Sequence record: PP885688.1
Direction: 5' to 3' (one strand)
DNA length: 64,000 bases
The position numbers and the translations under genes are program-made. Numbering within the stretch: position 1 is the first letter of the stretch; each line of letters opens with the position of its first letter. Below are positions 1 to 64,000 of this stretch, in pieces. The notes beneath the pieces were generated by a model, which saw nothing but the letters and a program-made list of their open reading frames with translations, did not search any database and was not told the DNA's origin.

Positions 1-1
1 C

Positions 2-397
2 AATGGCATCCTCGACCCATGACTTATAGACCGGGACCGTGCAGATAGCTGTACGTACCGTGGAGGGAGTTCCATAAAACTTGGGGTTGCTGTCGCAGAA
101 TACTACGACCTCGTGATCCTCCTCCAACTCGCGCATCACCTTGGTCAGCTCAGCACTGTTCCTCACCGATAGGTTGATGGTGGTGATTGGATCCGTACCG
201 TACTCGTCGATGTTCTCCATCCGCATCTTGGAGACGACGTGCTCGCCCTGGGCCATGAGACGTCCGGCTTCCATGATGATCGTCGTTGTGCTTTTGGATG
301 CCCGGCCCATGGTCGGTACCTGCACGCTGAGTGGCAGGATCACGTAGATCCGCTTCTCATCCGGTTTCGTCTTCGCCTTGCTCAACTTCTTTGCCAT
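2..397 (-). CDS. PTH2-like peptidyl-tRNA hydrolase (3' end runs off window)
   Basis: Not in ORF track. ATG at 397 with GGAGAA RBS; reads MAKKLSK..IYVILP..GRLMAQGEHVVSKM..ITTINLSVRNSAEL..VVFCDSNP..RTAICTVP, matching the PTH2 pattern (GK.aAQ..Ha / kivL.v....eL / D.g / T.laigP). Confidence 0.6.
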   Translation of the reverse strand, partial: MAKKLSKAKTKPDEKRIYVILPLSVQVPTMGRASKSTTTIIMEAGRLMAQGEHVVSKMRMENIDEYGTDPITTINLSVRNSAELTKVMRELEEDHEVVVFCDSNPKFYGTPSTVRTAICTVPVYKSWVEDAI

Positions 398-405
398 CAC
401 TTCTC

Positions 406-1410
406 CTATAGACCGCACAGCTCGGCGGCCAGGTCGTACAGCTTGGGTTCGTTGGCCGGGCACAACTCCCGGAGGACGTCGCGCTCGTCGGTCGACTCGA
501 TGCCGGTGACAGCCGTGTCCATCTCTTTGAAGAACTGGATGACCTCATCCGACTGCCGGACCCGCTCGACTTCGTTGTTGGCTGCTGTGAAGGCGATCTC
601 CAACGGTTTGACTGGGACGAGAACTTCCTTGAATCCAATCTTATTAGGCTTGAACGAAATCACCGCTGCAGCCACTGGCCGGTCGACTTCATCCATCGCC
701 AGGGACGCGCGAGAGAGTGAGCCCAGGCGGACATGGGTGCAGTTGCCGACTGTGACTGTCTCGGTGCGTGAGTGATCGTGGCCCCAGAGCGCCATGTCGT
801 AGTCGCAGGCGGCCATCGTATCGAAGCCGATGATCGGCGTACCGAACATGGTGGGGTTCGACTCAGGGCTGCCGTACTGGTGCATAAGCACGATGCGGTA
901 GGTGACTCCCTCTACGCGAGGCGGCGCATTGAGCACGCGATCGAGAGTGACCAAGTCATCGGCGTAGGGGTAGGCGTCGACCTGGACCCGTACGGAGCCG
1001 TCAGCATTCTCGAAGATGATGGACTCGGTGGAGATGTCGGTGTAAGCGCCGGAAGCGATCAGAGCGCCAATAGGCTGGCTCGGGATGCTGTCGGTGCGGT
1101 CCATGTAGATGTCGTGATTCCCGTGTGTCCCGAACTGCGTGCCGAGAGGATTGCGGCGTAGCGCGTATTCGAGAGCGGTGAGCAGAGAGAAGGTGTTGCC
1201 CCTCGCGGATGGGCTCTTCGAATGGAAGACGTCGCCACCGCAGAGGTGTACACCGTTGACCTGATGCGCGAGATCGGCACAGAAGTTGACCTTGGCCATG
1301 ATCTGATCGCGGTAATCACCGGTCCGGCGACCTGGCGGGTTGTCGGTGAGATGCCAATCAGTGGAAAATACAAAATTTACTGACGTGTGATCGAGCCTGA
1401 TGATGCGCAT
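406..1410 (-). CDS. sbcD: SbcD/Mre11-like metallophosphoesterase nuclease (gp47-like)
   Basis: Motifs DWH, GGDVFH, GNHD, WGHDH; start moved to MRIIRL. Confidence 0.85.
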   Translation of the reverse strand: MRIIRLDHTSVNFVFSTDWHLTDNPPGRRTGDYRDQIMAKVNFCADLAHQVNGVHLCGGDVFHSKSPSARGNTFSLLTALEYALRRNPLGTQFGTHGNHDIYMDRTDSIPSQPIGALIASGAYTDISTESIIFENADGSVRVQVDAYPYADDLVTLDRVLNAPPRVEGVTYRIVLMHQYGSPESNPTMFGTPIIGFDTMAACDYDMALWGHDHSRTETVTVGNCTHVRLGSLSRASLAMDEVDRPVAAAVISFKPNKIGFKEVLVPVKPLEIAFTAANNEVERVRQSDEVIQFFKEMDTAVTGIESTDERDVLRELCPANEPKLYDLAAELCGL

Positions 1411-1414
1411 AGAC

Positions 1415-1816
1415 CTACGCTTTCTCCACGTACACCGCACCGGCAGCCTCTGCGACTAAGATATCGCGCAGTAGGTTATCCCAATGAGGAATCATCTCTT
1501 CATTGCAACCAGCAATGCAGCACGGCCCTCCCTCAGCAACCCACGAGGATCCTTCCACGCGGACTGAGCCCGACTGACCCGCACCGCACCATTGGGGCCG
1601 GGGAACTGCCTCGCGTAATAAGTATGACCAGGCAGCGTCGACAGCCTCGATCGGGCTTGGAGCCAGCGGCCCTAAGAACTTACCTTCCATATCCACGGAC
1701 TGAACAAACCACAAGAGATTTTTGTCCCACATCTTGATCACTGCGTTGCCTATGACCAAATTGATCAGCAAGAATTTGTGGCGATAGTCGCGTACTTTTT
1801 TCACATCGTTATTCAT
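1415..1816 (-). CDS. hypothetical protein (133 aa)
   Basis: C-terminal part of track ORF 1415..2392 from ATG MNNDVKK; fills gap between terminator and sbcD. Confidence 0.5.
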   Translation of the reverse strand: MNNDVKKVRDYRHKFLLINLVIGNAVIKMWDKNLLWFVQSVDMEGKFLGPLAPSPIEAVDAAWSYLLREAVPRPQWCGAGQSGSVRVEGSSWVAEGGPCCIAGCNEEMIPHWDNLLRDILVAEAAGAVYVEKA

Positions 1817-1853
1817 ATTGATGACAAACTCCAGATTTATGTCGTTGCGGATG

Positions 1854-1873
1854 AAGCCCCCTTGCGGGGGCTT
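1854..1873 (-). terminator. hairpin after PEP-CTERM gene
   Basis: AAGCCCCC-TTGC-GGGGGCTT directly beyond the stop; no strong U-tract. Confidence 0.55.
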
Positions 1874-1877
1874 GTGG

Positions 1878-2516
1878 TTAGTTGCTGGAGGTGAGGGTCT
1901 TGGCGCGGCGGTACGCCATGCCAGCGGCACCGAAGAGACCGGTTCCGAGCAGGACCAGTGAGCCGGGTTCAGGGGTAGGTGCGACCGGCACGCTCTGGCT
2001 GATGAAGTCCTGAGCCTGACCGTTGGTCGACACGTAGTCGGTGAACTGGCTGTAGAAGGCGTTGTTATACTGCCCGCCGTTTTCCGTTGCAACGAATTCC
2101 GCGCCAGACAGATTCGACAATTCACTGGCGGTGAGACCGTCGCTCTCTGCACCGCTAAGGTCGTTGATAGCCCAGATCTCGAGCTGACCGGCGACGTTGC
2201 TGAGCTTGCCAGAGTTGATCTCGCTGACGATGATCGCCGCAGCCTTCTGGTCGGTGGAGGACTTGGTGCTGAGAACTTCGACGTCGGCATTCCACGTCTG
2301 ACCGAAGGACATGCTTCGGGCAAGGTCGAGGCAGTAGCCGTTGAGGGAGGTGCCGTTTGCGGTGATGCCGTACGGACCGACATCTTCCGCACCGTTCGGG
2401 GTTGTACCGCTGTTGGCGCTGACGAGTGACATGCTGGCGACGGAATCTGCGAAGGCAGACACAGGAATGGCGAGTAGTACGAGAGCTAAGGCTGAGATCT
2501 TCAGAAAAGTCTTCAA
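1878..2516 (-). CDS. PEP-CTERM sorting-domain surface protein
   Basis: Signal peptide (LALVLLAIPVSAFA), Ser/Asn-rich body, C-terminal TPEPGSLVLLGTGLFGAAGMAYRRAK; TTG start with GGAG RBS. Confidence 0.9.
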   Translation of the reverse strand: MKTFLKISALALVLLAIPVSAFADSVASMSLVSANSGTTPNGAEDVGPYGITANGTSLNGYCLDLARSMSFGQTWNADVEVLSTKSSTDQKAAAIIVSEINSGKLSNVAGQLEIWAINDLSGAESDGLTASELSNLSGAEFVATENGGQYNNAFYSQFTDYVSTNGQAQDFISQSVPVAPTPEPGSLVLLGTGLFGAAGMAYRRAKTLTSSN

Positions 2517-2594
2517 GAGATACTCCAAGGGTTACGGGTTAGGGTTGAGGTTGCGAGGTTTTGTACCTCGGGTGCTGTCATTGGCACCTAAATT

Positions 2595-2625
2595 CAACCT
2601 ACAAAGCGGCTCCCGCCAAAGATGA
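2595..2625 (-). promoter_or_regulatory. class A promoter motif
   Basis: TCATCTTT-N12-TTTGTAGGTTG upstream of PEP-CTERM gene; one of 10 copies. Confidence 0.7.
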
Positions 2626-2645
2626 CTTTGGCGGGAATATATTTG

Positions 2646-2939
2646 CTAGGCTGTTGTGGCTTCGTACTCGCGCATCAGCTGCTCACCCTGCGAGATCTGG
2701 GACAACAGAACGTCGAAGTTTGATTCGAGTTCGGACTGGGTCTTCTCACGCAGCTTGGAGAGCTCCTCGACGGTGAGGGTGTCGGCATTCTCGATACCGA
2801 GCGCCTTCAGCTGTTCGATCGCGCTGGTGACGCGGGCCTCTTCGACGCGTGAGTCGCCGACGAGTTTATCGCGCTTCGCACCGAGGTCCTTGACTGACTG
2901 CTGGGCCGTTTTGAGTTCCTTCTGAAAATCACGTTCCAT
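2646..2939 (-). CDS. small coiled-coil protein
   Basis: 97 aa, heptad-rich, GGAGG RBS, directly downstream of sbcC-like gene. Confidence 0.7.
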   Translation of the reverse strand: MERDFQKELKTAQQSVKDLGAKRDKLVGDSRVEEARVTSAIEQLKALGIENADTLTVEELSKLREKTQSELESNFDVLLSQISQGEQLMREYEATTA

Positions 2940-2948
2940 GACTACCTC

Positions 2949-4406
2949 CTAGGCTGCTGACTTCGAAATGGGATCGCCGCACTTACCGCAGAGAGTTACG
3001 TTCGCCTGAGCCTTTTTTTGCTCAGTCTTTCGCTGCTCTGCCTGTATCGTTGCGACTGCTTCTTGTGCGGCTGCGAGCTCCGCTTCGAGATCAGAGAGCC
3101 TGTGCTGCGCCAGCTGTTGAGCCTCGCGGCCCTTCACCAGCGCCTCATAACTTCTAATACCCAAGCGGTGACGCTCTACCTGAATTACGTGTGCATTTAT
3201 TTGCGTAGTGATCGCGTCGATCGCCGCAATGCGTGACTTCGTTGGTGAGTTCGAGGAGACCGTGAGCGCCGCCTCGGCTTCAGTGAGAACCTTGCCCCGT
3301 TTGTGCAGGGCGACGATGGCTGTCCAGTTGCCGACTACCAGCTCGATCGCATCGAGAACCTTGCCGTTGCTTGCGACGCGCGTCGAAGCTTCGACCAGCT
3401 GACCGAGATAGGCCGCCTGCCGGTACCGTCGTACCGCCGGAGCCGCATCGGGGACAGTGAGGACCTTCAGGAGGTCGGTCGTACGCTGATGGCGACCCTT
3501 GGCGTGCGCGGCCTGAGAGTAGGCGGCAGCCAGGGCGAAGTCATGGGCAACAGGCTCCGCATCCGGGACTACCAGATTCAGGACAACCTTGCTGATGCGG
3601 GCGTGACGTTCGAGAGCGGCGACGGCGGTCGCATAATTGGCGACCAGCTGAATGGCGACGGCGATCGGCTTGGTCTCAGGGATCACGAGCTGCTTGATGG
3701 TGGACTGAATCTGAGCGAGCCTGCGCCTATGCGCGATCAGGACATCGATCGTCGCGAGGATCTTCTCCTGCGTGCGTACCTGGGGCTCCAGACGATCGAT
3801 GACGGCCTGGACGGCTTCCGCACGATCGGCGAGAGCATCCAGCTTGGAGACGCGCTCCTCGGTTCCACGGGTCTCTTTGGCAAGCATCGTGGCCTGGGTG
3901 TTCTTCTCTCCGATGCGCTTGTTGCCAGCCTTCTTCCCAGCTTCAAGGCGCTCAGTGGACGAGAACGCTCCAAGGATAGAGTTCAGTGGGCCGGGCTTCT
4001 CTTCGATGATGAATTGGCCACCGAACTGGGTAGCGAAGATGGGATCGAGGGTGACGTCACCGATCTGGATGTCGCCCATGTTGAGGTCGAGTACCTCTTT
4101 CGGGATCGAGCCGCCCAGCTTGGCATAGGGTTCGCCCTTATCGACGACGTAGACGATGGATCCCTTGGGACCTTTCTTACGGGTAGCCTCGATAACATGA
4201 CCGTCGATCTCCAGAGTTACCTCCATGAGATCGCTGCCGACACGGACCTGACCGGCGTTGAGCTGGTTGCGCACGATACCCATAAAAGAGCGGAACAGGG
4301 CACTCTTGCCGAGGTTGCTCTCACCTACGACGACCGTGAGGTCCTCGATCGGCAGTTCGAATTCTTCCCAAGACTGAAAGTTCTTGGCGCTGAGTTTTAT
4401 AGCCAC
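2949..4406 (-). CDS. SbcC/Rad50-like protein, N-terminal ATPase half + coiled coil + zinc hook
   Basis: LSAKNFQSW, Walker A GESNLGKS, long coiled coil, terminal CGKCG; no signature/Walker B half. Confidence 0.8.
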   Translation of the reverse strand: MAIKLSAKNFQSWEEFELPIEDLTVVVGESNLGKSALFRSFMGIVRNQLNAGQVRVGSDLMEVTLEIDGHVIEATRKKGPKGSIVYVVDKGEPYAKLGGSIPKEVLDLNMGDIQIGDVTLDPIFATQFGGQFIIEEKPGPLNSILGAFSSTERLEAGKKAGNKRIGEKNTQATMLAKETRGTEERVSKLDALADRAEAVQAVIDRLEPQVRTQEKILATIDVLIAHRRRLAQIQSTIKQLVIPETKPIAVAIQLVANYATAVAALERHARISKVVLNLVVPDAEPVAHDFALAAAYSQAAHAKGRHQRTTDLLKVLTVPDAAPAVRRYRQAAYLGQLVEASTRVASNGKVLDAIELVVGNWTAIVALHKRGKVLTEAEAALTVSSNSPTKSRIAAIDAITTQINAHVIQVERHRLGIRSYEALVKGREAQQLAQHRLSDLEAELAAAQEAVATIQAEQRKTEQKKAQANVTLCGKCGDPISKSAA

Positions 4407-4416
4407 TTCTTACTCC

Positions 4417-4581
4417 TCAATGGGTCCGAGCCTCAGCCTGGAGCCGTTCATACTTCTCGATTCGTGACGCGTGGTTGTACTTCACTGCTCCCTGGATTCG
4501 TGTGGCGGCGCGGTGGTCAATGACCATGCACGGATAGCCTGCCTTCGCATCACACGAAGGGCAGCTGACGGTCCGCTGCAT
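4417..4581 (-). CDS. small putative Zn-binding protein
   Basis: MQRTVSCPSCDAKAGYPC..H..R, C-terminal part of track ORF 4417..4860. Confidence 0.5.
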   Translation of the reverse strand: MQRTVSCPSCDAKAGYPCMVIDHRAATRIQGAVKYNHASRIEKYERLQAEARTH

Positions 4582-4622
4582 CACGAGTTCCAACAACTTT
4601 CTACGGTCCTTCACTCTGCTCC

Positions 4623-4847
4623 CTAGCTGAAAAGCTGGCTGGTGATCTTGAAATTCTTCCCGGCATCCGTGGCCGTCCAGGTGTAGTAGGTGTAGCCAGG
4701 AGCTGAGTTGTGGTGCTGGATAACAAGGCCTTTCTTGACTAGAGCCCGCAGGACCGAACCGTCGCAGTTGGTGCTGGCGACTTTGAGAAGCTGGATGCGT
4801 TCGAGTACTCCCATTTGGCGTTCGGTCAGTGTGATCTGCTTGTCCAT
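4623..4847 (-). CDS. hypothetical protein, possible winged-helix fold
   Basis: 74 aa, GAGGG RBS, class A motif upstream; VLRALVKKGLV pattern. Confidence 0.6.
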   Translation of the reverse strand: MDKQITLTERQMGVLERIQLLKVASTNCDGSVLRALVKKGLVIQHHNSAPGYTYYTWTATDAGKNFKITSQLFS

Positions 4848-4861
4848 GTATCCCTCTCACT

Positions 4862-4892
4862 CAACCTACAAACCAGCTCGGGCCAAAGATGA
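4862..4892 (-). promoter_or_regulatory. class A promoter motif
   Basis: TCATCTTT-N12-TTTGTAGGTTG. Confidence 0.7.
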
Positions 4893-4901
4893 AAATGGTC
4901 T

Positions 4902-4936
4902 AAAGAAAAAATCGGGCGAGGCCGGAGCCCCGCCCG
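4902..4936 (-). terminator. intrinsic terminator after recA-like gene
   Basis: GC stem CGGGCGAGGC/GCCCCGCCCG followed on minus strand by a T tract. Confidence 0.65.
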
Positions 4937-5026
4937 GGAGTGATACAGACCGTGGCGTCGTCAGTGATCGGTGTCGGCCTCTCGGAGAACTAGCCGTCCT
5001 GCTGACCGTTTGCCACGGCCTAGGTG

Positions 5027-6322
5027 TTACAGCTCGTCGTCCGACTCCGCGATGAGGCTGGCCGGAATGTTGTTGTCGTTGTCCGCTGCGTAGTCCGACT
5101 CGCCAGCGAGGTAGCGCATTGCGTCCTCGTCGACCGCCAGCGCACCGATGGTGTTGTCGGCGTACATCCGGGCGATGATGGCCTCTTTGAGCTGACCGAG
5201 GACCTCTTCGTTCGGATTGTTGACGAGATCTTCGATCGCGGCAGCCTTGCTGTCGTAGACCTTGATCGCGTCTTCGATGCCGTTGCCGACGAAGTAGCGA
5301 GGACCGTGGTTGGCGATCATCTTCAGGTCGCGGCCCCACTGACGGATCGATACGTTCTCGTCGGTACCCAGACCCGGACGGATCCAGATGCGGCCTTCGC
5401 GGTAGCCGGTGCCGGACACCTTGTTCTTGAGGGTACGCACGCGTACCTCATTGGCCAGGTACTCTTCACCACGCTGCGCCTCAGCTTCGAGGATGAACGG
5501 ATCTTCCAGCTTGCCTGGACGCCACGCCTTGACCGTCTTCAGTTCGATCATGCCCGAGATGGCGTAGCGGTTTGCACGGCCACCGGGGAGCGAGTAGTCG
5601 AGATTGGTCACCGTAGCGTAGCCGGAGGCGGCGCTCTTGGCTTCCTGGGTCATCTCGATACGCGAGCGAGTCTGGTTGATCATCAGCAGGGTGCCATCGA
5701 CTGCCGCGATGTGCGGAAGCATGATGTCGTAGAACTGCTGAATCGCACGGGCGTGGGTGCCGGGCTGAACCTTGAACGCGTTACCGTTCTTGATCTCGCC
5801 GACTTCCACCTTGGAACGCATACGTGGGATCGAATCGAAGGTGAACAGACGGACACCCTGACCCATGAGGTCGATGGCGTTCTTGACTGCATCCTCGATC
5901 GAGTCTGGGCGCTTGACGAAGGCCATGGACTCATCGATACCCATCGCACGGAGGTACCAGGACTTCGTGGTGCGCTCGAAGTCGAAGATCGCAACCGGCT
6001 CCTGCGTGATCTTCTGGTACTCACGATTGACTGCGTACGCTAGGGTCGATTTGCCCGCGCCTTCGTCACCGTGGAATTGATAGACCGTACCGTTGCGGGC
6101 CATGCCGTAGAGGCGGAGACCGTGATCGAGCGTGAGGGAGTTGAACGGAACCAGCTCTTCGGTCTCGTTCTCCTTGACCACACGCCAGTCCTTGCTCAGC
6201 TCGGTCCTCTTCTTCGTGAAAAGTTCGCGCCGCTGTAGAACCGTGAGCTCGCGTGGGTCGATACCCAGCTCGTTGACGGTCTGAAGCTTACTGCTCTTTG
6301 CCTTTGCTGCTTTAGGAGCCAT
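5027..6322 (-). CDS. recA: RecA/UvsX-like recombinase
   Basis: Walker A GDEGAGKST, AIFDFER, FTFDSIP, MINQTRSRI, PGGRANRY, RVRTLKNKV; start moved to MAPKAAK. Confidence 0.9.
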   Translation of the reverse strand: MAPKAAKAKSSKLQTVNELGIDPRELTVLQRRELFTKKRTELSKDWRVVKENETEELVPFNSLTLDHGLRLYGMARNGTVYQFHGDEGAGKSTLAYAVNREYQKITQEPVAIFDFERTTKSWYLRAMGIDESMAFVKRPDSIEDAVKNAIDLMGQGVRLFTFDSIPRMRSKVEVGEIKNGNAFKVQPGTHARAIQQFYDIMLPHIAAVDGTLLMINQTRSRIEMTQEAKSAASGYATVTNLDYSLPGGRANRYAISGMIELKTVKAWRPGKLEDPFILEAEAQRGEEYLANEVRVRTLKNKVSGTGYREGRIWIRPGLGTDENVSIRQWGRDLKMIANHGPRYFVGNGIEDAIKVYDSKAAAIEDLVNNPNEEVLGQLKEAIIARMYADNTIGALAVDEDAMRYLAGESDYAADNDNNIPASLIAESDDEL

Positions 6323-6335
6323 AAAACCCTCTTTT

Positions 6336-7241
6336 TCAAATGGAGAAACTGATACGGTCGAGTCGCGCTTTTTTGGTCTTCGCGTCTCGGAGCAACACGT
6401 CGTAGTTGCGGCGTTCGTAGCGCACCCAGTACTCGCGGCGGTGAAGGATGCCCTTGATGCGGGTGCGGGCATTACGGCCTTTACCCACGACCTCTTCGGT
6501 CGCGTTACACATCGCGGTCAGGAACCGCAGAGGGACGCTCTCAGGACTACCGAGCAGGATGGCTGCGCTGTAGCGGGCCATCATGGCCATCAGCACGGCA
6601 TCGCAGGCGTCGGTGTCGAGGTTGGGATACTTACCCTGGTCGAGATAGCTGTAAGCCTTCGCGACGTTCTCAACCTTGTTGCTCGCGCCTTGCTTCGTCA
6701 GGCCCATGAGGGAGCGCAGAGTCGAAGCATTCGTCATCTGCACCTGGACGCGGTCGATTCCAAATCTCTTGAAGTCCATGTCCAGCAACACGAGGTGCAG
6801 GATTCGGCTGATCGAGATCAAAAAATCGTTTTGCGGCGTAGGTGCTTCGAGCGAGATGATGAGTCCCGTCTTGGCGACGACGTTACGAACAACGAAACTG
6901 TTGAGTAGTTCCTCAAGGTGCTTGCGCAGGGTGAGCGCGATCGACTTCGACCGCACCCACACCGGCACGCTTGCGTCCTCAGGCTTCAGGGAGCCAACGT
7001 CAAGCCATCTGGCTTGTGTGCCCGATTCGAAAGGGATCCTTCCGACGTGCATGAAGGCATAACCTGTGCGTGACAGAGAGGGATCGAGGCCCATGATGAT
7101 CCATTGGTCGATACCTTCCGCAACAGGAGGAACGCGCAGCTCAGGGGCCGCCTGTTCCTTCTTCACGCGAGGTGTCCTGGGAGTCTTTGCGACCTTCGTC
7201 GTCTCTGCTCCCACGATGCTGCTCTTCACTGCTTTGGCCAC
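6336..7241 (-). CDS. RuvC-like Holliday junction resolvase
   Basis: IIMGLDPSLSRTGYA, SLEAP, DACDA acidic motifs. Confidence 0.75.
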   Translation of the reverse strand: MAKAVKSSIVGAETTKVAKTPRTPRVKKEQAAPELRVPPVAEGIDQWIIMGLDPSLSRTGYAFMHVGRIPFESGTQARWLDVGSLKPEDASVPVWVRSKSIALTLRKHLEELLNSFVVRNVVAKTGLIISLEAPTPQNDFLISISRILHLVLLDMDFKRFGIDRVQVQMTNASTLRSLMGLTKQGASNKVENVAKAYSYLDQGKYPNLDTDACDAVLMAMMARYSAAILLGSPESVPLRFLTAMCNATEEVVGKGRNARTRIKGILHRREYWVRYERRNYDVLLRDAKTKKARLDRISFSI

Positions 7242-7257
7242 GTAAAACTCCCATCAG

Positions 7258-7291
7258 CTAATACCGCTCGAAGCGGTCAGTCCCGGATTAC
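7258..7291 (-). promoter_or_regulatory. class B promoter motif
   Basis: GTAATC-N20-GGTATTAG upstream of ruvC/recA operon. Confidence 0.7.
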
Positions 7292-7297
7292 TGGGTG

Positions 7298-7333
7298 AAA
7301 AAAAAGCCGGAGCCACAGAGAGGCAGCTCCGGC
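7298..7333 (-). terminator. intrinsic terminator after SSB-like gene
   Basis: GCCGGAGC/GCTCCGGC stem plus T8 on minus strand. Confidence 0.75.
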
Positions 7334-7341
7334 GTGAAGGC

Positions 7342-8121
7342 CTACAGGTCGTCCGTGTTGTCGATCTGCTTGTTACCCGTGCCCGCACCAGCAGCTGCAG
7401 AGCTGCCGCTGAGGAGTGCCTTCATGTCGAGCTCGGTGATCTTCTTACCGAGCTGCTTGACGAGGAACGCACCATCCTTGAACTTGTTTGCCTCTTCGAT
7501 AACTTCGGCGAGGAGTTCAGGATTGCCACGGAAGCGAGCGCCCTGGGACACGCGCACGTAGTTGAAGCCGATACCGTTGTCGCGGTACTTGATCGCGAAG
7601 TCGAAGCTGTGAGCCTCTTCGCCTTCCATCACCAAGTCAGAGATGCCCTTGAATCCGGACTGCGAAAGCTTGACCCAGCCGAGTTCCCACATAACCGGCG
7701 GGAAGTTTCCACTCGCGTCTTTCTTGTACTTGCCGCTCGCGGGATCAGCGTTCTTGTACTTGAGTGCAAGGACGGCGAAGTTGAGCTGAGCACGCTGGTT
7801 GTCGTCGCCATTGAGCTTCTGGCAGCAGAGTCCCTGCGTGATGATGTTGTGCTTCTTGTCGCGGACAGACTGGCAGCGGTAACCGTACTTCTTGTCACCG
7901 ACCTGGATGAAGTGCATCCACGCCATACGAGGCTTGACGATATCCGTCAGAGCTGCGCAGCGAATGTAGCTGGTCTTATCAGCGGGCATGATCTTCTGCA
8001 GACCAGCTCGCGAAAGAGCATCTTCGTCGCCGAAGTCAACAGCGCAATCGTCTGTATCGAGGTCTGAGTTAGAGGTGGAGGCGAGGGTGGACTTTACTTT
8101 TACGTCTTCGTCATCAAACAT
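7342..8121 (-). CDS. putative single-stranded DNA-binding protein (gp32-like)
   Basis: Aromatic-rich beta-type body, Cys/His cluster, acidic tail DNTDDL, next to recA/ruvC; inference. Confidence 0.55.
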   Translation of the reverse strand: MFDDEDVKVKSTLASTSNSDLDTDDCAVDFGDEDALSRAGLQKIMPADKTSYIRCAALTDIVKPRMAWMHFIQVGDKKYGYRCQSVRDKKHNIITQGLCCQKLNGDDNQRAQLNFAVLALKYKNADPASGKYKKDASGNFPPVMWELGWVKLSQSGFKGISDLVMEGEEAHSFDFAIKYRDNGIGFNYVRVSQGARFRGNPELLAEVIEEANKFKDGAFLVKQLGKKITELDMKALLSGSSAAAGAGTGNKQIDNTDDL

Positions 8122-8178
8122 GCGTAAGGCTCCGGATAGTCGGTGTTTCTGTGGCCAGATCAATCGCGGTCACATTTG

Positions 8179-8212
8179 CTAATACCCATCCGGAGGGGCC
8201 TACCTGGATTAC
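8179..8212 (-). promoter_or_regulatory. class B promoter motif
   Basis: GTAATC-N20-GGTATTAG. Confidence 0.7.
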
Positions 8213-8225
8213 TGAGTTGAAAAAA

Positions 8226-9005
8226 TTACGACCATATGCTTGCGATCTGCATGGCGCAGATGTAGGGCTGCATACGGTTCTGCTTCCATCGCGAAAGCAG
8301 TGCAATCGACTGTGCGACGCGCGTGAGATCTAGCGTGAGGTTCTTGAAGTGCTGTTGTTGCGAAGGTTTTATTCCGAGCTTGCTTGCAGCGTCTTCACTC
8401 AATGCGACCGTCGTCGCATAGCCGATCAACTTCTTATGCAGCGAGTGCAGGCGCACGTTGGGATTGATGTCGTTGTTCAGCCAGCCCAGCGGAGACTCCC
8501 ACGGATCTTGCCATAGAGGCCTCGGCTCCAGGTCGGCGCTGAGCATCCACACGGCCTGCCAGATCAGCTCACGAATGTCATCGCAGCGTCCCTTGGTCAA
8601 CGTGTCGCCGACGCGGTCGGTCACATCACGCTTGAGTGTCTTCTCTCTCCCGAGTATCGCGGCGGCGTGCTTCACGATGGTGTTGATTGCAGCAGAGCCT
8701 TTGACGATCGGTTCTGCAGACCACATACCGGTGCGACCACGCAGCTCAGGCGAGAGATCGATCTTGTACTTGGCGCTGACGTGGAAGAGAAGGCCTTCGT
8801 ATCCTGCGAGCATGTCATCGGTCACACGCTCGACAACGCGAGGCTTGGCACCGATCTGCTGCGCGAGGAAGCGGACCTGGGCGGCGTCATCCCCGACCAC
8901 AATGTGGTTCTTGGGGAGAGCCTTCTTGATCAGAAGGTGGGGAACCGGAGGGAGCTCTGAGGAGACAGTAACTCCCTCCCGGCGGGGTTGCATGGAATCA
9001 GCCAT
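8226..9005 (-). CDS. hypothetical protein (possibly degenerate clamp-loader/Pol III delta-like)
   Basis: 259 aa; class B core ends 5 nt before ATG; function only a weak impression. Confidence 0.55.
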   Translation of the reverse strand: MADSMQPRREGVTVSSELPPVPHLLIKKALPKNHIVVGDDAAQVRFLAQQIGAKPRVVERVTDDMLAGYEGLLFHVSAKYKIDLSPELRGRTGMWSAEPIVKGSAAINTIVKHAAAILGREKTLKRDVTDRVGDTLTKGRCDDIRELIWQAVWMLSADLEPRPLWQDPWESPLGWLNNDINPNVRLHSLHKKLIGYATTVALSEDAASKLGIKPSQQQHFKNLTLDLTRVAQSIALLSRWKQNRMQPYICAMQIASIWS

Positions 9006-9029
9006 GAAGGCTAATACCCATGGAGAGGC

Positions 9030-9365
9030 TTACTTCTTGAAAAAGATTTTCGTTTTGTCGAGTAATTTGTGAGCGTGGGCCAGCGTGGACAGTTCATCCT
9101 GCTTCGCCTGCTGGTAGGCGAGGTACGCTTCGGCCTCCCACGTATGTACAAACCCGCAGGTCTTGGTGCGGACCTGATCAGCGGAGTGGAGCACGTGGTT
9201 GAGGATGCGAGCCGCCAGGACACGGACCTCTTTGGGAGCATCCTCGTCGATCGCAACGACGCTGCTCTCGATACGTTTCAATGCATCACTGGCTTCGGCA
9301 AGACGGGACTTCAGAGCAGCAACTTCCTTGTCGAGGAAGAAGGACACGATGAGACGACGGAACAT
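9030..9365 (-). CDS. hypothetical protein
   Basis: 111 aa, GGAGG RBS. Confidence 0.6.
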   Translation of the reverse strand: MFRRLIVSFFLDKEVAALKSRLAEASDALKRIESSVVAIDEDAPKEVRVLAARILNHVLHSADQVRTKTCGFVHTWEAEAYLAYQQAKQDELSTLAHAHKLLDKTKIFFKK

Positions 9366-9391
9366 GGGGACACCTCCTACCGTGGGGTCCC

Positions 9392-10483
9392 CTAGTTGAT
9401 TGCTTCAATCCTGCTGGAAAACGTCTTACCCTGGGAGTGCGTGATGAGGTCACGGTAGCTACGGGTGTAGCCGAGGAGCCGCAGCAGCTTGGCGTCGTCG
9501 TGTACCCCGTTCTGGTGCGCAACCATGAGCCATACGTCGTCGGTGCCCATGCGCTCCAGGCTCGCTATGGCGGCCAGCTGCCCGTCGGAGAGGTTCGGCT
9601 CATTCCTGTAGAGATCGCTCAGCCAAGTCACCTTGTAGGTCAGGTCTTCACTGGGCGTCTGTTCGCCACAGTCTTGAACGAGGCACATGCCGGTCATCTT
9701 GCCGTGGAAGTAGACCACACGCACCACTGGCGCTTGCGTCATGTGGATCGATTGCGAGAGCTCGACCTCGGTGCTGTACTCCTCTTCGCTCATACCCGGG
9801 AGGTAAGGGTCGGCGTTGCAGAGGCTGAGCACGTTGCCGGGTGTGAAGATGGCGTTGTTCGCGTTGATTGGCGCAGTAGGGAACTGCTTCATGATCACAA
9901 GGACGCGGCGGAGCGCAGAGGTCATGATGACGCCGCGCTCATAGGCGAGCAGCATGCGGGCCGACTTGCGGTTGGCCGCATCGTCACCACGGTTGCCCCA
10001 GGGGCCGATGTCGCTGCGGTAGTCGAGGCCGGTCTGGCAGACGCCGGGTGTGTTCGGGACGTTCCCCCACTTCTTCGAGGAGATATTGGCGACGGGGCCG
10101 GTGCCGCCATCGTGAGACTGTCCGACGAAGCTGGCCCAGTCATACTCCTCGGGGCGCTGCAGGCCCTCAGGCGTATAGGTGAAGGGTTGACCACGGTGCT
10201 GGAGGTCGGCGATCTCTGTGACCCAGTCATTGTCGTTCCCCTGGTTGGGGCTCTCCTGGGTGACCTGATAGATGTGATTGGAGACGGCCATGCGGCGGTA
10301 CATGCTGTTGCCACCGGCAAGGGAGAAGAGCCAGCTGACCGAAAGCCACAGGCCGACGAAGAGGAGCAGGCCGCCCCACTTCACCAGAGAAAGCAGCATA
10401 AAGAAAGGGGTCAGGGCTACATGTTCCAGCTCGGTGATGTCCGCCTGCTGGTCTTCCATCCGTTCGTGGCGTGCGTCGTTCAT
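9392..10483 (-). CDS. hypothetical membrane-anchored protein
   Basis: N-terminal hydrophobic segment (FMLLSLVKWGGLLLFVGLWLSVSWLF); class A motif immediately upstream. Confidence 0.7.
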   Translation of the reverse strand: MNDARHERMEDQQADITELEHVALTPFFMLLSLVKWGGLLLFVGLWLSVSWLFSLAGGNSMYRRMAVSNHIYQVTQESPNQGNDNDWVTEIADLQHRGQPFTYTPEGLQRPEEYDWASFVGQSHDGGTGPVANISSKKWGNVPNTPGVCQTGLDYRSDIGPWGNRGDDAANRKSARMLLAYERGVIMTSALRRVLVIMKQFPTAPINANNAIFTPGNVLSLCNADPYLPGMSEEEYSTEVELSQSIHMTQAPVVRVVYFHGKMTGMCLVQDCGEQTPSEDLTYKVTWLSDLYRNEPNLSDGQLAAIASLERMGTDDVWLMVAHQNGVHDDAKLLRLLGYTRSYRDLITHSQGKTFSSRIEAIN

Positions 10484-10488
10484 ACATT

Positions 10489-10519
10489 CAACCTACAAGG
10501 CTAGGTCGCTTTGAGATGA
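10489..10519 (-). promoter_or_regulatory. class A promoter motif (variant)
   Basis: TCATCTCA-N12-CTTGTAGGTTG. Confidence 0.6.
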
Positions 10520-11217
10520 CTTTCGGCCCTTTGTCCCAGATCTTTCTGCAGCCGGGAGTGGGCTTCCGCCACCTGTTCCACGAATTTCTGCGCGGCATAG
10601 AGGTGCAAAAGGACCCGTTCACCGGTCGGGGTGATGGTGTAGCCCTCGTCGTCCTGGCTGGCGATCAGCCCATACTGGTGGGCGACCATGACCATGGCCT
10701 CGGCCAGCGGCGTAATCATCGACCGGAGCAGCTTCTGGCGGTCGGCCTCGGTCAGATCCCAGTCCTGGTCCTTGAGTTCGACCCGCATGGAGCGCATGAA
10801 GGTGTCGACGAGGTCCCCGTCCGGGGATTCCGGCTTCGAGATCTCGTTGAGCATGACGAAGAGCAGCGATCGGTGCGCCTTGATGAAGACTGGAGCCAGG
10901 AGCCGCAGGTTCGACAGCAGAATCTCACCGACGATCGTGGTGACCGCGAACGTTCCGCCGGGCTGGTGAGCTCCCCTGAGCTGTGGATACTTCTCATGCT
11001 CGATCAGGGTGGGCAGGTTGGCGTACTTAGTGAGCAGCTCCTGGCCACGCTCCAGCATGATCTGGGCGAGATACTCGTCGTCGAACTGATTCTCTTCGGT
11101 GCAAACACCTTTGACGAGATCGTCGACCTCTTGGGTAACGTTACGGCTGTGAAAGCGCTGCTGCTGGAGGGCGCGGTGGAGATCTTCAACGGTGCGGAGT
11201 TCTAATAGCTGGCCCAT
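10501..11217 (-). CDS. hypothetical protein
   Basis: 238 aa; class B core 6 nt before ATG. Confidence 0.7.
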   Translation of the reverse strand: MGQLLELRTVEDLHRALQQQRFHSRNVTQEVDDLVKGVCTEENQFDDEYLAQIMLERGQELLTKYANLPTLIEHEKYPQLRGAHQPGGTFAVTTIVGEILLSNLRLLAPVFIKAHRSLLFVMLNEISKPESPDGDLVDTFMRSMRVELKDQDWDLTEADRQKLLRSMITPLAEAMVMVAHQYGLIASQDDEGYTITPTGERVLLHLYAAQKFVEQVAEAHSRLQKDLGQRAESHLKAT

Positions 11218-11233
11218 GTGTTCCTAATACCGG

Positions 11234-11536
11234 TCAGGAGGTCTGTTCCCTGAGTTCTGGTGCGAGATTTAGTTGATGAATGAGGAACCCTAGCAGCGAC
11301 GGGATGCTGCGGAAGGTCTCGCCGATGTTGTTATCGACCTGGGCCCGGTAGTAGTGACCCATGTAGATGTCGACGATCCACGGGATGTTATTGGTCGTGG
11401 CTGCATACCGGAGGTTCGGCACCCCCTTCTCCGATCTTCGTGGAGTGCAGACGGGTGCCGAGCTCGGTATGTTGGCCTGAAGAGCCCCTATGACGATGAG
11501 CAGGCTCTTCACCTTTGGTGGTTTGCGGTTTTTCAT
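11234..11536 (-). CDS. hypothetical protein
   Basis: 100 aa, ATGA overlap with helicase stop. Confidence 0.55.
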   Translation of the reverse strand: MKNRKPPKVKSLLIVIGALQANIPSSAPVCTPRRSEKGVPNLRYAATTNNIPWIVDIYMGHYYRAQVDNNIGETFRSIPSLLGFLIHQLNLAPELREQTS

Positions 11537-13074
11537 TTCGGCTTCAGAAACTTGAAGAACTGCCCCGGCTGTTTCTTGTGCTCCGGCTTGGGGGTTTCGA
11601 TGTTGACTTCGACCGCGCGTACGTCGTCGTCTTGTTCGCGGGCGATCATACCGGCGTTGATGTTGAGCTCGACCAGAGACGATGGAATGTTCGCGCCGCG
11701 ACGGTGCTTACACGTTCCCATCTTGAGCTGTGCCTGGGCGGAGAGCTCGTCGTTGGTGAAGACGTAGAAACAGTTGTCGAGGGACTTATCCATCTCCGAG
11801 AACTGAGCGATGCCGGTGGTCTCCCACGCGCCATCATTCGCGGTCGCATCCTCATAGCCCTTACGGTTGCCCTGTACCGGTGTGACCATGCAGAAGCCAT
11901 AGTCGCCGGTGTTGAGGGTCAGCTGCTTGGCATCTTGAATGATCGCCATCTTCGCAGCCTGCTGGTCCTTCACCCCCGGATCCCCGAGCAGCGTCAGGTA
12001 GTCGAGGATCACGAGGTCGAGGGGATGGATGTAGTTCTCCCGCTCGATGATCGCTTTGACGTCGGTCCAGGTACGCGCTGCCTTCGGGTCGATGACGATG
12101 ATGTTCTTACCGACCGTGGCCGCGAAGTCGTGACTGACCTCGTCCATGAAGATCTGGTACTCAGCGTCAGTCATCTCGCCAGCGTCGTACTTGCGCCGGT
12201 TGAGATTGCTCAGCTTGAACTTCTTGCCCGAAGCGTGAGCGTGCATGACGTTGTAGGCCGTCAGCTCTTCCTTGAACTCTGACTCCAGCGGGATGTGAAG
12301 TACGCGGAAGCCCTGCTTGGCGGCGTTATAGGCCATCGTGCGGACGACAGCGGTCTTACGCTGGCCGGTGTAGCCCAGAATGCCGTTCAGTTCCTTGCGG
12401 CGCAGTCCACCCATGTGTCCATCGATCAGGGGAATGCCAGTGGGGATGAAGAGCTTCCCCTTCAGCCGGGCGTCACGGTCGCGGTCATAGTTGTCCTGCA
12501 GGTGGTTGCGGTACTCAGACAGCAGGCCGCCCTCGGCACGTACGTCATTGACGAGAATGCCGCGCTGGAACTTCTCCATCATGTAGTTCAGCGAATCGCG
12601 CGTTCCGCTCAGCGCCGGTAGAGGCTTGAAGTTGGTCGAGTTGGGGTGTGGGATCGACCCAATGACGATCTGCTTGGCGACCTCCAGCACGCGCTCCAAC
12701 CGCGTCTTCTCGAAGTCGTCGACACGCAGCTGCAGGTACGCATCCATATCGGCGTGCGTGATCTCCTTGAGATCCATCGCGTGCTTGTCGTAAGCCTCCA
12801 GCAGATCGAGGATGACCTTCGGCTTGCTGCGATTGCGCACCAGCATGTCCGACGTCTCGCGAGTCGGAGTCTTCTTGTAGGAGGTCCAGTGCTCCCACAC
12901 GATACCGATCAGAGACATCTCCGCCTTACTGCAGACGCGCTCGATGGTGTGACGGGTACGGGTGACCCACTCCATCACCTTGTCGGTGCGCTCGATCTCC
13001 GCGTCTGATCCGTCGTCGCGGAACATCGCGTGGAGCATCTGAAAATACGGGCGTGGTTCTAGCTCAAAATCCAT
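11533..13074 (-). CDS. DnaB-like replicative helicase
   Basis: IPTGIPLID..GGL, Walker A variant GYTGQRKT, LVILDYLTLL, VTPVQGNR, KHRRG. Confidence 0.85.
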   Translation of the reverse strand: MDFELEPRPYFQMLHAMFRDDGSDAEIERTDKVMEWVTRTRHTIERVCSKAEMSLIGIVWEHWTSYKKTPTRETSDMLVRNRSKPKVILDLLEAYDKHAMDLKEITHADMDAYLQLRVDDFEKTRLERVLEVAKQIVIGSIPHPNSTNFKPLPALSGTRDSLNYMMEKFQRGILVNDVRAEGGLLSEYRNHLQDNYDRDRDARLKGKLFIPTGIPLIDGHMGGLRRKELNGILGYTGQRKTAVVRTMAYNAAKQGFRVLHIPLESEFKEELTAYNVMHAHASGKKFKLSNLNRRKYDAGEMTDAEYQIFMDEVSHDFAATVGKNIIVIDPKAARTWTDVKAIIERENYIHPLDLVILDYLTLLGDPGVKDQQAAKMAIIQDAKQLTLNTGDYGFCMVTPVQGNRKGYEDATANDGAWETTGIAQFSEMDKSLDNCFYVFTNDELSAQAQLKMGTCKHRRGANIPSSLVELNINAGMIAREQDDDVRAVEVNIETPKPEHKKQPGQFFKFLKPK

Positions 13075-13077
13075 GCT

Positions 13078-14700
13078 TTACCTGAATTCAATGGAGTCCA
13101 GCCACCATTTGGGGAGGATGTCCTGGTTCTGTTGCAGAAAACGCCCGAAGTCGGCGTCGAGAATGATCGTGGTGGCGTAGTCTTCGGCGGAGCGCACACT
13201 GCGGCCAGTTGCCTGCACCAGAGTCAGCGCAGTCTGCAGCTGGTACCACTTGGGGTCGCGCTCCATACGGACGCGGTTGTAGGGATCGAGGAAGGGATAG
13301 GGAACCTTCGTGATGATTTGCACGCGGGAGAGATCGTCCTTGAGATCAAGGCCTTCAGTCATCGAAGGACTCATCAGGATCGTTGGGTCGGTGCTCACAA
13401 CATGCTTTTCAATAGCTGCTTCTCGCGAACCCGGGATATTACTGTGGGTCACGATGCGGTAGTCGTTCGTTGTCTGGCTGAACGCATTCGACAGGTAGGT
13501 GTTGATCTTGTACGAGTGCGTGTGGACGATGCCCTTCTTGTCCACGAACTTCGGCGAATTCAGAATGGCGTTGGTGCGCTCAAACGCACGCGGCAGAGAG
13601 GCCTCGATATTCTTCGCGCCCATGCTGCCGACCGGCCAGTACACTATCCGGCGATTGGGAAGAGGGAAGTCCGATGGTGTTGCGTACTGAACCGCTGTCG
13701 ACGCCTTGATGCCTAGGTTGCGGCGGAAGGTGGCGAAGTCCAGAATCGTCGCCGACATCAGCAGTACGTTGGGTGACTGATCGAACAGGTACCGTTGCGC
13801 GAAGTTCGCTGCGGTGAGCGGCTTGATGCAAAGGCTGCCGTTGTTATCGGACCACTCGAACCACTGCTCCGGCTCGTCGGTGTCCATGTACGTCTCAAGG
13901 TTGTTGAGCAGTTGCTGGAAGGTCTCGATGCGATCGAGGAGAGCGGGCTTAGGCTGTACGCCGCTGTCCTTCACCGATTCGAGCTCTTCCTTCAACGAAC
14001 GCAGATAGGAGCCAGCTGCAGGCACGTAGGTCTTATGCAGCCAGTTGCGAACACTGCGCCCATCGCCCGCGTTGAAGTTCGGGACGCGACCAGCATCGAC
14101 GTCAGTCGCCTTATGCTGGGTGATGGTGATCTCGACCATCGAGAGAATCTCGCGCTCGATGTTGTGCGCCTCGTCGGCGATGAGGTAGTCGCGGGGGGTG
14201 AGCTCTCCGCTGTGCATCGTCTCAGTGAGGAAGTAGGAGTAGTTGGTGACGCCGAGCTTGCCGGTGGTGTAACGGTTCTTCGCGTCACGATACGGGCAGC
14301 CTTCGCAGGTCCGGCCCTTGTTCATGTCCGTGCCGGTCTTACAGTCCTGAGGCAGGAACTTGATGCACTTGTAGTTCCGCTTACCGCGTAGCTCTACCAG
14401 ACCCTTGCTGCCGAAGTCGTTGACCAGCTGGGCTGCGAGCGAGTTCTGGGACGTCAGGTAGTGAGCGCCCGATCCATTCTTCTGCTTGGAGGCGTCGATC
14501 GCTGCGGCGAGGCCGATGCCCGACTTACCGCCGCCGGTGGGGATCTCAAGGATGGTGAATTGTTTGTCGGTGTCACGTGCTTCGGCGACTACCGAGAGGG
14601 AAGACTCCTGTGCTGGGCGCACAGTGGGGAAGGGAAAGTTTTCTTTGAGACCATCCAGTGTTGTGGGTTGGTCGATTGTGACTAGTTCGTCCGGGGCCAT
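13078..14700 (-). CDS. dinG: DinG/YoaA-family ATP-dependent helicase
   Basis: EIPTGGGKS, Cys cluster (CIKF..C..CEGCPY), IADEAHN, MSATI, EGLDL, KVPYP, QATGRSVRSAEDY. Confidence 0.9.
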   Translation of the reverse strand: MAPDELVTIDQPTTLDGLKENFPFPTVRPAQESSLSVVAEARDTDKQFTILEIPTGGGKSGIGLAAAIDASKQKNGSGAHYLTSQNSLAAQLVNDFGSKGLVELRGKRNYKCIKFLPQDCKTGTDMNKGRTCEGCPYRDAKNRYTTGKLGVTNYSYFLTETMHSGELTPRDYLIADEAHNIEREILSMVEITITQHKATDVDAGRVPNFNAGDGRSVRNWLHKTYVPAAGSYLRSLKEELESVKDSGVQPKPALLDRIETFQQLLNNLETYMDTDEPEQWFEWSDNNGSLCIKPLTAANFAQRYLFDQSPNVLLMSATILDFATFRRNLGIKASTAVQYATPSDFPLPNRRIVYWPVGSMGAKNIEASLPRAFERTNAILNSPKFVDKKGIVHTHSYKINTYLSNAFSQTTNDYRIVTHSNIPGSREAAIEKHVVSTDPTILMSPSMTEGLDLKDDLSRVQIITKVPYPFLDPYNRVRMERDPKWYQLQTALTLVQATGRSVRSAEDYATTIILDADFGRFLQQNQDILPKWWLDSIEFR

Positions 14701-14705
14701 GAACG

Positions 14706-14739
14706 CTAATACCGTTCCGAGGGCCCCTTCCCTCGATAT
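14706..14739 (-). promoter_or_regulatory. class B promoter motif
   Basis: GATATC-N20-GGTATTAG, 5 nt before dinG ATG. Confidence 0.7.
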
Positions 14740-14744
14740 CTATT

Positions 14745-15410
14745 TCAGATATTCCTGTAGCAGTCCGAAGTGCATGAGAACTCACGCACAAGTCCGCCTT
14801 CACACACAGCCCACTCGTGGTCTTCGAGCAGATCAAGAAGATCCTCAGCGAGCAAGCCGATGGTGTCGCGCAGCTGGTCGTTCGAGACTGCGTCTGGATG
14901 GAAGGTGTGGATGTGTTCGATCTCGCGCTTGAAGCGTTTGCCGACCTCTTCATGCAACGAGCCTGCAGCCACGCACGCTGTCACCAGCTTGTAGGCTTCT
15001 TTCAATCGCGGCCTGGGGAGATCAGTGTGATCGTGCAGGCAGTTCAGCTTCAGCCACAACTTGGTGCGCTCTGTGAGCGCTGCCCAGCGTGGTGCCTTGC
15101 GCGTCTCCAACACCTCAGAGACGTCGTCGTACATGCCTTCGATCTGGAGGTAGCGTTTGGCCTCATGGAGATCATCCGGGCTGAGAGCAACGAATCGCTC
15201 GCGGCGGCGGATCTTCTCCGCGATCACCAGGTCCATATCGCAACGGGCCTTACCGGCGTTCGCAATCCCAGCCAGAGTGATCTGGTGGTAGGGAAGTTTG
15301 TGAAGTTCTTTTTCCGTGAAGACGCGCTCTTCTTCTAGGAGCTGCTGGCGGAATTCGGGGAAGGGGATGCGGGCGATGCCGTGCGGATCGATGTTGATGT
15401 GCAAACTCAA
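14745..15410 (-). CDS. hypothetical protein
   Basis: 221 aa ORF overlapping upstream stop. Confidence 0.6.
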   Translation of the reverse strand: MSLHINIDPHGIARIPFPEFRQQLLEEERVFTEKELHKLPYHQITLAGIANAGKARCDMDLVIAEKIRRRERFVALSPDDLHEAKRYLQIEGMYDDVSEVLETRKAPRWAALTERTKLWLKLNCLHDHTDLPRPRLKEAYKLVTACVAAGSLHEEVGKRFKREIEHIHTFHPDAVSNDQLRDTIGLLAEDLLDLLEDHEWAVCEGGLVREFSCTSDCYRNI

Positions 15411-15724
15411 ACAGAGACTCCTCGGGTGACTTCAAGTACAGCGCCGTTTTGATCCCAGCGAATGCCGAGGGTGTCTTGGTGACCTTCATAGACGCCGGTG
15501 ACGACCGCGTAGCCGCTCCAGTAGGAGAAGGGGTGCTTGCCGCGATCCTCGACCTTGACGCCGGTGAGGCTAACGCTATGGACCTTGGAGGCCTCGAACT
15601 GTCCGAGCTCTGCCAGCCAGTCGAAGTAGCGGGGGTTGGTCTTCCAGAGCGCCTCATCCCGCTGGCGCTGTTCCGTCTCGTTGTACTCTTCGAGACCGTC
15701 GTCAATATCCTGATTGTGATTCAC
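15407..15724 (-). CDS. hypothetical protein
   Basis: 105 aa, AGGAG RBS, class B motif at 15746. Confidence 0.65.
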   Translation of the reverse strand: MNHNQDIDDGLEEYNETEQRQRDEALWKTNPRYFDWLAELGQFEASKVHSVSLTGVKVEDRGKHPFSYWSGYAVVTGVYEGHQDTLGIRWDQNGAVLEVTRGVSV

Positions 15725-15775
15725 TGATCGTCAAACTCCTGTACCCTAATACCCTAAAACAGGGCAGGAAGGCGT

Positions 15776-15994
15776 TTATTGACGTCCGCGAGATGGAAAA
15801 TTGTGGATATTTTCTCCGAGCCATGGGAAGTCCCGCTTCGCTCCAGAGTCGGTCATCATGTTCATCTTGTTGCCAGGGGTCTTGTGCTCAGTCATCGGCG
15901 TGGAGGTGTCCTCGATGTTCATGTCGCCGTTGTCGGAGACCTCACCCTTCTGATCCATTCCGTATGCCCGGCGGCGTAGCAGCTTCGCTCTCAT
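15776..15994 (-). CDS. small protein with KLLxRRA N-terminal motif
   Basis: Start moved to MRAKLLRRRA, GAGGG RBS; motif shared with 20708..23269 and 34840..35796. Confidence 0.6.
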   Translation of the reverse strand: MRAKLLRRRAYGMDQKGEVSDNGDMNIEDTSTPMTEHKTPGNKMNMMTDSGAKRDFPWLGENIHNFPSRGRQ

Positions 15995-16029
15995 AGGTCG
16001 GTCCCTCACTAGGAGGGACCGTAGCTAGT

Positions 16030-16401
16030 TCAGAGGGTTTCGGGTATCTTTTCGACGATGTTCGAAACCGGTGCCAGGGAACCCTTCTGCAGGTAGTAGC
16101 CGATGACCTTGCCGTTCGCGTCTGCGAGACAATCCAGGTTATAGGAGTAGCCCTTTGCCTCGCAGTACGCGATGACATAGGGGAGGAGCATCCGAGCTCC
16201 TGAGTGGTTGGTGCCACCACGATCCTCGAAGGCCTGGATGGTTTGCTTGACCGAGGCGACAGAGGGCCGGTTACGGGCCGGGGTGGAGAGTGGGAAGACT
16301 TCGGGTGCCCGATGCCTGCCGTCCATCTCGAGAATCTCGAGGATCCCGGGGTTATGGACCTGGGGAGACCCAGGCCTGCGATGTGTTACGAGTGCTGACA
16401 C
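16030..16401 (-). CDS. hypothetical protein
   Basis: 123 aa in operon context; start uncertain. Confidence 0.55.
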   Translation of the reverse strand: MSALVTHRRPGSPQVHNPGILEILEMDGRHRAPEVFPLSTPARNRPSVASVKQTIQAFEDRGGTNHSGARMLLPYVIAYCEAKGYSYNLDCLADANGKVIGYYLQKGSLAPVSNIVEKIPETL

Positions 16402-16434
16402 GTTCTCTCCTTCAAAGCCGTTCAGTGTTGGTGG

Positions 16435-16698
16435 TTATTCCAGAAGTCCGATGGCGCGGCGAACCTCTTGAGCCTTCTTGCGGGAACCTGCTTCCTCCCC
16501 GTGGCGATATCCGACTGCGTAGAGGCGGGTCACAGCTTCGAGCTGTTCAATCTCCCAGTTCCCGTGCAGGGTTGCGATGTACCTCTCAAAATCTCCATCC
16601 ATGATTCTGTAATCGTCGCCCTTCTTCAGGACGTTGAGGTCCCCAAAGTTTCCGGCGAGTACGATCTCCTGCTCTACTTTTGGTTCTGTCGCTTCCAT
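16435..16698 (-). CDS. hypothetical protein
   Basis: 87 aa, GAGGAG RBS. Confidence 0.65.
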   Translation of the reverse strand: MEATEPKVEQEIVLAGNFGDLNVLKKGDDYRIMDGDFERYIATLHGNWEIEQLEAVTRLYAVGYRHGEEAGSRKKAQEVRRAIGLLE

Positions 16699-16710
16699 GG
16701 GCTCCTCTTT

Positions 16711-16962
16711 CTAGTTGGTGGTCTTGCTGACGGTCAGAAGCGCTTCGCTCTGAACCACGGTGAAGCCGAGTTCCCGCAGAGTCTGGGCAGCTGCCGAGGC
16801 GAGACGGTTCGCGCGTGTCTCGCTATCGTTCTGGATCGTGACTGTGACCTGTTCCGGGATTGGGGAGCCTGAGACGAGCACACCCTCGTGAAACCGGTCT
16901 GAACAGATGACGAACCCGGCCTTCTTCAATAGCTTGCTGACGTACTGCGGACTTGTCGCCAT
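16711..16962 (-). CDS. hypothetical protein
   Basis: Start moved to MATSPQY, AGGAG RBS. Confidence 0.6.
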   Translation of the reverse strand: MATSPQYVSKLLKKAGFVICSDRFHEGVLVSGSPIPEQVTVTIQNDSETRANRLASAAAQTLRELGFTVVQSEALLTVSKTTN

Positions 16963-16973
16963 CGGTTTGTCTC

Positions 16974-17117
16974 CTATTTCCGGACGAGCAGCTTCCTGAA
17001 CCACGCCTTCAAGTCGTACTTGTGGCGGCCTGGGTGCGCCATCCCCATAGGATGGATACACTCACCAAACCACGGGTGTCGGCCTGCCTGGCAATCGTAG
17101 AACTTCATCATCGGCAT
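16974..17117 (-). CDS. small hypothetical protein (47 aa, below ORF-track cutoff)
   Basis: MPMMKFYDCQAGRHPWFGECIHPMG..RK*, GAGGA RBS, fills the gap exactly. Confidence 0.5.
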   Translation of the reverse strand: MPMMKFYDCQAGRHPWFGECIHPMGMAHPGRHKYDLKAWFRKLLVRK

Positions 17118-17130
17118 TCTTGTTTCCTCA

Positions 17131-17364
17131 CTAGATCTTCACTGCTGTTACAAACTGTTGGCCGGAGCCTTCGAGCGGTTCGCGGAATACACCGGACACC
17201 ATCCATTTTCCAGCATGAAGGTAGCAGCCAATAACCGCAACATTTGAGCTGATGTTCATGCTGCGTTTGGTCACGATGGTTCCGTCGGGAAGCGTCGCCT
17301 GATAGGTCGTTGACTTCTTTCCGGAATTCGCTCCCTGCTGGCCTTTCTTACCGTAAGTTGACAT
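17131..17364 (-). CDS. hypothetical protein
   Basis: Start moved to MSTYGKK, GGAGGG RBS. Confidence 0.6.
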   Translation of the reverse strand: MSTYGKKGQQGANSGKKSTTYQATLPDGTIVTKRSMNISSNVAVIGCYLHAGKWMVSGVFREPLEGSGQQFVTAVKI

Positions 17365-17518
17365 GGTGCCCTCCCATCCCCGCATCAGCAACTCGCGTGC
17401 TTTTTGAATCCTTTGGCGCTGGCCTTGGTGTCCGGAGACGGTAGGCACGGGCTGTAGATAAGCAATCGCCGATGTTGTAAATGCTGATGCCGGGATGGCA
17501 AGGCATCTTGCCATGAAG

Positions 17519-17926
17519 CTAAAACGGGCAGTAATCTTCGCGGCTGGGATCCTCCGTCTGGGTTGGGGTGTCGACAATGGCTACCTTCGGGGAGCGGACG
17601 CCGATCATGAAGTCGGAGTCGCAAACCTCTTCGGGGTTACGAGCCAGGTAGTCGGCGTCTGCCTCTTCGCGGGTGTTGAAGACGGCAAGAATATGGATGA
17701 TGTCGCCAAGGATGGCGTCTGTGCGGGGGCAGAAGGTGGTGGCTGAGGAGAAAACAACGTGCTTACCCTCTCCGATCAAAACTTCCATCTTGTGGCGATC
17801 GTTCGAGCTCACTGACTGTTCGAGGGAAAACTCTGACCGGGACACCGCAAAGGCGGCCTGCGACTCGTTCTGGTAGCGGCCCATCTCGAACTGGCGTTCT
17901 TCCTCTTCTTGAATGTTTCCAAACAT
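17519..17926 (-). CDS. hypothetical protein
   Basis: Start moved to MFGNIQ, AAGGAG RBS, class A motif upstream. Confidence 0.65.
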   Translation of the reverse strand: MFGNIQEEEERQFEMGRYQNESQAAFAVSRSEFSLEQSVSSNDRHKMEVLIGEGKHVVFSSATTFCPRTDAILGDIIHILAVFNTREEADADYLARNPEEVCDSDFMIGVRSPKVAIVDTPTQTEDPSREDYCPF

Positions 17927-17953
17927 TGTGTTCTCTCCTTGTGCCTTCTTACT

Positions 17954-18039
17954 CAACCTACGGACCCGGAAGCGCCAAAGATGAAAATCTAAAAATCTTT
18001 TTTCAAAGTCATTTTTTGAGGGGTCGACCTTGCAGGTTG
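17954..18039. promoter_or_regulatory. divergent pair of class A promoter motifs
   Basis: Minus copy 17954-17984 (TCATCTTT-N12-TCCGTAGGTTG) and plus copy 18009-18039 (TCATTTTT-N12-CTTGCAGGTTG). Confidence 0.65.
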
Positions 18040-18044
18040 TAGGT

Positions 18045-18377
18045 ATGGATAGATTCTTCATAGCTAGACCTTATAGGTATGCGGACGGCGTGCCATGGAA
18101 CGACGACCGCTACGAGATCTTCGTGCTCAATGACAAGCGGGAGCTGGTCAGCGTCGGCGGTGCCATGCGCCGCTGGGACGGGAACACCATCGCTTTCCTG
18201 TGTAAGAAGGCGGTCAATCGCGAGATCCGCACGCCGGTGCAAGCTGAGGCGAAGACCAAAGGCCTGTACGTCTACGGCACCAGCGTGAAGCGGGCCCTGA
18301 ATACTCTCAAGTGGAAGTATCCGGACCCGGAGGCTTTGCTGGCGGAGATCTGGCAACAGGAGATGGCTGCTTTCTAA
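18045..18377 (+). CDS. hypothetical protein
   Basis: Plus-strand ORF MDRFFIARP right after a class A motif. Confidence 0.65.
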   Translation: MDRFFIARPYRYADGVPWNDDRYEIFVLNDKRELVSVGGAMRRWDGNTIAFLCKKAVNREIRTPVQAEAKTKGLYVYGTSVKRALNTLKWKYPDPEALLAEIWQQEMAAF

Positions 18378-19408
18378 GCGATCGGCTGGAGAAGTCGGGA
18401 CTTGCGACCAAACGGGCGATCCTTCTGTGCCCACAGTGCCTTACCGTCTTTTGTCTGCTCAGTCGAGGGAATGATCTTCAGCTTGGTCTTGCGTTCCGCA
18501 AAGACGTACATCGCGGTTGCCAGACCCTGACGCTGGTGTGTGTCGGTGATGTCGAGGGACATGGGGTCGAGGCAGTCGCCGCGATCGGCGAAGGTGACGT
18601 AGCCGATGCTGGTGCCGTCGTAGTAAGCCTTTATCGTAACCATCGGTGTGCCGATGTACGACTTGCCCTTCTCGAAGGTGAGGGTGAAGTCTTTGTACTT
18701 ACCGGCGGGGGAGACGACTACTGGACCGGCGGCGGCCTTCGCCTGTGCATCGAGCTTCTTGGCCATCAGCCACTCGTTCTGGAGCTCTTCCACCTTGACG
18801 AAGCCCAGACTCTCATACCAGCGCAGCAGGTTGAAGCCCTTCTTCTGCTTACGATCTGTGTCGGTTATGAGGAGAGCCGCGACGGCATTGGCGGTGCGAG
18901 CCTGCGCAAGAAAGTCGTTGATGAGTTTGGTGCCTATGCCCTTGCCAGGTGTGTTTGCTTCGATGAAGCCTAGAACTGCTACCTTGTGACCGCGCGTGTA
19001 GGCGAGGCTCTCCGGCAGCCCATCGACCTCGTACTGGCCAAGTTCGTGCATCAGCTCGTCGTCGGTCTCGGTGATCACACCGTGGAACCATCCGTCGGCA
19101 TTCTGTGCTGTGTCATGGATTTTCTGTGCAGCGGTCTTCGGCTCGATCTTCTTGAAGGACTCCTGCGTCCAGAACACCTTCCAACGATTCAGGAAGCGCT
19201 CGGTCTCAGCGCAGTGGCTCTCACCAGGCTTCTCGATGCGCGAGATCACAGCCTCGGCGATGGGCTTGCGGTCGAGGTTGAAGATGATGGGATCGCCGAC
19301 CTTCGCGCGTACCGGCCAGACGAATGCCCAGAACTCTTCGGTGTTCGGTGGCGGCTCTTGCCAGAAGTGACCGTTATCAATTTCAGATTGCGGGACTGTG
19401 ATCTTCAA
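18374..19408 (-). CDS. multi-domain protein with two GNAT acetyltransferase-like domains
   Basis: PGKGIGTKLI..WYESLGF and HQRQGLATAMY..QTKDGKALW; TTG start inferred; ends SRLLQPIA. Confidence 0.7.
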   Translation of the reverse strand: MKITVPQSEIDNGHFWQEPPPNTEEFWAFVWPVRAKVGDPIIFNLDRKPIAEAVISRIEKPGESHCAETERFLNRWKVFWTQESFKKIEPKTAAQKIHDTAQNADGWFHGVITETDDELMHELGQYEVDGLPESLAYTRGHKVAVLGFIEANTPGKGIGTKLINDFLAQARTANAVAALLITDTDRKQKKGFNLLRWYESLGFVKVEELQNEWLMAKKLDAQAKAAAGPVVVSPAGKYKDFTLTFEKGKSYIGTPMVTIKAYYDGTSIGYVTFADRGDCLDPMSLDITDTHQRQGLATAMYVFAERKTKLKIIPSTEQTKDGKALWAQKDRPFGRKSRLLQPIA

Positions 19409-20243
19409 CGCGGGACCTTCGCTCGATAGGTTTGGTGCCGAGCAGTTTGTTGACGCTCGGGTCACCTAAGAGAGAAGTCGTGAAGTTCACTGGTACCGAT
19501 CCGGAATCGTTCTTCATCTGCTCAATAGCGTCGCCGAACCTGCGCCACTTCTCCATCTCGTCGTTGAGCACCTGGCGGGGCTCGTCGAACCAGAAGACAC
19601 CGGCCCAGACGAACAGGGTTAGGATGTACACCGGCTTGAGACCGTTCTGGACTGTGACCCACCAGTCCTGTTCATGGACCAGGAGCGCCATCTCAGCGAT
19701 CAGCTTGCCGGAGAAGTAGATGACCATTCCAAAGGTGACGGCTTGTGAGTACATACGCAAGCGGATCCCTTCGAACATGGTCATGATGGCGAAGCAGAGT
19801 GCGAGGAAGCCAGCGAGGAAGGACGTGCAGAGGCTGATCTTCACCGCGACCGTAACCACTGGGTCGCCGGTGCCGTGGAGCGTTGACACGACGTACAGGC
19901 AGACGAGTGCGGTGAGTGCGGTGGCGTAGACGAGGGGCCGGACCTTACGGCGCTGGTCCTCTCGCAGATGTTTCGCGGTGATGCGGGCGAGTTCGAACAT
20001 CACACCGAAACGGATGATCGCCTCTAGCACCTCACCGGTCCAGTAGGCGAAGAAGTATGCTTCTTTCGCTCCGGACCGGTGAATGATAAACAGGGCTGCG
20101 GTCTGCACGAGCTCGTACACGAGCAGCCCGGTGAACCACGGTAGTGCTAGGTAGCGTTTGCGATAGATCAGGACTGCGGTCAGAGAAACAAGCCCGACCA
20201 CACCCAAGATCCAGCACCACGCGTCCCAATTAGTCAGCGACAT
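19383..20243 (-). CDS. 7-transmembrane membrane protein (receptor-like)
   Basis: Seven hydrophobic segments; start MSLTNWDAW with AAAGGA RBS. Confidence 0.75.
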   Translation of the reverse strand: MSLTNWDAWCWILGVVGLVSLTAVLIYRKRYLALPWFTGLLVYELVQTAALFIIHRSGAKEAYFFAYWTGEVLEAIIRFGVMFELARITAKHLREDQRRKVRPLVYATALTALVCLYVVSTLHGTGDPVVTVAVKISLCTSFLAGFLALCFAIMTMFEGIRLRMYSQAVTFGMVIYFSGKLIAEMALLVHEQDWWVTVQNGLKPVYILTLFVWAGVFWFDEPRQVLNDEMEKWRRFGDAIEQMKNDSGSVPVNFTTSLLGDPSVNKLLGTKPIERRSRVEDHSPAI

Positions 20244-20274
20244 GGTTTCCTTTATGACAACAAGTGGAACAGTG

Positions 20275-20586
20275 TTACCAACGGCGTCCAGGAACGGGCT
20301 CAATGATGCCATCTGGATTTGGGGTCCAGTGGTGTTTCGTGCTCGTCGGCGTAGTTGGGGTAGTGGGAGCCGGTGTCGATGTCGGATCGGTAGGATCGAC
20401 AGGGACAGCCGTAGGATCGTCCGGATCGTCGTCCGGGTCATCCAGGGAATCAAGGCAGGAGGGATCAGTTGGATCACAGACCGTTGTCGGGTCCGAAGGG
20501 GTGGTTGGTATTGCTTGTTGAGCTCGTGCAGCGTGGGACAGGGACATCAATAAAGCGAGAGCAACCAGAGCCAGGTACTTCTTCAT
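20275..20586 (-). CDS. secreted Pro/Thr/Asp-rich peptide precursor
   Basis: Signal peptide MKKYLALVALALLMSLSHAARA, low-complexity spacer, terminal GIIEPVPGRRW. Confidence 0.75.
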   Translation of the reverse strand: MKKYLALVALALLMSLSHAARAQQAIPTTPSDPTTVCDPTDPSCLDSLDDPDDDPDDPTAVPVDPTDPTSTPAPTTPTTPTSTKHHWTPNPDGIIEPVPGRRW

Positions 20587-20707
20587 GCGATTCAGGGGTT
20601 CCTTCTATGCGTTTCGACTCAGCCTTAGAACTACTGGGAAGATTGTTCCAGCATAGCGTAAAAATTTCCCACTGTGTGCATAGCTTTGCAGATAGTTTTC
20701 AACAGGC

Positions 20708-23269
20708 CTACGACGCGCGACTCTTCCAGAACGCCTTGCCCGCTTCCGTCTGCGTCTTCGCTGGCTGCAGCTTGATGCCGGTCTGCTGTTCGTAGGTGCG
20801 ATAGAGACCGGTGGCGATTCCACGACGCCGGTAGTTCTCATCGACGTACAGATTCTCTCCCTTGAAGTACTCGTCGTCGAAGGTTGCGCCGTAAGTCTTG
20901 TAGCACTCAACGCGGCCTACTACGTTCGTTGGTTCGAAGCCATCTGGTAGGTCCCTTGCATCGATGCCGAAGACGGACTTGAGGTAGCGTGCCTCGTCCG
21001 GCATGTTCGCAGCCTTGTCGAGGGCGAGCACGACGGCGGTCTCGTCAACGTTGACGATGTAGAAGGTGATGCCTGGTGCGGTGCCAGCTGCGGTCTTTCC
21101 TAAGCCAGCCGCAACCTCACGCGACAATTCGATTAGCTTGTTCAGCTTCACGCCCTTCGCGTTGCGGGCTGAGACCGAGACAGGAAGGTATCCTCTGCCT
21201 GTCTGTAGCGCGGCGGCATACCGATGGTGGCCATCGATCAGCGTTACTACGGGTTGCGTGTCGTCGTTCTTTCGACCGAAGCGGAATGCCGTCACATCGA
21301 CAGGTTCGGAGTAGTCCATGTTGTGAGCTACGTCGTCGCTGACAATCTGAACCTCTGGCCGGAAGTCCATCTCCTGCCGTTCAATCGCCGACAGTGGCAG
21401 GTAGTGGATCGCTGGGATAGGTCCGTTGTACTTCTCCTCCGGCTTGTACTTCTGCCCATCATCTGCCGTAGCTGCCGCCGAGCGCGACAAACTCGTCACG
21501 GTCGGGACATACTCGGTCGTCAACAGCTTGAGACGGTTGGGAGCAATCCTCTGCTTGCATACGTACCAGGGCGTACCCCAATCTTCGTCGCGGAACTGAT
21601 ACCCGCCCTCGTCCGGCTGAATATCCAAGCCCTTGACGTTCACTTCCCAGTGATCGAAGTGCTCGGGCTCTGCCGCCTCACCGCTATTAGGATTTGTAGC
21701 GAGGTACACGCCCTTGCGACTGTACTTCGCAGGGTTGAGTCCGTTCTTCAAGATCTCGTCGCGGTAGTAAGGACTAATGCTGTGGTAGAGGATGTCGGGG
21801 TGAGAAACCGCAGCCGTCTTGCGAAGCGTGTTGACTTCGTCCTGGGGATCGAAGCGACGGATGACGCCGGGCCCGCCAAGCACGATGATCTCGTCGTTCT
21901 CACGGTGAACTGATCGCACACGCACAACCGGGGCAGGGAACGCGAGCAGATCGCCAGCCTTCAGATCCTCAGCCTTCATCCAGCTACCAGTCTTGGCGCT
22001 GGCGGCCTTCTGCTGTTGGTGTACCGGGATCTCTTCGCATATAGAGAGGACATCTTTCCCCTCAACGTTCGCCGCGTCTTCTTTCTTGAAGCGCCAGGCC
22101 GTCGTTGGATAGATGGCACCGAGGTGGGCGAGGTGAGCGCCGTGGTCAAGCATCCACTTCACGACTGCGGGCGATAGGAGCTTCTGGACCTTCTTACCGA
22201 CTGCAGCTTGTCCGTCGATGAAGTGATCCATGATTTTCTGGCGCTGCTTATCCGTCATGACGCGCGACGCGGCCCAGCGAAGTTCATTGCGAACCGTCTC
22301 CGGTGTGCCTGGCTGGTTGATCGGGGAGCTCATCGCCCACTGGATCGCCCGATTGAGGGAGTCAGCCTCTCCAGCCCAGCGCAGAGGTGACTTCTCCTTC
22401 GTAATCTCGCGGTGACGCTTCTCCGCCTTATCCATGCTGAGTAGGTGGCTGATGAATTCACCGATCGAATCTTCATCCGGAACTGCATCCCCGGTGAGGT
22501 CGGCTCCACGCATCTCGAAGATGTAACCGTAGGGTTCGGAACCCTGAACGAACTTCTTGGTCTCCTCGCCGTGGTTGAACATGGATCCGCCGAGCGCGTA
22601 TACGGCGGCGTAGGCAACGTCGTGGCTGACGTAGACCCGGCCCTGAGCTGGTGCCAGCTGAGCGCGGCTCTTGGCTTTGGCGGGCATAGATATTTCGCGA
22701 GGCTGGATGCCAGAGGTGAGGATGGCTTGGGCGGCGGCTTCGGTGGGAGTGCCGTGGAAGTAGGGCCGGTCTGCGGCCTCCGCGTGAAGGGGAGCTGCGG
22801 TCTTGGACAGATTCTGTAGCGCCGCCGGTATGCCTTGACCAGCGGGAAGGCGGGAGAAGCTGGTGCCGTTACCTACACGCTTCTCCCAGGTCTGCGGGTC
22901 TCCATATAGCTTCGTGATGAGTGCGGTATCTGAGAGTGGGATCCGGCCCGGGGTTCCCATGTAGTCGGCTGCCCAGGGATCCACGATGAAGTTGTCGATG
23001 ATCGCGAAGTCGTGGCCACCCTCACCGGCTCCGTCTGCGAGTTCTGCGGTCGGGTTGTCCTTCTTCTGGTAGCCGAAGATCTCGCCGTGGCCGATCTGCT
23101 TGATGACGTTCTCCGCCGCCATGGTGCAGTTTCCCCACGGGTTGCCGGTCTCCTCGATCGCGCCGGTCTCGAAGGCGTCGTCAACATCCTTCATCATCTG
23201 GGCCAGGATCGCGTCGATCTGGTCGGGGAGAGAGCTGGCGCGGCGGGTTAGGAGCTTTGAACGGGACAT
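20708..23269 (-). CDS. polyvalent protein: transglutaminase-like + two ART-like + ParB-like + GNAT domains
   Basis: GNC..H..VDP triad; YFHGT..VYVS..PDEDS; LYHS..GVYLA; LIDGHHRYAAA; NYRRRGIATGLY. Confidence 0.7.
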   Translation of the reverse strand: MSRSKLLTRRASSLPDQIDAILAQMMKDVDDAFETGAIEETGNPWGNCTMAAENVIKQIGHGEIFGYQKKDNPTAELADGAGEGGHDFAIIDNFIVDPWAADYMGTPGRIPLSDTALITKLYGDPQTWEKRVGNGTSFSRLPAGQGIPAALQNLSKTAAPLHAEAADRPYFHGTPTEAAAQAILTSGIQPREISMPAKAKSRAQLAPAQGRVYVSHDVAYAAVYALGGSMFNHGEETKKFVQGSEPYGYIFEMRGADLTGDAVPDEDSIGEFISHLLSMDKAEKRHREITKEKSPLRWAGEADSLNRAIQWAMSSPINQPGTPETVRNELRWAASRVMTDKQRQKIMDHFIDGQAAVGKKVQKLLSPAVVKWMLDHGAHLAHLGAIYPTTAWRFKKEDAANVEGKDVLSICEEIPVHQQQKAASAKTGSWMKAEDLKAGDLLAFPAPVVRVRSVHRENDEIIVLGGPGVIRRFDPQDEVNTLRKTAAVSHPDILYHSISPYYRDEILKNGLNPAKYSRKGVYLATNPNSGEAAEPEHFDHWEVNVKGLDIQPDEGGYQFRDEDWGTPWYVCKQRIAPNRLKLLTTEYVPTVTSLSRSAAATADDGQKYKPEEKYNGPIPAIHYLPLSAIERQEMDFRPEVQIVSDDVAHNMDYSEPVDVTAFRFGRKNDDTQPVVTLIDGHHRYAAALQTGRGYLPVSVSARNAKGVKLNKLIELSREVAAGLGKTAAGTAPGITFYIVNVDETAVVLALDKAANMPDEARYLKSVFGIDARDLPDGFEPTNVVGRVECYKTYGATFDDEYFKGENLYVDENYRRRGIATGLYRTYEQQTGIKLQPAKTQTEAGKAFWKSRAS

Positions 23270-23404
23270 CTGCAGGGACCTCTACTTTGCAAATACAAAG
23301 TCGAGGCCCGGTTACCCGTTTATGTGACAAAGAAAGTTTCGACTACCGGACTGAGGGTGAGGGCGAAAGCCCACAGTGCAGTCAAGTCAAGTCGGAGAAT
23401 ATCC

Positions 23405-24355
23405 ATGAGCAAGAGCAGCAAGAAAGACACCCCTGTGTCCGCGAACTTTGTCGCGGTCGCCAGCCCAACACTCAAGACAGCCCCCGCAGTACCGCCGAAC
23501 CCCTCCGCACCACAAGCCTTCTCCACGGTCCACACCTGCGAGTCCCTACCGAACACCATCACCGTCGGTGACAGCACCCTCCAGAACGCCAACCTCCCCA
23601 TCGGCAACTGCTACATCCCCTCACAGACAGCGCCGGATCTCAGCGACTGGAACCGCACCATGCCCAACCAAGGCCTGCCCTATCCACTTCTCGAGCCAAC
23701 CTTCACCTACACCCTCCAGCAGCCGCAGTACTGGGGTGTCCGCCGCCGGACCGACATCCAGCAACAACCACACGGTTATTGGGTTGTTCGTCCGCAGGAT
23801 ATGGTGCACGTCCACAACACTGAGAGCATCGTCGCGCGGTGTGAGACCGAGAATGATGCCATGTACCTCTGCCAGCTCCTCACCAAGGCGGACAAGGAGA
23901 CGAGTAATCCGCAGTGGGGCGTTCAACGCTCACCAAAGACGTCGGACGCTAAGTTTGGTGTGAACTTCCGGAAGCGCAGCCCTGACTCTCTTCGGACACA
24001 TGGAGATGACGGGGTCGTAGCCTGGTGTAAGAACGAAGACTGCGCGGAATCCCTCGTAATGGTGTTGAACGAATCGATGGAGCGCGAAGCTGTGGCCGCG
24101 ACTAAGACGGACGTCAAGCGCCAGGTACAGATGGTGACCTACGAGTACGTCCAGCGGATCACCAAGGACCTCGCCGGTCGCGTCCTGACAGTGCTTGATG
24201 CGTCTTACGTCAACGAGCAGCAGAACAAGGCTGTGAAGTCGCTCACGAAACGTGAATTCCGTGAAACCCTATCGAAGCTCTGGACCTACTGTCACCGTGC
24301 GGACGGAAGTGACGAGAGTGAAGAGGCTGGAGCACCGGATAACATCCTCGACTAA
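23405..24355 (+). CDS. hypothetical protein with internal tandem duplication
   Basis: Start MSKSSKK with GGAG RBS; repeats WGV.R..VA.C..E..A..L. Confidence 0.7.
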   Translation: MSKSSKKDTPVSANFVAVASPTLKTAPAVPPNPSAPQAFSTVHTCESLPNTITVGDSTLQNANLPIGNCYIPSQTAPDLSDWNRTMPNQGLPYPLLEPTFTYTLQQPQYWGVRRRTDIQQQPHGYWVVRPQDMVHVHNTESIVARCETENDAMYLCQLLTKADKETSNPQWGVQRSPKTSDAKFGVNFRKRSPDSLRTHGDDGVVAWCKNEDCAESLVMVLNESMEREAVAATKTDVKRQVQMVTYEYVQRITKDLAGRVLTVLDASYVNEQQNKAVKSLTKREFRETLSKLWTYCHRADGSDESEEAGAPDNILD

Positions 24356-24356
24356 G

Positions 24357-24383
24357 AAAAAGGGGCCGCTCGCCAGCGGCCCC
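24357..24383 (-). terminator. terminator between converging genes
   Basis: GGGGCCGCT-CGCC-AGCGGCCCC with T tract on minus strand. Confidence 0.75.
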
Positions 24384-24388
24384 GCTAC

Positions 24389-26284
24389 TTATCCGATGCC
24401 CAGCTCGGTAAGGAACCGTGACTGGTCGACCGGGGACATGTACTGACCCTTCATAACCCGTTCAGGAACGCAGATAACGCAGGTGTCGCGTGCCCGCGTG
24501 ACCGCCACATACCAGAGGCGTCGCTCTTCATCGCACTCCGTCTCGCTTCCGACGCTGCGCCAGTGGGGAAGATGCGTTTCGACGACGTTGAAGACGAACA
24601 CCACCGGCCATTCGAGTCCTTTTGCCGAGTGGATGGTCGAGATCGTGACGCTTCCGTTCTCATCGTTTGGATCGACCTTCTCCATGGTGAGCTGGAACAC
24701 GAGATCTTCGGTTGAGAGCTCAGAGTCCGCAGCCAGACCTTCGATCATCATCTTCAGACGACCAAGGTTCTCGATCTTCGTCTCGATTTTGTCCTTATCC
24801 TTCGCGTACTTTTTCTTGAGATAGTCGATATAGCCGGATGTGCTCACTGCGTACTGCAGCGCCATTACAGGATCAGCCACCTTGGACTGGATCGCCTTGA
24901 TGGTGTTGGCGTAGGACGCGAGCTTGGTGCCAGATGCAGCGCAGGCCTCCAGCAAATCGCCCTTGAAGGCGTTGTTGGCGAGCTTGCGGATGTTCTCCAG
25001 CGCCGTGTCGCCGACGCCTCGCTTAGGGGCAGCAATCGATCGTGCGAGGGCACTGAAGTCCCGCGTGTTGGTGGCGAACCGGATATAGGCGAGGACGTCA
25101 CGCACCTCTTCGGTCTGCAGCAGGCCGCGTCCACCACGAATGACGTACGGGATGCGAGCGCGGACCAGCTCGCCTTCGATATCGCGGATCTGAAGTGACG
25201 AACGCACGAGGATAGCGAAGTCCTTGTAGGGCTTCTTGCTCTCGCCCATCTGGTACGTGATGCGTTGAGAGATGTCGCGTGGGGTGTCGGCACGAATCAG
25301 CTTCGTCTTGCCGTTCTCTCCCTGCATACCGCGATAGGACTCCATCGACAACGGCAGTGCCTGGGTCATCTTGTCCTGAATCGCGTTGGCGAGGTTCACG
25401 ATCTCAGGTACCGAGCGGTGATTACGGGTGAGCCGGTAGAGTGTCGGTGGGATCCCGCGCCAGCTCTCCACGAAGTCGATGATCAGCTGAGGACTGGAGC
25501 CGTTGAACGAGTAGATGGACTGCGAGATGTCGCCGCAGCAGAAGAGGTTCCTGTTGTTTGGGCCGAGCAGATTGTTCACGAACTCCCAGGAGACGACCGA
25601 GGTGTCCTGGCACTCATCCATGAGGACGTGATCGAAGAGTTGCTGTACCTTGGCGATCCACGCGGGGTCATTGATAGCCCGGCGGTTGACGAGGTGAAGC
25701 ATGTCGTCGAAGTCGATCGAGGAGGTTGCGATCTTCTCCTTCTCGAAGAGGACCCACACCTTCAACTCATCGGATTCAAGGGCATGGGAGCCCGCGTGTT
25801 CGATCAGAGCCTTCTTGTGAATGGCGTCGGTGTAGTCGACGCGGAAGCCAACGCCACGCGCACGATGGAAGGAGATCTTCTCGCGCACGTTCATGAAGTT
25901 GAGGTCGAGTTCTTCGCGCAGGATGATCTTTTTGATCAACTCGTTCTGGTCGTAGTCATCGAGCGGGGAGACCTTCTCCGCGAGACCGAAGCCGACAGGG
26001 TTACGGCGGATCATCGACAGCGCCAGCGAGTGGATCGTGGTGAGGCGGGGAGCCAGCAACTCTTCGAGGCCGGTTGCTTTCAGCACGCGCTCACGGATCT
26101 CTCCGGCGGCTTTGTTGGTAAAGGTCAGTGCGAGGATGCGGCGGGAAGGGACACCCTGTTCAATGAGCCAGGAGATGCGGCGGGTGAGTGTGGTGGTCTT
26201 ACCTGATCCAGCGCCTGCGAGTAAGAGAGCAGCTTCGCCCTGAGGATGGGTTGCTGCTTTGAGTTGTTCTTCATTTAGTGCCAT
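24389..26284 (-). CDS. uvrD: UvrD/PcrA/Rep SF1 helicase
   Basis: AGAGSGKTTTL, LTFTNKAA, MDECQD, GDISQSIY, NHRS, STIHSAKGLEW, EERRLWYVAVTRA. Confidence 0.95.
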   Translation of the reverse strand: MALNEEQLKAATHPQGEAALLLAGAGSGKTTTLTRRISWLIEQGVPSRRILALTFTNKAAGEIRERVLKATGLEELLAPRLTTIHSLALSMIRRNPVGFGLAEKVSPLDDYDQNELIKKIILREELDLNFMNVREKISFHRARGVGFRVDYTDAIHKKALIEHAGSHALESDELKVWVLFEKEKIATSSIDFDDMLHLVNRRAINDPAWIAKVQQLFDHVLMDECQDTSVVSWEFVNNLLGPNNRNLFCCGDISQSIYSFNGSSPQLIIDFVESWRGIPPTLYRLTRNHRSVPEIVNLANAIQDKMTQALPLSMESYRGMQGENGKTKLIRADTPRDISQRITYQMGESKKPYKDFAILVRSSLQIRDIEGELVRARIPYVIRGGRGLLQTEEVRDVLAYIRFATNTRDFSALARSIAAPKRGVGDTALENIRKLANNAFKGDLLEACAASGTKLASYANTIKAIQSKVADPVMALQYAVSTSGYIDYLKKKYAKDKDKIETKIENLGRLKMMIEGLAADSELSTEDLVFQLTMEKVDPNDENGSVTISTIHSAKGLEWPVVFVFNVVETHLPHWRSVGSETECDEERRLWYVAVTRARDTCVICVPERVMKGQYMSPVDQSRFLTELGIG

Positions 26285-26352
26285 GTCGGGTAATACTCGC
26301 CATGAGGCCCCGGCACCCGATATCTTTTTGAGATATTTGGTGCCGGTTTCAT

Positions 26353-26757
26353 TTACTCCGACTTGAGGTCTTCGAACACCTTGAGTCCACCATGCAGGAT
26401 GGGGAACTTCGAGGACGAGACACCAGCGAGGCGTTCTAGATCGCCGGGCTCACCGTGGACCTGTAGTGCCGTTACGAGCAGGGACGCGGCCTTGAGGAAG
26501 CGGATGCGGATCGCACCCAGATCGGGTGTGTAGTTGGCGTAAGCGAGTTTGGCCTCATCGATGTACTTCTCGGCGAAGAGGAGGAAGTCGAACATGCCGA
26601 ATGGCTGGCCAGTGGAGCGGCAGACCATGTGGTCAGGGAAGCCGGGGTGGATGGCTACTTTATCTTCGCCCCATCCCTTCGCATATTCATTCTCTTTGGT
26701 GAGCATCTCGTAGACCTGTTCGCGGTCGAGTGCCTGCTGCGTCTCTGCTGTGTACAT
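26353..26757 (-). CDS. hypothetical protein
   Basis: Start MYTAETQQ, AGGAG RBS. Confidence 0.6.
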   Translation of the reverse strand: MYTAETQQALDREQVYEMLTKENEYAKGWGEDKVAIHPGFPDHMVCRSTGQPFGMFDFLLFAEKYIDEAKLAYANYTPDLGAIRIRFLKAASLLVTALQVHGEPGDLERLAGVSSSKFPILHGGLKVFEDLKSE

Positions 26758-26767
26758 GGTTCTCCTG

Positions 26768-27469
26768 TTAGACCGAGTCGATGAACTTCTCGAACGCGGT
26801 TGGCGGTAGCTGGTGCGTGATGAACTTGAAGTGGATCTCGTTGCCGAAGTCGACGTCACCGTGTGGGCAGAGGTGCGTGTGCTTCTCGTACTGGAAGGCG
26901 ACCTTGCGAAACTTTACCGGGAAGAAATGGGCTAGCCAGATCGGGAAGCAGTCCAACTTGAAGTGTTGCCACCAGGTCGCGGGGACGGTGATGTGTTCGG
27001 TGTGATAGTGCGTGTGAGCGTCGCGTAGCAGGTACGTCCGCAGCTTCACGAGCAACGAGTTGACGTGATAGTCGATGTCGGCCTGGACGCGCATGTTCTT
27101 GAGCAGCGAGTACGGAATCATGTGCTGAACGCCGAGCTCTTCCTTGATCAGCCGGGCTGCATGGACCTCCAGCTTGTCGAGCCCTGGGCGAGTGGGTACG
27201 GCCTCGGACACAGGCTTCTCTTCCGGGTAGGGGATACCTGGAACCGTCATCCTGACGAAGCCACTGTCCAGCCTTTGGTTGACGAGCTCGTCGAACTGAT
27301 AGAGTGCGTGGCCGTGTGACACTGGTCGCGGGGTCAAGTACTTCTCTTGGGGATCGGTACCGCGCAAGCCCTCTGTGTAGCAGGTCCTGTAGCCATCACC
27401 CACCTTGCGAATCTTGGCTGTGAACTCAACCTCATCGCGAATCAGTTTTGCCATTGCTGCAATTGCCAT
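26768..27469 (-). CDS. hypothetical protein
   Basis: Start MAIAAMAK, AAGGAG RBS. Confidence 0.6.
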   Translation of the reverse strand: MAIAAMAKLIRDEVEFTAKIRKVGDGYRTCYTEGLRGTDPQEKYLTPRPVSHGHALYQFDELVNQRLDSGFVRMTVPGIPYPEEKPVSEAVPTRPGLDKLEVHAARLIKEELGVQHMIPYSLLKNMRVQADIDYHVNSLLVKLRTYLLRDAHTHYHTEHITVPATWWQHFKLDCFPIWLAHFFPVKFRKVAFQYEKHTHLCPHGDVDFGNEIHFKFITHQLPPTAFEKFIDSV

Positions 27470-27485
27470 GGTGTTGCTCCTTTTC

Positions 27486-27878
27486 TTACCGCTGACCAAC
27501 CTCACGCAGGTACTCGCGGGTGAGCTCGACCGACAGCTCCCGGCGCTTCATGCTGCTGGGTAACTCAATGACGGGCTTATTGAGGACGATGAACCAGTCG
27601 ATCTCTTTGGCGACACCGGCGGGAATTGCACCGTCGGGGAGAGCGCGAAACGCAATGGCGTCGCACTCGATCGAGAACTGCTCGAAGAAGGCCATGCGTT
27701 CATCTGAGGTGGGAAGTTTGTTGCACTCGGCGCAGATCGCCGGATCGCTGGGGTTGACAACCTCGAAGCCGAGGTTCTGAAGCGTCTCGATGTCCCGCGC
27801 TTCCTGCTTGGTGCCGTACAGGCCCATGTTATGGGCGTAGTAGATCTTTTTTGTTGTACCCACTGTCCGAATGTCCAT
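27486..27878 (-). CDS. nucleoside 2-deoxyribosyltransferase-like protein
   Basis: KIYYAH..GFEVVNP..CDAIAF..GVAKEI pattern; class B core 5 nt before ATG. Confidence 0.55.
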   Translation of the reverse strand: MDIRTVGTTKKIYYAHNMGLYGTKQEARDIETLQNLGFEVVNPSDPAICAECNKLPTSDERMAFFEQFSIECDAIAFRALPDGAIPAGVAKEIDWFIVLNKPVIELPSSMKRRELSVELTREYLREVGQR

Positions 27879-27917
27879 GACTTCTAATACCCAGACAGTG
27901 GGCGCAACGGTGATTAT

Positions 27918-28616
27918 CTAAGCAACATTTTTCGCGAGCGCAGCAGCCTGCTTGTGGCCGGGAGCGAACCCGACACCACGATCAGGCACGATGGTGCCGC
28001 AGCAGCACTTGCACAAACGCGGCTCCGCGTCCTGCTGAGCAGCTTCCCCAGCAATGACAACAGCCAGAGCCTTACGCGCACGGTAGAGCACGAGCCGGGC
28101 GTTGGCCTCGGTCGTATCAAGCAGCTCCGCCATCGCCTCGAACGAGGTTCCGGCGAGGTGAAGGTTCAGCGCGATACGGAACCGGCCTTCCAGCTTCCCG
28201 ATCGCGTTGTGCACCGTCCGGTGGGCGAGGTTCTGCTCAGCCTTCCGGTCCTCGTAGCCGACGTCGATAGCCTTCCGGATCTGCCCGGTCGAGTTGGTGA
28301 CCATCCGATCGATCGAGTCGACCACCACCTCACGCTCGGTCTTCGTGTCCCGCCGGAACGACTGCGCGGTGTTCTTCGCAATCACAACCGTCCAGGTGCT
28401 GAAGCTCGAATCACCGGCGAAGCTGTCCAACTTACGGAAAGCCTTCACCAGCGTCTCCTGAATGATGTCGTCAATGTCGTCGACGGGCACCAACCGGTAA
28501 AGCTGACGAGTCAAGATGGGCGTGACGTACTCGCAGAGCTGCGTGATTGCAGTCTGGTCGCCCGTGCGGGCGGCTTCAACAAGTACGTTCTGTTCTTCCT
28601 TCGTGAGCCGGATCAT
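27918..28616 (-). CDS. ECF-type RNA polymerase sigma factor
   Basis: Region 2 (GDQTAITQL..DDIIQETLVKAFRKLDSF.GDSSFSTW) and region 4 HTH (SFEAMAELLDTTEANARLVLYRARKAL). Confidence 0.85.
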   Translation of the reverse strand: MIRLTKEEQNVLVEAARTGDQTAITQLCEYVTPILTRQLYRLVPVDDIDDIIQETLVKAFRKLDSFAGDSSFSTWTVVIAKNTAQSFRRDTKTEREVVVDSIDRMVTNSTGQIRKAIDVGYEDRKAEQNLAHRTVHNAIGKLEGRFRIALNLHLAGTSFEAMAELLDTTEANARLVLYRARKALAVVIAGEAAQQDAEPRLCKCCCGTIVPDRGVGFAPGHKQAAALAKNVA

Positions 28617-28617
28617 C

Positions 28618-29211
28618 TTACCCTCTCGTTCCCATGCTGCCGTTCTGAGACTTCGCGTACATGCGCCAGACGTAGGTGTCGAACTCGCGCACCGTCGCCC
28701 CAGCCTTCTTTGCTTCCGCCACGAAGATCGCCTCCCACTTCGCGTACGACTTACCCGCTGGTGGTGTGGCCTTCGGTGCGTCCTCGTACCCCAGCTTGCG
28801 CAGGTACTTGAGGATGTGAGTGTCAAGCGGCACCACCTCTGCGTCTGGCAGGTAGTACAGCAACGTCATGCGTGCCGTCTTAGGGCCGATCCCATGGACA
28901 CTCTCAAGAGAGGCCACGGAGATGTTGTCCAGGTCGAGCTCCACGACCTGGGTGAATGCCTTGTAGATCCGCCCATACTGCCCGACCCGGTGCTTGGTCA
29001 GCAGCGCCATGAGTGTTCCCTTGGCCATGGCGGAACGCACGCGATCAAACGGACTGGCGTGTCGGCCAAAGTCCTTGAGGAGTGCGTCCAGCTTCTTGCG
29101 CGTCTGCGTTGCTTCTTTGTTAGCTACGCATATGCCAAAGAGGATCCAATCCTCCAGCTGGTGCCGCGTGAGTGACGAGGGGATATTGGTTGGGTTTACA
29201 GTCGAGTCCAT
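28618..29211 (-). CDS. HhH-GPD family DNA glycosylase
   Basis: LESVHGIGPKTA..VPLDTHILKYL; class B core 5 nt before ATG. Confidence 0.75.
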   Translation of the reverse strand: MDSTVNPTNIPSSLTRHQLEDWILFGICVANKEATQTRKKLDALLKDFGRHASPFDRVRSAMAKGTLMALLTKHRVGQYGRIYKAFTQVVELDLDNISVASLESVHGIGPKTARMTLLYYLPDAEVVPLDTHILKYLRKLGYEDAPKATPPAGKSYAKWEAIFVAEAKKAGATVREFDTYVWRMYAKSQNGSMGTRG

Positions 29212-29216
29212 GTGGG

Positions 29217-29250
29217 GTAATACCCATGGAGCCTCTGAAAAAGTGATTAC
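29217..29250 (-). promoter_or_regulatory. class B promoter motif
   Basis: GTAATC-N20-GGTATTAC ahead of glycosylase-sigma operon. Confidence 0.7.
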
Positions 29251-29357
29251 TGATTTCACTTTTAGCCGCTAGTCCCGGGAGGGAGCGGAAGTGCATCGGG
29301 CGGTCAGTCAACATACTCTCTCCTTTCGGGTTGAGTACGGACATTCCGCCCGTACTC

Positions 29358-29681
29358 TTATTGGTCTCTGCGCTTAGCGCTTGTCAGGGCACTGAAGATA
29401 TCGCCCATGGTGGATGCGCCTTTGTTGATGGTGTACGGCGTAACGATCAAGCCGATCAGTACAGTTACGATTCCTGGGAATGCCAGGATCCATATCGACA
29501 GGACCGCTGCATCCTTCACTTGGATCATGTGATGGACGATTGCTCCTAGAACGGACATCGTGAAAACACTGAACAAAAACATAAGAATCCGTGTGCTGGA
29601 GGGTGTACCGTCAGCCTCGCTGAATACTCCCTGAACAAACAATCCCAGCTTCTTTGCTACCTTTTCTACTACGTCGGCCAT
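29358..29681 (-). CDS. small 2-TM membrane protein (holin-like)
   Basis: SSTRILMFL.. and two hydrophobic helices, basic C-terminus. Confidence 0.55.
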   Translation of the reverse strand: MADVVEKVAKKLGLFVQGVFSEADGTPSSTRILMFLFSVFTMSVLGAIVHHMIQVKDAAVLSIWILAFPGIVTVLIGLIVTPYTINKGASTMGDIFSALTSAKRRDQ

Positions 29682-29720
29682 GGTGACCCTCCTACAGAGG
29701 GCCCCGAAGTCCGGTTTGGG

Positions 29721-30245
29721 CTATCCGTCGAGTCCGTACTCCTGAACCAGCTGAATGATCCGTTTCAGGATGCGACGCTTACGGGTACTTGCGACCGTGT
29801 TGTCCGGGCTGACATGGAACTCCAGTCCGATCGGGGCGATGCACATGTGGTACTCGTCCTCCTCAAACACCCACGTTTCGGGTGATATGAGTCCGGCCTG
29901 GTACCGTCTCCTGGCAGCCTTGACCCGTTCTTCCTTCAGAGCCTTGAGCAGGGTCGTGCCCGCATACGTCTCCACAGCACGCTTGGCGAGCTCGCTGGGA
30001 TCCCGGAGGATCTTACGGTCGACGACGTGTCCTGTGGTGTTATGCACCATCGCATAGATGTCGAACTGCACACCGTTGACCCTAACCGAGCGGCGACGCT
30101 GGTTGGAGTTGGGCTGTTTGAACTCAGCTCCCAGTTGTACGGTGTACACCCCAGACAGTTCAGGCTCGTTCGGGTCAACATGCTCGACCTTCATGGCCGG
30201 ACCGTACGTGCCAACTGCGATGGTAGGTTTCTTCTTTGCTGCCAT
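29721..30245 (-). CDS. hypothetical protein
   Basis: 174 aa, GGAG RBS, class A motif at 30289-30319. Confidence 0.65.
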   Translation of the reverse strand: MAAKKKPTIAVGTYGPAMKVEHVDPNEPELSGVYTVQLGAEFKQPNSNQRRRSVRVNGVQFDIYAMVHNTTGHVVDRKILRDPSELAKRAVETYAGTTLLKALKEERVKAARRRYQAGLISPETWVFEEDEYHMCIAPIGLEFHVSPDNTVASTRKRRILKRIIQLVQEYGLDG

Positions 30246-30332
30246 GCGTATTATCTCCCAGGTCTTTTGAAAAAGCTTCCCTTTTCTGCAACCTACAAAC
30301 CTGGGGGGCCCAAAGATGAATATCGGTAGAAA

Positions 30333-30608
30333 TTAGTTGGAAGATGCAGCGGTGCGAGCCGTTTCCCGTAGGTCTCGATTCATCTGGTCGCAGATCGACT
30401 GGGTGTACTGGATCGATGCTGGCTTGGTGACGTAGACCGTACCCTGGTCGTCGGTCTGCCCGAGAGGAGTGTTGATGTCGAGCGCGACAACGTAGCCAGA
30501 GCTCGTCGAGGTCACGTAAAAGTAGCCCAGGGCGTGCCGGGTGGTTGGGCCGCAACCGGCGAGAAGTGTTGCAGCGGCGAGAACGGCGATCGAGAAAATT
30601 CGTTTCAT
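30333..30608 (-). CDS. putative lipoprotein
   Basis: MKRIFSIAVLAAATLLAGC lipobox. Confidence 0.7.
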   Translation of the reverse strand: MKRIFSIAVLAAATLLAGCGPTTRHALGYFYVTSTSSGYVVALDINTPLGQTDDQGTVYVTKPASIQYTQSICDQMNRDLRETARTAASSN

Positions 30609-30717
30609 AAATCCCTCACAAAAAGTTGGGGGCGTCACGGTCTTCACCGGGACGCCGCCTCCACCATCAAACTATTGAGGGGACCGAGTCGCGTCGGCTA
30701 CCCCCTCGGGTATTCAG

Positions 30718-31101
30718 CTACGCGTTCAAGCTTGTGAGCAAAGTGCGGGACTTCTCCGCGATCGCTTTGTGCGACGGCGTCAAGGGGCCAGGGCGGCCTT
30801 CGGTCGCATGCTCAAGGGCCTCAGTGGTGGCCAACAGCATCTTGCGGAGATCGCGGTTCGAGCGCATGTGCTTGCCGATGCGGACGTCAGCTTCGAAAGG
30901 AAGCAGGTTCTTGCGGCCACGGCGGACGGGCGCTGTGAGTAGGCCTACGATGGCGGCGTCACCTTCGTTACGCAGAGTGAGCGAGATCGTCTTGGTGATT
31001 GGCTCACGCTTGGAGTTGATGGCACTCGTGCGCGTCCGGCGGATTCCGGTGGTGCTACGGGTGGCGAGTTTCGTGCTGCGGCTTGCTAAAGTGTTTGACA
31101 T
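30718..31101 (-). CDS. basic hypothetical protein
   Basis: Start MSNTLASR; class B motif at 31118. Confidence 0.6.
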   Translation of the reverse strand: MSNTLASRSTKLATRSTTGIRRTRTSAINSKREPITKTISLTLRNEGDAAIVGLLTAPVRRGRKNLLPFEADVRIGKHMRSNRDLRKMLLATTEALEHATEGRPGPLTPSHKAIAEKSRTLLTSLNA

Positions 31102-31153
31102 TTCTAACCCTCGAAACCTAATACCCAAAAAAGAGTCATGAGGTCGATTATTG

Positions 31154-31193
31154 AAAAAAGAAAATTTGCCCGGCCTGTTGAGCGCCGGGCAAA
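31154..31193 (-). terminator. terminator after NAMPT gene
   Basis: TTTGCCCGGC/GCCGGGCAAA stem plus T tract. Confidence 0.75.
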
Positions 31194-31195
31194 CA

Positions 31196-32596
31196 CTATG
31201 CTGCGAGAGCTCTTTGGCGAATTTCTGGCCATGTAAAGCGCTGGGTGATCTCACCGTTCTTGAACACCGTCTCCAACGCATTGTCGGTGTAGAGCGCGTT
31301 CTCCTGAATGAAGCGGAAGCCATACTCGTCCTGCATCACAGCCAGGCGACCACGCTTCGAGCTCTTATTCGGGGAACCCTTCGGATCCTTGAACACGTCG
31401 AACCACTTACCGTCGATGTCCACAGCGCAGGCCTTGATCGCCATGTTCAGCGTGTCGCGGTCGCACTTCTGGTGGATACCGCCACCCTCACCGAGACAGG
31501 CGAGGTTATCGACTGACCAGCGGTTGTGCTCGATCGAGGCCAGCAGAGAGTAGGCGGACTCGTAGTGGATGCCGTCACCCTGCAGCAGGCGGACCTTGGG
31601 GTTGATCACCTTGTAGCCCTTGTCGTTGTACTCGCAGCCAAACTTGTCTGCGAGGATCTCGAAGCCGCGACGTACTACGCCTTCTGGATCACCAGAGTCA
31701 GGCCGGACAACGAAGACACCGTCACGCCTGAGGATCTGGTCGCGGAGGATGCTGCCGTAGATCTCAGAGCAGGCGGCCTCGAAGTCGTAGGAGTCTGACA
31801 CATTGGACACGGGACCCGTGGGGTAGACCGTGAGCATGTTGCGTGCGGCTTCGGCTTCACGCTCGCGTCCCCATGAGGTGACAGTCGAGTGCTCCGACGC
31901 CGGAACGCTGCCGCTGACGGTTCCGTTCTCACCGATTCCACCGTAGTACTCTTCGATGAACTCGTTGGCCGGGTGCGTGTCCGATCCGCTGAAGCTGAGC
32001 AGGTGGGCGGCACCGGCGAGCATCGCCGATTCCTGGGTGGTTGATCCGCGATAGCCGAAGTCCTGCCACATCCAGTCGATGTTGGCCGGAGTGCCGGTGC
32101 GGTTGAGGAAGTCGAGCATCATGACGCGCTTGGCGTACTGCTGTGACGCTACCGTGGTCGGATACCAGTCGAGCAGAATGGTCTCGACGAAGTTGGTGAG
32201 CCAACCCAGCTTTGGATCCGTGTTCTCGACGGTGAGAAGAGGAATGCCGTGGCCGGTGCGTGTGCCTTCTGGCAGAGCCTTGATCAGAAGAGGCAGTCTG
32301 CCGCCATGGGCTTCGAGGAGATGCTCCCAGCCAGCGTCATTCCAGACGCGGGGACCCATGCTCGAGATAATGCGGGCCTTGTTGCGGTCGATGTCTCTGC
32401 GGGTGACGCGGATGCCTTCGAGGTACTCGGTGAGCAGGTACTGCAGACCGAAGGTGATTACGTTGCGATACTTGCCGCCGCGTGCTTCGAAGTAGGACTG
32501 CATGTAGCGCATCCCTGGCGGATACAAGCGCCAGTGGCTGTACTTGTAGGCGTCGGAGCGTCCGACGATCGACGATGACATTTTCGATAGGGCCAT
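31196..32596 (-). CDS. nadV: nicotinamide phosphoribosyltransferase (NAMPT)
   Basis: SDAYKYSH, DFGYRG, VPASEHS, SDSYD, VRPDSGDP, LLQGDG, KDP..K.SKRG. Confidence 0.95.
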   Translation of the reverse strand: MALSKMSSSIVGRSDAYKYSHWRLYPPGMRYMQSYFEARGGKYRNVITFGLQYLLTEYLEGIRVTRRDIDRNKARIISSMGPRVWNDAGWEHLLEAHGGRLPLLIKALPEGTRTGHGIPLLTVENTDPKLGWLTNFVETILLDWYPTTVASQQYAKRVMMLDFLNRTGTPANIDWMWQDFGYRGSTTQESAMLAGAAHLLSFSGSDTHPANEFIEEYYGGIGENGTVSGSVPASEHSTVTSWGREREAEAARNMLTVYPTGPVSNVSDSYDFEAACSEIYGSILRDQILRRDGVFVVRPDSGDPEGVVRRGFEILADKFGCEYNDKGYKVINPKVRLLQGDGIHYESAYSLLASIEHNRWSVDNLACLGEGGGIHQKCDRDTLNMAIKACAVDIDGKWFDVFKDPKGSPNKSSKRGRLAVMQDEYGFRFIQENALYTDNALETVFKNGEITQRFTWPEIRQRALAA

Positions 32597-32613
32597 GGTG
32601 TTCCTCTGCTTTC

Positions 32614-32708
32614 GTGTGCTGTCTTTAGCGGCTTAGGCCGGTTAGTGTGCTGTCGTTAGCGGGTGCCCTCAAGAGCACGTAAAGCGGGATAAGGTGCTCT
32701 TGAGGGCA
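32614..32708. repeat. two 18-nt direct repeats and a perfect 15-bp inverted repeat
   Basis: GTGTGCTGTC(T/G)TTAGCGG at 32614-32631 and 32645-32662; TGCCCTCAAGAGCAC 32664-32678 / GTGCTCTTGAGGGCA 32694-32708. Confidence 0.85.
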
Positions 32709-32713
32709 GGTGG

Positions 32714-33763
32714 TTACTTCTTGTCGGGCTGCGGCCAGGGTTCGGTCGGCTGCCCGCGAGAGGGGAGGGGTGCGCAGGTGTCGGAACCAAACCACGGCTT
32801 GAAGAAGGGGCGGTTGGTTGGCGTTTCGTCTGCCTCGTAGTCGCCGGTGGCCTTGATCTCCTCGATCTTGGTAAGGGCCGCGTGAGCGAGGATGAGGTGG
32901 TTAGGCATGATCTGGTCGAGCGGGATCCCGTCGAACCAGCGGACCTCTTCGAGATCGTCAGAGGCGATCGCAAGCTGATCCTTACCGGCGTTGATCATGA
33001 ATAGTGCGGTCATGATCTTGTCCTTGGCGCTACGGTAGCGGTGATCGTCGATGCGATAGCTGCCGATGTAGGTCGCGTTCACGACGTTGATGCCGGTCTC
33101 TTCATCCACTTCGCGGCAAGCTGCGAACTCTAACGAAGGATCCGTGGGATCTACGAAGCCACCGGGGAAGCGGTAGAGAGTCTCGCCATGCTTGCGACCA
33201 AGAAGGATGCGGACGGGGTCGATGCCTGGCTGAGCCGAGTCAAAGATGGCCATGTCGACGCACTGATAGGAGATAGGGAAGCGCTGCTGGGTGGAGTAGA
33301 TGATGCCAGCGCGGAAGTCTTCAGAAGCGCGGGCGTGCTTGCCGATCTGTGCGCGAACCTCGGTGCCGGAGGGCGCTGCGAGCTCAGGGAGGACAACGGC
33401 GGAGAACTTGCCGGTGTAGTGCTTGATGAACGAGTCGCGTGATCCGTAGAGGACCGGTGTCAGATCTCCGGCTGCGTAGGCGACGCGTGCATCGAGCGCC
33501 TTGCTCCACTCTTCGTCGGAGGCCATGTCCGGAATGTCCATGGTGTAGTTGCCGACGCCGAGCTTCTCGGTGAACATCTGGCGGCGCGTCTCATAGTCCA
33601 GGGGGTTGGTGTCGGTACCACGTGTGACAGAGGTTCCGATCATGATCAGAACCTTCTCGTGCCGTTCTGCTACGCGGTTGATCAGCGAGCGGTGGCCTTC
33701 GTGTAGCTTTGTGACCTGAAAGCGTCCAACGACTACGCCGATCGTCTTTGAATCTCGTGCCAT
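32714..33763 (-). CDS. bifunctional NMN adenylyltransferase / Nudix hydrolase (NadM-Nudix, NatV-like)
   Basis: VVGRFQ..LHEGH, NPL, SGTEVR; Nudix box PGGFVD..REVDEETG. Confidence 0.9.
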   Translation of the reverse strand: MARDSKTIGVVVGRFQVTKLHEGHRSLINRVAERHEKVLIMIGTSVTRGTDTNPLDYETRRQMFTEKLGVGNYTMDIPDMASDEEWSKALDARVAYAAGDLTPVLYGSRDSFIKHYTGKFSAVVLPELAAPSGTEVRAQIGKHARASEDFRAGIIYSTQQRFPISYQCVDMAIFDSAQPGIDPVRILLGRKHGETLYRFPGGFVDPTDPSLEFAACREVDEETGINVVNATYIGSYRIDDHRYRSAKDKIMTALFMINAGKDQLAIASDDLEEVRWFDGIPLDQIMPNHLILAHAALTKIEEIKATGDYEADETPTNRPFFKPWFGSDTCAPLPSRGQPTEPWPQPDKK

Positions 33764-33817
33764 GAATAAGTCCCTCACCGGCTAATACCGTTCCGAGGGG
33801 CGCGAGGGTGATTATTG

Positions 33818-33851
33818 AAAAAGAAAAAGCCCAACTTTTTAGGGTTGGGCT
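33818..33851 (-). terminator. terminator after tmRNA coding piece
   Basis: AGCCCAAC/GTTGGGCT stem plus TTTTCTTTTT. Confidence 0.75.
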
Positions 33852-33859
33852 CCTTCTTG

Positions 33860-34092
33860 GTGTTGAGAAATAAACCCACCGGGTTCAGAGGCCTATTACT
33901 AGGCGGCCATGGCGAAAGCGCGGGTCGAGCTGACGGCAGGCACGAACTTACGTGCGAACGACAGAACCTTTGCAGTACCACGGACAACAGGGCTGTTTTT
34001 GGCAGTTGTTGGTTTATGTGTCCTTTTACGATGGCCACACCGGTCGGCTAGTCACTCTCTCAACTTTTCACCCGTCGAAGCCTGGCGGGCCC
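33860..34092 (-). ncRNA. ssrA: permuted tmRNA, coding piece
   Basis: 5' end GGGCCCGCCAGGCTTCGAC at 34092, pk1-like segment, tag ORF 34003-33899 ending AFAMAA then TAG TAA TAG; 3' end approximate. Confidence 0.85.
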
Positions 34093-34128
34093 ACAATTCA
34101 ACACACGCGGTAATGTTCATGTGCTGAA

Positions 34129-34395
34129 TGGTGGACCCGGCGAGAATCGAACTCGCGTCCGAATGACAAAACAAAGAGCATGTCTTTTCACTAGCTTTAC
34201 CACTCCTCTGTTAAGAGGCGGCGTCTGCGATGATCTGCAGGAATATCAAATTTGAAAGATTCTCAGAGGCTACCTGGGTAGCTTGATGTTGCAGCCCTGA
34301 GTGACTCACCTCCGGGTAGCGTTACTGCGGTCCGGCAGCGTAAATCACTCAGGTACTAATAGGGGATTCGGAAGTCGTTTCTCATCCGTCCCACA
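34129..34395 (-). ncRNA. ssrA: permuted tmRNA, acceptor piece
   Basis: Ends GGACGCGAGTTCGATTCTCGCCGGGTCCACCA at 34129 (T-arm, discriminator A, CCA); pairs with coding-piece 5' end including G3.U70; 5' end inferred from promoter at 34401. Confidence 0.85.
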
Positions 34396-34400
34396 CTTAC

Positions 34401-34434
34401 CTAATACCCAAGTGCGGGGCACTTCACCCATTAT
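34401..34434 (-). promoter_or_regulatory. class B promoter motif for tmRNA
   Basis: ATAATG-N20-GGTATTAG. Confidence 0.65.
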
Positions 34435-34778
34435 TGTTTTCGTAATCCCCAATCACTTGTATCGAGGACGACGACGGTGTCGCTGTTGGTAGGTAGCGGC
34501 TCGACCCCTGCCATGTAGTCGGTGACCACAAGCTTGCCGCGCGGGACCGACTGGTGCGTCCCCAGAACACAGTCCCAGATACCGCCGACGACTTCCTGCT
34601 TGCGCTCCTTCCATGTCGCCTTCCTCCGATAGATGAACGGGTGGAAGTCGATGCGGAAGTGCACGCGGTCAGCGGGGTGCATGTAGATTCGAATCTGGGC
34701 ATCCTTCACAGCCAGTGCGGTGATGTAAGCGACAGCTTCGGCGAGGCGGTGTAGATTTCTTTGCTGCGATTGCGTCAC
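34431..34778 (-). CDS. hypothetical protein
   Basis: 115 aa, AGGAG RBS, class B motif at 34810. Confidence 0.65.
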   Translation of the reverse strand: MTQSQQRNLHRLAEAVAYITALAVKDAQIRIYMHPADRVHFRIDFHPFIYRRKATWKERKQEVVGGIWDCVLGTHQSVPRGKLVVTDYMAGVEPLPTNSDTVVVLDTSDWGLRKQ

Positions 34779-34839
34779 TACTTACTCCTGGGCGCAAGCG
34801 CCACATACCCTAATACCCGTCCTACAGGCGCTTGGGCGA

Positions 34840-35796
34840 TTACTGAGGGGAAGATTCCTGCTTGACGTGCTCAACCAGCCACAGAGGCTTGTCGTAGGTG
34901 CTCTTCTTGTCGCTCTTCGTGATCCGGATATCGACGCCCTCTGCTGGCACCGGTAGCAATGTAACCTGGCCCGGCTTCGTAGGAAGTTGCTCCGGCGTCA
35001 TCCCTGCAAACGCGTAACCACCGATAACCTGATCGTTGGTGAGCAGATTCTGGAAGGTGACGCCAGGAGCGCGGGGAGCGATGCTAGCTTCCTTGACCTC
35101 GACAGGCTCAGCGTCGAAGTCCTTTGAAGTGACTCCGTCGGCGATCTGCTCCACGTCGATGAACATGCTGGCGCTGTCTTCGACCCACTCCACGTTGAGT
35201 CTGCGGCGGACTCGGTCAAACAGTTCGCGGGCCTGGTCATCATCGAGACCATCGATCAGGTCGGCGTTCTCCGGCAGCTTGTTCTCCAAGGCACGGATGA
35301 AGTCATAGTGCGCCCACTCGTTCCAGGCATCGTCGATCGCCTCATGACCAGCCTGGGCGTGGTCGTCAGAGTCCATGGTGGGGTCCTGATCGAGGGCCTT
35401 GAGGTCATCGAGGATCGAGCCTGTGATGGCGCTGATGCGGATCGCGATGCCGAAGGAGCCCTTATCGCCCTTGATCGGGAACACACCTTCGATGTCGGCG
35501 TAGCGCTTGAGGAAGACTCGATAGTTGCTGACCGCTGCCGCATCCTTCTGCAGGTCTGAGCCGGTGAGGCTGTTCGGCAGGAGGAAGGAGCCGGGATCGA
35601 TCTCGCCGCTGCCATTCTCGTTGTGGCGGATGTCGCGGAAGAGCTCGGGCGCTTCCTTGTCGGAGAGGTAGACCTCTTCACGGTGATGGCGGACGTAGTC
35701 CAGCACTTCGGCGGACGCGTCTACAGCGTGAACTTCAACTTCGGGCTCGGCCTGTACAACATCGGCGATGCGGATCAACAGCTTGCTCTTGGACAT
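34840..35796 (-). CDS. acidic hypothetical protein, possibly virion-associated
   Basis: Start moved to MSKSKLLIRIA, GGAG RBS. Confidence 0.7.
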   Translation of the reverse strand: MSKSKLLIRIADVVQAEPEVEVHAVDASAEVLDYVRHHREEVYLSDKEAPELFRDIRHNENGSGEIDPGSFLLPNSLTGSDLQKDAAAVSNYRVFLKRYADIEGVFPIKGDKGSFGIAIRISAITGSILDDLKALDQDPTMDSDDHAQAGHEAIDDAWNEWAHYDFIRALENKLPENADLIDGLDDDQARELFDRVRRRLNVEWVEDSASMFIDVEQIADGVTSKDFDAEPVEVKEASIAPRAPGVTFQNLLTNDQVIGGYAFAGMTPEQLPTKPGQVTLLPVPAEGVDIRITKSDKKSTYDKPLWLVEHVKQESSPQ

Positions 35797-35807
35797 TACG
35801 GTGACTC

Positions 35808-36227
35808 CTAGTACTCGATGAGGTCCGACTCGACCCACCAGTTGGGTTGTGAAAATAGCTTGATTGGGCCGCCCTCGAACATGACGTAGTAACCGGCGAT
35901 GGGGTCTTTGCCGTAGTCAAGTAACCGGAGGTTCTCTTCAAGAACCACGGTGACGGGGAACTTGGGCCAGATGGCATAGACCTGTTCGAGCGTGTCCTCG
36001 GCGGCTATACGGAGCTGATCCCACAGCAGGATCGAGTTGCGCTTATCGCTGAAGAACTTCATGTAAAGCGACGGGTTGTCCTGCGGGAACATCAGCTGAT
36101 TGCCGAAGATGAGAGTGTGTGGGGGACGGTCCTGATACTGATGAACGAACTTGTGCGACGTCACCGTGATGATGGGGCGATAGCCAGCGCCTTCGTTGAT
36201 CGCGAGGATGCGTCCGCCCAGGCTCAT
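35808..36227 (-). CDS. hypothetical protein
   Basis: 139 aa in operon. Confidence 0.6.
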   Translation of the reverse strand: MSLGGRILAINEGAGYRPIITVTSHKFVHQYQDRPPHTLIFGNQLMFPQDNPSLYMKFFSDKRNSILLWDQLRIAAEDTLEQVYAIWPKFPVTVVLEENLRLLDYGKDPIAGYYVMFEGGPIKLFSQPNWWVESDLIEY

Positions 36228-36282
36228 TTAGAACCTACCCGAACGAGGATTGGATCGTTGACCGCTACTTCTCCGTTACCCT

Positions 36283-36867
36283 TCAAAACTGGATCTCCCA
36301 GTCGATGCCCATGTCGACAGCCGCAGGCAGGATGAAGCTCGGGGTCGTGATGTAGTTGATTAGGGTGACGCTGTTAGCAACTGGATTGGTGGGGTCGAAG
36401 TACGGCGCGGTGAGCATGTTCGTTGGGCCGCCATTCGCGGTCAACGTGGTGCCGCCGCCGATCAGACCCATCTCTCGGATCGGAGTCGAGATCGCGTCCG
36501 TCGTGGCATTGAGGATGGTCTGGAAGGATACGAGGGTGGTGAGGCCGGTGGTCGGCTGCTCGGTGGCATCGAGGAAGCGGACCTGTGAGAGCTGCTTGCG
36601 CTTGATCTCGGAGACCATGGCGATCTGCGTCGGCAGGGGATCCGGCTGAGTGGAGGGAGACCATCCATTCACGCCCTGGCCGCCAGCGCCGACAGCGAGG
36701 CCCCAGACACCGGCGACCGGGTCAAGGGAGTTGGCGAAGATACGGGCGGCGAGCCATGACACGCCCTCGGTGATGACATTCTTGCGCTCGTAGAGAGTGA
36801 CCGATGGCCGCTCCAGAGCATAGATACGGACGTGGCCCTTGAGGGCGAGAGCTAGACCTTCACGCAT
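36283..36867 (-). CDS. putative tail/baseplate-associated protein (tail-collar fibre-like)
   Basis: KNVIT.G, LAVG.G, IREMGLIGG..F..I.WEIQF pattern typical of myovirus tail-fibre N-terminal modules. Confidence 0.5.
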   Translation of the reverse strand: MREGLALALKGHVRIYALERPSVTLYERKNVITEGVSWLAARIFANSLDPVAGVWGLAVGAGGQGVNGWSPSTQPDPLPTQIAMVSEIKRKQLSQVRFLDATEQPTTGLTTLVSFQTILNATTDAISTPIREMGLIGGGTTLTANGGPTNMLTAPYFDPTNPVANSVTLINYITTPSFILPAAVDMGIDWEIQF

Positions 36868-37307
36868 TTGAAAATCTCCTTGACGAAACCGACCCGTGCA
36901 ACATCGGGCACATTCTTCGGGGTCAAGGAAGTCCAGCGGCTTGTGATCGTCCAGTCCGAGAAGCTATCGAACAAGGAGATATGTAGGCCGACCGGGAGCT
37001 TACGAGTGTCCCCTATCCAGAACACGGAAGTCTGTCCGCGTTCATTCGTTAGGCCGAATTGAGTGAGGAGGTTGACTGCGGGGTGTAGCAGGCTTACCGA
37101 GAGGAATCCCGGAAGAATCGAACCGGGGTAGGGCTCGACAGATACGATGTCGCGCCACACCTCTTCGCCGGTGAGTGTGTCAGTGATGTGGAGCCGGTCA
37201 CCACGGCGGTACGTCTCGCCCTGGGGATTGATGGCAACGTGGTGGCGTTTGCAGTCAACCAGCGACTTGAAGTCGTGGTAGCTGTCCTCGTAGTGGTGTA
37301 GCGACAT
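36852..37307 (-). CDS. hypothetical protein, possibly ASCH/PUA-like
   Basis: 151 aa; YRRGDRLHI pattern; class B motif at 37324. Confidence 0.55.
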   Translation of the reverse strand: MSLHHYEDSYHDFKSLVDCKRHHVAINPQGETYRRGDRLHITDTLTGEEVWRDIVSVEPYPGSILPGFLSVSLLHPAVNLLTQFGLTNERGQTSVFWIGDTRKLPVGLHISLFDSFSDWTITSRWTSLTPKNVPDVARVGFVKEIFKCVKV

Positions 37308-37334
37308 GAAAAGGCCTCATGTGCTAATACCCAT

Positions 37335-39401
37335 CTAGGAGGCTCTTGCCTGAATAAGTCGTGAACCCCAATCTGCGGGTCGTCCTTTCGGCTTCTTGGT
37401 CAGCGAGTCGTGGATCGTGACATGGAAGGCTCGCGGGGTGCTGCGGGTGCTCTGATCGCGGTAGAACTCGATGACGTCCTTCGGGGTTCCGTCGGGATCT
37501 TTGACCTCGACGATGTTGAGCTCCAGGTGGCGGACCTCGGGGGTGCGCTGCACGGTCGCGGCGGTCACAACCTTCTTATAGGTGGCGTCGGTGAAGGCCA
37601 GCGGCATCTCGAAGCTTCCTTCGTACATGCGGAGGGTCGGATCCTGGGAGCTCATGCCGGAGTCGGTGGCACTTTCGCCGGTGATGTCACGGAAGCAATC
37701 CTGTGCGAGGCCGGTGACCTCGACGATCTCGTCCTCGGTGTACTTCATGGAGAGCAGGAAGGCCGAGATATCGTCGAGCAGAGCAGAGCAGGCCTGGCGG
37801 CTGAAGCTCGAGACTTCGGCGTGCGTCAGACCGTTGATCGGGAAGGTAATTGTGAATTGGGTGAAATTGGGTATGCCTAGGTCGAGGCCGATGGTGACCT
37901 GTGGACGCGTGCCCTGCTCGATAGCAACAGTAAGCTCGGCGTTGCGTGGGGAGATGAAGGCGGTCTTCGGGGCGGTGACGGGGCGATAGGCCTGGATCGC
38001 GGTGTCACCACGCAGTCGTGCTGCACAGATGCGATGGAAACCGTCGATGACTCGACCTTTGCGGCTAACCACTACGGGCGGGAACGGTGTCTTCTCGTCT
38101 GCATACTCGCGGATCCGCTCAGCGGGAGATGGGGTATCGGCCTGGAAGCGGAACTCGAGACTCTCCATGTTTCGCGCATTCCAAAGGTCGTCGGGGTGGA
38201 GCTCGTTCAGATTGAACGTGCCCAGTTTCCACTCGGGGCACTGCGCGATCTGCCTGGCATACGATTCCTTGCCGTTGAAGCCGCTACCCTTGGTGATGCC
38301 GCGAACGTACTGGATCAGATCTTTGGAGGAGATGGTGTCTGGACCCTGCACCGCAATCTTCATCACATAGATGCCATTCTTCGCGTCTCTCTTCACTGGA
38401 TAGCGCTGCTTCAAACGTCCCCAGGCCTTCTTGGCGTCAGACGTCTGGTCGCTGCTCGACTGGAAGTACTCGGCTCCGAGCTTCTTCGCTTCCTCGATCG
38501 CCTTGTCATAGAGCAGCTGGCCGAGGCCGGTACCGCGCCAGTCATCCTCGACGTTGATGTCGTAGACCATGAGGGCGTTTGCGTCTTGGTTCTCGGGCTT
38601 GCCGACTTCGATGTAGCCGACCGTGACGCCGCCATCACGCAGACGTTCGGTGTGCGGATACATCTCGGCAGGAGCGACAGCCCAGATGACCCACAGCTCG
38701 TTCAGCGCGGGCGTACCGTCATTCACAAAGCGGAGTTGAGAGAGATCTTTCGCCGCGCCGGTCTTAGCCGCTGGCTCCTTCGGTTCACCGTACACAGCGA
38801 ACACAGGCTCGGGCTTGATACTCTTTGAAATCGTCGTATTCTCAACCGAGTCCACGAGGCCAAAGTTGATGCGTCCGTTATTCCCACCGATGTAGCTGAT
38901 GATCCAATCCCGACCGTCATAATGCAGCGGCTTGCCGACATATTGATCAGCGTAACGACGCGCGTCGCCGACCACACGGGGGTGCTCCGGTGCACGGTGC
39001 TGCCACAGTTTGAAGGCGTCGTCCGACACGGAGTGAAGCGGAACGCCCATTCCGGGGACAAGTTTCAGACCGTTGGTCCTGAGCCATGCATCCGCTGCGT
39101 CGTAGAGCTTGGTGGCAACGCCCTTGCGCTGGAACTTCGGGTCCACGGCGGCCTTGTATACGGTGCGCTCATCCTTGGGGCAGTCGTCACACTTCCACGG
39201 CCACAGTGAGATGTAGCCGATGAGACGGGTTCCAATGTAGGCCCGGAACTCATACTCACCGCCGCCTCTGCGTCCCTGGCCCTGGCGGATTTTGACCTTG
39301 TCGATGGTGAAGCCAGCAGGCACGGGCGTCTCGCTGGTGAACATCTCTTTACCAGCGGCGAGGGTTGTGATCGGGTTGAGCAGACTGGCGCGGACGGTCA
39401 T
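37335..39401 (-). CDS. polyvalent protein: two GNAT domains + ParB-like domain
   Basis: FQRKGVATKLY; WRGTGLGQLLY..QTSDAKKAW; PPVVV..VIDGFHRICAA; start MTVRASLL with AGGGG RBS. Confidence 0.7.
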   Translation of the reverse strand: MTVRASLLNPITTLAAGKEMFTSETPVPAGFTIDKVKIRQGQGRRGGGEYEFRAYIGTRLIGYISLWPWKCDDCPKDERTVYKAAVDPKFQRKGVATKLYDAADAWLRTNGLKLVPGMGVPLHSVSDDAFKLWQHRAPEHPRVVGDARRYADQYVGKPLHYDGRDWIISYIGGNNGRINFGLVDSVENTTISKSIKPEPVFAVYGEPKEPAAKTGAAKDLSQLRFVNDGTPALNELWVIWAVAPAEMYPHTERLRDGGVTVGYIEVGKPENQDANALMVYDINVEDDWRGTGLGQLLYDKAIEEAKKLGAEYFQSSSDQTSDAKKAWGRLKQRYPVKRDAKNGIYVMKIAVQGPDTISSKDLIQYVRGITKGSGFNGKESYARQIAQCPEWKLGTFNLNELHPDDLWNARNMESLEFRFQADTPSPAERIREYADEKTPFPPVVVSRKGRVIDGFHRICAARLRGDTAIQAYRPVTAPKTAFISPRNAELTVAIEQGTRPQVTIGLDLGIPNFTQFTITFPINGLTHAEVSSFSRQACSALLDDISAFLLSMKYTEDEIVEVTGLAQDCFRDITGESATDSGMSSQDPTLRMYEGSFEMPLAFTDATYKKVVTAATVQRTPEVRHLELNIVEVKDPDGTPKDVIEFYRDQSTRSTPRAFHVTIHDSLTKKPKGRPADWGSRLIQARAS

Positions 39402-39408
39402 AGTTCCC

Positions 39409-42400
39409 CTACTTACCATCCGGTAGCGAACCGGCGGCGGTATAGTCTGCGGTCTCTCCGTTGAGCCATGCGAGGAAGGCGGGGTCCGACTTAATGCCAG
39501 CAGGTGCTGCCGCCTGCTTGCGTGGCTGCAGGAGCCTCGACGTCTTTTGAGGAGCGTCTGTGTCGTGTTCCAGTTCCTGCTGCAGCTGTTCTGGTGTGGT
39601 CTTATCAAAGGAATCGCGATAGTCGTTCTTTACGGAGTTGACTACCTCGTGATACTTACCACTGATGTTCTCACTGAGCGACGGCTTGTCTTCGCTGCGC
39701 CGGTCTTCCATGTCGTCGCTCTTGTAGCCCTTCGGGAGCTGATCGATCCTCTGTGTGAAGCTGCTGGGTTGTGTCGTTGGCTGTTGTTGAGTGGGTTGCG
39801 TGTTTCCCGGATGAGCCATCATGAACGGAGCGAGGGCGAGGCCCAGCCAGTCCTTCTTTGCAGCTTCCTTGTTGGCAACGTACTCGGCCCAGTGCTGTTT
39901 GCGCTCCGCTTCAGGGTTGGTGGATGCGAGATGAGTGTTCGTGAGATCGAGGTACTTCGCAGTAAATGAGCGGCCAAGGATTGCGGCTGCGGTTGCGCGA
40001 TGGTTTCCGTCGAGCAGCCACAGGCCAGACTGCGTCTTCGCGACGATCATCGGCTCTTTGTCCGACGTTGCGTCCACCAGATCGGGGTGCGCGAGAAAGT
40101 AGTCGACGCCCTTCGCGGTCACCATGTTCTGGCTGACCTTCACCTGATCGGGACTGAACGTCTTGGTCTCTGCCTCCGCCATCAGCTTGTGTAGTGGAGT
40201 CGTGAGCGTGAAGAGCTTCATGAATGTTGGGCCGGACTCGTCAACCTTCAACCACCGCTGCTTGACCCAAGTCTTGTAGGGGGCTTCCACGTATGGCGAT
40301 GTGAGGTCCTCTTCTGTGTGCCAAACACCTGTCTTGGCTATCGCGCCAACGATCTTCACTGGTCCGATGTGTGCGGCCTTACCGCTGTCCCGTATGATCT
40401 GTTTCGAGATCTCGGGCTTCTGCTTCGCGAGGACAATCGCCAGACGCTTCAGATAGCGGAAGAACATGGTCCGCTTGATCGGAGACGCCAGATCTTGAAT
40501 CGCTTCACGGCGGTTGCCCTTCCAGTCCGGGTCTCCGCCAGAGCAGATCCAGAACATGTTGAAAACCTCGGCAAAGTAGTGGTCATTACCGTTGAGCTCT
40601 CCACCCTCAATCAGCTCGCCGAGGGAGTCTTCGTCGGGGATCAGGTGAGAGTCACCCGAGTCGACCTGAACCTGCAGCACGACACCGTCTTCCCCTGCGT
40701 AGTTCTCCGCGATCACAGGATCGGTGGTGATGTAGACCGCGTTCTCCTGGGGTGCTGGGCCTCCGCTGTTCTGTGCCTTTCCGGGGACGATCTCACCTGC
40801 AGCCTCGATCGCCGCCGCATTGGCCGCAGAGGTGCCGTGATACCACTTCTCGGCAGAGGCACTCTTGCGCGTTACGAAGTTGAATCGGTCGAGCTCTTCG
40901 CCGTTGAGCTGATCGAAGGTCTTTCCGGGCGCGACCTCTTCCAGTGCAGCCTTGAACTCTGGCGACGCCATGTATTTGCGGCCAGCTTCACGGGCCTCAT
41001 TCACTGTAAGGAATCGAGCCTTCTTGCTTGCGGTGGTGCTGTGATTCTGAGTGCTGAACTCGCCGTTATTGCCAATGGCTGACTTTGCCTGGCTCTTGTC
41101 GAAGATCTTGTACTCGACCTCACCGGAGTTCTCGCCATAGCCTTCGTGAATCGCACCGTCGAAGCCCTTCGCTTTAGCCTCCGCAATGAACTCGTTGTCT
41201 CCGAGAAGTGGGAACGCGAACATGTAGAGCTCGTGTAGACGATCCGGGGCCTCGGTCAGCATTTGCTCAACGCTATCGAACTCCTGAGACCAATCCTCCT
41301 CCCACGCACCCGTCTCGCTGATTCCGTCAGCATGCTTGAGCGCGTACTTCATGGCGACGTCCTCACCCATCTGTGTGGCGAGATCTGAGAAGTTGATGAA
41401 CGGCTCGTCGAGCGTGTTCAAGATCGGATTCTCGATGCGCAGATAGCAGGCGTAGACACGTGGTCGGGCAGGTATGTCACCCTGCTCATTCGGTGACTCT
41501 GCGTAGAGGCTGGCGGTACCGGCGTCGCCGAAGCTGATTGCTGTATCGCGAGAGTGAAACTCTTCGTTCGACTCTCCATGCTCCCCGCGATAGACGACGA
41601 GAGGATTGCCTTGGGCATCCTTGACGAGGGAGTTGCGAAACCACGCTTTGAAGGCTGGTGTGTCTGTGAGTTTCTGTGCCTGGGCCGGTGCCTCTGCGAC
41701 CGCAGCGGTAACCGCGAAAGAGTATGAGTGATTCCCTTCGTAGCCGTCGTCCTCAGCCTCAGCTGCGGTTTGGATAACGATCGGATAGTCCGTGTGGAAC
41801 TGGTCGTAGGTTGGATCCACGACAAGACCCTGTATCGTCAGCCATGTGTGGGAGACCCCGTTGTACTCCCCGGCGGTCATCGCACAGCGGTGTCCGTTCT
41901 TGGTGAGCAGGGTGTAGAGCTCCTCGGTGACGGGGATGCAGTCTCCGTCCTTCGCAGTGCGGGTTCCTATCGTGTTGTGACGTGCCTGCTGGGCGACCTC
42001 GGTGAGTTGTTCGTTTGTCAGCGGGGCGGAAGCCGTAATGCTCTTATTGTTTGGATCGAACGCGCCACTGTTGCCGATCGCAGACTTGACTTGATTAGGA
42101 TTGAAGACGATCCAGCTGTCATTCCCGGCGTCCTCGACGACGTTCTCGTAAACGATTCCGTCGTACCCCATACCCTCAAGGACCTTGAAGGCCGCGTCGT
42201 TGTCGTACTGGAGCTCCCAGAACGTGTCGCTGTCGATGATGTTCTGTTCGCGTAGGGTCATGGCGACGGAATCTTCGCCTTCCCAGCCGCGTGGGTAACG
42301 TCGCTCTCCATCCTCGTCGTCATCCGAGAGCGGCTCACCATCGTCACCGATGGAAGCAAGGTCAGGTAGACGCAGGGCATTCTTGATCGACAGGTAGACA

Positions 42401-43197
42401 GGAACGATGTTCGCGCCATGGCTGCGTGCGGGGTTCTTGATGGTGTTGTCGTAGAAGCTGGTCAGATCGGAGTGCCGATCGTTCGCGGCTTGCTGCGTCC
42501 CAAAGTGTGTGAACGCGCGGAACTCTCCGATGTCGGACTGGGTCGCGTGGTACATCACGAGTGGCTTGCCCGCCTTGTCGACTACCTCTGACCCGGCGAA
42601 CCAGGCCTTGAATGCCGGTGTCTCAGTGACCGGCATAGTGGCCGGTTTTGACTCCGCGGAATTCGCTGATTCTGGGGTGTTTACCTCAACCTCTGGCTCT
42701 GCGATGGCCGCTTGTTTGGCCGATCCTTTTCCGAGGCCCTTCTCGTCTAGAATCCCCTTGAGGTGGTCGAGGAGTTCTTCCAGCGTCTCGTATACCGGCA
42801 TACCGGCACGCTCGCAGACAATGTCCACGTTTCCCTTGCGGTAGAAGCCTTGGGGACACGCCACAGCGCCGGGCACTTCGAGGTGCGCTCCGAGTTCTTC
42901 GAAGGTGATGGGTGACTTGCTGCTCTCCTCAAAGTTGAAGATGCGGAAATCGGCGGCTTCGAGGTTGTCCTGCTCCCACTCGACCTGCTCGCGGAAGTTG
43001 GGGTCATCCTTGCTCTGCTCCCACGACGAGTCCCAGTCCGCGCGGCGCGGGTTGGTGAGCACGACGTCGTAGTCAGCAAGGGCCTCGACGACCATCTTCT
43101 GCCAGTCGCGTGACTCGCCCATGTCGATGGTGCCTGCCAAGAAGATGCTGAACCGGTCCGCCGGTACCTTGTGTGGTGCTTGGATCTCTGTCGCCAT
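39409..43197 (-). CDS. large polyvalent protein: NDT-like + two ART-PolyVal + transglutaminase-like + ART + ParB-like
   Basis: IFLAGTIDMG..W..NPRR..EWE; twice TPAFKAWF..D..G.PLV.Y..GYDG..VKSAIGN.G.F; GDC..HTW..VDPT; WYHGT..PDEDS; LLDGNHRATAA. Confidence 0.75.
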   Translation of the reverse strand: MATEIQAPHKVPADRFSIFLAGTIDMGESRDWQKMVVEALADYDVVLTNPRRADWDSSWEQSKDDPNFREQVEWEQDNLEAADFRIFNFEESSKSPITFEELGAHLEVPGAVACPQGFYRKGNVDIVCERAGMPVYETLEELLDHLKGILDEKGLGKGSAKQAAIAEPEVEVNTPESANSAESKPATMPVTETPAFKAWFAGSEVVDKAGKPLVMYHATQSDIGEFRAFTHFGTQQAANDRHSDLTSFYDNTIKNPARSHGANIVPVYLSIKNALRLPDLASIGDDGEPLSDDDEDGERRYPRGWEGEDSVAMTLREQNIIDSDTFWELQYDNDAAFKVLEGMGYDGIVYENVVEDAGNDSWIVFNPNQVKSAIGNSGAFDPNNKSITASAPLTNEQLTEVAQQARHNTIGTRTAKDGDCIPVTEELYTLLTKNGHRCAMTAGEYNGVSHTWLTIQGLVVDPTYDQFHTDYPIVIQTAAEAEDDGYEGNHSYSFAVTAAVAEAPAQAQKLTDTPAFKAWFRNSLVKDAQGNPLVVYRGEHGESNEEFHSRDTAISFGDAGTASLYAESPNEQGDIPARPRVYACYLRIENPILNTLDEPFINFSDLATQMGEDVAMKYALKHADGISETGAWEEDWSQEFDSVEQMLTEAPDRLHELYMFAFPLLGDNEFIAEAKAKGFDGAIHEGYGENSGEVEYKIFDKSQAKSAIGNNGEFSTQNHSTTASKKARFLTVNEAREAGRKYMASPEFKAALEEVAPGKTFDQLNGEELDRFNFVTRKSASAEKWYHGTSAANAAAIEAAGEIVPGKAQNSGGPAPQENAVYITTDPVIAENYAGEDGVVLQVQVDSGDSHLIPDEDSLGELIEGGELNGNDHYFAEVFNMFWICSGGDPDWKGNRREAIQDLASPIKRTMFFRYLKRLAIVLAKQKPEISKQIIRDSGKAAHIGPVKIVGAIAKTGVWHTEEDLTSPYVEAPYKTWVKQRWLKVDESGPTFMKLFTLTTPLHKLMAEAETKTFSPDQVKVSQNMVTAKGVDYFLAHPDLVDATSDKEPMIVAKTQSGLWLLDGNHRATAAAILGRSFTAKYLDLTNTHLASTNPEAERKQHWAEYVANKEAAKKDWLGLALAPFMMAHPGNTQPTQQQPTTQPSSFTQRIDQLPKGYKSDDMEDRRSEDKPSLSENISGKYHEVVNSVKNDYRDSFDKTTPEQLQQELEHDTDAPQKTSRLLQPRKQAAAPAGIKSDPAFLAWLNGETADYTAAGSLPDGK

Positions 43198-43248
43198 AAG
43201 TCCCCTACAAAGAAGCCGGTATTCCTTCGGTCGGAATAGGCCCATTTG

Positions 43249-43336
43249 CTAATACCCATCGCGAGGGGCTGAGGGCGAATATTAAAAAATTTCCCCACTT
43301 CAAATTCATCTTTGGGTCGATCTGGTTTGCAGGTTG
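43249..43336. promoter_or_regulatory. divergent control region: class B (minus) and class A (plus)
   Basis: ATATTC-N20-GGTATTAG on minus; TCATCTTT-N12-TTTGCAGGTTG at 43306-43336 on plus. Confidence 0.7.
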
Positions 43337-43341
43337 TAGAT

Positions 43342-43599
43342 ATGTCCGTCATCAAATGCACCCAGTGCCACCAGCTAGTCGACCGAGAGAATGATTCTCA
43401 CGTTGTAATTCCGAACACCGAGCACGTCGGCTACAAGCGCCACCGCCCGACCAAGTTCGTTCACGCCTCCTGCTTCGAGAAGCTCGTCATCTTCAATCAC
43501 GAGATCCGTGTTCGTGACGACGCGAAACGCGACGCCCAGCTCGCGGAGGTCATGAAGAAACTCGAAGCGAAGCAGCTGGAGAAGGCAGGTCAGGAGTGA
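43342..43599 (+). CDS. small Zn-binding hypothetical protein
   Basis: CTQC..HASC. Confidence 0.6.
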   Translation: MSVIKCTQCHQLVDRENDSHVVIPNTEHVGYKRHRPTKFVHASCFEKLVIFNHEIRVRDDAKRDAQLAEVMKKLEAKQLEKAGQE

Positions 43600-44684
43600 A
43601 CATCTCCCGACCCTCCACCCGCTACCTTGAACTCGACTCCCTTCGCGGCCTGGCCGCGATGATCGTTGTCTACCACCACTTCAGAAACATGTTCTTCTCC
43701 CAGACCGACCCCAGCAGCTTCCTACAAAACGTGCTGCTGCATCCCTTGGCTTCTGGCTTCGAGTCAGTGCGGCTGTTCTTCGTGCTAAGCGGATTTGTGC
43801 TGGCGCTCCCCTACCTATCGGGGCGGCAGAAGCCCTACCCCAAGTTCGTCCTGGGCCGCGTCGCCCGGATCTACGGCCCTTACCTGTTTGCCCTTGCCCT
43901 CGCAGTCGGCGGCGCTCTGATATGGCACGGTCAACTCACCGCCTTCGATTGGGCTCGGGGCTGCTGGAATAACCCTGTGTCGTGGAAGCTTGTGCTTCAG
44001 CACATCCTGTTTCTAGGTAACTACGATCACGCGGAGTACAACGTCGCGTTCTGGTCTCTGATCGTCGAGATGAAGGTCTCCCTCATCTTCCCGCTGCTCG
44101 TTCTATTCGTGCGCTACACCCGCGTGAGCGTTCAAGCCGCGACCGTGCTCGTCCTTGTGATTGTGTCTCAGAGACTTATGCACCCGATCCTTCATCCAGA
44201 GGACCTCAGCGCCTTCCTGATCGGCGTTATGCTGGCCAAATATCGTGGGCAGATCCAAATGCTCTGGCTGCGGAGCAGACTATGGGCGCGGGCAAGCTTC
44301 ATGCTCGCATCGCTAATCGCCTTCTTCTGCAACCTTCACCCGATCGGGTTCATGTGGCACATCGGGGCGCTCCCGATCATCCTCGGTGCTGCCGGAATCA
44401 TCGTCTTTTCCTTGAACTCCACCCGAGTACAGGGCCTGTTGAAGATGCGTGTGCCGGTCTTTCTCGGCAAGATCTCCTTCAGCCTCTACCTCGTCCACAA
44501 CACTGTGCTCTTCGCGCTCACAGCGGTCCTGCAGGGGAAACATCCTTACTTCTTCCTCCCTATCTACCTGACTGCCGCAATCGCGCTGGCCTACCTCTTC
44601 TATCTCGCGATCGAGAAGCCGTTCACTGAGCTCAGCAAGTGGGTGAGTTCGGTACGTCGGGTTGCCGTGGAGGTGGCCGCCTAA
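43596..44684 (+). CDS. acyltransferase family 3 (OafA/YrhL-like O-acyltransferase)
   Basis: LDSLRGLAA..YHH, V.LFFVLSGFVL, FWSLIVE, LGKISFSLYLVH, IEKP; multi-TM. Confidence 0.9.
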   Translation: MNISRPSTRYLELDSLRGLAAMIVVYHHFRNMFFSQTDPSSFLQNVLLHPLASGFESVRLFFVLSGFVLALPYLSGRQKPYPKFVLGRVARIYGPYLFALALAVGGALIWHGQLTAFDWARGCWNNPVSWKLVLQHILFLGNYDHAEYNVAFWSLIVEMKVSLIFPLLVLFVRYTRVSVQAATVLVLVIVSQRLMHPILHPEDLSAFLIGVMLAKYRGQIQMLWLRSRLWARASFMLASLIAFFCNLHPIGFMWHIGALPIILGAAGIIVFSLNSTRVQGLLKMRVPVFLGKISFSLYLVHNTVLFALTAVLQGKHPYFFLPIYLTAAIALAYLFYLAIEKPFTELSKWVSSVRRVAVEVAA

Positions 44685-44700
44685 AAATCTCTCACCAAAG

Positions 44701-44731
44701 TCATCTTTGAACGTTTTCGGTTTGTAGGTTG
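44701..44731 (+). promoter_or_regulatory. class A promoter motif
   Basis: TCATCTTT-N12-TTTGTAGGTTG. Confidence 0.7.
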
Positions 44732-44749
44732 AGGAAGAGGACACCACAC

Positions 44750-45001
44750 ATGGTTATGGCAGCAGTCAGCGAATTTTCGGTAGCAGAGCAGATCGAGGCA
44801 GTTCAACTTGCCAAACAGAACGGAGACTGGTTCCCCGCATGCGGCGGCACTGAGACCCCCTTCACCTCCCGCTCCGGCATCCGGATGCTGTACTGCTGGC
44901 AACCATCCACCGGCAACCACGCCTACATCAACCTCGGCACCGACATGATCATGTCGCAGGAAGAAGCCGACGCCGCCCTGATGCACCACATCAACCAGTA
45001 A
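44750..45001 (+). CDS. hypothetical protein
   Basis: ..CGGTETPF..RSG.R.LYCWQPSTG.HAY.. typical small phage protein. Confidence 0.65.
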   Translation: MVMAAVSEFSVAEQIEAVQLAKQNGDWFPACGGTETPFTSRSGIRMLYCWQPSTGNHAYINLGTDMIMSQEEADAALMHHINQ

Positions 45002-45022
45002 ATAACTTTTTCACCACCAAAT

Positions 45023-45053
45023 TCATCTTTAGTCGATTTCACTTTGTAGGTTG
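45023..45053 (+). promoter_or_regulatory. class A promoter motif
   Basis: TCATCTTT-N12-TTTGTAGGTTG; next 12 nt identical to the 44701 copy. Confidence 0.7.
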
Positions 45054-45067
45054 AGGAAGAGGACAAC

Positions 45068-45412
45068 ATGACATTCACTTACTGCTACGACGACATCGCG
45101 AAGAACCAAGTAAAGCTTGCCCAGGCCCGTTTTATGCGCAAGGTGAAGAAGCTTCTTCCCAACTTCAAAGTGGAGTTCTACTTCAACCGTGGTGGTATCG
45201 CTGTGTGGGGTGAGACCTACGTCAAGGTCTTCAACCAGGGCGGCGAGCCCGTTGTCGAGGCCTGCCTCTCGAAGGATCACAGCTACATCCGTCAGTGGAA
45301 CGGTAACCGCAGCGGTCGCAACATCACCGTCCAGACCATCGGCTCACTCGCCGACCTCAAGTTCGCCGAGCACGTCAACACGCTGTCGGCGTCCCCTTTC
45401 CGCGCCTTCTAA
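45068..45412 (+). CDS. hypothetical protein
   Basis: 114 aa, GAGG RBS. Confidence 0.65.
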   Translation: MTFTYCYDDIAKNQVKLAQARFMRKVKKLLPNFKVEFYFNRGGIAVWGETYVKVFNQGGEPVVEACLSKDHSYIRQWNGNRSGRNITVQTIGSLADLKFAEHVNTLSASPFRAF

Positions 45413-45597
45413 TGAACACTTCGCCCAAGCCGCGTCGACCCAGAGTGCCGTCCCCCAAGAAGGGCTGCCCTATCTGCACCCGGTCGATCTCGATCAACGG
45501 ATTCGCGTGGTCTTCTCACCAGAGAATGCACCAGCGCCACGAACAGCGTCACGGAATGCTTCTGCCATTCCCCACAGGAAAGGAACACCATGCGTAA
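45412..45597 (+). CDS. small C2H2-type zinc-finger-like protein
   Basis: CPIC-x13-HQRMH; stop/start overlap with neighbour. Confidence 0.5.
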   Translation: MNTSPKPRRPRVPSPKKGCPICTRSISINGFAWSSHQRMHQRHEQRHGMLLPFPTGKEHHA

Positions 45598-46072
45598 GCA
45601 AGCCACGATTCAACTTTACGGATTCACCGGCACCGGTTCCAACATGAAGGAAGCCAAGGAAGACGCTATCCGTCAGATCATGCAGGTCAGCCAGGGGAAG
45701 TGGGATCCGATCCTCGTCTCATGGCGTGGTCACACTGCCCTGATCTACCGCATCCCCGAGGGCTACGTGTCGCGTTTCCTCCAGCACGACGGGGATCCGC
45801 TCAGGATGTCGGGTGGCTCGCAGATGCATGGCCTCGACCTCTCTGAAGTAGTCCGCTCCGTCCAGAACCATGTCGTGCAGCTCGGATGGAACCACGAGGA
45901 TCCGATCGACACCTTCCCCGAGTGGTTCACCGATACCAACGCACGCGCCGAGGCGATCAGCTACCGGCAGTGGCAGCTGAACTACCGCGAGCTCAAGAGT
46001 CGTGGCTTCAGCGACACCCAGGCCCACCAGCTCGCAGCCGGGCATCCTGACACGTGGCCGGTTCGCGCGTAA
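45590..46072 (+). CDS. hypothetical protein
   Basis: 160 aa, AAGGA RBS. Confidence 0.65.
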   Translation: MRKQATIQLYGFTGTGSNMKEAKEDAIRQIMQVSQGKWDPILVSWRGHTALIYRIPEGYVSRFLQHDGDPLRMSGGSQMHGLDLSEVVRSVQNHVVQLGWNHEDPIDTFPEWFTDTNARAEAISYRQWQLNYRELKSRGFSDTQAHQLAAGHPDTWPVRA

Positions 46073-46089
46073 TATTTTCTTCGCCAAAG

Positions 46090-46120
46090 TCATCTTTGGG
46101 TCATCGAGGTTTGTAGGTTG
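46090..46120 (+). promoter_or_regulatory. class A promoter motif
   Basis: TCATCTTT-N12-TTTGTAGGTTG. Confidence 0.7.
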
Positions 46121-46134
46121 AGTTTGAGGGCACA

Positions 46135-46659
46135 ATGAGCGCACACACAATCGAGATGATCGTTCTTCAGAAGCACAGCGGGGAATTTCTCCAGTACAAG
46201 TTCGCCTCTCCGTCGCAGATGGGCAAGCTGAATGCTGCGGGTCGCAAAAAGATTCAGGGCCAGAGCTGGATCAGCTACTCCTGCCTCAACGATGCCGAGA
46301 AGGCTAGCTTCCGCCGTAAGTTCCGTGGCGGCTGGGAGTATGGCGACAAATACAAGGATCCCGCCGAGTACCTCGCGAAGATGACCAAGGATTCGGACGG
46401 CGTCTATCGCTGGCAGTCTAACGATCAGGTACCGCCGAAAGAGATTATGGACCTGATGGGCCTCGACGCTGATGAGACGAATCTCCACGACGTCGCTCGT
46501 GACCTTGAGACGACCGCTTTCCTCGACGCATATGTCGCGGCCCAGGCCAACCGTACCCCCGCACAGAAGGCTGAGCGTCTGGCTGAGGCTCGTGCGGCGA
46601 TCGGCCCTGAAGCTGACAACCTCATCGACGTCGTCACCGGCGAGAAGGTTGGGCGCTAA
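46135..46659 (+). CDS. hypothetical protein
   Basis: 174 aa after class A motif. Confidence 0.65.
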   Translation: MSAHTIEMIVLQKHSGEFLQYKFASPSQMGKLNAAGRKKIQGQSWISYSCLNDAEKASFRRKFRGGWEYGDKYKDPAEYLAKMTKDSDGVYRWQSNDQVPPKEIMDLMGLDADETNLHDVARDLETTAFLDAYVAAQANRTPAQKAERLAEARAAIGPEADNLIDVVTGEKVGR

Positions 46660-46913
46660 TGGCCACTCCAGTCGTCACCGTCAACCAGGAGCTGCTTGAA
46701 ATCGCTCTCAAGAAATACGCCGCCGGGAACAAGGCTTACTACACCGGGAATATCACGCTCGAAGAAGGCTGGAAGCTAGAAGCTCAGGCCACCAGTCTCG
46801 GCGCAACCAAGAGGCAGCTCGCTCTCGCCCGTGGGGGCCGTCTGGTCTCCCGTTGGCTCGGCGGGAACCTCTGGGCTACCGACGTCGTCGAAGGCTACCA
46901 AACCAACCCATAA
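46659..46913 (+). CDS. hypothetical protein
   Basis: 84 aa, translational coupling. Confidence 0.6.
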   Translation: MATPVVTVNQELLEIALKKYAAGNKAYYTGNITLEEGWKLEAQATSLGATKRQLALARGGRLVSRWLGGNLWATDVVEGYQTNP

Positions 46914-46920
46914 GGACACC

Positions 46921-47298
46921 ATGCCAGTCATTGCACAGGCCGAGACGGTTCAGATCAGAGTCACACCCTCGGTCGTAGAAGAGATCACGCACAAGATGGG
47001 GATCCTCGCAGTCGAAGAGGATCTTCAGGAAGACTACGGCCTCACCAAGGAAGAAGCGGAGCAACTGGCCGACATCTTCACCAACCCGAAGCAGAAGCTG
47101 TACACCGTGCCCCTCAAGTTCGTGAAGGCACTACGCGAGGAGCTCGACAACCACGTCGGCGTTCTCAAGGATATCAGGACGAACATCAGGACGGATATCC
47201 CACGGAAGAGCCCTGAGTATGCCCAGGTCGGGTCCCTCTCGCGATACATCAAGGCCCTGCAGGATCTGGTGGCAGAGCTCGAAGCCGTTCAAGTTTGA
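46921..47298 (+). CDS. hypothetical protein
   Basis: Start MPVIAQ, AAGGA RBS. Confidence 0.6.
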   Translation: MPVIAQAETVQIRVTPSVVEEITHKMGILAVEEDLQEDYGLTKEEAEQLADIFTNPKQKLYTVPLKFVKALREELDNHVGVLKDIRTNIRTDIPRKSPEYAQVGSLSRYIKALQDLVAELEAVQV

Positions 47299-47348
47299 GA
47301 AAATAGAAGACGTCGTAGTCACGCTACGACGCACGAAAGGGTCTCTCG

Positions 47349-47825
47349 ATGTCACAAGCGTTCCCCACATATAAACAGTTCATCGAACAGGTCCGCACCC
47401 GCATGAATGCGGAGTATCCCGACGAGCGCGGCGAAGGCCTCAACGATTGCATCAAGATGCAGACGACCGAAGAGATCTGGCTCACCCACCTCGGCCAGCT
47501 GATCAAGAATGGCGTCCAGGCGGAGCAGCCGGTGCTCGACACGCTGACCAAGGATCAGCTCTACAACCTGAAGAAGCACTACGCCCCCTTCGAGTCGCTG
47601 TCTTGGTACATTCCACGTGCGTTCCGCACCAACAAAAGCTACGAGGACCCTGGGCCGTCCTCAAAGGCTGTAGAGGCGTTAGATAAGACAATCATCATCT
47701 CGTGCATTCCGCCGGGCCCGTTTGAGGAGCGCACGACGCTTGTGATGAACAAGGTCCGCAATAAGCAGCCAGGGGCAGCCGTGTTTTCAGTTTTAGACTT
47801 ACACTTTGGAAAGATCACAGAATGA
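47349..47825 (+). CDS. hypothetical protein
   Basis: 158 aa. Confidence 0.6.
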   Translation: MSQAFPTYKQFIEQVRTRMNAEYPDERGEGLNDCIKMQTTEEIWLTHLGQLIKNGVQAEQPVLDTLTKDQLYNLKKHYAPFESLSWYIPRAFRTNKSYEDPGPSSKAVEALDKTIIISCIPPGPFEERTTLVMNKVRNKQPGAAVFSVLDLHFGKITE

Positions 47826-48142
47826 CTGGCGTCGACCCAAAAACCATTGACTACTCCCGGATCGAAAATGGAGAGGCTCGGTTATTACCACACCTGCTTC
47901 TCTTCGTGTACGGGCTCCGAGGCTACCGCTCGCAACCGGTGAGCTACGATCATATCTGCCGGTACTTCGCAGCGACGTCTCATGAGTTTGTCTGCCAAAC
48001 CGTTCGTGACGCTTGGTACTACGACGGATACCTTGAGGGCGTAGCCTGTGACCCCACAGCCACCTACCGCGTGAAGTGTCCTCGTTATTTCCGGCTCACG
48101 CGATCCGGGCTTGGCATCCTCGAACAACGGAGGGCTCTCTAG
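47822..48142 (+). CDS. hypothetical protein, possible winged-helix fold
   Basis: 106 aa ending YFRLTRSGL. Confidence 0.55.
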   Translation: MTGVDPKTIDYSRIENGEARLLPHLLLFVYGLRGYRSQPVSYDHICRYFAATSHEFVCQTVRDAWYYDGYLEGVACDPTATYRVKCPRYFRLTRSGLGILEQRRAL

Positions 48143-48685
48143 ATGAACGCCGTAACTTTATGGGAGTGTCCTGAATACCAGCAATGGAGAGCTCCCCATA
48201 TGGTGGAGGAGTATCTCTTCAGGACGTGCTTCATCTTCGCCTTGGCGCTCCATAACGTCCATCGCTATCGCATGGAGTTTCTCTGGGACGAGCGTGCTCC
48301 GTGGGTTGACGGGTCGACGGTGCGACATATCCTGCATGCCTACTGCGTTCGCAAGGACGGTTCGTTGGTGGATGCCCGGGGAACTATTACCCGTGAACAG
48401 ATTCAGGCTGAGTATGGCCGCTCAGCGGTCCTGCCAAACACCGTGACCGTCACTAAGCCGGAGCTCTTGGAGATGTTCGCCAGCGGGAGCTTGACGGCTC
48501 CAGAGAGAGCTGAAGTAGGTGCCGCTCAGGAGTTCATTTGCCGGAATAGGGATGTGTACAAACTAGGTCAGCGAACCATACTTCCCGTTGGTCCTGATGA
48601 GCAGAGACGTCTCTGGAACTGCATCCCTCCGGAAGTCCTTCAATATCAGGAGAACCGGCTAACAGAAAGGTACGGGGACGTATGA
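48143..48685 (+). CDS. hypothetical protein
   Basis: 180 aa; C..FALAL..HAYC..LVDARG pattern. Confidence 0.6.
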   Translation: MNAVTLWECPEYQQWRAPHMVEEYLFRTCFIFALALHNVHRYRMEFLWDERAPWVDGSTVRHILHAYCVRKDGSLVDARGTITREQIQAEYGRSAVLPNTVTVTKPELLEMFASGSLTAPERAEVGAAQEFICRNRDVYKLGQRTILPVGPDEQRRLWNCIPPEVLQYQENRLTERYGDV

Positions 48686-48765
48686 AGCGAGACTCTCATA
48701 CCTGCCGCCGAGACCGCTCGTCACACCGTTAGACTTACACTTTGGAAAGATCACAGGAGAGTAGT

Positions 48766-49320
48766 ATGTCGAGAGTCAAAGCCTACGACCACAACAAGTA
48801 TTCCAACATCGCCCTCGTCGCCGGTCTCATGGATCTGCATCTGATGGCCGACCTTACCGGGGATGACCCAGCGATTCACCCCGAGTTCAGTTACTCCATC
48901 GGGACCGACGGGGATCCGGAGGGTGGGCTCTTTCCGATCCGCTGGACGCCCTACTTCAACAGCATCGATGAGCTGGAGGCTTTCTGCCTGAAGCACATCG
49001 CGAAGTACAACGACATCTCCAGCCTGAACGAACCACCCGAGGGCGAATTCTGGGAGGCCTGGGAGGAGCCTGTATTCAAGCACGACTACCGGCAGATGCA
49101 CACGGTCGGCTGTGTCGTGAACGGCGGCTACGTCGACAGGAAGATTGAGCTGGTTCACCTGTTGGAGAAGGCCGCAGAGGTCGCCGGTCATGACACGTTA
49201 CAGCTCTATGTCGACGGTCAGCCCTTCCCCCGCATGCTCTACGGCGTGATGGGCCACCTGCAGCGCTCCATCGACTCCGCACGGGAGAAGGAGAAGCAGA
49301 CGGTTGGCACGCAAGCGTAA
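48766..49320 (+). CDS. hypothetical protein
   Basis: Start MSRVKAY, AGGAG RBS. Confidence 0.65.
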   Translation: MSRVKAYDHNKYSNIALVAGLMDLHLMADLTGDDPAIHPEFSYSIGTDGDPEGGLFPIRWTPYFNSIDELEAFCLKHIAKYNDISSLNEPPEGEFWEAWEEPVFKHDYRQMHTVGCVVNGGYVDRKIELVHLLEKAAEVAGHDTLQLYVDGQPFPRMLYGVMGHLQRSIDSAREKEKQTVGTQA

Positions 49321-49591
49321 CATCCGTGGGTTCCCGGTCATGGCTGCTAAGTGCGCCTCATGCCCCTTTGCGGAGGGTGGTGACCGGGAGCTCGCAGCCA
49401 GGGTCATAGAACGGACTGCGCTGCAGGCGAGCCAGATCTGCCATCATCCGGCTCTGCATGGCAAGAAGGAGACACACCTCTGCCGGGGAGCGCGAGACGC
49501 ACAGCTGACTATCATGCACCGCATGGGCCTGTTGAGCGAGGCCACTGACAAGGCATTCCGCGAAACGAGCGAGAGATTAGGAGTGATCTGA
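49304..49591 (+). CDS. Cys/His-rich hypothetical protein
   Basis: CASCPF..ICHH..HLCRGA. Confidence 0.6.
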   Translation: MARKRNIRGFPVMAAKCASCPFAEGGDRELAARVIERTALQASQICHHPALHGKKETHLCRGARDAQLTIMHRMGLLSEATDKAFRETSERLGVI

Positions 49592-49592
49592 G

Positions 49593-49811
49593 ATGGATAT
49601 CGAAGTAAAGAAATCGGGGACCGCGAAGCAGCGGACCTTCTTTGCCGACTGCAAGGACCTTCCAGGCTCACCGGCGTGTGGGACTGGATTCACCGAGGCG
49701 GAGGCCGTCGCCACCCTGTTCATCCGGAACATGGACACCTTCAGGAACGTCGACATGAGCATACTCCGCGTGAACGGCAAGCTTTACCGGCATCCGGGTC
49801 CAGGTCGGTAG
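49593..49811 (+). CDS. HicB-like antitoxin-domain protein
   Basis: FFADCKDLPG..GTGFTEAEA resembles the HicB N-terminal motif. Confidence 0.45.
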   Translation: MDIEVKKSGTAKQRTFFADCKDLPGSPACGTGFTEAEAVATLFIRNMDTFRNVDMSILRVNGKLYRHPGPGR

Positions 49812-49814
49812 GCG

Positions 49815-50849
49815 CTAGGTCAGCCGGTAGATCTTCAGCTTGTCCGACTTCATCATCCACGCCTTCTCCAGCTGTGGTGCCAGGACGCCAACCGCAGTCG
49901 ATACGTCACCGGTTGGATTCCCGTTCGCATCAAGAATGACCACATCATTAGCGCTCGCCGGGTTCACCGAGTAGGTGCCGTCGGGATTCAGGATGTACTC
50001 TGCGCGGAAGGCATCCGACATGAGCGCTGCATACTGCTCTGCCGTGATTGGGGACGTGAGGAACTCGCCGACCGCCTTACCGTACGCGGTGAGCCGGGTG
50101 TCGGGCGACGTCGGATCTTCAAACGGTGCATCGGTAAAGATCGGCGGCAGCGGTGCGGGTTCGATACCATTGAAGACAATCTTCAGCTTGTCGGTCCAGC
50201 TCGCGATCAGCGTGTGCATGTTCTCGATCGTCCCGAAGGTGAGGGAGAAGTCGAGGCCGATGTGCGCAGGCTTTGCCAGGTCGATGGCTGAGTAGAGATT
50301 CTGTGCGAGGGTCTGCAGCAGGTTCGCAGAGGCCAGCTGGCTGAGCGGTTGAACGCTGGTGGTGTTGAGCCCGACGCGGATGGTGTTGCGGTCGTAGTCG
50401 TTGACCAGACCATTGCCGATCTCTTTGTAGAGCTCCTCGACGACCACAGTCTCGCCGGTGTAGGCCTTGATGACCTTACCGATAGCATCAGTCGTGCAGC
50501 CCTCTGGATAGGCCGCCAGAAGCGCCACGATGAGCGCCTTGTAGTCGAGGTCGAACTGGGAGTCCTGAGGGTAGCTCTTGTTGATCTGAAGCGGTGCAGC
50601 CCAACGTCGCTTGATATCGGGTGGCGTCAAGAAGGCGGGGTTCATGCCAGCCAGGTCATAGGCGTACGCGTACTCCAGGCGGGCGAGCTCCTCGGCGACG
50701 ATACGGATGATCGATCCCCACAGCGTGTAGTCGGACTGCGAGACGTAACAGTTCGGGATACTGGCCATGAGCGCGTTGAAGTGTGCGTCCTCATAGGGGA
50801 GGAGCGCTTCTCTTTGCTTGACGTAGAGGAGGTCCGGAACGATCGCCAT
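49815..50849 (-). CDS. putative baseplate wedge protein
   Basis: Follows baseplate J; GCT..I..VIKAY.G, AKPAH pattern. Confidence 0.6.
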   Translation of the reverse strand: MAIVPDLLYVKQREALLPYEDAHFNALMASIPNCYVSQSDYTLWGSIIRIVAEELARLEYAYAYDLAGMNPAFLTPPDIKRRWAAPLQINKSYPQDSQFDLDYKALIVALLAAYPEGCTTDAIGKVIKAYTGETVVVEELYKEIGNGLVNDYDRNTIRVGLNTTSVQPLSQLASANLLQTLAQNLYSAIDLAKPAHIGLDFSLTFGTIENMHTLIASWTDKLKIVFNGIEPAPLPPIFTDAPFEDPTSPDTRLTAYGKAVGEFLTSPITAEQYAALMSDAFRAEYILNPDGTYSVNPASANDVVILDANGNPTGDVSTAVGVLAPQLEKAWMMKSDKLKIYRLT

Positions 50850-50851
50850 GG

Positions 50852-53800
50852 TTACTCCGTCACGTAGTTGATCTGCAGGGTTCCGACCGAGAGGAACTCG
50901 CTTGATGACACCGTGATGTCATTCGCACTCGCGGCACCGAAGACCTGATAGGTCAGGCGATACGGCAGCGCACTCGGATCCGGTACGTTCGCGGGAGAGG
51001 ACAACAGCAGACGGCCAGAGTAAGGCGAAGGCAGCGGCAGGGAACCGGTGATCTGGTCGTTGGTGCCGATAACGTAGAACGAAGGCTGAGCGCCGGAGAG
51101 GAAGTCTTGTACGCTGAGCGCACGGCGATAGTTCTGTCCCTCGTAGAGCAGGCCGACATACGCGTTCGCCGGGCCACCCGATGGGATGGTCGGATCCGGC
51201 AGTAGCAGGGTTCCCGAGATGAAGGTGTTGGCCGGTACCGAGATCGTTTTGAACATCGGGTCCGACGCAAGCGGAAGCCATGAGGTGCCGGTCGGGATGA
51301 CGACGCCGATGTTGTACGAGCCATCAGCCTTCGCGCACTTGAGCAGAGGCAGCTGGATGTTTGTGAGGCCGGTGAGCGCCATGACGCTTGCAACCATCTT
51401 CGCCTGGTTGAACTGAGTGTTGGCCTTGTCGAGCGTGAGATCGACCGTCGTGCGGATGCGTCCGTCGACGGTGTCTGGCGTCGTGGCATCATTCAGCACA
51501 ACGTTCATCGTGATATCGATCGGGGTCGGTACCATGGACTTGATCAGAACGTCGGCACCGGCATGCTTGGTGACCGCGACCGCATTGACCAGCTGCTCGA
51601 CGAACGAAGGGAACTCAGTCGCAACGGAGAGGACTTCGTTGGTGAAGTAGACGACGGTGACTGCGCCACCATCGGGGATCGCTCCGCCGAGAGTACGCGC
51701 GATGCTGGCCACGCTGGTGGTCGGGTTGACCGTGAGGATGAAGTCCTTGCCCTCGATCATGACCACGTTGGTCACGCCATTGTTGAAGGTGACCTTGATG
51801 TAGCGTGAGGCCGGGGCGATACCAGCGCCAAGCAAGCCGGTGAAGGCGAGCGACGTACTGGCGAAGCCGTCCAGCAGGAGAGTCGTGTCGCCGTGGGCCG
51901 CAGGCAGCCAGCTGTTGTGAATGAAGCCAGCGGTCGAGAGCGGTGTGGGCTGGGAGCCATTGAGAGTCAAGGTATCGGTCTGTAGGGTGACCGTCTCTCG
52001 CAGCTGGAACCGGTTATAGGCAACTACGACGCTGGGTGGGTTGGTGATCTGCGGGGTGATGGCGGAGCCTTCAGGGATCGAGAGCGCGTAGGTGCGGTAA
52101 CGGCCAGCCGGTTCAATCGTGTAGTCGACGCCGTACGTGTAGAGCGTGGAGAGATCTGCCGAGCGTACCGAGATGACATTCTGGACGACGCCGTTCGCAT
52201 TGATCGCGAGGTCCATGTTGTCATCGATCGTGGTGGTGCCGGTCGAGAGCACGAGCGTCGCCTGGGTGAGCAGGGACGTGGTGCCTGACACCGCGACCAG
52301 GTCATTGGCCTCGTTCGATCCGCCGGTGAGCAGGAAGTCATTCGTGTAGACGAGCTTGATGTCGGCGTCCGGGATGGAGCCGGTGAGCGGGCCGGAGATG
52401 GAGTCGATCGCGGTGACTGGCTGCAGCGCCGGGGTATGCGCGATGCCGGTCTTCAGCTGAGCCATCAGGAAGAACGTGACCGGCGAGGAGCTGACAGCCT
52501 GCAGGAACACCGAGTTGGTGGCGTTGACACCGTTGATCTGCCAGTTGGTCTGCGTGCCGTCGGCATTCACGATATACGTGAGCTCGTTCGGATCGAGGAA
52601 GACGATGCCGTTGACGTTATCGAACTGCGCGTTCGCCGATCCCAACCACACCGAGTTACCTGCGGAGGACGCGACCATCTCAACCGCGTCGTAGATCGGA
52701 GCGGTGAGTGCGGTGAAGTCGTTGATGCGGAAGCTGGAGTTCGACAGGTTCAGCAGCGTCGCGGTCAGGTAGGTAGAGAACTGTCCGTAGGTAGAGGTGG
52801 GGGGTAGCGTAAGCGGGAGCGTCTCCACCTGCTGTGAGGTGCTGCCTCCGCGTGCGTAGATGTCCACACAGCCGAAGGTGTGCTTCTGGATGATCGAGGA
52901 CCAGTCGCGGAGCATGTCCACGTCACCGGCGGCCACGACAAGAGCGTTGGTAACTCCGGAGATCTCCATCGCAGTCGTCCAGTAACCCCAGCGGGATCCT
53001 GTGTCCTTGCCGACAATCTGACGATTCTGAATCATGGCGGCGTAGTCGGCGTTCGACTGCTCATCCGTTCCACCAGAAGCAGCTTTCAGGTTGATGACCG
53101 AGATGCCGGTCGGTCCACCAGAGTTGACCTGGGTGATCGTCGTTGCGCCTACCTCACCGTCAGAGCCAGCTACCTGGGCCTCTGCGGGAACGGTGACGGA
53201 GTACCACTCGTTGACCGGATCCCAGAAGCTGATCGCGTTCTGTGGGTCGATCGAAGCAGAGCCGCGTGTGATGAAAGTGATGGCGGGGGTGCCGGTGGTG
53301 TCAGGCTTGGTTGAGCACACGATACCCAGCGGAATCGAGATGAGGCTGGTGGGCAGCGAGTAGGTGTAGAAGGTCAGAGGCACCACCGAGGTGGTTGCGC
53401 CGCCGCGTGCGATACCGGCTTGTTCGCCGAGGATGTCGAAGCGCTGATCGATGAAGGTCTGTACGGCGGTCGAGGAGAGATTGTAGGCCGACGCGAGCTG
53501 TTGCTTGATCGGCGAAGTGCTGAAAGGATCGGAGACACCGTCGCCATCCTGATCATCGACCTGGGCGAGGAACGAGACGGACATGGCACCGCGAGAGAAC
53601 CATTCGCGTACGCTCATCGTGGCGAGCACGAGCGAAAGCGGATTGATGATCAGGTCGCGAGCTTCCGAACGAGCCGTGAGATCGAGGTCCGGACGGCGGG
53701 TCGTCAGATCATTGATCATACGGGCCGCGATATCGGTCGCCTGCTGTAGCGCGAGGAAGTCGGTGGTGTTGACCTTCTTCAGGTTGACGAAGCCACCCGT

Positions 53801-54571
53801 GAACGGACCGGCGGCCTGCGACTCGTAGACGATGTTCGTGTCCGCGTCCTGCACCAGCGTGGTGAGGATGACATAGAACTGATCGGCGTTGATCGCGGCG
53901 GCGGGGATGTCGACTGAGCTGTAATTGACCGTTGAGGTCAGCTGCGTTGACGTCGTGGTGACGTTGTTATTGCCTGGCTGATTTGTAGATGGTGTCGAGG
54001 TGGTAGTCGTCACTGGCGTGCCCAGCGTGACGTCAGCCGAGCGCGTGAGGTTGGTCACGACATCGCCATACTGCACGAAGGGGACGGTGACGCCCGAGGG
54101 GTCGGTAGAGAATTGGACGCGGACGCCCTGGAATCCGGCAAAGGTCGGTGTGGCCCACTCAACACGGCAGGTGCTCTGGCCCTTGTAGATCGTGACGCCG
54201 GACGGAGGCCCGATCAGGACTGCAAGGTTGCTCTGGGTGTAGAGGACATCGAACTGCAGCGTCGGTGTGACGAGGAAATTAGTGGGGGTGACGGTCGGCG
54301 AGAAGTTGCGTCCGGTGATCTCGATGGTCTCAAGGCCGACGAGGTCCGTGAGGGAGATGCTGCCGGAGAATTGATTCACGCCATTGACCACAACGGGGTT
54401 TGCAAGCGTCGTGGTGATGCCCGCGAGCGAGACGTCGATCGCGATGGTGTTCAGATCCGCATTGATGACCAGCGCCAGGACGGATGTGTCGACCGAGAGG
54501 GTCGTGATCCCGGCGGGGATGGTGGGAGTGACAAACGAAAGAGCGGCGAGTCCGAGTTGAGGTGTGGGCAT
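50852..54571 (-). CDS. baseplate J-like wedge protein
   Basis: RDLIINP, G..RGGAT, A..AG..G.V....I, GGTDEQSN..Y, VDIY. Confidence 0.8.
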   Translation of the reverse strand: MPTPQLGLAALSFVTPTIPAGITTLSVDTSVLALVINADLNTIAIDVSLAGITTTLANPVVVNGVNQFSGSISLTDLVGLETIEITGRNFSPTVTPTNFLVTPTLQFDVLYTQSNLAVLIGPPSGVTIYKGQSTCRVEWATPTFAGFQGVRVQFSTDPSGVTVPFVQYGDVVTNLTRSADVTLGTPVTTTTSTPSTNQPGNNNVTTTSTQLTSTVNYSSVDIPAAAINADQFYVILTTLVQDADTNIVYESQAAGPFTGGFVNLKKVNTTDFLALQQATDIAARMINDLTTRRPDLDLTARSEARDLIINPLSLVLATMSVREWFSRGAMSVSFLAQVDDQDGDGVSDPFSTSPIKQQLASAYNLSSTAVQTFIDQRFDILGEQAGIARGGATTSVVPLTFYTYSLPTSLISIPLGIVCSTKPDTTGTPAITFITRGSASIDPQNAISFWDPVNEWYSVTVPAEAQVAGSDGEVGATTITQVNSGGPTGISVINLKAASGGTDEQSNADYAAMIQNRQIVGKDTGSRWGYWTTAMEISGVTNALVVAAGDVDMLRDWSSIIQKHTFGCVDIYARGGSTSQQVETLPLTLPPTSTYGQFSTYLTATLLNLSNSSFRINDFTALTAPIYDAVEMVASSAGNSVWLGSANAQFDNVNGIVFLDPNELTYIVNADGTQTNWQINGVNATNSVFLQAVSSSPVTFFLMAQLKTGIAHTPALQPVTAIDSISGPLTGSIPDADIKLVYTNDFLLTGGSNEANDLVAVSGTTSLLTQATLVLSTGTTTIDDNMDLAINANGVVQNVISVRSADLSTLYTYGVDYTIEPAGRYRTYALSIPEGSAITPQITNPPSVVVAYNRFQLRETVTLQTDTLTLNGSQPTPLSTAGFIHNSWLPAAHGDTTLLLDGFASTSLAFTGLLGAGIAPASRYIKVTFNNGVTNVVMIEGKDFILTVNPTTSVASIARTLGGAIPDGGAVTVVYFTNEVLSVATEFPSFVEQLVNAVAVTKHAGADVLIKSMVPTPIDITMNVVLNDATTPDTVDGRIRTTVDLTLDKANTQFNQAKMVASVMALTGLTNIQLPLLKCAKADGSYNIGVVIPTGTSWLPLASDPMFKTISVPANTFISGTLLLPDPTIPSGGPANAYVGLLYEGQNYRRALSVQDFLSGAQPSFYVIGTNDQITGSLPLPSPYSGRLLLSSPANVPDPSALPYRLTYQVFGAASANDITVSSSEFLSVGTLQINYVTE

Positions 54572-54577
54572 GGCTTC

Positions 54578-55339
54578 CTAAGAGGACTGCAAAGCGACAT
54601 TGAGAGGAATCGTTTCGGTTGAGCCATACGCCTGCAGCACAATGGCGACGAAGATCTTGGTGGGGTCCTCGGGATCCTGTACCGCGTCGACCGAGACAAC
54701 GTCCTGGATCATCTCGTTCGGGTTCATGGCCTGAACCGTCTTCTGCGCACGCTGGATTGACTGATAGGTCGCAAGAGCTGTGCTGACAGCGGTCGAGATG
54801 TCTTGATCGGTGATGCTCAGGCCGAACTTTTGGCCGAGGAAAGAACGGATCGGGCAGACCAGTGTGGGATTGAAGGGATTCTTCGAAGTCAGCACATACT
54901 TCAGGCTCTGCTGTGCGAGTTTCTTCACGCCGGTGGTGTGATTGATCGCTCCACTCGGAGACACACGCCAGTCCGCGACGTTGCCGGTGGAGCTGCACTT
55001 TAGGCAGAAACCGACACGCGTGAAATAAGAGAGCTCGATGAGAGGAGTTCGTAGGCGGACGTACTTATTGAACTGAACTTTGAGGAAGGGGTAGTTCTCT
55101 TCCTGAATGCGGTCCGGGTCCGCCACCACGCTATAGCCAAAGGTTGGATCCTCTGGATGGACGAGGACACCTTTGATGTAGAGACGCAGCATCGAAGCGC
55201 TATTGATCGGCGCACGCATGTTGAGCGAGGTATTGGAGGCGAACTGAAGTGTCCGGAAGTCGAAGGGTGAGACGACATACCGTTCCAAGATTTGGAGGTG
55301 GTCACACGGACGGTTTGCTGCGGAAAAATCGAAACTCAC
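54578..55339 (-). CDS. baseplate wedge gp25/gpW-like domain protein
   Basis: KLAQQ..K..LT, IQDVVSVD..QDP.DPT; position upstream of J. Confidence 0.6.
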   Translation of the reverse strand: MSFDFSAANRPCDHLQILERYVVSPFDFRTLQFASNTSLNMRAPINSASMLRLYIKGVLVHPEDPTFGYSVVADPDRIQEENYPFLKVQFNKYVRLRTPLIELSYFTRVGFCLKCSSTGNVADWRVSPSGAINHTTGVKKLAQQSLKYVLTSKNPFNPTLVCPIRSFLGQKFGLSITDQDISTAVSTALATYQSIQRAQKTVQAMNPNEMIQDVVSVDAVQDPEDPTKIFVAIVLQAYGSTETIPLNVALQSS

Positions 55340-55403
55340 GAACCCACCTCACCCCTTCGCACGGGTCTTCTAAAGGAGTGGGTAGACGTCTGACGGGGAA
55401 GTA

Positions 55404-56021
55404 CTAAGCCGAGGGGCTGCGGGACGATCGGGTATCGCGTTCGTACGCCGTTGGCTCATCCAGCTGGTGGACGCGGAAGCGTGGTTCGCCTTTGTACTGA
55501 TCGCTGATGTCCTTGACGAGCGCTGCCTGGTACTCCGGCTGCCCGAAAAGCGTCTCCAGCCGGTCCATCAGCTGGGTGACATTGGTCGTTCCCTCAAAAG
55601 CGAACTCCGCAAGGTCCTCCTGCTTTTCAACCTGAGCTCGCAGATGGTTCATGTGGAAGACCGCGTCATCCTGATGCACCAGCCGCGTGTGAAAGTGCTT
55701 CTTGATGTTCGAGACCACCATGGCCGGAGCGTGATCATTGCGCTGGGCATAGGGGTAGTGACCGTGTGGGCCCGGGGTCCACGAGTTCTTGATGAACGTC
55801 GGGGCCAGCTGGTCGGGTGTAGCGTTCGAGGTCGCGTAAAAAGTCTCGAGAAGGCCGCCGGTCTTGCGCAGCTGCTGGGCGCGGACCTGGTGAAAGGTCT
55901 GCACCGCAGGCAGCGTTGGCGCTTGCTTGGTGACCCAGGCCGTGAAGGCGTTCTTCTGCGTCTCGGAGAGATTACCGAGGAAGTGGAACGGTGGTCCGGT
56001 GATGGCGTAACGGTAAGCCAC
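55404..56021 (-). CDS. putative structural protein
   Basis: 205 aa within structural operon. Confidence 0.55.
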   Translation of the reverse strand: MAYRYAITGPPFHFLGNLSETQKNAFTAWVTKQAPTLPAVQTFHQVRAQQLRKTGGLLETFYATSNATPDQLAPTFIKNSWTPGPHGHYPYAQRNDHAPAMVVSNIKKHFHTRLVHQDDAVFHMNHLRAQVEKQEDLAEFAFEGTTNVTQLMDRLETLFGQPEYQAALVKDISDQYKGEPRFRVHQLDEPTAYERDTRSSRSPSA

Positions 56022-56029
56022 GTGTGTCC

Positions 56030-57286
56030 TTAGGCGATAAGAATGCCGGTGAGCGAGATCTCGTAGATGTAGTGGGTCATGTCATCGTGTGAGTCGATGA
56101 AGGCCATGATCTGCACCAGCGATGGATCCTGTCCGTTGGGCAGATTGAAGCGATCGGTCGTCTGTCCGCGTGGGCCGGTGTTGTAGATGTTGGTCCAGCT
56201 GAAGCCACCATCGAGCGAGTACCAGATACCGGCGGAACGGACGTTGACGACGTTGCCGTCCGGCGTTGCCGAGGGGATCTGGGAGTTGATGCTGACCACG
56301 CCATTGGTGACCGTGTATCCCGCGTACTGCGAGAACGACCAGATGCAGCCAGCGTACTGGTGCGTGTGCTCATACGAGGCAGAACAGAAGGTGCTGGCGT
56401 TTCCATCGATCGCGTTCTGTGGATTGGTGTACGCGTTCGCCGCGCCAAGGGTCCATGAGTGGCCCTGATCGACGCCGTTCTCGAAGTCGCCAACGTGCGA
56501 GCCCCAGCCATTGAGAATGGTCTGCGGTGACGCGGTGGTCGGAGCCACACCGGTCAGGGTGATCGCTGCGATCTGCCCATTGATGTAGGTGACGTTGTTG
56601 GTCACGAACTGCGTTCCCGAGAGGTACGTGATCGTGCCTGAGAGATTGAGGAAGAGCGAAATCGGAGTGGTCGCTCCTACGATCGGTGTCTTGATCAGCA
56701 CCGTCCAACCATTGACGAAGTTCTGACCATTGATCGTTGTGAAGTTGAAGGTCGTCGACTGCACAGTCGCGCCACCCGAGCAGGTAAACTGAGCCGTGCA
56801 CCCAGCTTGAATCGGGGGCATAGGCTTGGCCAGGCTGACTGTGACCGAGTAGGTGTTGCCGTCGCCACGTAGAGCGCTGGGGCTGACACTCACGACTTGT
56901 GGTGCTACGAGCCAGTAGATCGGGATGGTCAACTTGGAGCCGCCGCCCTGGCTGTTGACTTGGAATGTGTCCACAAGGCTGTTCGCTGTGTTCCACCACG
57001 CGATGTCCTGCGCGGTGAGCGTGAAGTTTGTCACCGCAATCAACGGGTCAACCGTGGAGCCGTTGTAGAAGAGGTTGAAACCGGACGAACCGTTAGCCGA
57101 GATGCCGACGCGGCCCTGCCATGAGGCATTGTCCGCGCTCACCTGGAACAGGCCTATAGCTGCGGCGTAGTTGACTCCGCCACCCTCAGGAAGCGTAGGG
57201 AAGCTGTAACCTGAGCCGCCGGGCTGGTTGGAGATGCTGAGCGAACCTTGTGTTCCTTCCCACAGTGGGAGATACGGGCTTGGCAT
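56030..57286 (-). CDS. putative tail/receptor-binding structural protein
   Basis: Beta-rich 418 aa; C-terminal NAIDGN..C..W discoidin/galactose-binding-like impression. Confidence 0.6.
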   Translation of the reverse strand: MPSPYLPLWEGTQGSLSISNQPGGSGYSFPTLPEGGGVNYAAAIGLFQVSADNASWQGRVGISANGSSGFNLFYNGSTVDPLIAVTNFTLTAQDIAWWNTANSLVDTFQVNSQGGGSKLTIPIYWLVAPQVVSVSPSALRGDGNTYSVTVSLAKPMPPIQAGCTAQFTCSGGATVQSTTFNFTTINGQNFVNGWTVLIKTPIVGATTPISLFLNLSGTITYLSGTQFVTNNVTYINGQIAAITLTGVAPTTASPQTILNGWGSHVGDFENGVDQGHSWTLGAANAYTNPQNAIDGNASTFCSASYEHTHQYAGCIWSFSQYAGYTVTNGVVSINSQIPSATPDGNVVNVRSAGIWYSLDGGFSWTNIYNTGPRGQTTDRFNLPNGQDPSLVQIMAFIDSHDDMTHYIYEISLTGILIA

Positions 57287-57295
57287 GGTTGATCC

Positions 57296-60200
57296 TTATC
57301 GTGTGGGCAGTGCGCCGTTTGAGGCCACGAGAGTGATGGCGTTAGAGGGGTAGACAGTCCAGGTGAAAGCGACTGAGGCGTTGACGCCGGAGTCCGACAC
57401 CGAGAAGTTGAAGGTATGAGTCCCCACCCCTGCCGCACCAAAGGGTCCGCTCAATGCGAAGACAGCGGACTTGGGCAGAGTGATCGTCTGGGAGCCAACG
57501 GAAAGGTTGATGGTTCCCAGGGAGACGCAGGAAGCACTGAAACCAGCCGGGACGCCGAAGCTGAAGCCAGACGGCGAGGTCGAGATGACGTTGGTCGCTA
57601 CGATCAGGAAGCTCAGGTTGGGACGCGGGTTGATGGCGGTGACATCTCCATTCGCGACAAGACCAAGCGAGTTGAGCGAAGAGCCCGCGATGACGTCAGG
57701 ACCAGCGAAGAGCTTGATACCGGCGAGCACGGTAACCGGGAATGTCGCCTCACGCACGACGCCGATCGAGTCGGTGACGCGGAAGGTGATGTTCTTCGAG
57801 AAGCCCGAGGCCAGCGTGGTGCCGAAGATCGTGCCGGACGGAGGATCAATGCTGAGTCCGCTTGGCAGAACTGAGGCAGAGTTCGGGGACACAGACCATG
57901 TGTAGCCGGGTGCGCCGCCAGTCGCGGTGAGAGCGAAGTTGTAGGGAACGCCTGCAGTGGCCTGCGCCACCGAGGTGGAGGTGATCGCCAGTGTGGAGGC
58001 GAGCGCAATCAGCTGGAGGCCCTTGGTGGCGAAGTCTCCGAGATGATCCGTTACGCGAACCACGATAGTGAGATTTGCTGTCGCCGTGGGAACGCCGGAG
58101 ATGATGCCGCCGCTGGAGATCGTGAGTCCATTCGGGAGCGGCGGCGAGGTGGGATCAAGCGACCAGGTGAAGGGTGGGTTGAGACCGTTCGCCAAGAGCT
58201 GCACCGAGTAGTTTCCGGTGACCGTTGCCTGGGGCAGCGAGGTCGTCGCAACCGAGAGGCCGGAGAAGGTGTCGAGCGGCAGGAAGGTCACAGCCGAGTT
58301 TCCGTTGGAGTCGACGACCTGAACCTTGACCGAGTCATTGAGCAGCTGAGCCACGGTACGTCCGGCGAGCGTCGCGGTTGCACCCTGATTGGTCGCGTCG
58401 CCGGTAAGTGTGAAGCCCGGCGGGAGGATGTTCGGAGAGTCAGCAGCGATCGACCAGGTGTAAGGCGCAATACCGTTGCCGATGACACTGAGACGACCGT
58501 TGTAGGTTGCTCCGCGAACGATGGGGCCGATACCTTCGGTGTCGATGATGAGGCCGAAGTTTGATCCGATCGCGAGCAGGAAGGTCGCCGTGGCAACGTT
58601 GTTGGCCGCATCGGTCACTTGCACAATGATGTTCTCGGAGAAGCTGCTGAGGCTGGTGGCTCCGGACAGGATGCCAGAGGCAGATAGCGTGATGCCGCCG
58701 GGAAGCGCTGCAGATCCCGAGCCGAGTGACCACTGGTACGCGCCTTGTCCGCCTGCTGCCTGAACCTGGAAGATGTAGTTGGTGCCGGGGGTGATGACGG
58801 GGAGAACCGGGGTCGTGATCGTCAATGTGTTGTTGATGATCAGAGCCAGTGCAGCTGAAGCCGAGACGCCGCGTGCATCGGTGACCTGGAAGGTAATGTC
58901 TGAATTGAAAGCCGCGTCGCTAGGAGTGCCTGAGAGGACGCCGGAGTTCGCGTTGAGCGTGACACCGTTGGGCAGCGTGCCGCCGGTAACGGCCCACGTG
59001 TAAGGCTGAGTTCCGCCGGTGGCGTGGAGGGTCTGTGAGAACGCTACGCCGGTGAGGATGTTCTGGAGGAAGGTCGTCTGAACGACGAGCGGCGCAATGT
59101 ACGCGAACACGAGGCGCTTGTAGAGGTAGGCGACCTGATTGTTTGCGTTGGTCACCGAGATCCACACGTCGTAGTAGCCAGCCTGCGTCGGCGTGCCGGT
59201 CAGAGTGACAGACTTCGCATCCGTCGAGATCCCGAAAGCCATGCCGGTGGGCAGCACGCCACGGTGAATCGTGACTCCACTGAGTGGTGCCGAGGAGCTC
59301 GATCCGAGCGTGCCCGTGTAAGCCGCCTGCAGTTGGCCGTCGACGAGGTTATCGATCAGCTGGAACTGGCTGGCGACGATGTCCCACACCACGGTGATCG
59401 TGGCCTGAATGGTGCCGGTCGAATCGACGTACTGAAGGGTCGACTGCGCGACGTCGGCGGCAAGCACGGATCCATAGATCAGGCCGGTGACTGAGTCGAG
59501 CGACAGGCCGAGTGGGAGCGTGCTGTTGAGCGCAACCTGAACCTTGTAGCCTGCGTTCTTGAAGATGCTGGGAGAGTTGAAGTAGGGGCGCTGCGGGTTG
59601 AGACCGACGACCTCTCCTACGATGTAAGGCTTGGTTGTGCAGGTCATGTCTCCGCTGTTGTTGGTTCCGTTGTAGGAGACCAGCGTGAACGCGCGGGTGA
59701 TGGTGGCGACCTGTGTGGTGCCCTGCAGGATGGCGATCGGAAGCTCGATCTCAGCGTTGCCGAACTTGGTCGGTGGGCCGGTGACGATGAGCGAGTTGGT
59801 GGTAGGGTCAACTGTCGCGGTGAGGCCGTTCGATGCGGTCACCGGCGTGCCAGCGCCGATAGCGAAGCCAGAGAGATCTCCGGCAATGGGGTACACGACC
59901 TCGGTGGTGTCGCCTGCGCCCCAGAAGTGATCGACCGCAGTCTCTGCGATATCGACACTGGAGACCGGCGTGTCCACGGTGTAGTTGAAAGTATTGTGCG
60001 TCACGGTCGCGGTGGAGTCGGCGACGGTGAGCGTGAACTGGTGGGTTCCAACTTCACCCTGCAGCGCCGCGACCTGAATCAGCGCATGGCCGTCGACGAT
60101 GGAGACGACGGTAGCCGAGGCGACCGAGATGCTGAGAACGCGTGTGACGGTATTGCCGAGGAGATCGGTTGCACGGACGCCGATCGCCCACTCACCCAGA

Positions 60201-60616
60201 GAGGTCAGGGTGAAGGAGAGCGTGCTTCCGACGATGTCTGCGCCAGGCAGAGTTGTGACCGAGGGAATGAGCGACCAGGTGACGGCTCCGTTCCCGCCGG
60301 TGGAGGACAGGGGGACGGTGGCGGAGAAAGGGAGGATGTTGGGTTCAATGGCGACGTCGCGGTTCAGAATACTGAACGTGGTGGGATCAACGACATCGAC
60401 CGAGATGATCTTGGTGGAGACGATACCTTTTTGATCGGTGATCTGCAGCTGGACCGAATAAGTGCCGGTCGCGAGTGAGGTTGCATCGACCGTGAGGGCC
60501 GTTCCTGCGAGCGTCGCGGGAATTGTGGTGTTGGGTCCGGCGACCACTGCGAAGTTATATGGCGGCGAGCCACCCGCTCCCACCAAAGTTACTGTTGTCT
60601 GATTCGTCTGACCCAT
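57296..60616 (-). CDS. large Ig-repeat (He_PIG putative Ig domain) protein
   Basis: Repeated A.GG..PY.W....G.LP.GL.L...G.ISG.PT modules. Confidence 0.85.
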   Translation of the reverse strand: MGQTNQTTVTLVGAGGSPPYNFAVVAGPNTTIPATLAGTALTVDATSLATGTYSVQLQITDQKGIVSTKIISVDVVDPTTFSILNRDVAIEPNILPFSATVPLSSTGGNGAVTWSLIPSVTTLPGADIVGSTLSFTLTSLGEWAIGVRATDLLGNTVTRVLSISVASATVVSIVDGHALIQVAALQGEVGTHQFTLTVADSTATVTHNTFNYTVDTPVSSVDIAETAVDHFWGAGDTTEVVYPIAGDLSGFAIGAGTPVTASNGLTATVDPTTNSLIVTGPPTKFGNAEIELPIAILQGTTQVATITRAFTLVSYNGTNNSGDMTCTTKPYIVGEVVGLNPQRPYFNSPSIFKNAGYKVQVALNSTLPLGLSLDSVTGLIYGSVLAADVAQSTLQYVDSTGTIQATITVVWDIVASQFQLIDNLVDGQLQAAYTGTLGSSSSAPLSGVTIHRGVLPTGMAFGISTDAKSVTLTGTPTQAGYYDVWISVTNANNQVAYLYKRLVFAYIAPLVVQTTFLQNILTGVAFSQTLHATGGTQPYTWAVTGGTLPNGVTLNANSGVLSGTPSDAAFNSDITFQVTDARGVSASAALALIINNTLTITTPVLPVITPGTNYIFQVQAAGGQGAYQWSLGSGSAALPGGITLSASGILSGATSLSSFSENIIVQVTDAANNVATATFLLAIGSNFGLIIDTEGIGPIVRGATYNGRLSVIGNGIAPYTWSIAADSPNILPPGFTLTGDATNQGATATLAGRTVAQLLNDSVKVQVVDSNGNSAVTFLPLDTFSGLSVATTSLPQATVTGNYSVQLLANGLNPPFTWSLDPTSPPLPNGLTISSGGIISGVPTATANLTIVVRVTDHLGDFATKGLQLIALASTLAITSTSVAQATAGVPYNFALTATGGAPGYTWSVSPNSASVLPSGLSIDPPSGTIFGTTLASGFSKNITFRVTDSIGVVREATFPVTVLAGIKLFAGPDVIAGSSLNSLGLVANGDVTAINPRPNLSFLIVATNVISTSPSGFSFGVPAGFSASCVSLGTINLSVGSQTITLPKSAVFALSGPFGAAGVGTHTFNFSVSDSGVNASVAFTWTVYPSNAITLVASNGALPTR

Positions 60617-60662
60617 CGCGGAAAGCCTCTCTAAGAGGTGGCCGCTAGTTCACCCTTGCCAC

Positions 60663-63600
60663 CTAACTGATGACAAGGGTGATTGTGACGGTCTGTGTGG
60701 CGATTAGGGCATCCGCATCGACGACGCGTAGAGCTGCCTGAATGGAGTAGCTGCCAGCTGCCGGGGCCGCACTCGGAGCAACTGCCGCGACGATGAAGCT
60801 GCCGGAGCTCGTGAGCGTCTGGTCGACATCGAAGATGCTGGCCGAGGCGTTGGAGTTATTGCAGTTGATCGCCAGAACACGCTTCGAGGGCGAGACCTGT
60901 ACGAAGCCCACAAGGGCCTGTGGCAGGGTTACCGAGTCTACGTAGAACTGGTAGGGCGAGTGACCGAGTACCGGTACCGACTGCGCCTGGTTCGGGATCA
61001 GCGAGATGTTGATCGGAGCCGAGCTTACGGGAGCCGACCAGTTGGCGTTCGAGAAGTTCACCGTGATGAAGGTCTCCTGACGCACCGTGACCGCGACTGT
61101 ACCGGTTGCGGTGGTCGAGTTACCGGAAGCATCGACAATCAGCATTGAGACCTGGCAGCTGGTGGTCTGGCCGGTGGGGATGGTCGAGACGCTGACTGTG
61201 ATCTGTCCGCCCAGCGCCGTGAAGCGAGGATCCGAGAAGCCGGTGAGCGTGACGGTGTACGGTGCCAGTCCGCCCGTGATGTCGACCGGCGGAGCCAGCG
61301 TTGCCGTCTTCGAGTACTCGGACACCGTGACCGCGACCGTTTTGCCGGTGGCGATGATGGCTGGATAGTTGACCGGCAGCGAGAGAGTCGCAAGACTGTT
61401 GCCGAGAGTGATGACGTCGCTTCCGAAGACCGAGTTGAAGTAGTCGAAGCTCAGGATGAAGCCGTCGGAGGTCAGACTCGAGACTCCGGTCGTTGGGAAG
61501 CCGCCCGAGAACACGCCTGGGGCACCAACCGTTCCATTCAGAGAGGTGAGGATTGGTAGGTTCGCATCCGTCGGCTGGTAGCCGGTGTACTGGACCTGCA
61601 GGATGGCGTTGTTGTTGACGACGCGGTAGTTCGTTCCCACCGTGGCCGAGGCTGGCGGGTTGAGGAAGACAGCGGTCTGCGGACGGACCTGGAACGCAAC
61701 CGGCAGAGTCGCGGTGAGGTTCGAGGAGGTCGAGACAGCGGTCACCGTGGCCGAGAAGTTTCCGGACGCGGTCGGTGTGCCCTGCAGATAGGCGCGTGTG
61801 CCTGGAGTGGTCGTCAGCGTGACACCAGCTGGCAGACCCGTAGCTCCGAAGCTTGCCTGGATGTCGGTCTCGACGAAGTAAGTGTTCGCCGGGATCAGAC
61901 GGTTCGCATAGATGAAGGTCGGCAGATTCGAGTCGACGATGTGTACCGGCTGAGACGGTGTGTTCACGATATTGAAGGTGATCGTCGTCGGAGCCGAGGT
62001 GACGCCATTCGCATCGGTCGCCGCAACCACAACCACGAAGGTTCCGGTCTGCTGCGTATAGGACGTGAGGACCTGTCCGTTGAAGCCAGTCAGCTGTGCG
62101 CCGGGTAGCGTAGTGCCGCCGAGGATATTCCACGAGTAGCTCTTGCTTCCACCCTCTGCATTGAGCGGGTAAGCCCATGGCAGGATGCCGCTCGAAGGCT
62201 GCGTCGAGAGTGCCTGGCTGAGGTCGATCTCTGCGTCTTCGGTCGAGATGACAACCACCACAGGGGTTGTGCCGCCGCCCGCCGTGGTGACGGTGATGGA
62301 GTAGCGGTTGACGGACTGAGTGATCGATCCCGAGTCGGTGACGATGTTCGAGAACTCGCACTCGAAGCTGTAGTTTCCGTTGTCGGTGACGTTCTGGCCG
62401 CCCGAGACGTTGAAGAGCACGATGCCCGAGAAGTCCTGAGCCTGGCCGAAGGTGTTGCCCGAGAAGGCGACGATGCCGGTAGGAAGCGCACCCTTGGTCA
62501 CAGTGAAGTTGATGGGAGTGTCGCCGCCCGACTGGGTCAGGTGGAGCACACCGCTCTTGTAGAGCGCGATACCGTAGAAGGTTCCCGAGCCCGCGTTGTA
62601 AGGCTGCTCGTTCTGCGCATCCGGCAGCGCCGCGATCTTGGTGACCGTCCAGTTGGTTGGATTGTTCGAGCCGTTTAGGTTCACCTGTACGGGGCTGCTC
62701 GTGTAGACGCCACGATTCTTACCCTGCGCGGTGAGATTGATGAGCTTGGTCGCGGTCTGGCCAACGTGGTCGGTGACCTGAACGACTGCGCCGAAATCGC
62801 CGTCGCCCTGCAGCTCATAGGCGAGCAGATCCTGCCAGATGATCGAGGCAGGGATGTTGTTCTGCACGAGAGAGAACTTGTACGGAGCCACGCCGCCGGT
62901 CGCCTCAAGCTTGATCGGGAGGTCGATCGGATAGCCTTGCGGGAAGACCAGCTGGTCGGTTGTCGTGATCGTGAGCGCCGGAGGAACAACACCCGCGAGC
63001 GCCGCAATCGCGCCGGAGTTGGCGATCTGGAGGCCGGTACCGATGGTCCCGTCGTCGGTGAAGCCCGCGAGGGTGTAAGGAGCGGATCCGCCGAACACGG
63101 GGATGGCGAGCTGGAAGTCTTCGTTGGCGAAGATCTCCGGCTGGTCCACAGGTCCGAACTGGAGAGCGGCAGGGGCTAGCGTGCAGGAAAGAACTGCAGA
63201 GGCCAGCGCTCCAATCGCGTCCACCACTTCGACCGTAAATGTGAAGACCTTATTGAAGTCGGTCGTCGAGTTGTAAGTCACCGGCGTTCCGACGATGATG
63301 CCAGTCTGCGGATCGATGCTGAGGCCGAGCGGAAGGTTGCCCGCGACAAGCGACCACTGGAACGGTGGGATACCGCCAGAGTTCTGGATCTGGATGTTGT
63401 ACGCGGTACCGACCACGGCCTGAGGCAGCGCGGTGGTGGTGATCTTGAGATCGCTCTCGACAACCACCGGCAACGTGATGTGTGCGATGAACGGCGGAAC
63501 GTTTGAGTCGACCACGGAGAAGTCGCACGAGGTCGTACCGATCGTCATGGCTGTACCAGAGAGAGTTCCGCTGGTCGAGAGCTTGATGCCGAAGGGAAGA

Positions 63601-63998
63601 TTGTCCGCGTACCAGCTGAAGGGCCCCACGCCGGAGTTCACGCCAACCTGCATGGGGAAGTCAGCCATCGGCTTGCCGACGATGATGTTCGGCAGAGCGG
63701 AGACAGCGATGCGGACCGGGTTACCGGCGGTGCCCATTTCTGCCGTGAGGTAGAGCGAGGGATCGATGAGGTCCTTGACGCGCGGACGGCCCTGAATCGG
63801 GAAGACGTCGATCGCCATGGTGCCAAGCAGCGAGCTTGCATCCGAGGTACGCGAGGTGGCCACCATGATCTTGAGCTCGTTCGAGATGGTGTCGCGTACG
63901 AGTGCGCGGACCACAACCTCATAAGGCTGCAGTGCGACACTGGCGCTCGACGCATCGGTGATTTCGAAGCCGGACTCGCCACCGATTCCCAGGTTGCC
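60663..63998 (-). CDS. large Ig-repeat (He_PIG) protein, 5' end outside window
   Basis: Same He_PIG modules; frame stays open from 63914 to the window edge (..GNLGIGGESGFEITDASS..). Confidence 0.85.
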   Translation of the reverse strand, partial: GNLGIGGESGFEITDASSASVALQPYEVVVRALVRDTISNELKIMVATSRTSDASSLLGTMAIDVFPIQGRPRVKDLIDPSLYLTAEMGTAGNPVRIAVSALPNIIVGKPMADFPMQVGVNSGVGPFSWYADNLPFGIKLSTSGTLSGTAMTIGTTSCDFSVVDSNVPPFIAHITLPVVVESDLKITTTALPQAVVGTAYNIQIQNSGGIPPFQWSLVAGNLPLGLSIDPQTGIIVGTPVTYNSTTDFNKVFTFTVEVVDAIGALASAVLSCTLAPAALQFGPVDQPEIFANEDFQLAIPVFGGSAPYTLAGFTDDGTIGTGLQIANSGAIAALAGVVPPALTITTTDQLVFPQGYPIDLPIKLEATGGVAPYKFSLVQNNIPASIIWQDLLAYELQGDGDFGAVVQVTDHVGQTATKLINLTAQGKNRGVYTSSPVQVNLNGSNNPTNWTVTKIAALPDAQNEQPYNAGSGTFYGIALYKSGVLHLTQSGGDTPINFTVTKGALPTGIVAFSGNTFGQAQDFSGIVLFNVSGGQNVTDNGNYSFECEFSNIVTDSGSITQSVNRYSITVTTAGGGTTPVVVVISTEDAEIDLSQALSTQPSSGILPWAYPLNAEGGSKSYSWNILGGTTLPGAQLTGFNGQVLTSYTQQTGTFVVVVAATDANGVTSAPTTITFNIVNTPSQPVHIVDSNLPTFIYANRLIPANTYFVETDIQASFGATGLPAGVTLTTTPGTRAYLQGTPTASGNFSATVTAVSTSSNLTATLPVAFQVRPQTAVFLNPPASATVGTNYRVVNNNAILQVQYTGYQPTDANLPILTSLNGTVGAPGVFSGGFPTTGVSSLTSDGFILSFDYFNSVFGSDVITLGNSLATLSLPVNYPAIIATGKTVAVTVSEYSKTATLAPPVDITGGLAPYTVTLTGFSDPRFTALGGQITVSVSTIPTGQTTSCQVSMLIVDASGNSTTATGTVAVTVRQETFITVNFSNANWSAPVSSAPINISLIPNQAQSVPVLGHSPYQFYVDSVTLPQALVGFVQVSPSKRVLAINCNNSNASASIFDVDQTLTSSGSFIVAAVAPSAAPAAGSYSIQAALRVVDADALIATQTVTITLVIS

Positions 63999-64000
63999 CG

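Follow-up and report, generated by a model that had tools for sequence, protein, structure and literature searches.

A composite junction peptide in polyvalent effector proteins of the jumbo phage Tunturi_5, with its core enriched in head proteins

Short peptides recur at the ends and domain boundaries of several proteins encoded in a 64,000-nucleotide stretch (referred to here as the window) of record PP885688.1, which comes from the 309-kb genome of Tunturiibacter phage Tunturi_5, a jumbo phage whose host group is the Acidobacteriota. Why should otherwise unrelated proteins share them? A sequence-only reading of the window had proposed two signals, a terminal tag and internal cut sites, in an effector cocktail packaged in the head. 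All 14 terminal and linker peptides quoted there were found on the minus strand, at or adjoining the places given for them and within annotated CDSs. One string, placed near 39409, is real but lies at 39490-39552, 30 to 43 residues before the end of gp225, and MTVRASLLNP, taken as an N-terminal copy of the motif, is present but has no basic residue ahead of its LL. The motif-bearing CDSs of the window, all on the minus strand, are gp195, gp203, gp205, gp220, gp224, and gp225 (Table 1), to which we add gp198, a leader-bearing protein that the sequence-only reading did not list.

Table 1. Motif-bearing genes of the window and the positions of their leaders, junctions, and tails
Feature	Position	Strand	Description
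gp195	15776..15994	-	72-aa protein
gp195 N-terminal leader	15962-15994	-	M-R-A-K-L-L-R-R-R-A
gp198	16711..16962	-	83 aa
gp198 leader	16915-16962	-	ending ...S-K-L-L-K-K-A-G
gp203	18374..19408	-	344 aa, TTG start; N-terminal domain, then two GNAT domains
gp203 junction	19121-19153	-	P-K-T-A-A
gp203 relaxed junction	18722-18754	-	K-A-A-A
gp203 C-terminal tail	18377-18409	-	...K-S-R-L-L-Q-P-I-A-stop
gp205	20708..23269	-	853 aa; leader, N-domain, ART-like domain, small beta domain, unassigned region, GNAT domain
gp205 leader	23234-23269	-	M-S-R-S-K-L-L-T-R-R-A-S
gp205 junctions	22787-22819, 21803-21835, 21080-21112	-	K-T-A-A
gp205 relaxed junction	21992-22024	-	K-A-A-S
gp220	34840..35796	-	318 aa; leader, acidic spacer, two folded domains without assigned function
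gp220 leader	35761-35796	-	M-S-K-S-K-L-L-I-R-I-A-D
gp224	37335..39401	-	688 aa; annotated "portal," polyvalent-type build; leader-like N-terminus, GNAT, K-T-G-A-A, GNAT, ParB-like region, K-T-A-F, C-terminal domain
gp224 leader-like N-terminus	39351-39401	-	...R-A-S-L-L-N-P...L-A-A
gp224 junction	38748-38780	-	K-T-G-A-A
gp224 junction	37950-37982	-	K-T-A-F
gp224 tail	37338-37376	-	...W-G-S-R-L-I-Q-A-R-A-S-stop
gp225	39409..43197	-	1262 aa; nucleoside deoxyribosyltransferase-like domain, two ART-PolyVal domains, further modules
gp225 relaxed junction	42700-42732	-	K-Q-A-A
gp225 junction	42022-42054	-	I-T-A-S
gp225 junction	40849-40881	-	K-S-A-S
gp225 full composite	39490-39552	-	T-S-R-L-L-Q-P-R-K-Q-A-A-A-P

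Form and position of the peptide

Both of the proposed signals are real motifs but, judged from the sequences, the LL-basic and the KTA-type motifs belong together as the halves of a single composite junction peptide, with an approximate consensus of [ST]-[KR]-L-L-x(0-3)-[KR]-[TS or other]-A that is followed mostly by A or S and also by G or another residue. The halves are joined at the N-termini of relatives (P0009, P0004, P0006, P0011, P0016, P0019, P0030, and P0035) and at internal junctions (P0013, P0008, P0027, P0031, and P0035), and gp225 itself carries the joined form. Some proteins have the composite peptide at the N-terminus and others at the C-terminus; in fused versions it is internal. 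As a leader it is found in gp195, gp198, gp205, gp220, gp272, and gp273, and the C-terminal motif occurs also in gp321 and gp273; gp272, gp273, and gp321 lie outside the window, where they adjoin head or tail genes. We rejected the idea that the leaders are Sec/Tat signal peptides, because no hydrophobic stretch was found behind them, acidic or polar spacers following instead, and the same peptide is also internal and C-terminal.

The bearers are indeed otherwise unrelated, since their leader-bearing N-terminal regions show no mutual similarity by BLASTP. Pfam likewise confirmed that many-domain effectors are among them, with ART-PolyVal, GNAT, NUDIX, and other effector domains in one chain. 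Nucleoside deoxyribosyltransferase-like, ParB-like, InPase, and 2H domains complete the polyvalent set, with Nuc_deoxyri_tr2 and two ART-PolyVal domains in gp225 (PF18760, E = 4.6e-32), NUDIX, ART, and GNAT in gp273 (PF18760, E = 3e-42), SprT-like, 2H, ART, and GNAT in gp321 (PF18760, E = 6e-48), and InPase (PF18823, E = 5.9e-34) and GP88 in gp272. Of the two ART domains that had been proposed for gp205, the second finds no confirmation in Pfam, and the backing for the first consists of precomputed Pfam matches of relatives and weak fold matches. The portal annotation of gp224 was rejected in view of its two GNAT domains and ParB-like match, the true portal being gp7, and the region 16000-18400, considered as a broken gene, instead holds small intact ORFs.

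The placement of KTA-type strings at domain boundaries also held, as they fall outside each family's best Pfam domain stretch (gp203, gp205, gp225, gp272, gp273, and gp321) or in low-confidence linkers. In the AlphaFold2 model of gp205, a confident block (residues 160-418) begins directly after the first junction and the relaxed junction lies inside a low-confidence stretch (419-430), while in the gp220 model the leader belongs to a low-confidence region, with residues 1-25 predicted to be disordered. Of BLAST segments, 46% start at most 25 residues from a strict site or a terminus, compared with 27% for random sites (maximum of 39% in 500 trials). At the gp205 ART domain, the A-A-P that follows the Lys hardly varies in any relative and could belong to the fold.

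Each relative has its own module order, and the ends of genes fall on junctions. Of the 7 relatives with a complete N-terminus, 6 retain the leader of gp220, with a spacer behind it that varies while the leader stays, and the leaders of gp205 and gp220 are internal in P0008 and P0013, that of gp220 in P0013. Residue 1 of gp203 aligns just after a K-K-A junction of fused relatives: its N-domain forms the C-terminal module of P0003, P0004, P0006, and P0007, where K-K-A precedes it, and P0022 retains K-T-A at the same place. On the best reading of these alignments, many terminal copies are junctions left standing at the end of a gene. The motif was not found in a 2772-aa polyvalent protein of an unrelated cyanophage or in the ART genes of Tenacibaculum phage pT24, and at the level of these sequence comparisons it is shown to be restricted to the Tunturi_5 lineage.

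Enrichment in head proteins and conservation in the maturation protease

To gauge the motif against background, as the sequence-only reading had suggested, we scanned the whole proteome. K[TS]A[AS] was observed 29 times, against 8.9 +/- 3.2 expected from within-protein shuffles (0 of 300 reached 29), and order-permuted control motifs stayed at or below expectation, an excess beyond chance. Among 10,558 candidate starts in six frames, the leader regex, ^M.{0,8}[KR]LL.{0,1}[KR].A, matched 8, of which 5 are annotated starts, where 0.10 would be expected (P about 9e-8); 5 of 6 leader-type matches lie at annotated N-termini. The C-terminal form [ST][KRY]L[LI]Q has exactly 4 matches in the proteome, every one within the last 8-43 residues of a polyvalent protein.

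Per 1000 aa, K[TS]A[AS] sites number 1.69 in head-module proteins, 1.22 in polyvalent proteins, and 0.12-0.13 in tail and other proteins; the resulting ∼10-fold difference in density between the first two and the last two (odds ratio of 11.5, P = 3.6e-10) is to be read with categories that were drawn partly after the matches had been seen. An unbiased ranking of 4-mers put KTAS first in the head set after a Gly run, and KTAA high in the polyvalent set and missing from the top of the remaining proteins. In the polyvalent proteins of relatives, KTAA occurs 13 times versus 0.44 expected. Relatives of gp332, whose gene is located between the protease and capsid genes, hold 1.58 sites each versus 0.27 expected, clustered at recurring positions. 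The relaxed variants in gp332 (K-Q-A and K-V-A) show no conservation, which makes sites called outside the strict core uncertain.

The head-maturation protease gene, gp331, lies outside the window, and its product carries two motif sites, at residues 33 and 265, which form conserved islands within variable sequence toward both protein ends. In the alignment of relatives, core identity is 0.64 versus 0.29 in the flanks at the first site and 0.61 versus 0.15 at the second; the first site keeps K in 51/52, A in 52/52, and S or A in 47/51 relatives. The protein has no Pfam or PDB sequence match to known proteases, and its relatives are gp19 of phage G and a Bixzunavirus protein. The Tunturi_5 capsid protein has its match in gp27 of phage G; its own L-L-K-S-A-A near residue 19 is uninformative, since the entire N-terminus is conserved, and the motif is absent at the corresponding place of the phage G capsid homologue (PDB 6wkk). 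Further sites, one strict K-T-A-S and several relaxed ones, occur in gp350, annotated as DarB-like, and one IMG/VR contig encodes a gp331-type protease with a site together with a polyvalent ORF that has three junctions. Enrichment in the head module together with conservation in the maturation protease is the pattern expected of a prohead-protease site, and the likeness to such a site that had been suggested is borne out to this extent.

Processing, docking, or remnant

The best explanation, to which we give an even chance, is that the head-maturation protease gp331 recognizes and cuts the composite peptide, which marks capsid cargo. Peptide-bearing proteins would enter the prohead, where the protease would cut after the Ala, taking off N-terminal leaders of 10-16 residues and separating the ART, GNAT, NUDIX, ParB-like, and other modules of the multi-enzyme proteins from one another. 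The single modules would exit the capsid along with the DNA at infection. Terminal copies would stem from gene fission or fusion at a junction. The C-terminal half-sites (S-R-L-L-Q-x-x-A-stop) resemble the left side of a junction and may represent a docking peptide that needs no cut. That the peptide is cut, that gp331 cuts it, and that the proteins are packaged and injected are inferences.

It is unlikely that the peptide is the cleavage site of another, cytoplasmic protease, such that polyproteins are cut after synthesis and without any link to the capsid. Candidates would be the SprT-like zincin domain of gp321, the HslV-family protein gp106, or a host enzyme. In favor of this reading, gp321 has a SprT-like match (residues 129-237, E = 2.3e-5), HExxH motifs are present in relatives P0004 and P0009, and zincin-type autoprocessing of polyvalent proteins was predicted by Iyer et al. 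in 2017 (PMC5512222). The gene setting points the same way. The polyvalent genes of the window (gp203, gp205, gp224, and gp225) are surrounded by replication and NAD-metabolism genes, a single neighbor bearing the annotation "virion structural protein," and a promoter-like motif, TGGGTATTA[GC], stands in front of gp225, gp223, and gp219 and occurs mostly before replication and nucleotide-metabolism genes. The motif and neighborhood of gp225 suggest joint expression with replication genes, and in general they argue against purely late, head-coupled expression of these genes. Against a cytoplasmic protease, the SprT-like match is slightly under the Pfam cutoff (24.7 versus 25.6 bits), and the core is enriched in non-polyvalent proteins of the head module, without enrichment in tail or other proteins, and conserved at both ends of the maturation protease.

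We consider it improbable that the peptide is an uncut docking or linker element, in which a common partner (scaffold, capsid shell interior, portal, chaperone, or host protein) would bind L-L-basic-Ala wherever it is placed. The C-terminal copies of gp203, gp224, P0025, and P0027 stop at the Ala or one residue later and need no cut, most members of the gp224-type C-domain close with W-[EQ]-S-[RK]-L-[LI] and 2-4 further residues, the disordered gp220 leader is accessible in the model, and encapsulins offer a precedent (see below). Against docking, the K-[TS]-A-[AS] half is present without the LL half in the protease gp331, gp328, gp345, and gp348, 59% of sites have A or S next to the Ala on its C-terminal side (A and S make up ∼16% of the proteome), which looks like the subsite preference of a protease, and tandem copies (K-K-A, then K-L-L-x-K-x-A) occur in P0002, P0005, and P0008. 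The notion of a functionless evolutionary leftover, kept where modules recombine, fits the variable module order and the gene ends at junctions but is very improbable, given that upstream DNA holds no repeats before leader-bearing genes and no DNA-level similarity surrounds the leaders, that the motif is degenerate in protein and spans only 4-12 residues, and that it is kept amid variable flanks in the non-modular protease and enriched in head proteins not subject to shuffling. A Shine-Dalgarno-like GAGGGA lies upstream of gp195.

Known systems and a possible cargo code

Both polyvalent proteins and T4-type targeting leaders are already known. The former, described by Iyer, Burroughs, Anand, de Souza, and Aravind (2017; PMC5512222), are large chains of unrelated effector domains in phages and conjugative elements, predicted to be packaged, processed, and injected, with processing ascribed to embedded zincin or assemblin-like peptidases. 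The Tunturi_5 set (ART, GNAT, NUDIX, InPase, 2H, ParB-like, and zincin, with at least two unrelated effector domains per chain) resembles them down to the signature families ART-PolyVal (PF18760) and InPase (PF18823). What sets it apart is a defined junction and terminal peptide shared with head-morphogenesis proteins; that paper reports no motif at linkers or termini (it uses the word "linker" 0 times), and neither the junction motif nor its tie to the gp331 protease family was found in the literature searched.

In T4, where capsid targeting has been demonstrated by experiment, the internal proteins IPI-III carry N-terminal targeting leaders of 10-19 residues that end in a prohead protease site and are removed by that protease, which has candidate sites at its own ends, and the packaged ADP-ribosyltransferase Alt is trimmed at both termini (PMC9026906). 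The short leader common to gp195, gp198, gp205, gp220, gp272, and gp273 is similar in kind and ends in basic-x-Ala, the same core that is conserved in gp331 and enriched in the head module. Unlike the T4/SPN3US type, with cleavage after Glu (A-x-E in SPN3US), the Tunturi_5 motif ends in Ala, and unlike in T4 the peptide also lies between domains and at C-termini. The head of the phiKZ-like giant phage SPN3US contains many internal or ejected proteins, a subset with propeptides bearing repeated protease motifs, and its protease gp245 cuts itself and ejection proteins (PMC10052503). Tunturi_5 is likewise a jumbo phage with motif sites in its own maturation protease but belongs to another lineage with another motif, and its candidate substrates are multi-enzyme chains with sites at their junctions in place of single proteins that carry long N-terminal propeptides. 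The large Dar/DdrB effectors of phage P1 are loaded into the head, DdrB being proteolysed before packaging (as summarized in PMC5512222), and gp350 recalls them by its annotation and motif sites; no shared peptide code for Dar/DdrB is described in the part of the literature covered by our search.

Encapsulins, HK97-fold shells, take up unrelated enzymes by means of short terminal peptides (PMC10960027 and PMC8229669). Their loading involves no proteolysis and the sequences are unrelated; the analogy is one of function and extends to the LL half alone. Combining it with the protease reading gives a more specific proposal that we put forward tentatively, namely, a two-part cargo code of a soil jumbo phage clade, in which S-[KR]-L-L docks inside the HK97-fold head and K-[TS]-A is the cut site. 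The first half would dock from either terminus in the manner of encapsulin targeting peptides, and the prohead protease would want Lys third before the cut and Ala directly before it, a Lys/Ala type of specificity not found for prohead proteases in the literature searched. If such a code holds, polyvalent proteins would be true polyproteins divided by the capsid's own protease, and sequence alone could reveal which proteins these phages inject. The clade taken in by this proposal comprises at least 161 IMG/VR contigs; phage G and Bixzunavirus are its distant kin.

A composite peptide in polyvalent proteins

Tunturiibacter phage Tunturi_5 (PP885688.1), of which the window covers bases 124001-188000, is a 308,711-bp myovirus whose host is an acidobacterium from Finnish tundra soil (PMC11924767). 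The sequence-only reading had drawn attention to short peptides shared by the termini and linkers of otherwise unrelated proteins, and all of the peptides that it quoted were found on the minus strand, inside six annotated genes. Between 16000 and 18400 the ORFs are small and intact, ruling out a broken gene, and Shine-Dalgarno-like sequences lie at the correct spacing before the annotated starts of gp195, gp203, gp205, gp220, and gp224.

Genes and sites discussed in the text (window coordinates unless marked as record or prefixed with a locus)
Feature	Length	Strand	Position	Annotation or remark
gp195	72 aa	minus		carries quoted peptide
gp203	344 aa	minus		NUDIX
gp205	853 aa	minus		ADP-ribosyltransferase exoenzyme toxin
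gp220	318 aa	minus		carries quoted peptide
gp224	688 aa	minus	37335-39401	portal
gp225	1262 aa	minus		NUDIX
gp225, end		minus	39409-39500	tail past composite motif
gp217, gp218		minus	31196-33763	nicotinamide phosphoribosyltransferase; cytidyltransferase
gp241, gp245, gp246		minus	50852-63998	baseplate wedge subunit (gp241); regulator of chromosome condensation (gp245, gp246)
TGGGTATTA[GC], window examples		minus	15754; 27892; 34818; 37332; 43257	promoter-like motif
gp7			record 9889-12336	portal
gp90			L006:18759-19988 (record 68759-69988)	major head protein
gp279			L003:11135-12583 (record 233135-234583)	tRNA nucleotidyltransferase
gp348	530 aa		L004:30926-32518 (record 302926-304518)	adjoins DarB-like gp350
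Mycobacterium phage Bread gene 97	1369 aa		L095:5013-9122	protease domain at N-terminus

Domains of the window proteins were assigned with Pfam and PHROGs. gp225 combines a nucleoside deoxyribosyltransferase-like domain with two ART-PolyVal domains, gp203 contains two GNAT domains, and gp205 carries a GNAT domain at its C-terminus. gp224 is made up of two GNAT domains, a ParB-like segment, and a C-terminal domain frequent in polyvalent proteins (effectors with many unrelated enzyme domains in one chain), so that it is not a portal; that protein is gp7. Two ART domains had been proposed for gp205. The first is retained weakly, on precomputed ART/PARP Pfam matches among relatives of the central domain and on an AlphaFold2 model with just weak ART-fold entries among its top fold matches, whereas the second was not confirmed; fold searches with the gp205 and gp220 models gave no match at E ≤ 0.001. 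Outside the window, gp272 (InPase and GP88), gp273 (1489 aa; NUDIX, ART, and GNAT), and gp321 (1362 aa; SprT-like, 2H, ART, and GNAT) have similarly mixed contents; like the multi-domain proteins of the window, they belong to the polyvalent class as Iyer et al. 2017 defined it (PMC5512222). The short tail at the end of gp225 resembles the start of another ART-PolyVal module (FKAW-type starts) and looks like one truncated module.

The terminal motifs and linkers had been described as two separate signals. Both are present, but they are halves of one composite peptide, since an LL half and a K-T-A half are joined in metagenome relatives, namely, at the N-termini of relatives of gp205 (P0004, P0006, P0009, and P0011), of gp220 (P0015, P0016, P0018, and P0019), and of gp224 domains (P0027, P0030, and P0035). 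The composite is approximately [ST]-[KR]-L-L-x(0-3)-[KR]-[TS/x]-A, with A or S after the junction Ala in 59% of sites. It occurs as an N-terminal leader, as a junction between modules, and as a C-terminal tail. The gp205 leader is found mid-protein in P0008, before a gp205-type N-domain, and the gp220 leader is internal in P0013, after an additional N-terminal domain, while S-[RY]-L-L-[LQ]-P-K-x-[AS] is repeated between modules in P0027, P0031, and P0035. In P0003, P0004, and P0006, the residue just past a K-K-A junction aligns with residue 1 of gp203, and P0007 has K-R-A at this place, preceding the gp203-type domain. K-T-A-[YF] precedes the gp224-type C-terminal domain in 10 of 11 fetched members; where this domain is C-terminal, most members close with W-[EQ]-S-[RK]-L-[LI] and a further 2 to 4 residues. 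In gp203 the tail S-R-L-L-Q-P-I-A/V-stop comes after a GNAT domain and in P0025 after the gp224-type C-terminal domain, and the gp203 relative P0022 has three G-[PS]-K-T-A junctions as well as a K-R-S-K-L-L tail. Querying IMG/VR with the gp205 alignment gave 7 loci; single-protein scans of this database did not find close relatives of gp205 and gp348.

Frequency and placement of the motif

A genome-wide scan had been suggested as a check, and we ran it piecewise over the whole genome, using a heuristic proteome of 320 ORFs (92 k residues); the motif proved to be above background and wider than first reported. The strict site K[TS]A[AS] was observed 29 times versus 8.9 ± 3.2 in within-protein shuffles (reached in 0 of 300), with order-permuted and substituted controls at or below expectation. 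Leaders of the form [KR]-L-L-x(0-1)-[KR]-x-A open gp195, gp198, gp205, gp220, and gp273, with a close variant in gp272. Of the 8 matches to the leader expression found when 10,558 candidate starts were scanned in six frames, five are annotated starts (0.10 expected; P about 9e-8). All four occurrences of [ST][KRY]L[LI]Q in the proteome lie within the last 8 to 43 residues of gp203, gp224, gp225, and gp321, and the C-terminus of gp273 has a related Q-L-L...K-A-S-S. Given that gp272, gp273, and gp321 lie outside the window, they serve as a hold-out confirmation of the motif.

The leader-bearing regions are otherwise unrelated to one another. A DNA-level repeat or common 5' region behind the N-terminal motif was ruled out, as the upstream regions fail to align, and a signal peptide was ruled out because a hydrophobic core is absent. 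A further leader match, R-K-S-K-L-L-K-F after an internal in-frame Met of gp279, could be chance or an internal start.

The claim that the linkers fall at domain boundaries held: none of the strict or relaxed sites (the latter including K-[AQV]-A) of gp203, gp205, gp225, gp272, gp273, and gp321 falls inside the best Pfam domain stretch per family. In the gp205 model, the sole confident block (160-418) starts directly after the first junction (156-159), and the next low-confidence stretch (419-430) contains a relaxed site; in the gp220 model, residues 1-25, comprising the leader and an acidic spacer, are disordered. Across 18 polyvalent proteins, 46% of BLAST segment starts were ≤25 residues from a strict site or terminus, compared with 27% for randomized sites (maximum of 39% in 500 trials).

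Sites in the protease and head-module proteins

The density of K[TS]A[AS] per 1000 aa was 1.69 in the head-module set (gp328-335, gp345-350, and the portal), 1.22 in polyvalent proteins, 0.13 for the tail, and 0.12 for the remaining proteins, a contrast with an odds ratio of 11.5 (P = 3.6e-10) for protein categories that are partly post hoc. An unbiased ranking of 4-mers placed KTAS as the top non-repeat word of the head set and KTAA among the top words of the polyvalent set, and both are absent from the top words of the rest.

Two sites are present in the head-maturation protease gp331 (phrog_18299) itself, K-T-A-A (residue 33) and K-V-A-S (residue 265), and in 38 distinct relatives both are conserved islands amid variable flanks. 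By analogy with T4 and SPN3US, these positions are consistent with self-trimming at both ends. Relatives of gp332, encoded between the protease and capsid genes, average 1.58 strict sites versus 0.27 expected, at recurring positions; the relaxed sites of gp332 were dropped as evidence because they are not conserved. gp334, the capsid protein, is similar to phage G gp27 (PDB 6wkk; E = 2.7e-57), and its L-L-K-S-A-A near residue 19 is uninformative, since the entire N-terminus is conserved and phage G lacks the motif there. gp348 has four strict sites, three within its first 75 residues, a region much like a multiply cut propeptide. gp90, annotated as a head protein, matches AAA ATPase and BCS1 N-terminal Pfam families; it is an AAA ATPase, and the capsid protein is gp334.

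gp331 gave no Pfam match and no PDB sequence or profile match. It is related to phage G gp19 and to the N-terminus of a Bixzunavirus protein. In Mycobacterium phage Bread this protein (gene 97) is encoded directly before the capsid gene; it has K-T-A-G immediately behind the protease domain and a second time close to the C-terminus. The site excess in Bread g96 and g97 is weak (1 and 2 sites), and no cleavage sites are reported in the phage G genome paper.

Searching IMG/VR recovered at least 161 relatives of the capsid gene, the contigs reaching 463 kb in length. On one such contig, a protease that has K-T-A-A at residue 33 is encoded alongside a 1667-aa polyvalent ORF containing three strict junctions. 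A 2772-aa polyvalent protein of Planktothrix phage Pag-Yong1 showed no excess (1 site versus 0.23 expected) and no [ST][KR]LL, and the ART genes of Tenacibaculum phage pT24 had zero sites. The motif is thus no inherent property of ART-PolyVal domains, nor of polyvalent proteins generally; it accompanies the Tunturi_5 phage lineage.

Proposed processing and alternatives

We are highly confident that the peptide is a selected short linear motif, and it is probably a proteolytic site. The best reading, held at even odds, is that the maturation protease recognizes the peptide and cleaves there; gp331 has perhaps an even chance of being the protease concerned, and packaging of the peptide-bearing proteins is a prediction that could fall either way. 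Under this proposal, peptide-bearing cargo would enter the prohead, leaders would be removed, multi-enzyme proteins would be cut to modules, and the modules would exit the capsid together with the DNA. Gene splitting and fusion at junctions would account for the terminal copies, and C-terminal half-sites might allow docking without a cut. The scheme is like that of T4, with its capsid-targeting leaders and an Alt protein trimmed at both ends, and like the propeptides of SPN3US/phiKZ. However, it belongs to neither system: the Tunturi_5 motif ends in Ala, where theirs end in Glu, and no similarity of gp331 to solved or curated proteases could be detected.

Some observations count against head processing. 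The window effector genes lie in a neighborhood of replication and NAD-metabolism genes. The near-invariance of A-A-P after Lys before the gp205-type ART is another such observation, as these residues might be structural. A late-promoter motif common to head and window effector genes was not established; a different, promoter-like motif, TGGGTATTA[GC], has 44 copies in the whole genome, nearly all on the coding strand and 12 to 70 nt before a gene start. It mostly precedes replication and nucleotide-metabolism genes and is also found before gp335 and gp325 and, contrary to what head processing would favor, before gp225, gp223, and gp219. Processing in the cytoplasm, whether the embedded SprT-like zincin or a different protease is responsible, would fit such a neighborhood, and zincin processing was proposed in the paper defining the class, which describes no linker motif (PMC5512222); set against the site density of the head-module set, we consider it unlikely. 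That the peptide serves for docking or as a linker and is never cut is somewhat less probable still. A recombination leftover with no function today, which might explain copies at gene ends, is very improbable.

Polyvalent proteins are widespread, and their loading and cutting were previously inferred solely from embedded peptidase domains. A junction and terminal peptide common to the maturation protease and head-module proteins offers a concrete hypothesis, checkable by virion proteomics. If true, it would assign a specificity (basic-x-Ala before a small residue) to a protease family without any solved or curated relative, of which phage G and Bixzunavirus have members, make capsid cargo among small orphan proteins (gp195, gp198, and gp220) predictable from sequence, and explain the placement of gene boundaries in fast-shuffling effector genes.

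Two further observations concern the gene order of the window. The genes for gp217 and gp218, the latter possibly an NMN adenylyltransferase, stand between two ART-rich gene groups, and a NAD-salvage pair adjoining many NAD-consuming enzymes is noteworthy. gp241, gp245, and gp246 are three very large ORFs of a tail module.

Follow-up and report, generated by a model that had tools for sequence, protein, structure and literature searches.

A conserved gene pair for an exported proline-tagged protein and a seven-helix membrane protein in the jumbo phage Tunturi_5

The two-gene unit of Tunturi_5

Tunturiibacter phage Tunturi_5 (PP885688.1) is a jumbo phage that infects soil Acidobacteria, and on its minus strand it has a two-gene unit in which an exported protein with a short proline motif at its end is encoded first and a seven-helix membrane protein (7TM) second. 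We analysed the unit within a window of 64,000 nucleotides from that record, and both of the open reading frames that the initial annotation had proposed are present on this strand. The stretch separating gp205 from the peptide gene (20587..20707, minus strand), which has no GenBank annotation, was read directly from the sequence and contains a GAAGGA ribosome-binding site ~12 nt ahead of the peptide-gene ATG; a search of positions 18000-23500 for sigma70-like sites only found no promoter of that type. The peptide gene (20275..20586, minus strand), which has a syntenic homologous ORF in a related locus (L001), encodes the 103-aa exported tag protein P0001 and is not annotated in the GenBank record of PP885688.1. 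In several related contigs, too, the peptide gene has been missed or mis-framed by gene callers.

A spacer of 31 nt (20244..20274, minus strand) leads to the 7TM gene (19383..20243, minus strand) and carries an AAGGAA Shine-Dalgarno sequence 4-5 nt ahead of its start codon. The product is the 286-aa inner-membrane protein P0002, which corresponds to gp204 with a corrected start. We prefer this start because all 7TM homologues begin at the MSL(T/S)NWDAW position and AAGGAA adjoins it; the start annotated for gp204 in GenBank (310 aa) is probably too far upstream. That version and a 364-aa ORF from a mechanical list were both rejected as over-extended upstream; both run into the peptide gene. 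In the phage, the genes next to the pair encode a GNAT-containing protein and, in the other case, a polyvalent ART/ParB/GNAT protein.

P0001 begins with a predicted Sec-type signal peptide (residues 1-22; 20521..20586, minus strand), in which KK is followed by a hydrophobic core and by A-R-A before Q23, and for which the hydrophobicity heuristic gives a mean Kyte-Doolittle value of 3.05. The mature protein of 81 aa contains 19 Pro, 16 Thr and 14 Asp residues and has a pI of 4.05. Its sequence includes a cysteine loop, C37-DPTDPS-C44 (C37-x6-C44; 20455..20478, minus strand), that is similar to the C-x6-7-C loops in the peptides accompanying the 7TM proteins of the most distant clade (L028, L033, L020, L032, L031). 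There follows a stretch recognised by composition as an acidic Pro/Thr/Asp-rich spacer (approximately residues 45-86; 20329..20454, minus strand), which is probably extended and disordered and is missing from the L001 homologue. The C-terminal tag, PDGIIEPVP (residues 91-99; 20290..20316, minus strand), is an instance of the family [DEN]-P-x-P motif, and only four residues, and no hydrophobic tail, lie between it and the end of the protein. The signal peptide, spacer and distinct tail described for this ORF in the initial annotation are thus borne out by its sequence features. A reading as a spanin, holin or lipoprotein was rejected, as there is no lipobox and the chromosomal homologues stand in ordinary bacterial contexts.

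An unnamed family of stand-alone 7TM proteins

The AlphaFold2 model of P0002 (pLDDT 70) predicts seven transmembrane helices and one cytoplasmic helix, and the positive-inside rule points to an N-out, C-in topology with a cytoplasmic tail of ~65 aa. The view that the protein has no kinase or effector domain is upheld, since scans of P0002 against Pfam, PHROG, NCBIfam and PADLOC gave no domain match; the same four collections returned nothing meaningful for P0001, for 113 family members or for the third-gene family described below, and the PADLOC anti-phage defence models matched none of P0001, P0002, P0010, P0030 and P0162. The family is sizeable, at 416 clusters at 50% identity, and unnamed. 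Profile searches with its alignment (A2) found no match among PDB sequences and no relative among viral contigs, and the only look-alike clusters in the ESM Atlas were unnamed Acidobacteriota hypothetical proteins. A literature search found no description of the family or of the pairing, and the Tunturi paper mentions neither gp204 nor transmembrane proteins nor signal peptides. The family is undescribed and matches no known one.

Among the best 150 family matches, 113 are stand-alone proteins of 225-300 aa. N-terminal extensions that might have been peptide fusions (P0053, P0113, P0115, P0123, P0125, P0146) proved to be mis-called starts. The family shares with 7TMR-DISM, 5TMR-LYT and MASE modules the character of a bacterial multi-pass sensor-like membrane protein, but in those modules the membrane part is joined to a sensor domain outside the cell and an output domain in the cytoplasm, and their Pfam models matched nothing in the 7TM family. 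In fold only, there may be a likeness to eukaryotic peptide-binding and tethered-ligand GPCRs, with seven helices, the same N-out, C-in topology, a variable outer half and a conserved inner half; the sequences are not similar, G-protein machinery is absent, and nothing points to common descent. The best structural matches to P0002 by VIA were adhesion and class A/B GPCRs (Z 12.2, rmsd 4.2 Å over 192 residues), against a helical-bundle background that itself reaches ~13, and Foldseek of the P0002 model returned generic GPCR/rhodopsin-like bundles (best E = 0.05, TM 0.36-0.47). One of the 113 scanned family members matched GPR180-TMEM145_TM (E = 5e-4).

Ten positions are at least 90% conserved across the family (W11, L21, L25, P35, F37, L51, Y63, E84, G172, W213). 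The only polar residues at that level are Y63 and E84, the latter at the cytoplasmic end of TM3, and the alignment contains no conserved Cys/His/Ser set. On the periplasmic face, all family-wide conserved residues are aromatic (W11, Y63, Y67, W68). C115, C139 and H55 are conserved in the phage-near clade but not family-wide, and E71-x2-E74-x3-R78 is restricted to the same clade, the family consensus at position 78 being Q. Overall, the cytoplasmic half is the more conserved (1.94 bits against 1.59 bits for the periplasmic half, p = 0.001).

Linkage to a modular proline tag

At 33 of 45 distinct family loci, the 7TM gene is preceded on its own strand, at a distance of 8-120 nt, by a gene for an exported proline-motif product. 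When a signal-peptide ORF is required to bear the sequence G-x(0-2)-[DEN]-P-x-P, 23 of the 45 homologues have one upstream, as do 7 of 370 control ORFs taken from the same DNA, a 54-fold enrichment (Fisher p = 1.7e-19). It could be argued that the two genes are mere neighbours with no functional link, given how common small signal-peptide-like ORFs are in GC-rich DNA: by the signal-peptide heuristic alone, 223 of the 370 controls are positive. The enrichment of motif and signal peptide together, a linkage that survives across lineages to ~20% 7TM identity and the purifying selection on the tag described below make this reading scarcely credible. Loci obtained after the motif had been defined were also motif-positive (L034, L036-L039, L058-L060, L072).

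The check set by the initial annotation, that 7TM homologues have a linked peptide gene, was largely passed: it holds for all deep branches of the family and fails for one shallow clade, which accounts for 11 of the 12 loci without such a gene; the twelfth is L029. For this 11-member clade and L029 we detected no motif peptide, linked or unlinked. The motif class tracks the 7TM phylogeny: peptide class changes label 5 times on the tree, where 24.4 changes would be expected, and 200 shuffles produced no value as low, a co-clustering that may be simple co-inheritance. Where several classes occur within one genome (G002, G003, G105), each 7TM has its own peptide; in a genome-wide pattern search of G003 the linked gene was the sole strict-motif instance, and in G001 and G004 genome-wide motif matches were at control level, with none in exported ORFs.

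As the initial annotation had suggested for small-ORF/7TM pairs, homologous pairs do occur in Acidobacteriota genomes; the homologous pairs are mainly chromosomal, and their distribution is patchy (13 of 301 sampled genomes). Because the same pairing recurs in Acidobacteria, in their phages and in one conjugative-type element, the two proteins almost certainly work together. That a jumbo phage, other phage-like contigs and a conjugative-type element all carry the module suggests that it takes part in conflict between phage and host or between cells.

The peptide C-terminus had also been expected to be conserved, and a PDGIIEPVP-type motif is indeed kept in the nearest relatives, PDGIIEPVP itself recurring in a related phage-like contig. 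The 9-codon tag is present five times across three contigs, and the copies differ almost exclusively at synonymous sites, a pattern indicating that the tag is under purifying selection; the motif of the family as a whole is G-x-x-[D/E/N]-P-x-P. Directly upstream of the 7TM homologue P0010 is the gene for P0163, a secreted Peptidase_A4 of 400 aa with three tandem C-terminal copies of the tag (PDGVIEPVP), so the tag is modular and not only a peptide. A second Peptidase_A4, P0160, has a variant motif at its end, and its gene shares 1 nt with the start of P0011. Precursors at other loci carry the motif in two to five copies (five in L009, three in L018 and two in L058), and five loci have tandem peptide genes (L027, L028, L033, L036, L039). 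When the triple-tag region of P0163 was used in a word search, only P0163 itself was retrieved. In viral contigs, a degenerate DNA pattern encoding the 9-aa tag yielded two matches that we rejected as chance, both on the non-coding strand of one gene in an unrelated AT-rich phage.

Many members have a hydrophobic tail of 12-17 residues after the motif. This tail, together with a signal peptide and a C-terminal proline motif on cargo of widely differing size, would suit a 7TM that acts as a new membrane sorting or processing enzyme, akin to an exosortase or rhombosortase, cleaving or transferring at the motif. Among exosortases, a sortase and its dedicated target are known to be encoded next to each other, and the PEP-CTERM/exosortase system likewise combines variable cargo with a nearby multi-pass partner. 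Here, however, the three-part C-terminal signal of that system (motif, TM helix, basic cluster) is lacking: no basic cluster follows the hydrophobic tail, the phage protein lacks the tail altogether, and tandem motif repeats speak against a single cleavage site. The membrane protein has no conserved catalytic Cys/Arg/His and, with Y63 and E84 as its only strongly conserved polar residues, no conserved nucleophile or acid-base set; each 7TM has one client, whereas genomes with exosortases usually encode many tagged clients. Neither P0002 nor any of the 113 family members matched Exosortase_EpsH (Pfam) or Xrt (NCBIfam), and Rhomboid and CPBP were likewise unmatched among the 113. We consider an enzymatic role very unlikely.

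The layout had originally been taken to resemble a pheromone and its sensor, and an intercellular signal is one possible reading: the exported protein would be released whole or as a motif-bearing fragment, for example by lysis, and other cells, infected or lysogenic, would sense it through their 7TM. The signal peptide and short mature peptides, the motif repeats, the tandem peptide genes, the carriage of the pair by phage-like contigs and a conjugative-type element, and cognate pairs that diverge fast, their 7TM varying in its outer half and conserved in its inner one, would all be in keeping with this. Yet the host is diderm, so a Sec product reaches the periplasm only. No exporter, outer-membrane uptake gene, kinase or regulator is consistently linked to the pair, the phage has no linked kinase or transcription factor, and the acidic 81-aa product exceeds porin size. 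The same tag, moreover, is also found on the 400-aa Peptidase_A4, which is easier to reconcile with a tag for docking or recognition than with a signal that diffuses. We judge the communication proposal quite unlikely. The arbitrium system AimP/AimR, from which the proposed system was meant to be distinct, also uses a phage-encoded Sec-type peptide precursor, but AimR is a cytoplasmic TPR receptor reached by oligopeptide import in monoderm hosts, whereas here the partner is a 7TM protein in a diderm host; no AimR-type TPR receptor adjoins the Tunturi_5 pair. AgrB/AgrD Pfam models matched neither P0002 nor the 113 family members, and the AgrD leader differs from a classical Sec signal peptide such as that of P0001.

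Proposed docking on the 7TM protein and a possible relay

The reading to which we give most weight, at a little below an even chance, is that the two proteins form a dedicated periplasmic tag or ligand and its 7TM receptor or docking partner in the envelope of the infected cell. Sec would export the first product and the signal peptide would be removed, leaving the mature protein in the periplasm, where its C-terminal proline motif would bind the periplasmic face of the adjacent 7TM, with W11, Y63, Y67 and W68 as candidate contacts. Being modular, the motif could be presented nearly alone, with an acidic stalk and disulfide loop as in Tunturi_5, or with a Peptidase_A4 as in phage-like contigs. 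The 7TM has no set of catalytic residues; as its cytoplasmic half is the better-conserved one, occupancy is probably used or relayed inside the cell. Against a docking pair, the peptide-less 11-member clade and L029 still retain Y63, Y67 and W68, the fold similarity to GPCRs does not rise above that seen among helical bundles in general, and a pheromone precursor with several copies, or a toxin that diversifies, would also account for the motif repeats and the tandem peptide genes.

It is tempting to extend docking to a private code of Acidobacteria and their phages, in which short, genetically encoded [D/E/N]-P-x-P periplasmic ligands, free or on cargo such as a protease, would each be read by their own GPCR-fold 7TM relaying inward, Tunturi_5 installing an orthogonal pair of its own; we offer this tentatively and are inclined to doubt it. 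If true, it would be a bacterial peptide/7TM signalling or docking system without a described counterpart. A ligand-receptor relationship would in itself amount to a bacterial counterpart of peptide-binding 7TM receptors, and the short tag could then serve as an inner-membrane tether for proteins. Few soil bacteria are as abundant as the Acidobacteriota, and hardly any of the systems that they use in the envelope or for signalling has been characterised; the analysis brings to light a large 7TM family in them together with a concrete hypothesis, the docking of a proline tag on a stand-alone 7TM protein.

Throughout one branch of the 7TM family, clade B, a third gene (family A3) is present that encodes a membrane-anchored four-helix bundle, and in this clade the relay might run through that protein. 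The phage clade has no third gene and hence no visible output route, and hhalign found the third-gene family unrelated to the tail of the phage-clade 7TM. The third protein also bears on the possibility of a toxin-immunity pair, SdpC/SdpI- or bacteriocin-like, whose exported product would harm cells without the cognate 7TM that neutralises or senses it. SdpC, SdpI and SdpR of Bacillus subtilis reportedly follow a three-protein logic of a secreted peptide, an immunity-receptor and a cytoplasmic partner that is caught at the membrane, which the membrane-anchored cytoplasmic partner of clade B recalls, and there too a Sec-exported disulfide peptide is found beside a non-enzymatic polytopic membrane protein. 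An exported-peptide gene followed, at tight or overlapping spacing, by one for a polytopic membrane protein, the patchy distribution, multiple orthogonal pairs per genome, tandem peptide genes and mobile-element carriage would all suit such a pair, and class II bacteriocins with CPBP/Abi immunity proteins show the same gene order and similarly diversifying pairs, often on mobile DNA. However, neither SdpI nor CPBP/Abi nor any known bacteriocin is a homologue: the SdpI Pfam model matched neither P0002 (E <= 0.1) nor the 113 members (E <= 0.01), and in the same proteins we found no match to CPBP/Abi (PF02517) and none of its EExxxR, FxxxH and HxxxN motifs. In composition the peptides are rich in proline and either acidic or neutral rather than amphipathic and cationic, no dedicated exporter or outer-membrane export route is present, and the host, in contrast to that of SdpC, is diderm. 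An immunity protein that reads a modular C-terminal tag, as this one would, and not a toxic domain would be unusual, and the tag is enzyme-borne too. We regard a toxin-immunity pair as unlikely. The model of the third protein (pLDDT 87) resembles generic four-helix bundles such as FAT domains (Foldseek, E >= 0.19), and in P0109 and P0158 A3 is fused to the 7TM (hhalign 81%, E = 1.3e-5).

The gene pair in phage Tunturi_5

The window belongs to Tunturiibacter phage Tunturi_5, which it matches at 100% over 2 kb; this jumbo myovirus of 309 kb comes from Arctic tundra soil (PMC11924767). At 20275-20586 on the minus strand it carries an ORF that is absent from the GenBank annotation of PP885688.1, and here the initial annotation was right in describing a signal peptide, a Pro/Thr/Asp spacer and a distinct C-terminal tail. 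The 103-aa product, P0001, starts with a Sec signal peptide of typical make-up (a pair of lysines, a hydrophobic core and A-R-A preceding Q23). Pro, Thr and Asp are extremely abundant in its mature part of 81 aa (19, 16 and 14 residues), which has a pI of 4.05, a single cysteine pair (C37-x6-C44) and, within its end tail, the sequence PDGIIEPVP, which we call the tag. The 7TM protein reported to lie directly behind it does so: the 286-aa gp204 (19383-20243, minus strand) starts 31 nt downstream, preceded by an AAGGAA ribosome-binding site, and an AlphaFold2 model using eight homologues (pLDDT 70) has seven TM helices and one cytoplasmic helix, in an orientation predicted from loop charges to be N-out, C-in. 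The GenBank start of gp204, 69 nt upstream of the one that gives 286 aa, is probably too far upstream, as all homologues start at the MSL-x-x-W position; with the GenBank start, gp204 overlaps the peptide gene at its 3' end.

As for the neighbors, gp203 (18374-19465, minus strand) is annotated as a MutT/NUDIX hydrolase and matches only GNAT acetyltransferases in Pfam (Acetyltransf_7, E = 6.5e-7, with Acetyltransf_1 on another stretch). The end of the 7TM gene and the start of gp203 overlap, as their counterparts do in the related locus L001. On the other side, gp205 (20708-23269, minus strand) is an 853-aa protein with the annotation ADP-ribosyltransferase toxin; it matches GNAT at the C-terminus and, weakly, a ParB-like DNA-binding domain. 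Of gp205, L001 has the N-terminal third only, as a 363-aa gene of its own that lies upstream of the pair. Farther away, ARAGORN places a candidate tRNA-Leu(GAG) at 59758-59848 (plus strand), opposite a long minus-strand ORF (57296-60616).

Linkage to an exported motif protein and a portable tag

A word-index search found seven gp204 homologues with 44-64% identity, and a profile search of 1.84 billion representatives extended the 7TM family to 416 clusters (threshold E <= 1e-3); among the 150 best matches, 113 stand alone at a length of 225-300 aa. Among 45 distinct family loci drawn from genome, metagenome and assembly collections, 33 have a same-strand ORF for a proline-rich mature part behind a signal peptide; this ORF lies 8-120 nt upstream of the 7TM start or overlaps it, and gene callers often miss or mis-frame it. 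These proteins share a motif core, G-x(0-2)-[D/E/N]-P-x-P, seen as GPIDPFP, GPVDPTP, GTDPEP or GTNPRP, and as DGIIEPVP in the phage. A signal peptide plus motif occurs upstream of 23 of the 45 family genes versus 7 of 370 other ORFs from the same sequences (odds ratio 54, p = 1.7e-19); since the signal-peptide heuristic by itself fires for 223 of these 370 controls, the test rests on the motif. Loci fetched after the motif had been defined on the first ones carry it too. The pair is real, and peptide and 7TM protein are almost certainly functionally coupled; that the two genes are merely adjacent is highly improbable.

The conserved C-terminus that the initial annotation proposed to check for was also found, and in more than one setting. 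In the nearest relative, L001, where the 7TM protein is 64% identical and synteny extends to gp205-like and gp203-like genes, a 57-aa precursor contains PDGVIEPIP. The 7TM homologue P0010 sits on L059, a phage-like contig that also carries DNA polymerase A and RNase H; directly upstream of it is the gene for a secreted Peptidase_A4 of 400 aa, an enzyme with three tandem copies of PDGVIEPVP at its C-terminus. On L052, which additionally encodes an integrase and a dUTPase, a second Peptidase_A4 (51% identical) has a one-base overlap with the start of the 7TM homologue P0011, and its end is formed by a variant motif and a short hydrophobic tail. Nearly all differences among the five tag copies are synonymous, indicating translation of this frame and purifying selection on it. 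As the tag occurs both in peptide precursors and on Peptidase_A4, it is a portable C-terminal module and not merely a pheromone-like peptide. The diffusible pheromone originally proposed is quite unlikely, given the barrier of the outer membrane, the absence of a linked exporter or regulator, and a tag that is also carried by an enzyme.

We tentatively favor the prediction that these genes encode a dedicated periplasmic tag, or ligand, and its 7TM docking partner, a reading slightly less likely than not. The tagged product would reach the periplasm of the diderm host by Sec export, where the tag would bind its cognate 7TM protein; once bound, the latter would retain the cargo at the inner membrane (an acidic stalk in the phage, a protease elsewhere), report occupancy to the cytoplasm, or do both.

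The 7TM protein and known systems

Scans of gp204 against Pfam, PHROG, NCBIfam and PADLOC gave no match, no Pfam family consistently matched the 113 members, and look-alikes in the protein-language-model ESM Atlas are unnamed Acidobacteriota clusters only. Structure searches yielded nothing more specific than a seven-helix bundle of generic GPCR or rhodopsin-like type (Foldseek E >= 0.05); the VIA result (Z = 12.2, rmsd 4.2 A over 192 residues) is inside that tool's quoted helical-bundle background. Ten residues are at least 90% conserved among the 113 members (W11, L21, L25, P35, F37, L51, Y63, E84, G172 and W213, with E84 at the cytoplasmic end of TM3), Y67, W68 and D/E74 falling just below, whereas the cysteines and H55 are invariant only within the phage-near clade and lack conservation across the family. 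Exosortases, rhombosortases, CPBP and site-2 proteases have a nucleophile/base set, and the 7TM family does not. That the 7TM protein is a new sorting or processing enzyme is very unlikely, since catalytic residues are not conserved, tags can occur in tandem and a tripartite sorting signal is absent. The conserved residues that face the periplasm are aromatic, which suggests a surface suited to a proline-rich ligand. The cytoplasmic half is more conserved than the periplasmic half (1.94 versus 1.59 bits per column, p = 0.001), as in receptors with a diversifying ligand side, a resemblance that is suggestive only.

The pair is analogous to SdpC/SdpI, to bacteriocin-immunity pairs and to exosortase targets, yet none of the membership features examined for these systems was found in it. 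A toxin-immunity pair of the SdpC/SdpI kind is unlikely, as the peptide chemistry is unsuited and recognition would involve the tag instead of a toxic domain. Nothing describing P0001, the 7TM protein or their pairing was found in family models, solved structures, defence-system models or the literature; we therefore rate the pair as outside known kinds, its function being predicted only. Some mechanism beyond docking, pheromone, toxin-immunity, enzyme or adjacency takes up the remaining probability.

Classes, peptide-less loci and a third gene

A maximum-likelihood tree of 45 7TM proteins separates four states. Class A, with GP-[IVM]-[DE]-P-x-P and no third gene, comprises the phage, the two peptidase loci, chromosomal copies and L060, which adjoins type IV secretion-like genes (TrbI, SLT, AAA). 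In class B the motif is G-[TG]-[DN]-P-x-P, usually with a hydrophobic tail of 12-17 residues behind it, and a third gene is always present. Class C branches deepest; its peptides contain a P-x-C-x6-7-C-G loop, of a kind also present in P0001. Class labels cluster on the tree (5 changes versus 24.4 after shuffling), perhaps through co-inheritance.

In the fourth state, the expected upstream peptide ORF is missing, from 11 loci that form one shallow clade nested within class A and from L029, which points to one or two losses rather than general absence. Genome-wide pattern searches found no unlinked exported ORF with the strict motif in two peptide-less genomes, and only the linked copy in G003, a result that favors dedicated pairs over a sorting system with many clients. 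Two or three members of different classes can share one genome, and each 7TM protein there has its own peptide.

The class B third gene, which follows the 7TM gene (L010:4749-5276, L009:4790-5320, L058:2408-2965 and others; alignment A3), encodes a protein of ~176 aa in which a helical domain is joined to a TM segment at the N-terminus. This family is unnamed, and its confident model (pLDDT 87) resembles generic four-helix bundles only. P0109 and P0158 are natural 7TM-A3 fusions, collinear to the C-terminus (hhalign 81%, E = 1.3e-5). In the phage clade the third gene is missing, and the cytoplasmic tail of the 7TM proteins there is unrelated to A3.

Several further observations concern individual loci. 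The peptide-less clade shares a conserved frame of ~30 codons just before the 7TM start (L004-L008, about 3850-3950), ITTQTSRIFEE.QRLRRFPDIKSPNA.EYVM, which has no signal peptide and could be a leader or regulatory element. P0054, a partial protein from the profile search, joins a signal peptide, a C-x10-C peptide and a 7TM N-terminus in a single frame, and could be a tethered-ligand fusion or reflect a lost stop codon. G003 is a MAG labelled Ktedonobacteraceae (Chloroflexota) with three members of different classes (L003/L013, L018 and L019) that nest among Acidobacteriota sequences, which may be due to mis-binning or horizontal transfer. Finally, three chromosomal loci have TonB-dependent-receptor-like genes nearby (L002:7177-10779, L072:1-1922 and L074:1-2689), which combine CarboxypepD_reg with a beta-barrel or Plug domain; this may be coincidence, or could be relevant to peptide uptake.

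Follow-up and report, generated by a model that had tools for sequence, protein, structure and literature searches.

What the minus strand of this locus encodes, and how it came to be there, is the question raised by the 64-kb stretch of DNA analyzed here (the window; 64,000 nucleotides, record positions 124001-188000 of PP885688.1). An earlier note, made from the letters alone, read a circularly permuted, two-piece tmRNA gene in a probable Acidobacteria phage and proposed that the permutation might be independent. The guess at the source was right: window positions 33860-34400 match, with 100% identity in a BLAST search, Tunturiibacter phage Tunturi_5 (PP885688.1), a jumbo myophage with a circular genome of 308,711 bp, isolated from Finnish tundra soil on the acidobacterium Tunturiibacter psychrotolerans X4BP1. 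The neighbors in the window fit a large phage and include genes for NAD salvage (NAMPT, NMNAT/Nudix), helicases, a UvsX-like recombinase, a polyvalent ADP-ribosyltransferase protein and baseplate J. The tmRNA gene carries no annotation in the GenBank record, which shows no feature between gp219 and gp218, and the published description of the phage, for which only tRNAscan-SE was run, never mentions a tmRNA (PMC11924767).

The minus strand from 33818 to 34218 is a complete circularly permuted (two-piece) tmRNA gene (Table 1). The Rfam model for permuted tmRNAs (RF04321, tmRNA_permuted) matches window positions 33899-34195 over its full length (model positions 1-213) with 86.4 bits and E = 3.5e-15, well above its curated threshold of 47 bits. 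The window contains one match to a generic permuted tRNA-like-domain pattern, with 0.00 expected, and the T arm, acceptor stem and intervening hairpin fold together at -40.3 kcal/mol (z = -6.1). Taken together, the model score, the pattern and the fold place the match far beyond chance. The order of the gene is reversed, the acceptor 3' half (34139-34129) lying upstream of the 5' half (34092-34086), and the 36 nt between them would be absent from the mature RNA. Every feature listed in the earlier note was found where it had been placed, and the covariance model bears out its reading of a permuted tmRNA. ARAGORN as run, however, did not call the window copy, while it called most relatives as permuted tmRNAs; the D-loop analogue of the window copy is one base shorter than in most of them. 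Scanning with R1, a model of the family described below, finds a single copy in the 309-kb genome.

Table 1. Features of the two-piece tmRNA gene of phage Tunturi 5 and its flanking signals, in window coordinates.
Feature	Position	Strand	Sequence or content	Basis
Bipartite promoter-like motif	34436-34401	-	CAATAAT 34436-34430, 21 nt, GGTATTAG 34408-34401	
Putative 5' leader of precursor	34219-34400	-	long hairpin ~34358-34292	-68.2 kcal/mol, z = -3.4 vs shuffles
Small hairpin on 5' side of acceptor piece	34205-34218	-	CCUCU-UAAC-AGAGG	read from sequence
Acceptor piece	34129-34195	-		Rfam alignment and covariation
Helix 2, 5' strands	34195-34190; 34178-34175; 34171-34160	-	GCUAGU; CUCU; UUUUGUCAUUCG	
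T arm	34156-34140	-	GCGAG 34156-34152, loop UUCGAUU, CUCGC 34144-34140	
Acceptor 3' strand	34139-34133	-	CGGGUCC, then discriminator A 34132 and encoded CCA 34131-34129	
Intervening sequence	34093-34128	-	36 nt, hairpin extending acceptor stem	fold of 34160-34086
Coding piece, 5' end	34047-34092	-	acceptor 5' strand, D-loop analogue, helix 2 3' strands	
Acceptor 5' strand	34092-34086	-	GGGCCCG, then CCAGGCTTCGAC (RNA: D-loop analogue CCAGGCUUCGA)	
Helix 2, 3' strands	34074-34064; 34060-34057; 34052-34047	-	CGGGUGAAAAG; AGAG; ACUAGC	
Helix 2 pairings (DNA)	34171-34160 with 34074-34064; 34195-34190 with 34052-34047	-	TTTTGTCATTCG with CGGGTGAAAAG; GCTAGT with ACTAGC	
pk1	34016-34046	-	P4 hairpin and P3	
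pk1 P4 hairpin	34040-34033 with 34023-34016	-	GUGUG-G-CC / GG-A-CACAU	
pk1 P3	34046-34043 with 34032-34029	-	CGAC with loop bases AUCG	
Tag frame	33902-34003	-	34 aa, AKNSPVVRGTAKVLSFARKFVPAVSSTRAFAMAA; resume codon GCC 34003-34001	translation
In-frame stops	33893-33901	-	TAG TAA TAG	read from sequence
3' domain	33859-33904	-		local fold, z = -0.6 (not better than shuffles)
P5 hairpin containing the stops	33904-33891	-	GCCUA-GUAA-UAGGC	
Second hairpin of 3' domain	33885-33873	-	AACCC-GGU-GGGUU, then conserved single strand UUUCUCAAC	
Segment able to pair with GGU loop (pk2-like fold)	33861-33859	-	ACC	
Intrinsic terminator	33818-33851	-	AGCCCAAC, 8-nt loop, GUUGGGCU, then UUUUCUUUUU	-21.6 kcal/mol, z = -4.7

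Pairing within and between the two pieces was assessed by covariation, because cofolding is uninformative with such G+C-rich pieces: the cofolding energies for each pair of pieces were no better than those of shuffled controls. Across 21 distinct family sequences, from which the intervening sequence had been taken out beforehand, 96.2% of cells are paired, against 34-51% when the partners are slid, and 13 pairs show compensatory change; none of 500 shuffles reaches any of these measures. An alignment of 38 distinct permuted tmRNAs to the model, which leans to the model's structure, gives 97.7% paired and 22 compensatory pairs. The T and acceptor stems show 100% pairing, including 7 compensatory pairs. 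GGGCCCG and CGGGTCC form the seven-pair acceptor stem that had been described for this locus, with G.U as the third pair; although the stem takes nine forms across the family, the U.G of G3.U70 is present in all of them and is kept in 21/21 and 36/36 sequences. Both proposed helix 2 pairings between the pieces are likewise present, the outer part of the helix being 91-93% paired and the inner part 99%, with compensatory changes, while the middle part could not be placed in register. Of the pk1-like segment, the P4 hairpin stands: it is 100% paired in the 21 sequences, with its closing pair in four forms (GC, CG, GU, AU). P3 forms three of its four pairs in the window and consists, across the family, of two invariant and two weak pairs (83% paired), so the pseudoknot as such is only partly supported.

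The intervening sequence ranges from 3 to 126 nt among relatives and its flanks stay conserved. The small 5' hairpin recurs at the same place with other letters, as CCCC-GUCA-GGGG in chromosomal copies from metagenome-assembled genomes (MAGs) and as CCCC-GCAA-GGGG in the phage-like relative L076. In the 3' domain, the hairpin loop and its partner change together (GGU/ACC in the window, CGUG/CACG in L076, GGGAG/CUCCC in the MAGs), as judged by eye rather than by a formal count. The terminator, which had been predicted and lies partly beyond the range of the earlier note, has the same layout in L076.

The class B promoter proposed at 34401 is present as a motif; its role as a promoter would follow from the company that the motif keeps. 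All 14 copies of GGTATTAG in the window, where 0.29 would be expected, lie on the minus strand; they share A(A/G)TAAT about 21 nt upstream, and in most cases an ATG follows after 3-6 nt. The pattern points to a phage-specific promoter, possibly formed by GGTATTAG and the upstream element together, that would give leaderless mRNAs. At the tmRNA gene, the upstream element CAATAAT overlaps the stop codon of gp219. The motif precedes the acceptor piece by about 185 nt, and the precursor must therefore be assumed to have a long leader; this putative leader has no match in Rfam, and the scan found no riboswitch of the kind present in phage Melnitz.

The tag frame begins at a GCC (Ala) codon without a start signal, runs for 34 codons to the end AMAA and closes with the triple stop that the earlier note had listed. 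Homologous frames were read by ARAGORN in relatives. Their long-tag members (26-34 aa; 28 aa in MAG copies) share an internal core, [AG][KN][VL][LV][SA]F[PA], and an end of the form A-[LF]-x-[LM]-A-A; in the window the core reads AKVLSFA and an insertion of 6-7 residues separates it from the end. Pairwise differences at the three codon positions are 0.315, 0.242 and 0.444, so that third positions vary most, and the alignment contains 627 synonymous codon differences with the core residues kept. The frame is thus conserved at the amino-acid level, which is a coding signal. The usual tmRNA tag has 10 aa (PMC11915505), and short tags without the core (10-13 aa) also occur within the RNA family, in L125, L126, L129 and L132. 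By analogy with SspB, a tag-binding adaptor in E. coli, and with the long, Lon-directed tmRNA tags of Mycoplasma, it is a reasonable guess that the core may bind an adaptor, or else some protease besides ClpXP. The core is found in chromosomal copies from the Acidobacteriaceae as well, and it is therefore no specialty of the phage.

Relatives of the gene define a family of their own. The generic tRNA-like-domain pattern finds at least 120 loci in IMG/VR, several of them on contigs of 160-330 kb; among the matches listed, likeness to the window extends past the tRNA-like domain in L076 and L090 only. These two and the window share a pk1 block, GUGGCC-NN-CG-N5-GGACAC, which was used as a family pattern. 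In metagenomes the pattern identifies 11 further true permuted tmRNAs (one hit, L124, is the same contig as L076). Several of these relatives adjoin tRNA genes, including L126, which lies on a 143-kb contig with an array of 12 tRNAs, and one, L135, is of the same type as the Acidobacteriaceae copies. Applied to bacteria and archaea with one genome per species, the pattern finds 11 true copies, all in uncultured Acidobacteriaceae (MAG loci L137, L138, L141, L146-L148, L150, L151, L153, L156 and L157). The MAG contigs reach 1.42 Mb, and the genes beside the tmRNA encode MutL, LysR, GH127, M48 peptidase, FabZ, LpxI, Bax1-I, an ABC transporter and similar proteins; no phage genes were seen among these neighbors. 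In all, the family includes these 11 MAGs and about 12 soil or peat phage-like contigs. An antisense ORF overlapping the MAG tmRNA found nothing in a protein search. No tmRNA lies within 10 kb of Bax1-I in Acidipila sp. EB88 or Granulicella sp. L46, nor was one found by way of LpxI in Acidipila sp. EB88 and a second genome of 4.1 Mb. A search for phage relatives in IMG/VR through gp218 found none.

The family model R1 separates these sequences from other permuted tmRNAs. MAG copies score 161-167 bits, the window 121 bits (partly by construction, since it is in the R1 seed) and other members 95-143 bits, with two exceptions: L133 (62.6 bits), which has a 126-nt intervening sequence, and L125 (56.1 bits), which is 5'-truncated and outside the model. 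Every other IMG/VR permuted tmRNA tested, among the matches listed, scores 84 bits or less. The tRNA-like domain, helix 2 and pk1 were used to build a tree, in which the window, L076 and the Acidobacteriaceae MAG copies form one group (support 92/92). The branch of the window itself is long (0.38), and the window is 72-75% identical to the MAG copies. Comparison of whole genes gives the fewest gaps with these same copies, whose acceptor stem, GGGCCCG/CGGGUCC, is identical to that of the phage. By these comparisons, the gene belongs to a distinct, covariation-supported family common to Acidobacteriaceae MAGs and soil phages.

Among previously defined types, the family is nearest to the betaproteobacterial one. 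Of the lineage-specific Rfam models, beta_tmRNA (RF01850) is the best for the window and its relatives, yet none reaches its threshold: the window reaches 46.9 bits, its match being confined to model positions 61-183 (the tRNA-like domain), and relatives reach 41-64 bits, against a threshold of 84. The alpha (RF01849) and cyano (RF01851) models give no gathering-level match in the window stretch, and at E-value level only beta_tmRNA is listed there, in a listing that leaves out lower-scoring overlapping matches of the same clan unnamed. Three relatives, L134, L136 and L126, can be aligned with the beta model from end to end, 3' domain and terminal MAA of the tag included. The Tunturi 5 gene has its permuted order, tRNA-like domain and helix 2 in common with the betaproteobacterial genes, and the three relatives also share with them the 3' domain (CCGGGG...CCUNGNNAC) and the MAA tag end. 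The two differ in that the beta consensus tag has only about 10 aa, whereas the Tunturi 5 family carries 26-34 aa with an internal core, and in that the hosts of the family are Acidobacteriaceae and their phages. The betaproteobacterial two-piece tmRNA was reportedly presented by Sharkady and Williams in 2004 as a third permuted lineage (cited through PMC9004378). Acidobacteriaceae MAG copies (and L135) are closer still, having the same pk1 block, the small 5' hairpin, the 3' motif UUCCUCAAC and a VVSFP/VLSFA core within a long tag, and forming the nearest group in the tree; unlike the phage gene, they have housekeeping neighbors, and three of them encode CCG rather than CCA. The two-piece organization itself is said to have been described by Keiler, Shapiro and Williams in 2000 (cited through PMC9004378) for Caulobacter, in which one precursor is cut and the pieces remain base-paired. 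That arrangement, an acceptor piece and a coding piece from one precursor, is the working model for Tunturi 5, although the Caulobacter RNA is of the alpha type, whose model (RF01849) gives a lower score here than the beta one does, and its tag has 14 aa.

Two-piece tmRNAs are already known in phages, and the Tunturi 5 gene adds one. The earlier note had taken phage tmRNAs to be mostly one-piece, which is not supported: a 2021 survey of 18,146 phage genomes found tmRNA in 402, with 133 unique forms of which 53 were two-piece, mostly from marine phages (PMC9004378), and the IMG/VR loci matching the generic pattern point the same way. The marine examples (Methylophilales phage Melnitz, pelagimyophages, cyanophages) resemble the Tunturi 5 gene as complete permuted ssrA genes of large myophages, placed behind a promoter and needing host factors; they differ in being of alpha or cyano type, with short tags and in some cases a glutamine riboswitch (PMC9004378), and permuted tmRNAs of the marine-phage type score no more than 84 bits with R1, against 121 for the window. 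Bxz1-group mycobacteriophages and Bacillus phage G also have rescue RNAs in large genomes with many tRNAs (PMC4131195, PMC7162821), but theirs are one-piece and in standard order (PMC4131195). Both tmRNA and SmpB have been described in huge phages, some of which carry SmpB, unlike Tunturi 5 (PMC7162821). The absence of smpB noted for the window extends to the whole 309-kb genome, where tblastn with E. coli SmpB as query found none (best E = 0.2) and SmpB is missing among the annotated products. Of 50,697 phage records searched, 68 proved to contain SmpB; Tunturi 5 is not among the matches listed.

The distribution of the family bears directly on origin. A new permutation of a one-piece tmRNA within the phage lineage, as the earlier note suggested, would fit the failure of all three lineage-specific Rfam models to reach threshold, with even the best one covering just the tRNA-like domain. 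However, homologous permuted genes occur in the 11 Acidobacteriaceae MAGs and about 12 other, phage-like contigs with the same layout, acceptor stem, pk1 block, tag core and 3' domain, and several of these relatives align to the entire betaproteobacterial model down to the MAA end; with one origin plus transfer simpler than repeated permutation, an independent event in the phage is highly improbable. The same form is present in chromosomes of the host family and in other soil phages, and the gene is therefore no fresh invention. The reverse case, in which a permuted allele was recently captured from the present host and a near-identical ssrA would be carried by Tunturiibacter, has in its favor that copies from chromosomes of the host's own family are closest and have an identical acceptor stem. 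That much of the scenario stands, and it comes near the host-type permuted allele that the earlier note set against its own inference. Recency is another matter: the identity to the sampled MAG copies and the long branch of the phage gene speak against it, as does a search with the strict family pattern over 185,579 species, in which no named Tunturiibacter, Granulicella or Edaphobacter genome matched. The MAG clade moreover looks nearer to Acidipila (its Bax1-I is 74% identical to that of Acidipila and 46% to that of Granulicella), and only 5 of the tmRNA genes recorded for 2144 Acidobacteriota genomes in a 2025 database are permuted, against 1589 of standard form. Recent capture is thus unlikely. 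A beta-like family common to Acidobacteriaceae chromosomes and soil phages argues that the gene was acquired by transfer rather than permuted anew, and the simplest reading is that a beta-like permuted lineage moves between phages and bacteria and may have settled in a clade of Acidobacteriaceae.

As to function, ssrA fragments are frequent in temperate phages, and recombinase or integrase genes are reported for Tunturi 5 (PMC9004378, PMC11924767), which might suggest an inert remnant, either left from an ssrA integration site or decaying as a pseudogene. This is scarcely credible for a gene that is complete from the helix 2 5' strand to the terminator, with all stems intact, an open tag frame closed by three stops, and a divergence from its relatives that is compensatory or synonymous. 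Another possibility is that the RNA acts against or upon the host system, as a decoy competing for SmpB or as a re-programmer whose long tag diverts products to another protease or adaptor. The 34-aa tag with its conserved internal core stands out against the usual 10 aa, and the phage encodes an HslV-family peptidase (gp106). Since Tunturi 5 has no SmpB, the phage and host tmRNAs must share the host's pool of this protein. Precedents include the tmRNA of mycobacteriophage DS6A, reduced to the tRNA-like domain (PMC4131195), and a similar tmRNA-inhibiting molecule on record (PMC11915505). Nevertheless, the long tag core is present in the chromosomal copies too, no part required for trans-translation is damaged and the tag has the usual hydrophobic-Ala-Ala end, which makes a decoy or re-programming role quite unlikely. 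By far the most probable explanation is that in this locus the jumbo myophage carries a functional ssrA gene, whose product is a two-piece tmRNA; the activity of this RNA during infection is what the intact anatomy would predict.

For this functional gene, a course of events can be proposed in which transcription start, processing, charging, tagging and benefit to the phage are all predicted. A single precursor would start, probably, at the phage-type promoter (34436-34401) and end at the terminator (33818). Host RNase P would cut 5' of G34092, and 3' trimming would expose the encoded CCA at 34129; removal of the 36-nt intervening hairpin would leave an acceptor piece and a coding piece joined by the acceptor stem and helix 2. 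The host alanyl-tRNA synthetase could then charge the RNA through G3.U70 and A73, and host SmpB, in place of a phage homolog, would bring it to ribosomes stalled on broken mRNAs. Translation would resume at GCC 34003, add the 34-aa tag ending in AMAA and stop at the triple stop, freeing the ribosome and marking the product for host proteases. The likely benefit lies in keeping ribosomes free when mRNA decay and RNA-cutting host defenses produce non-stop messages. The tmRNA would work alongside other translation-related functions, namely 43 tRNAs, a CCA-adding enzyme (gp279), an RtcB-type ligase (gp296) and a peptide deformylase (gp58); a further translation-related gene encodes an S6-modifying enzyme (gp297).

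The beta-like long-tag family, shared with Acidobacteriaceae chromosomes, has so far been little noticed. The 2025 tmRNA database gives its five Acidobacteriota entries as 'permuted (beta)' without comment in the table, lists beta-type genes thinly scattered over many other phyla, and does not mention Acidobacteria in the main text of its paper. A literature search for permuted tmRNA in Acidobacteria returned nothing relevant, only the standard form being described there. A permuted ssrA lies among the core genes of some Acidobacteriaceae. Because beta-like permuted genes are scattered over phyla and also present in phages, the pattern suggests that phages may move ssrA genes between lineages. 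A more far-reaching view is possible, if doubtful: the Acidobacteriaceae and soil or peat phages may hold a two-piece lineage outside the three textbook ones, spread by phages, whose 26-34 aa tag with its new motif (K-V/L-L-S/A-F-P/A) would recruit an unusual adaptor or protease, so that Tunturi 5 would control the fate of stalled products in its host. The case also illustrates how a published genome of a cultivable phage can lack annotation of its tmRNA gene, which ARAGORN as run misses. Tunturi 5 and its host, tractable because both grow in the laboratory, offer a rare system in which to test a phage-borne two-piece tmRNA in a soil bacterium, and the conserved core of the long tag is a concrete lead to what may be a new degradation signal.

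The permuted (two-piece) tmRNA gene of Tunturi 5 belongs to a family of long-tag tmRNAs from Acidobacteriaceae and soil phages, within which both the 3' terminus and the gene's internal spacing vary. The terminal CCA is not encoded in some members: ACCG is read in three Acidobacteriaceae MAG copies (L150, L151 and L156), and ACAG in two metagenome members (L129 and L132) that also share an atypical T loop (GGCAGUU). Such RNAs would be dependent on a CCA-adding enzyme. Within this one family, the intervening sequence that separates the CCA from G1 can be as short as 3 nt or as long as 126 nt, and at its shortest the predicted RNase P site is almost immediately 3' of the CCA.

In the window, many minus-strand genes are preceded by a bipartite motif, A(A/G)TAAT followed after a spacer of ~21 nt by GGTATTAG, with a distance to the next ATG of usually only 3-6 nt. 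This arrangement looks like a phage-specific promoter giving leaderless mRNAs; among the gene products of Tunturi 5 are two sigma factors (gp3 and gp211). The ~180-nt stretch running from the promoter-like motif to the tmRNA acceptor piece contains a long stable hairpin, which has no match in Rfam and no U-tract downstream. The genes immediately downstream of the tmRNA belong to NAD salvage: gp217 is a nicotinamide phosphoribosyltransferase, and gp218 is a fusion protein of the NMN adenylyltransferase-like/Nudix type. The same neighbourhood holds several domains of the nucleoside 2-deoxyribosyltransferase and ADP-ribosyltransferase types.

Positions of the features discussed (window coordinates unless marked)
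Feature	Position	Strand	Detail
GGTATTAG sites (n = 14), first base	3161, 7265, 8186, 9018, 11231, 14713, 15753, 27891, 31125, 33789, 34408, 34817, 37331, 43256	-	
NAD salvage genes	31196-33778	-	
Hairpin	34292-34358	-	
ARAGORN tRNA-Leu(GAG) call	59758-59848	+	91 nt
HslV-family peptidase, gp106	82313-82888 (record PP885688.1)		outside window
Intervening sequence, L122 and L134			3 nt (UGA)
Intervening sequence, L126			82 nt
Intervening sequence, L133			126 nt
L030, regions of note	2638-2988, 6645-7583 (contig)		

Where ARAGORN calls a tRNA-Leu(GAG), the opposite strand carries a 1106-aa ORF that spans the whole call and has Ig-like (He_PIG) domains; the call is probably false, because Rfam at its threshold finds no tRNA at this location. 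Tunturi 5 also encodes an HslV-family peptidase, gp106, which may or may not bear on the fate of tagged proteins.

Beyond Tunturi 5, a permuted tmRNA with a similar 3' domain and the tag ANAPKAMAAHA is carried by a 332-kb jumbo-phage contig (L030, IMGVR_UViG_3300033405_000002). It is adjoined by a tRNA cluster in which two tRNAs have the anticodon CUA. This anticodon reads UAG, a hint that the amber stop codon is reassigned or suppressed.

Among bacterial relatives, the position of the gene is variable, as judged from gene order: in one uncultured Acidobacteriaceae MAG (L146) an M48 peptidase-fabZ-lpxA-lpxI cluster lies just downstream of the permuted tmRNA, whereas the same cluster occurs with no tmRNA in Acidipila sp. 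EB88 and in a further 4.1-Mb genome (L167 and L168). Such a variable position fits a mobile permuted tmRNA gene.
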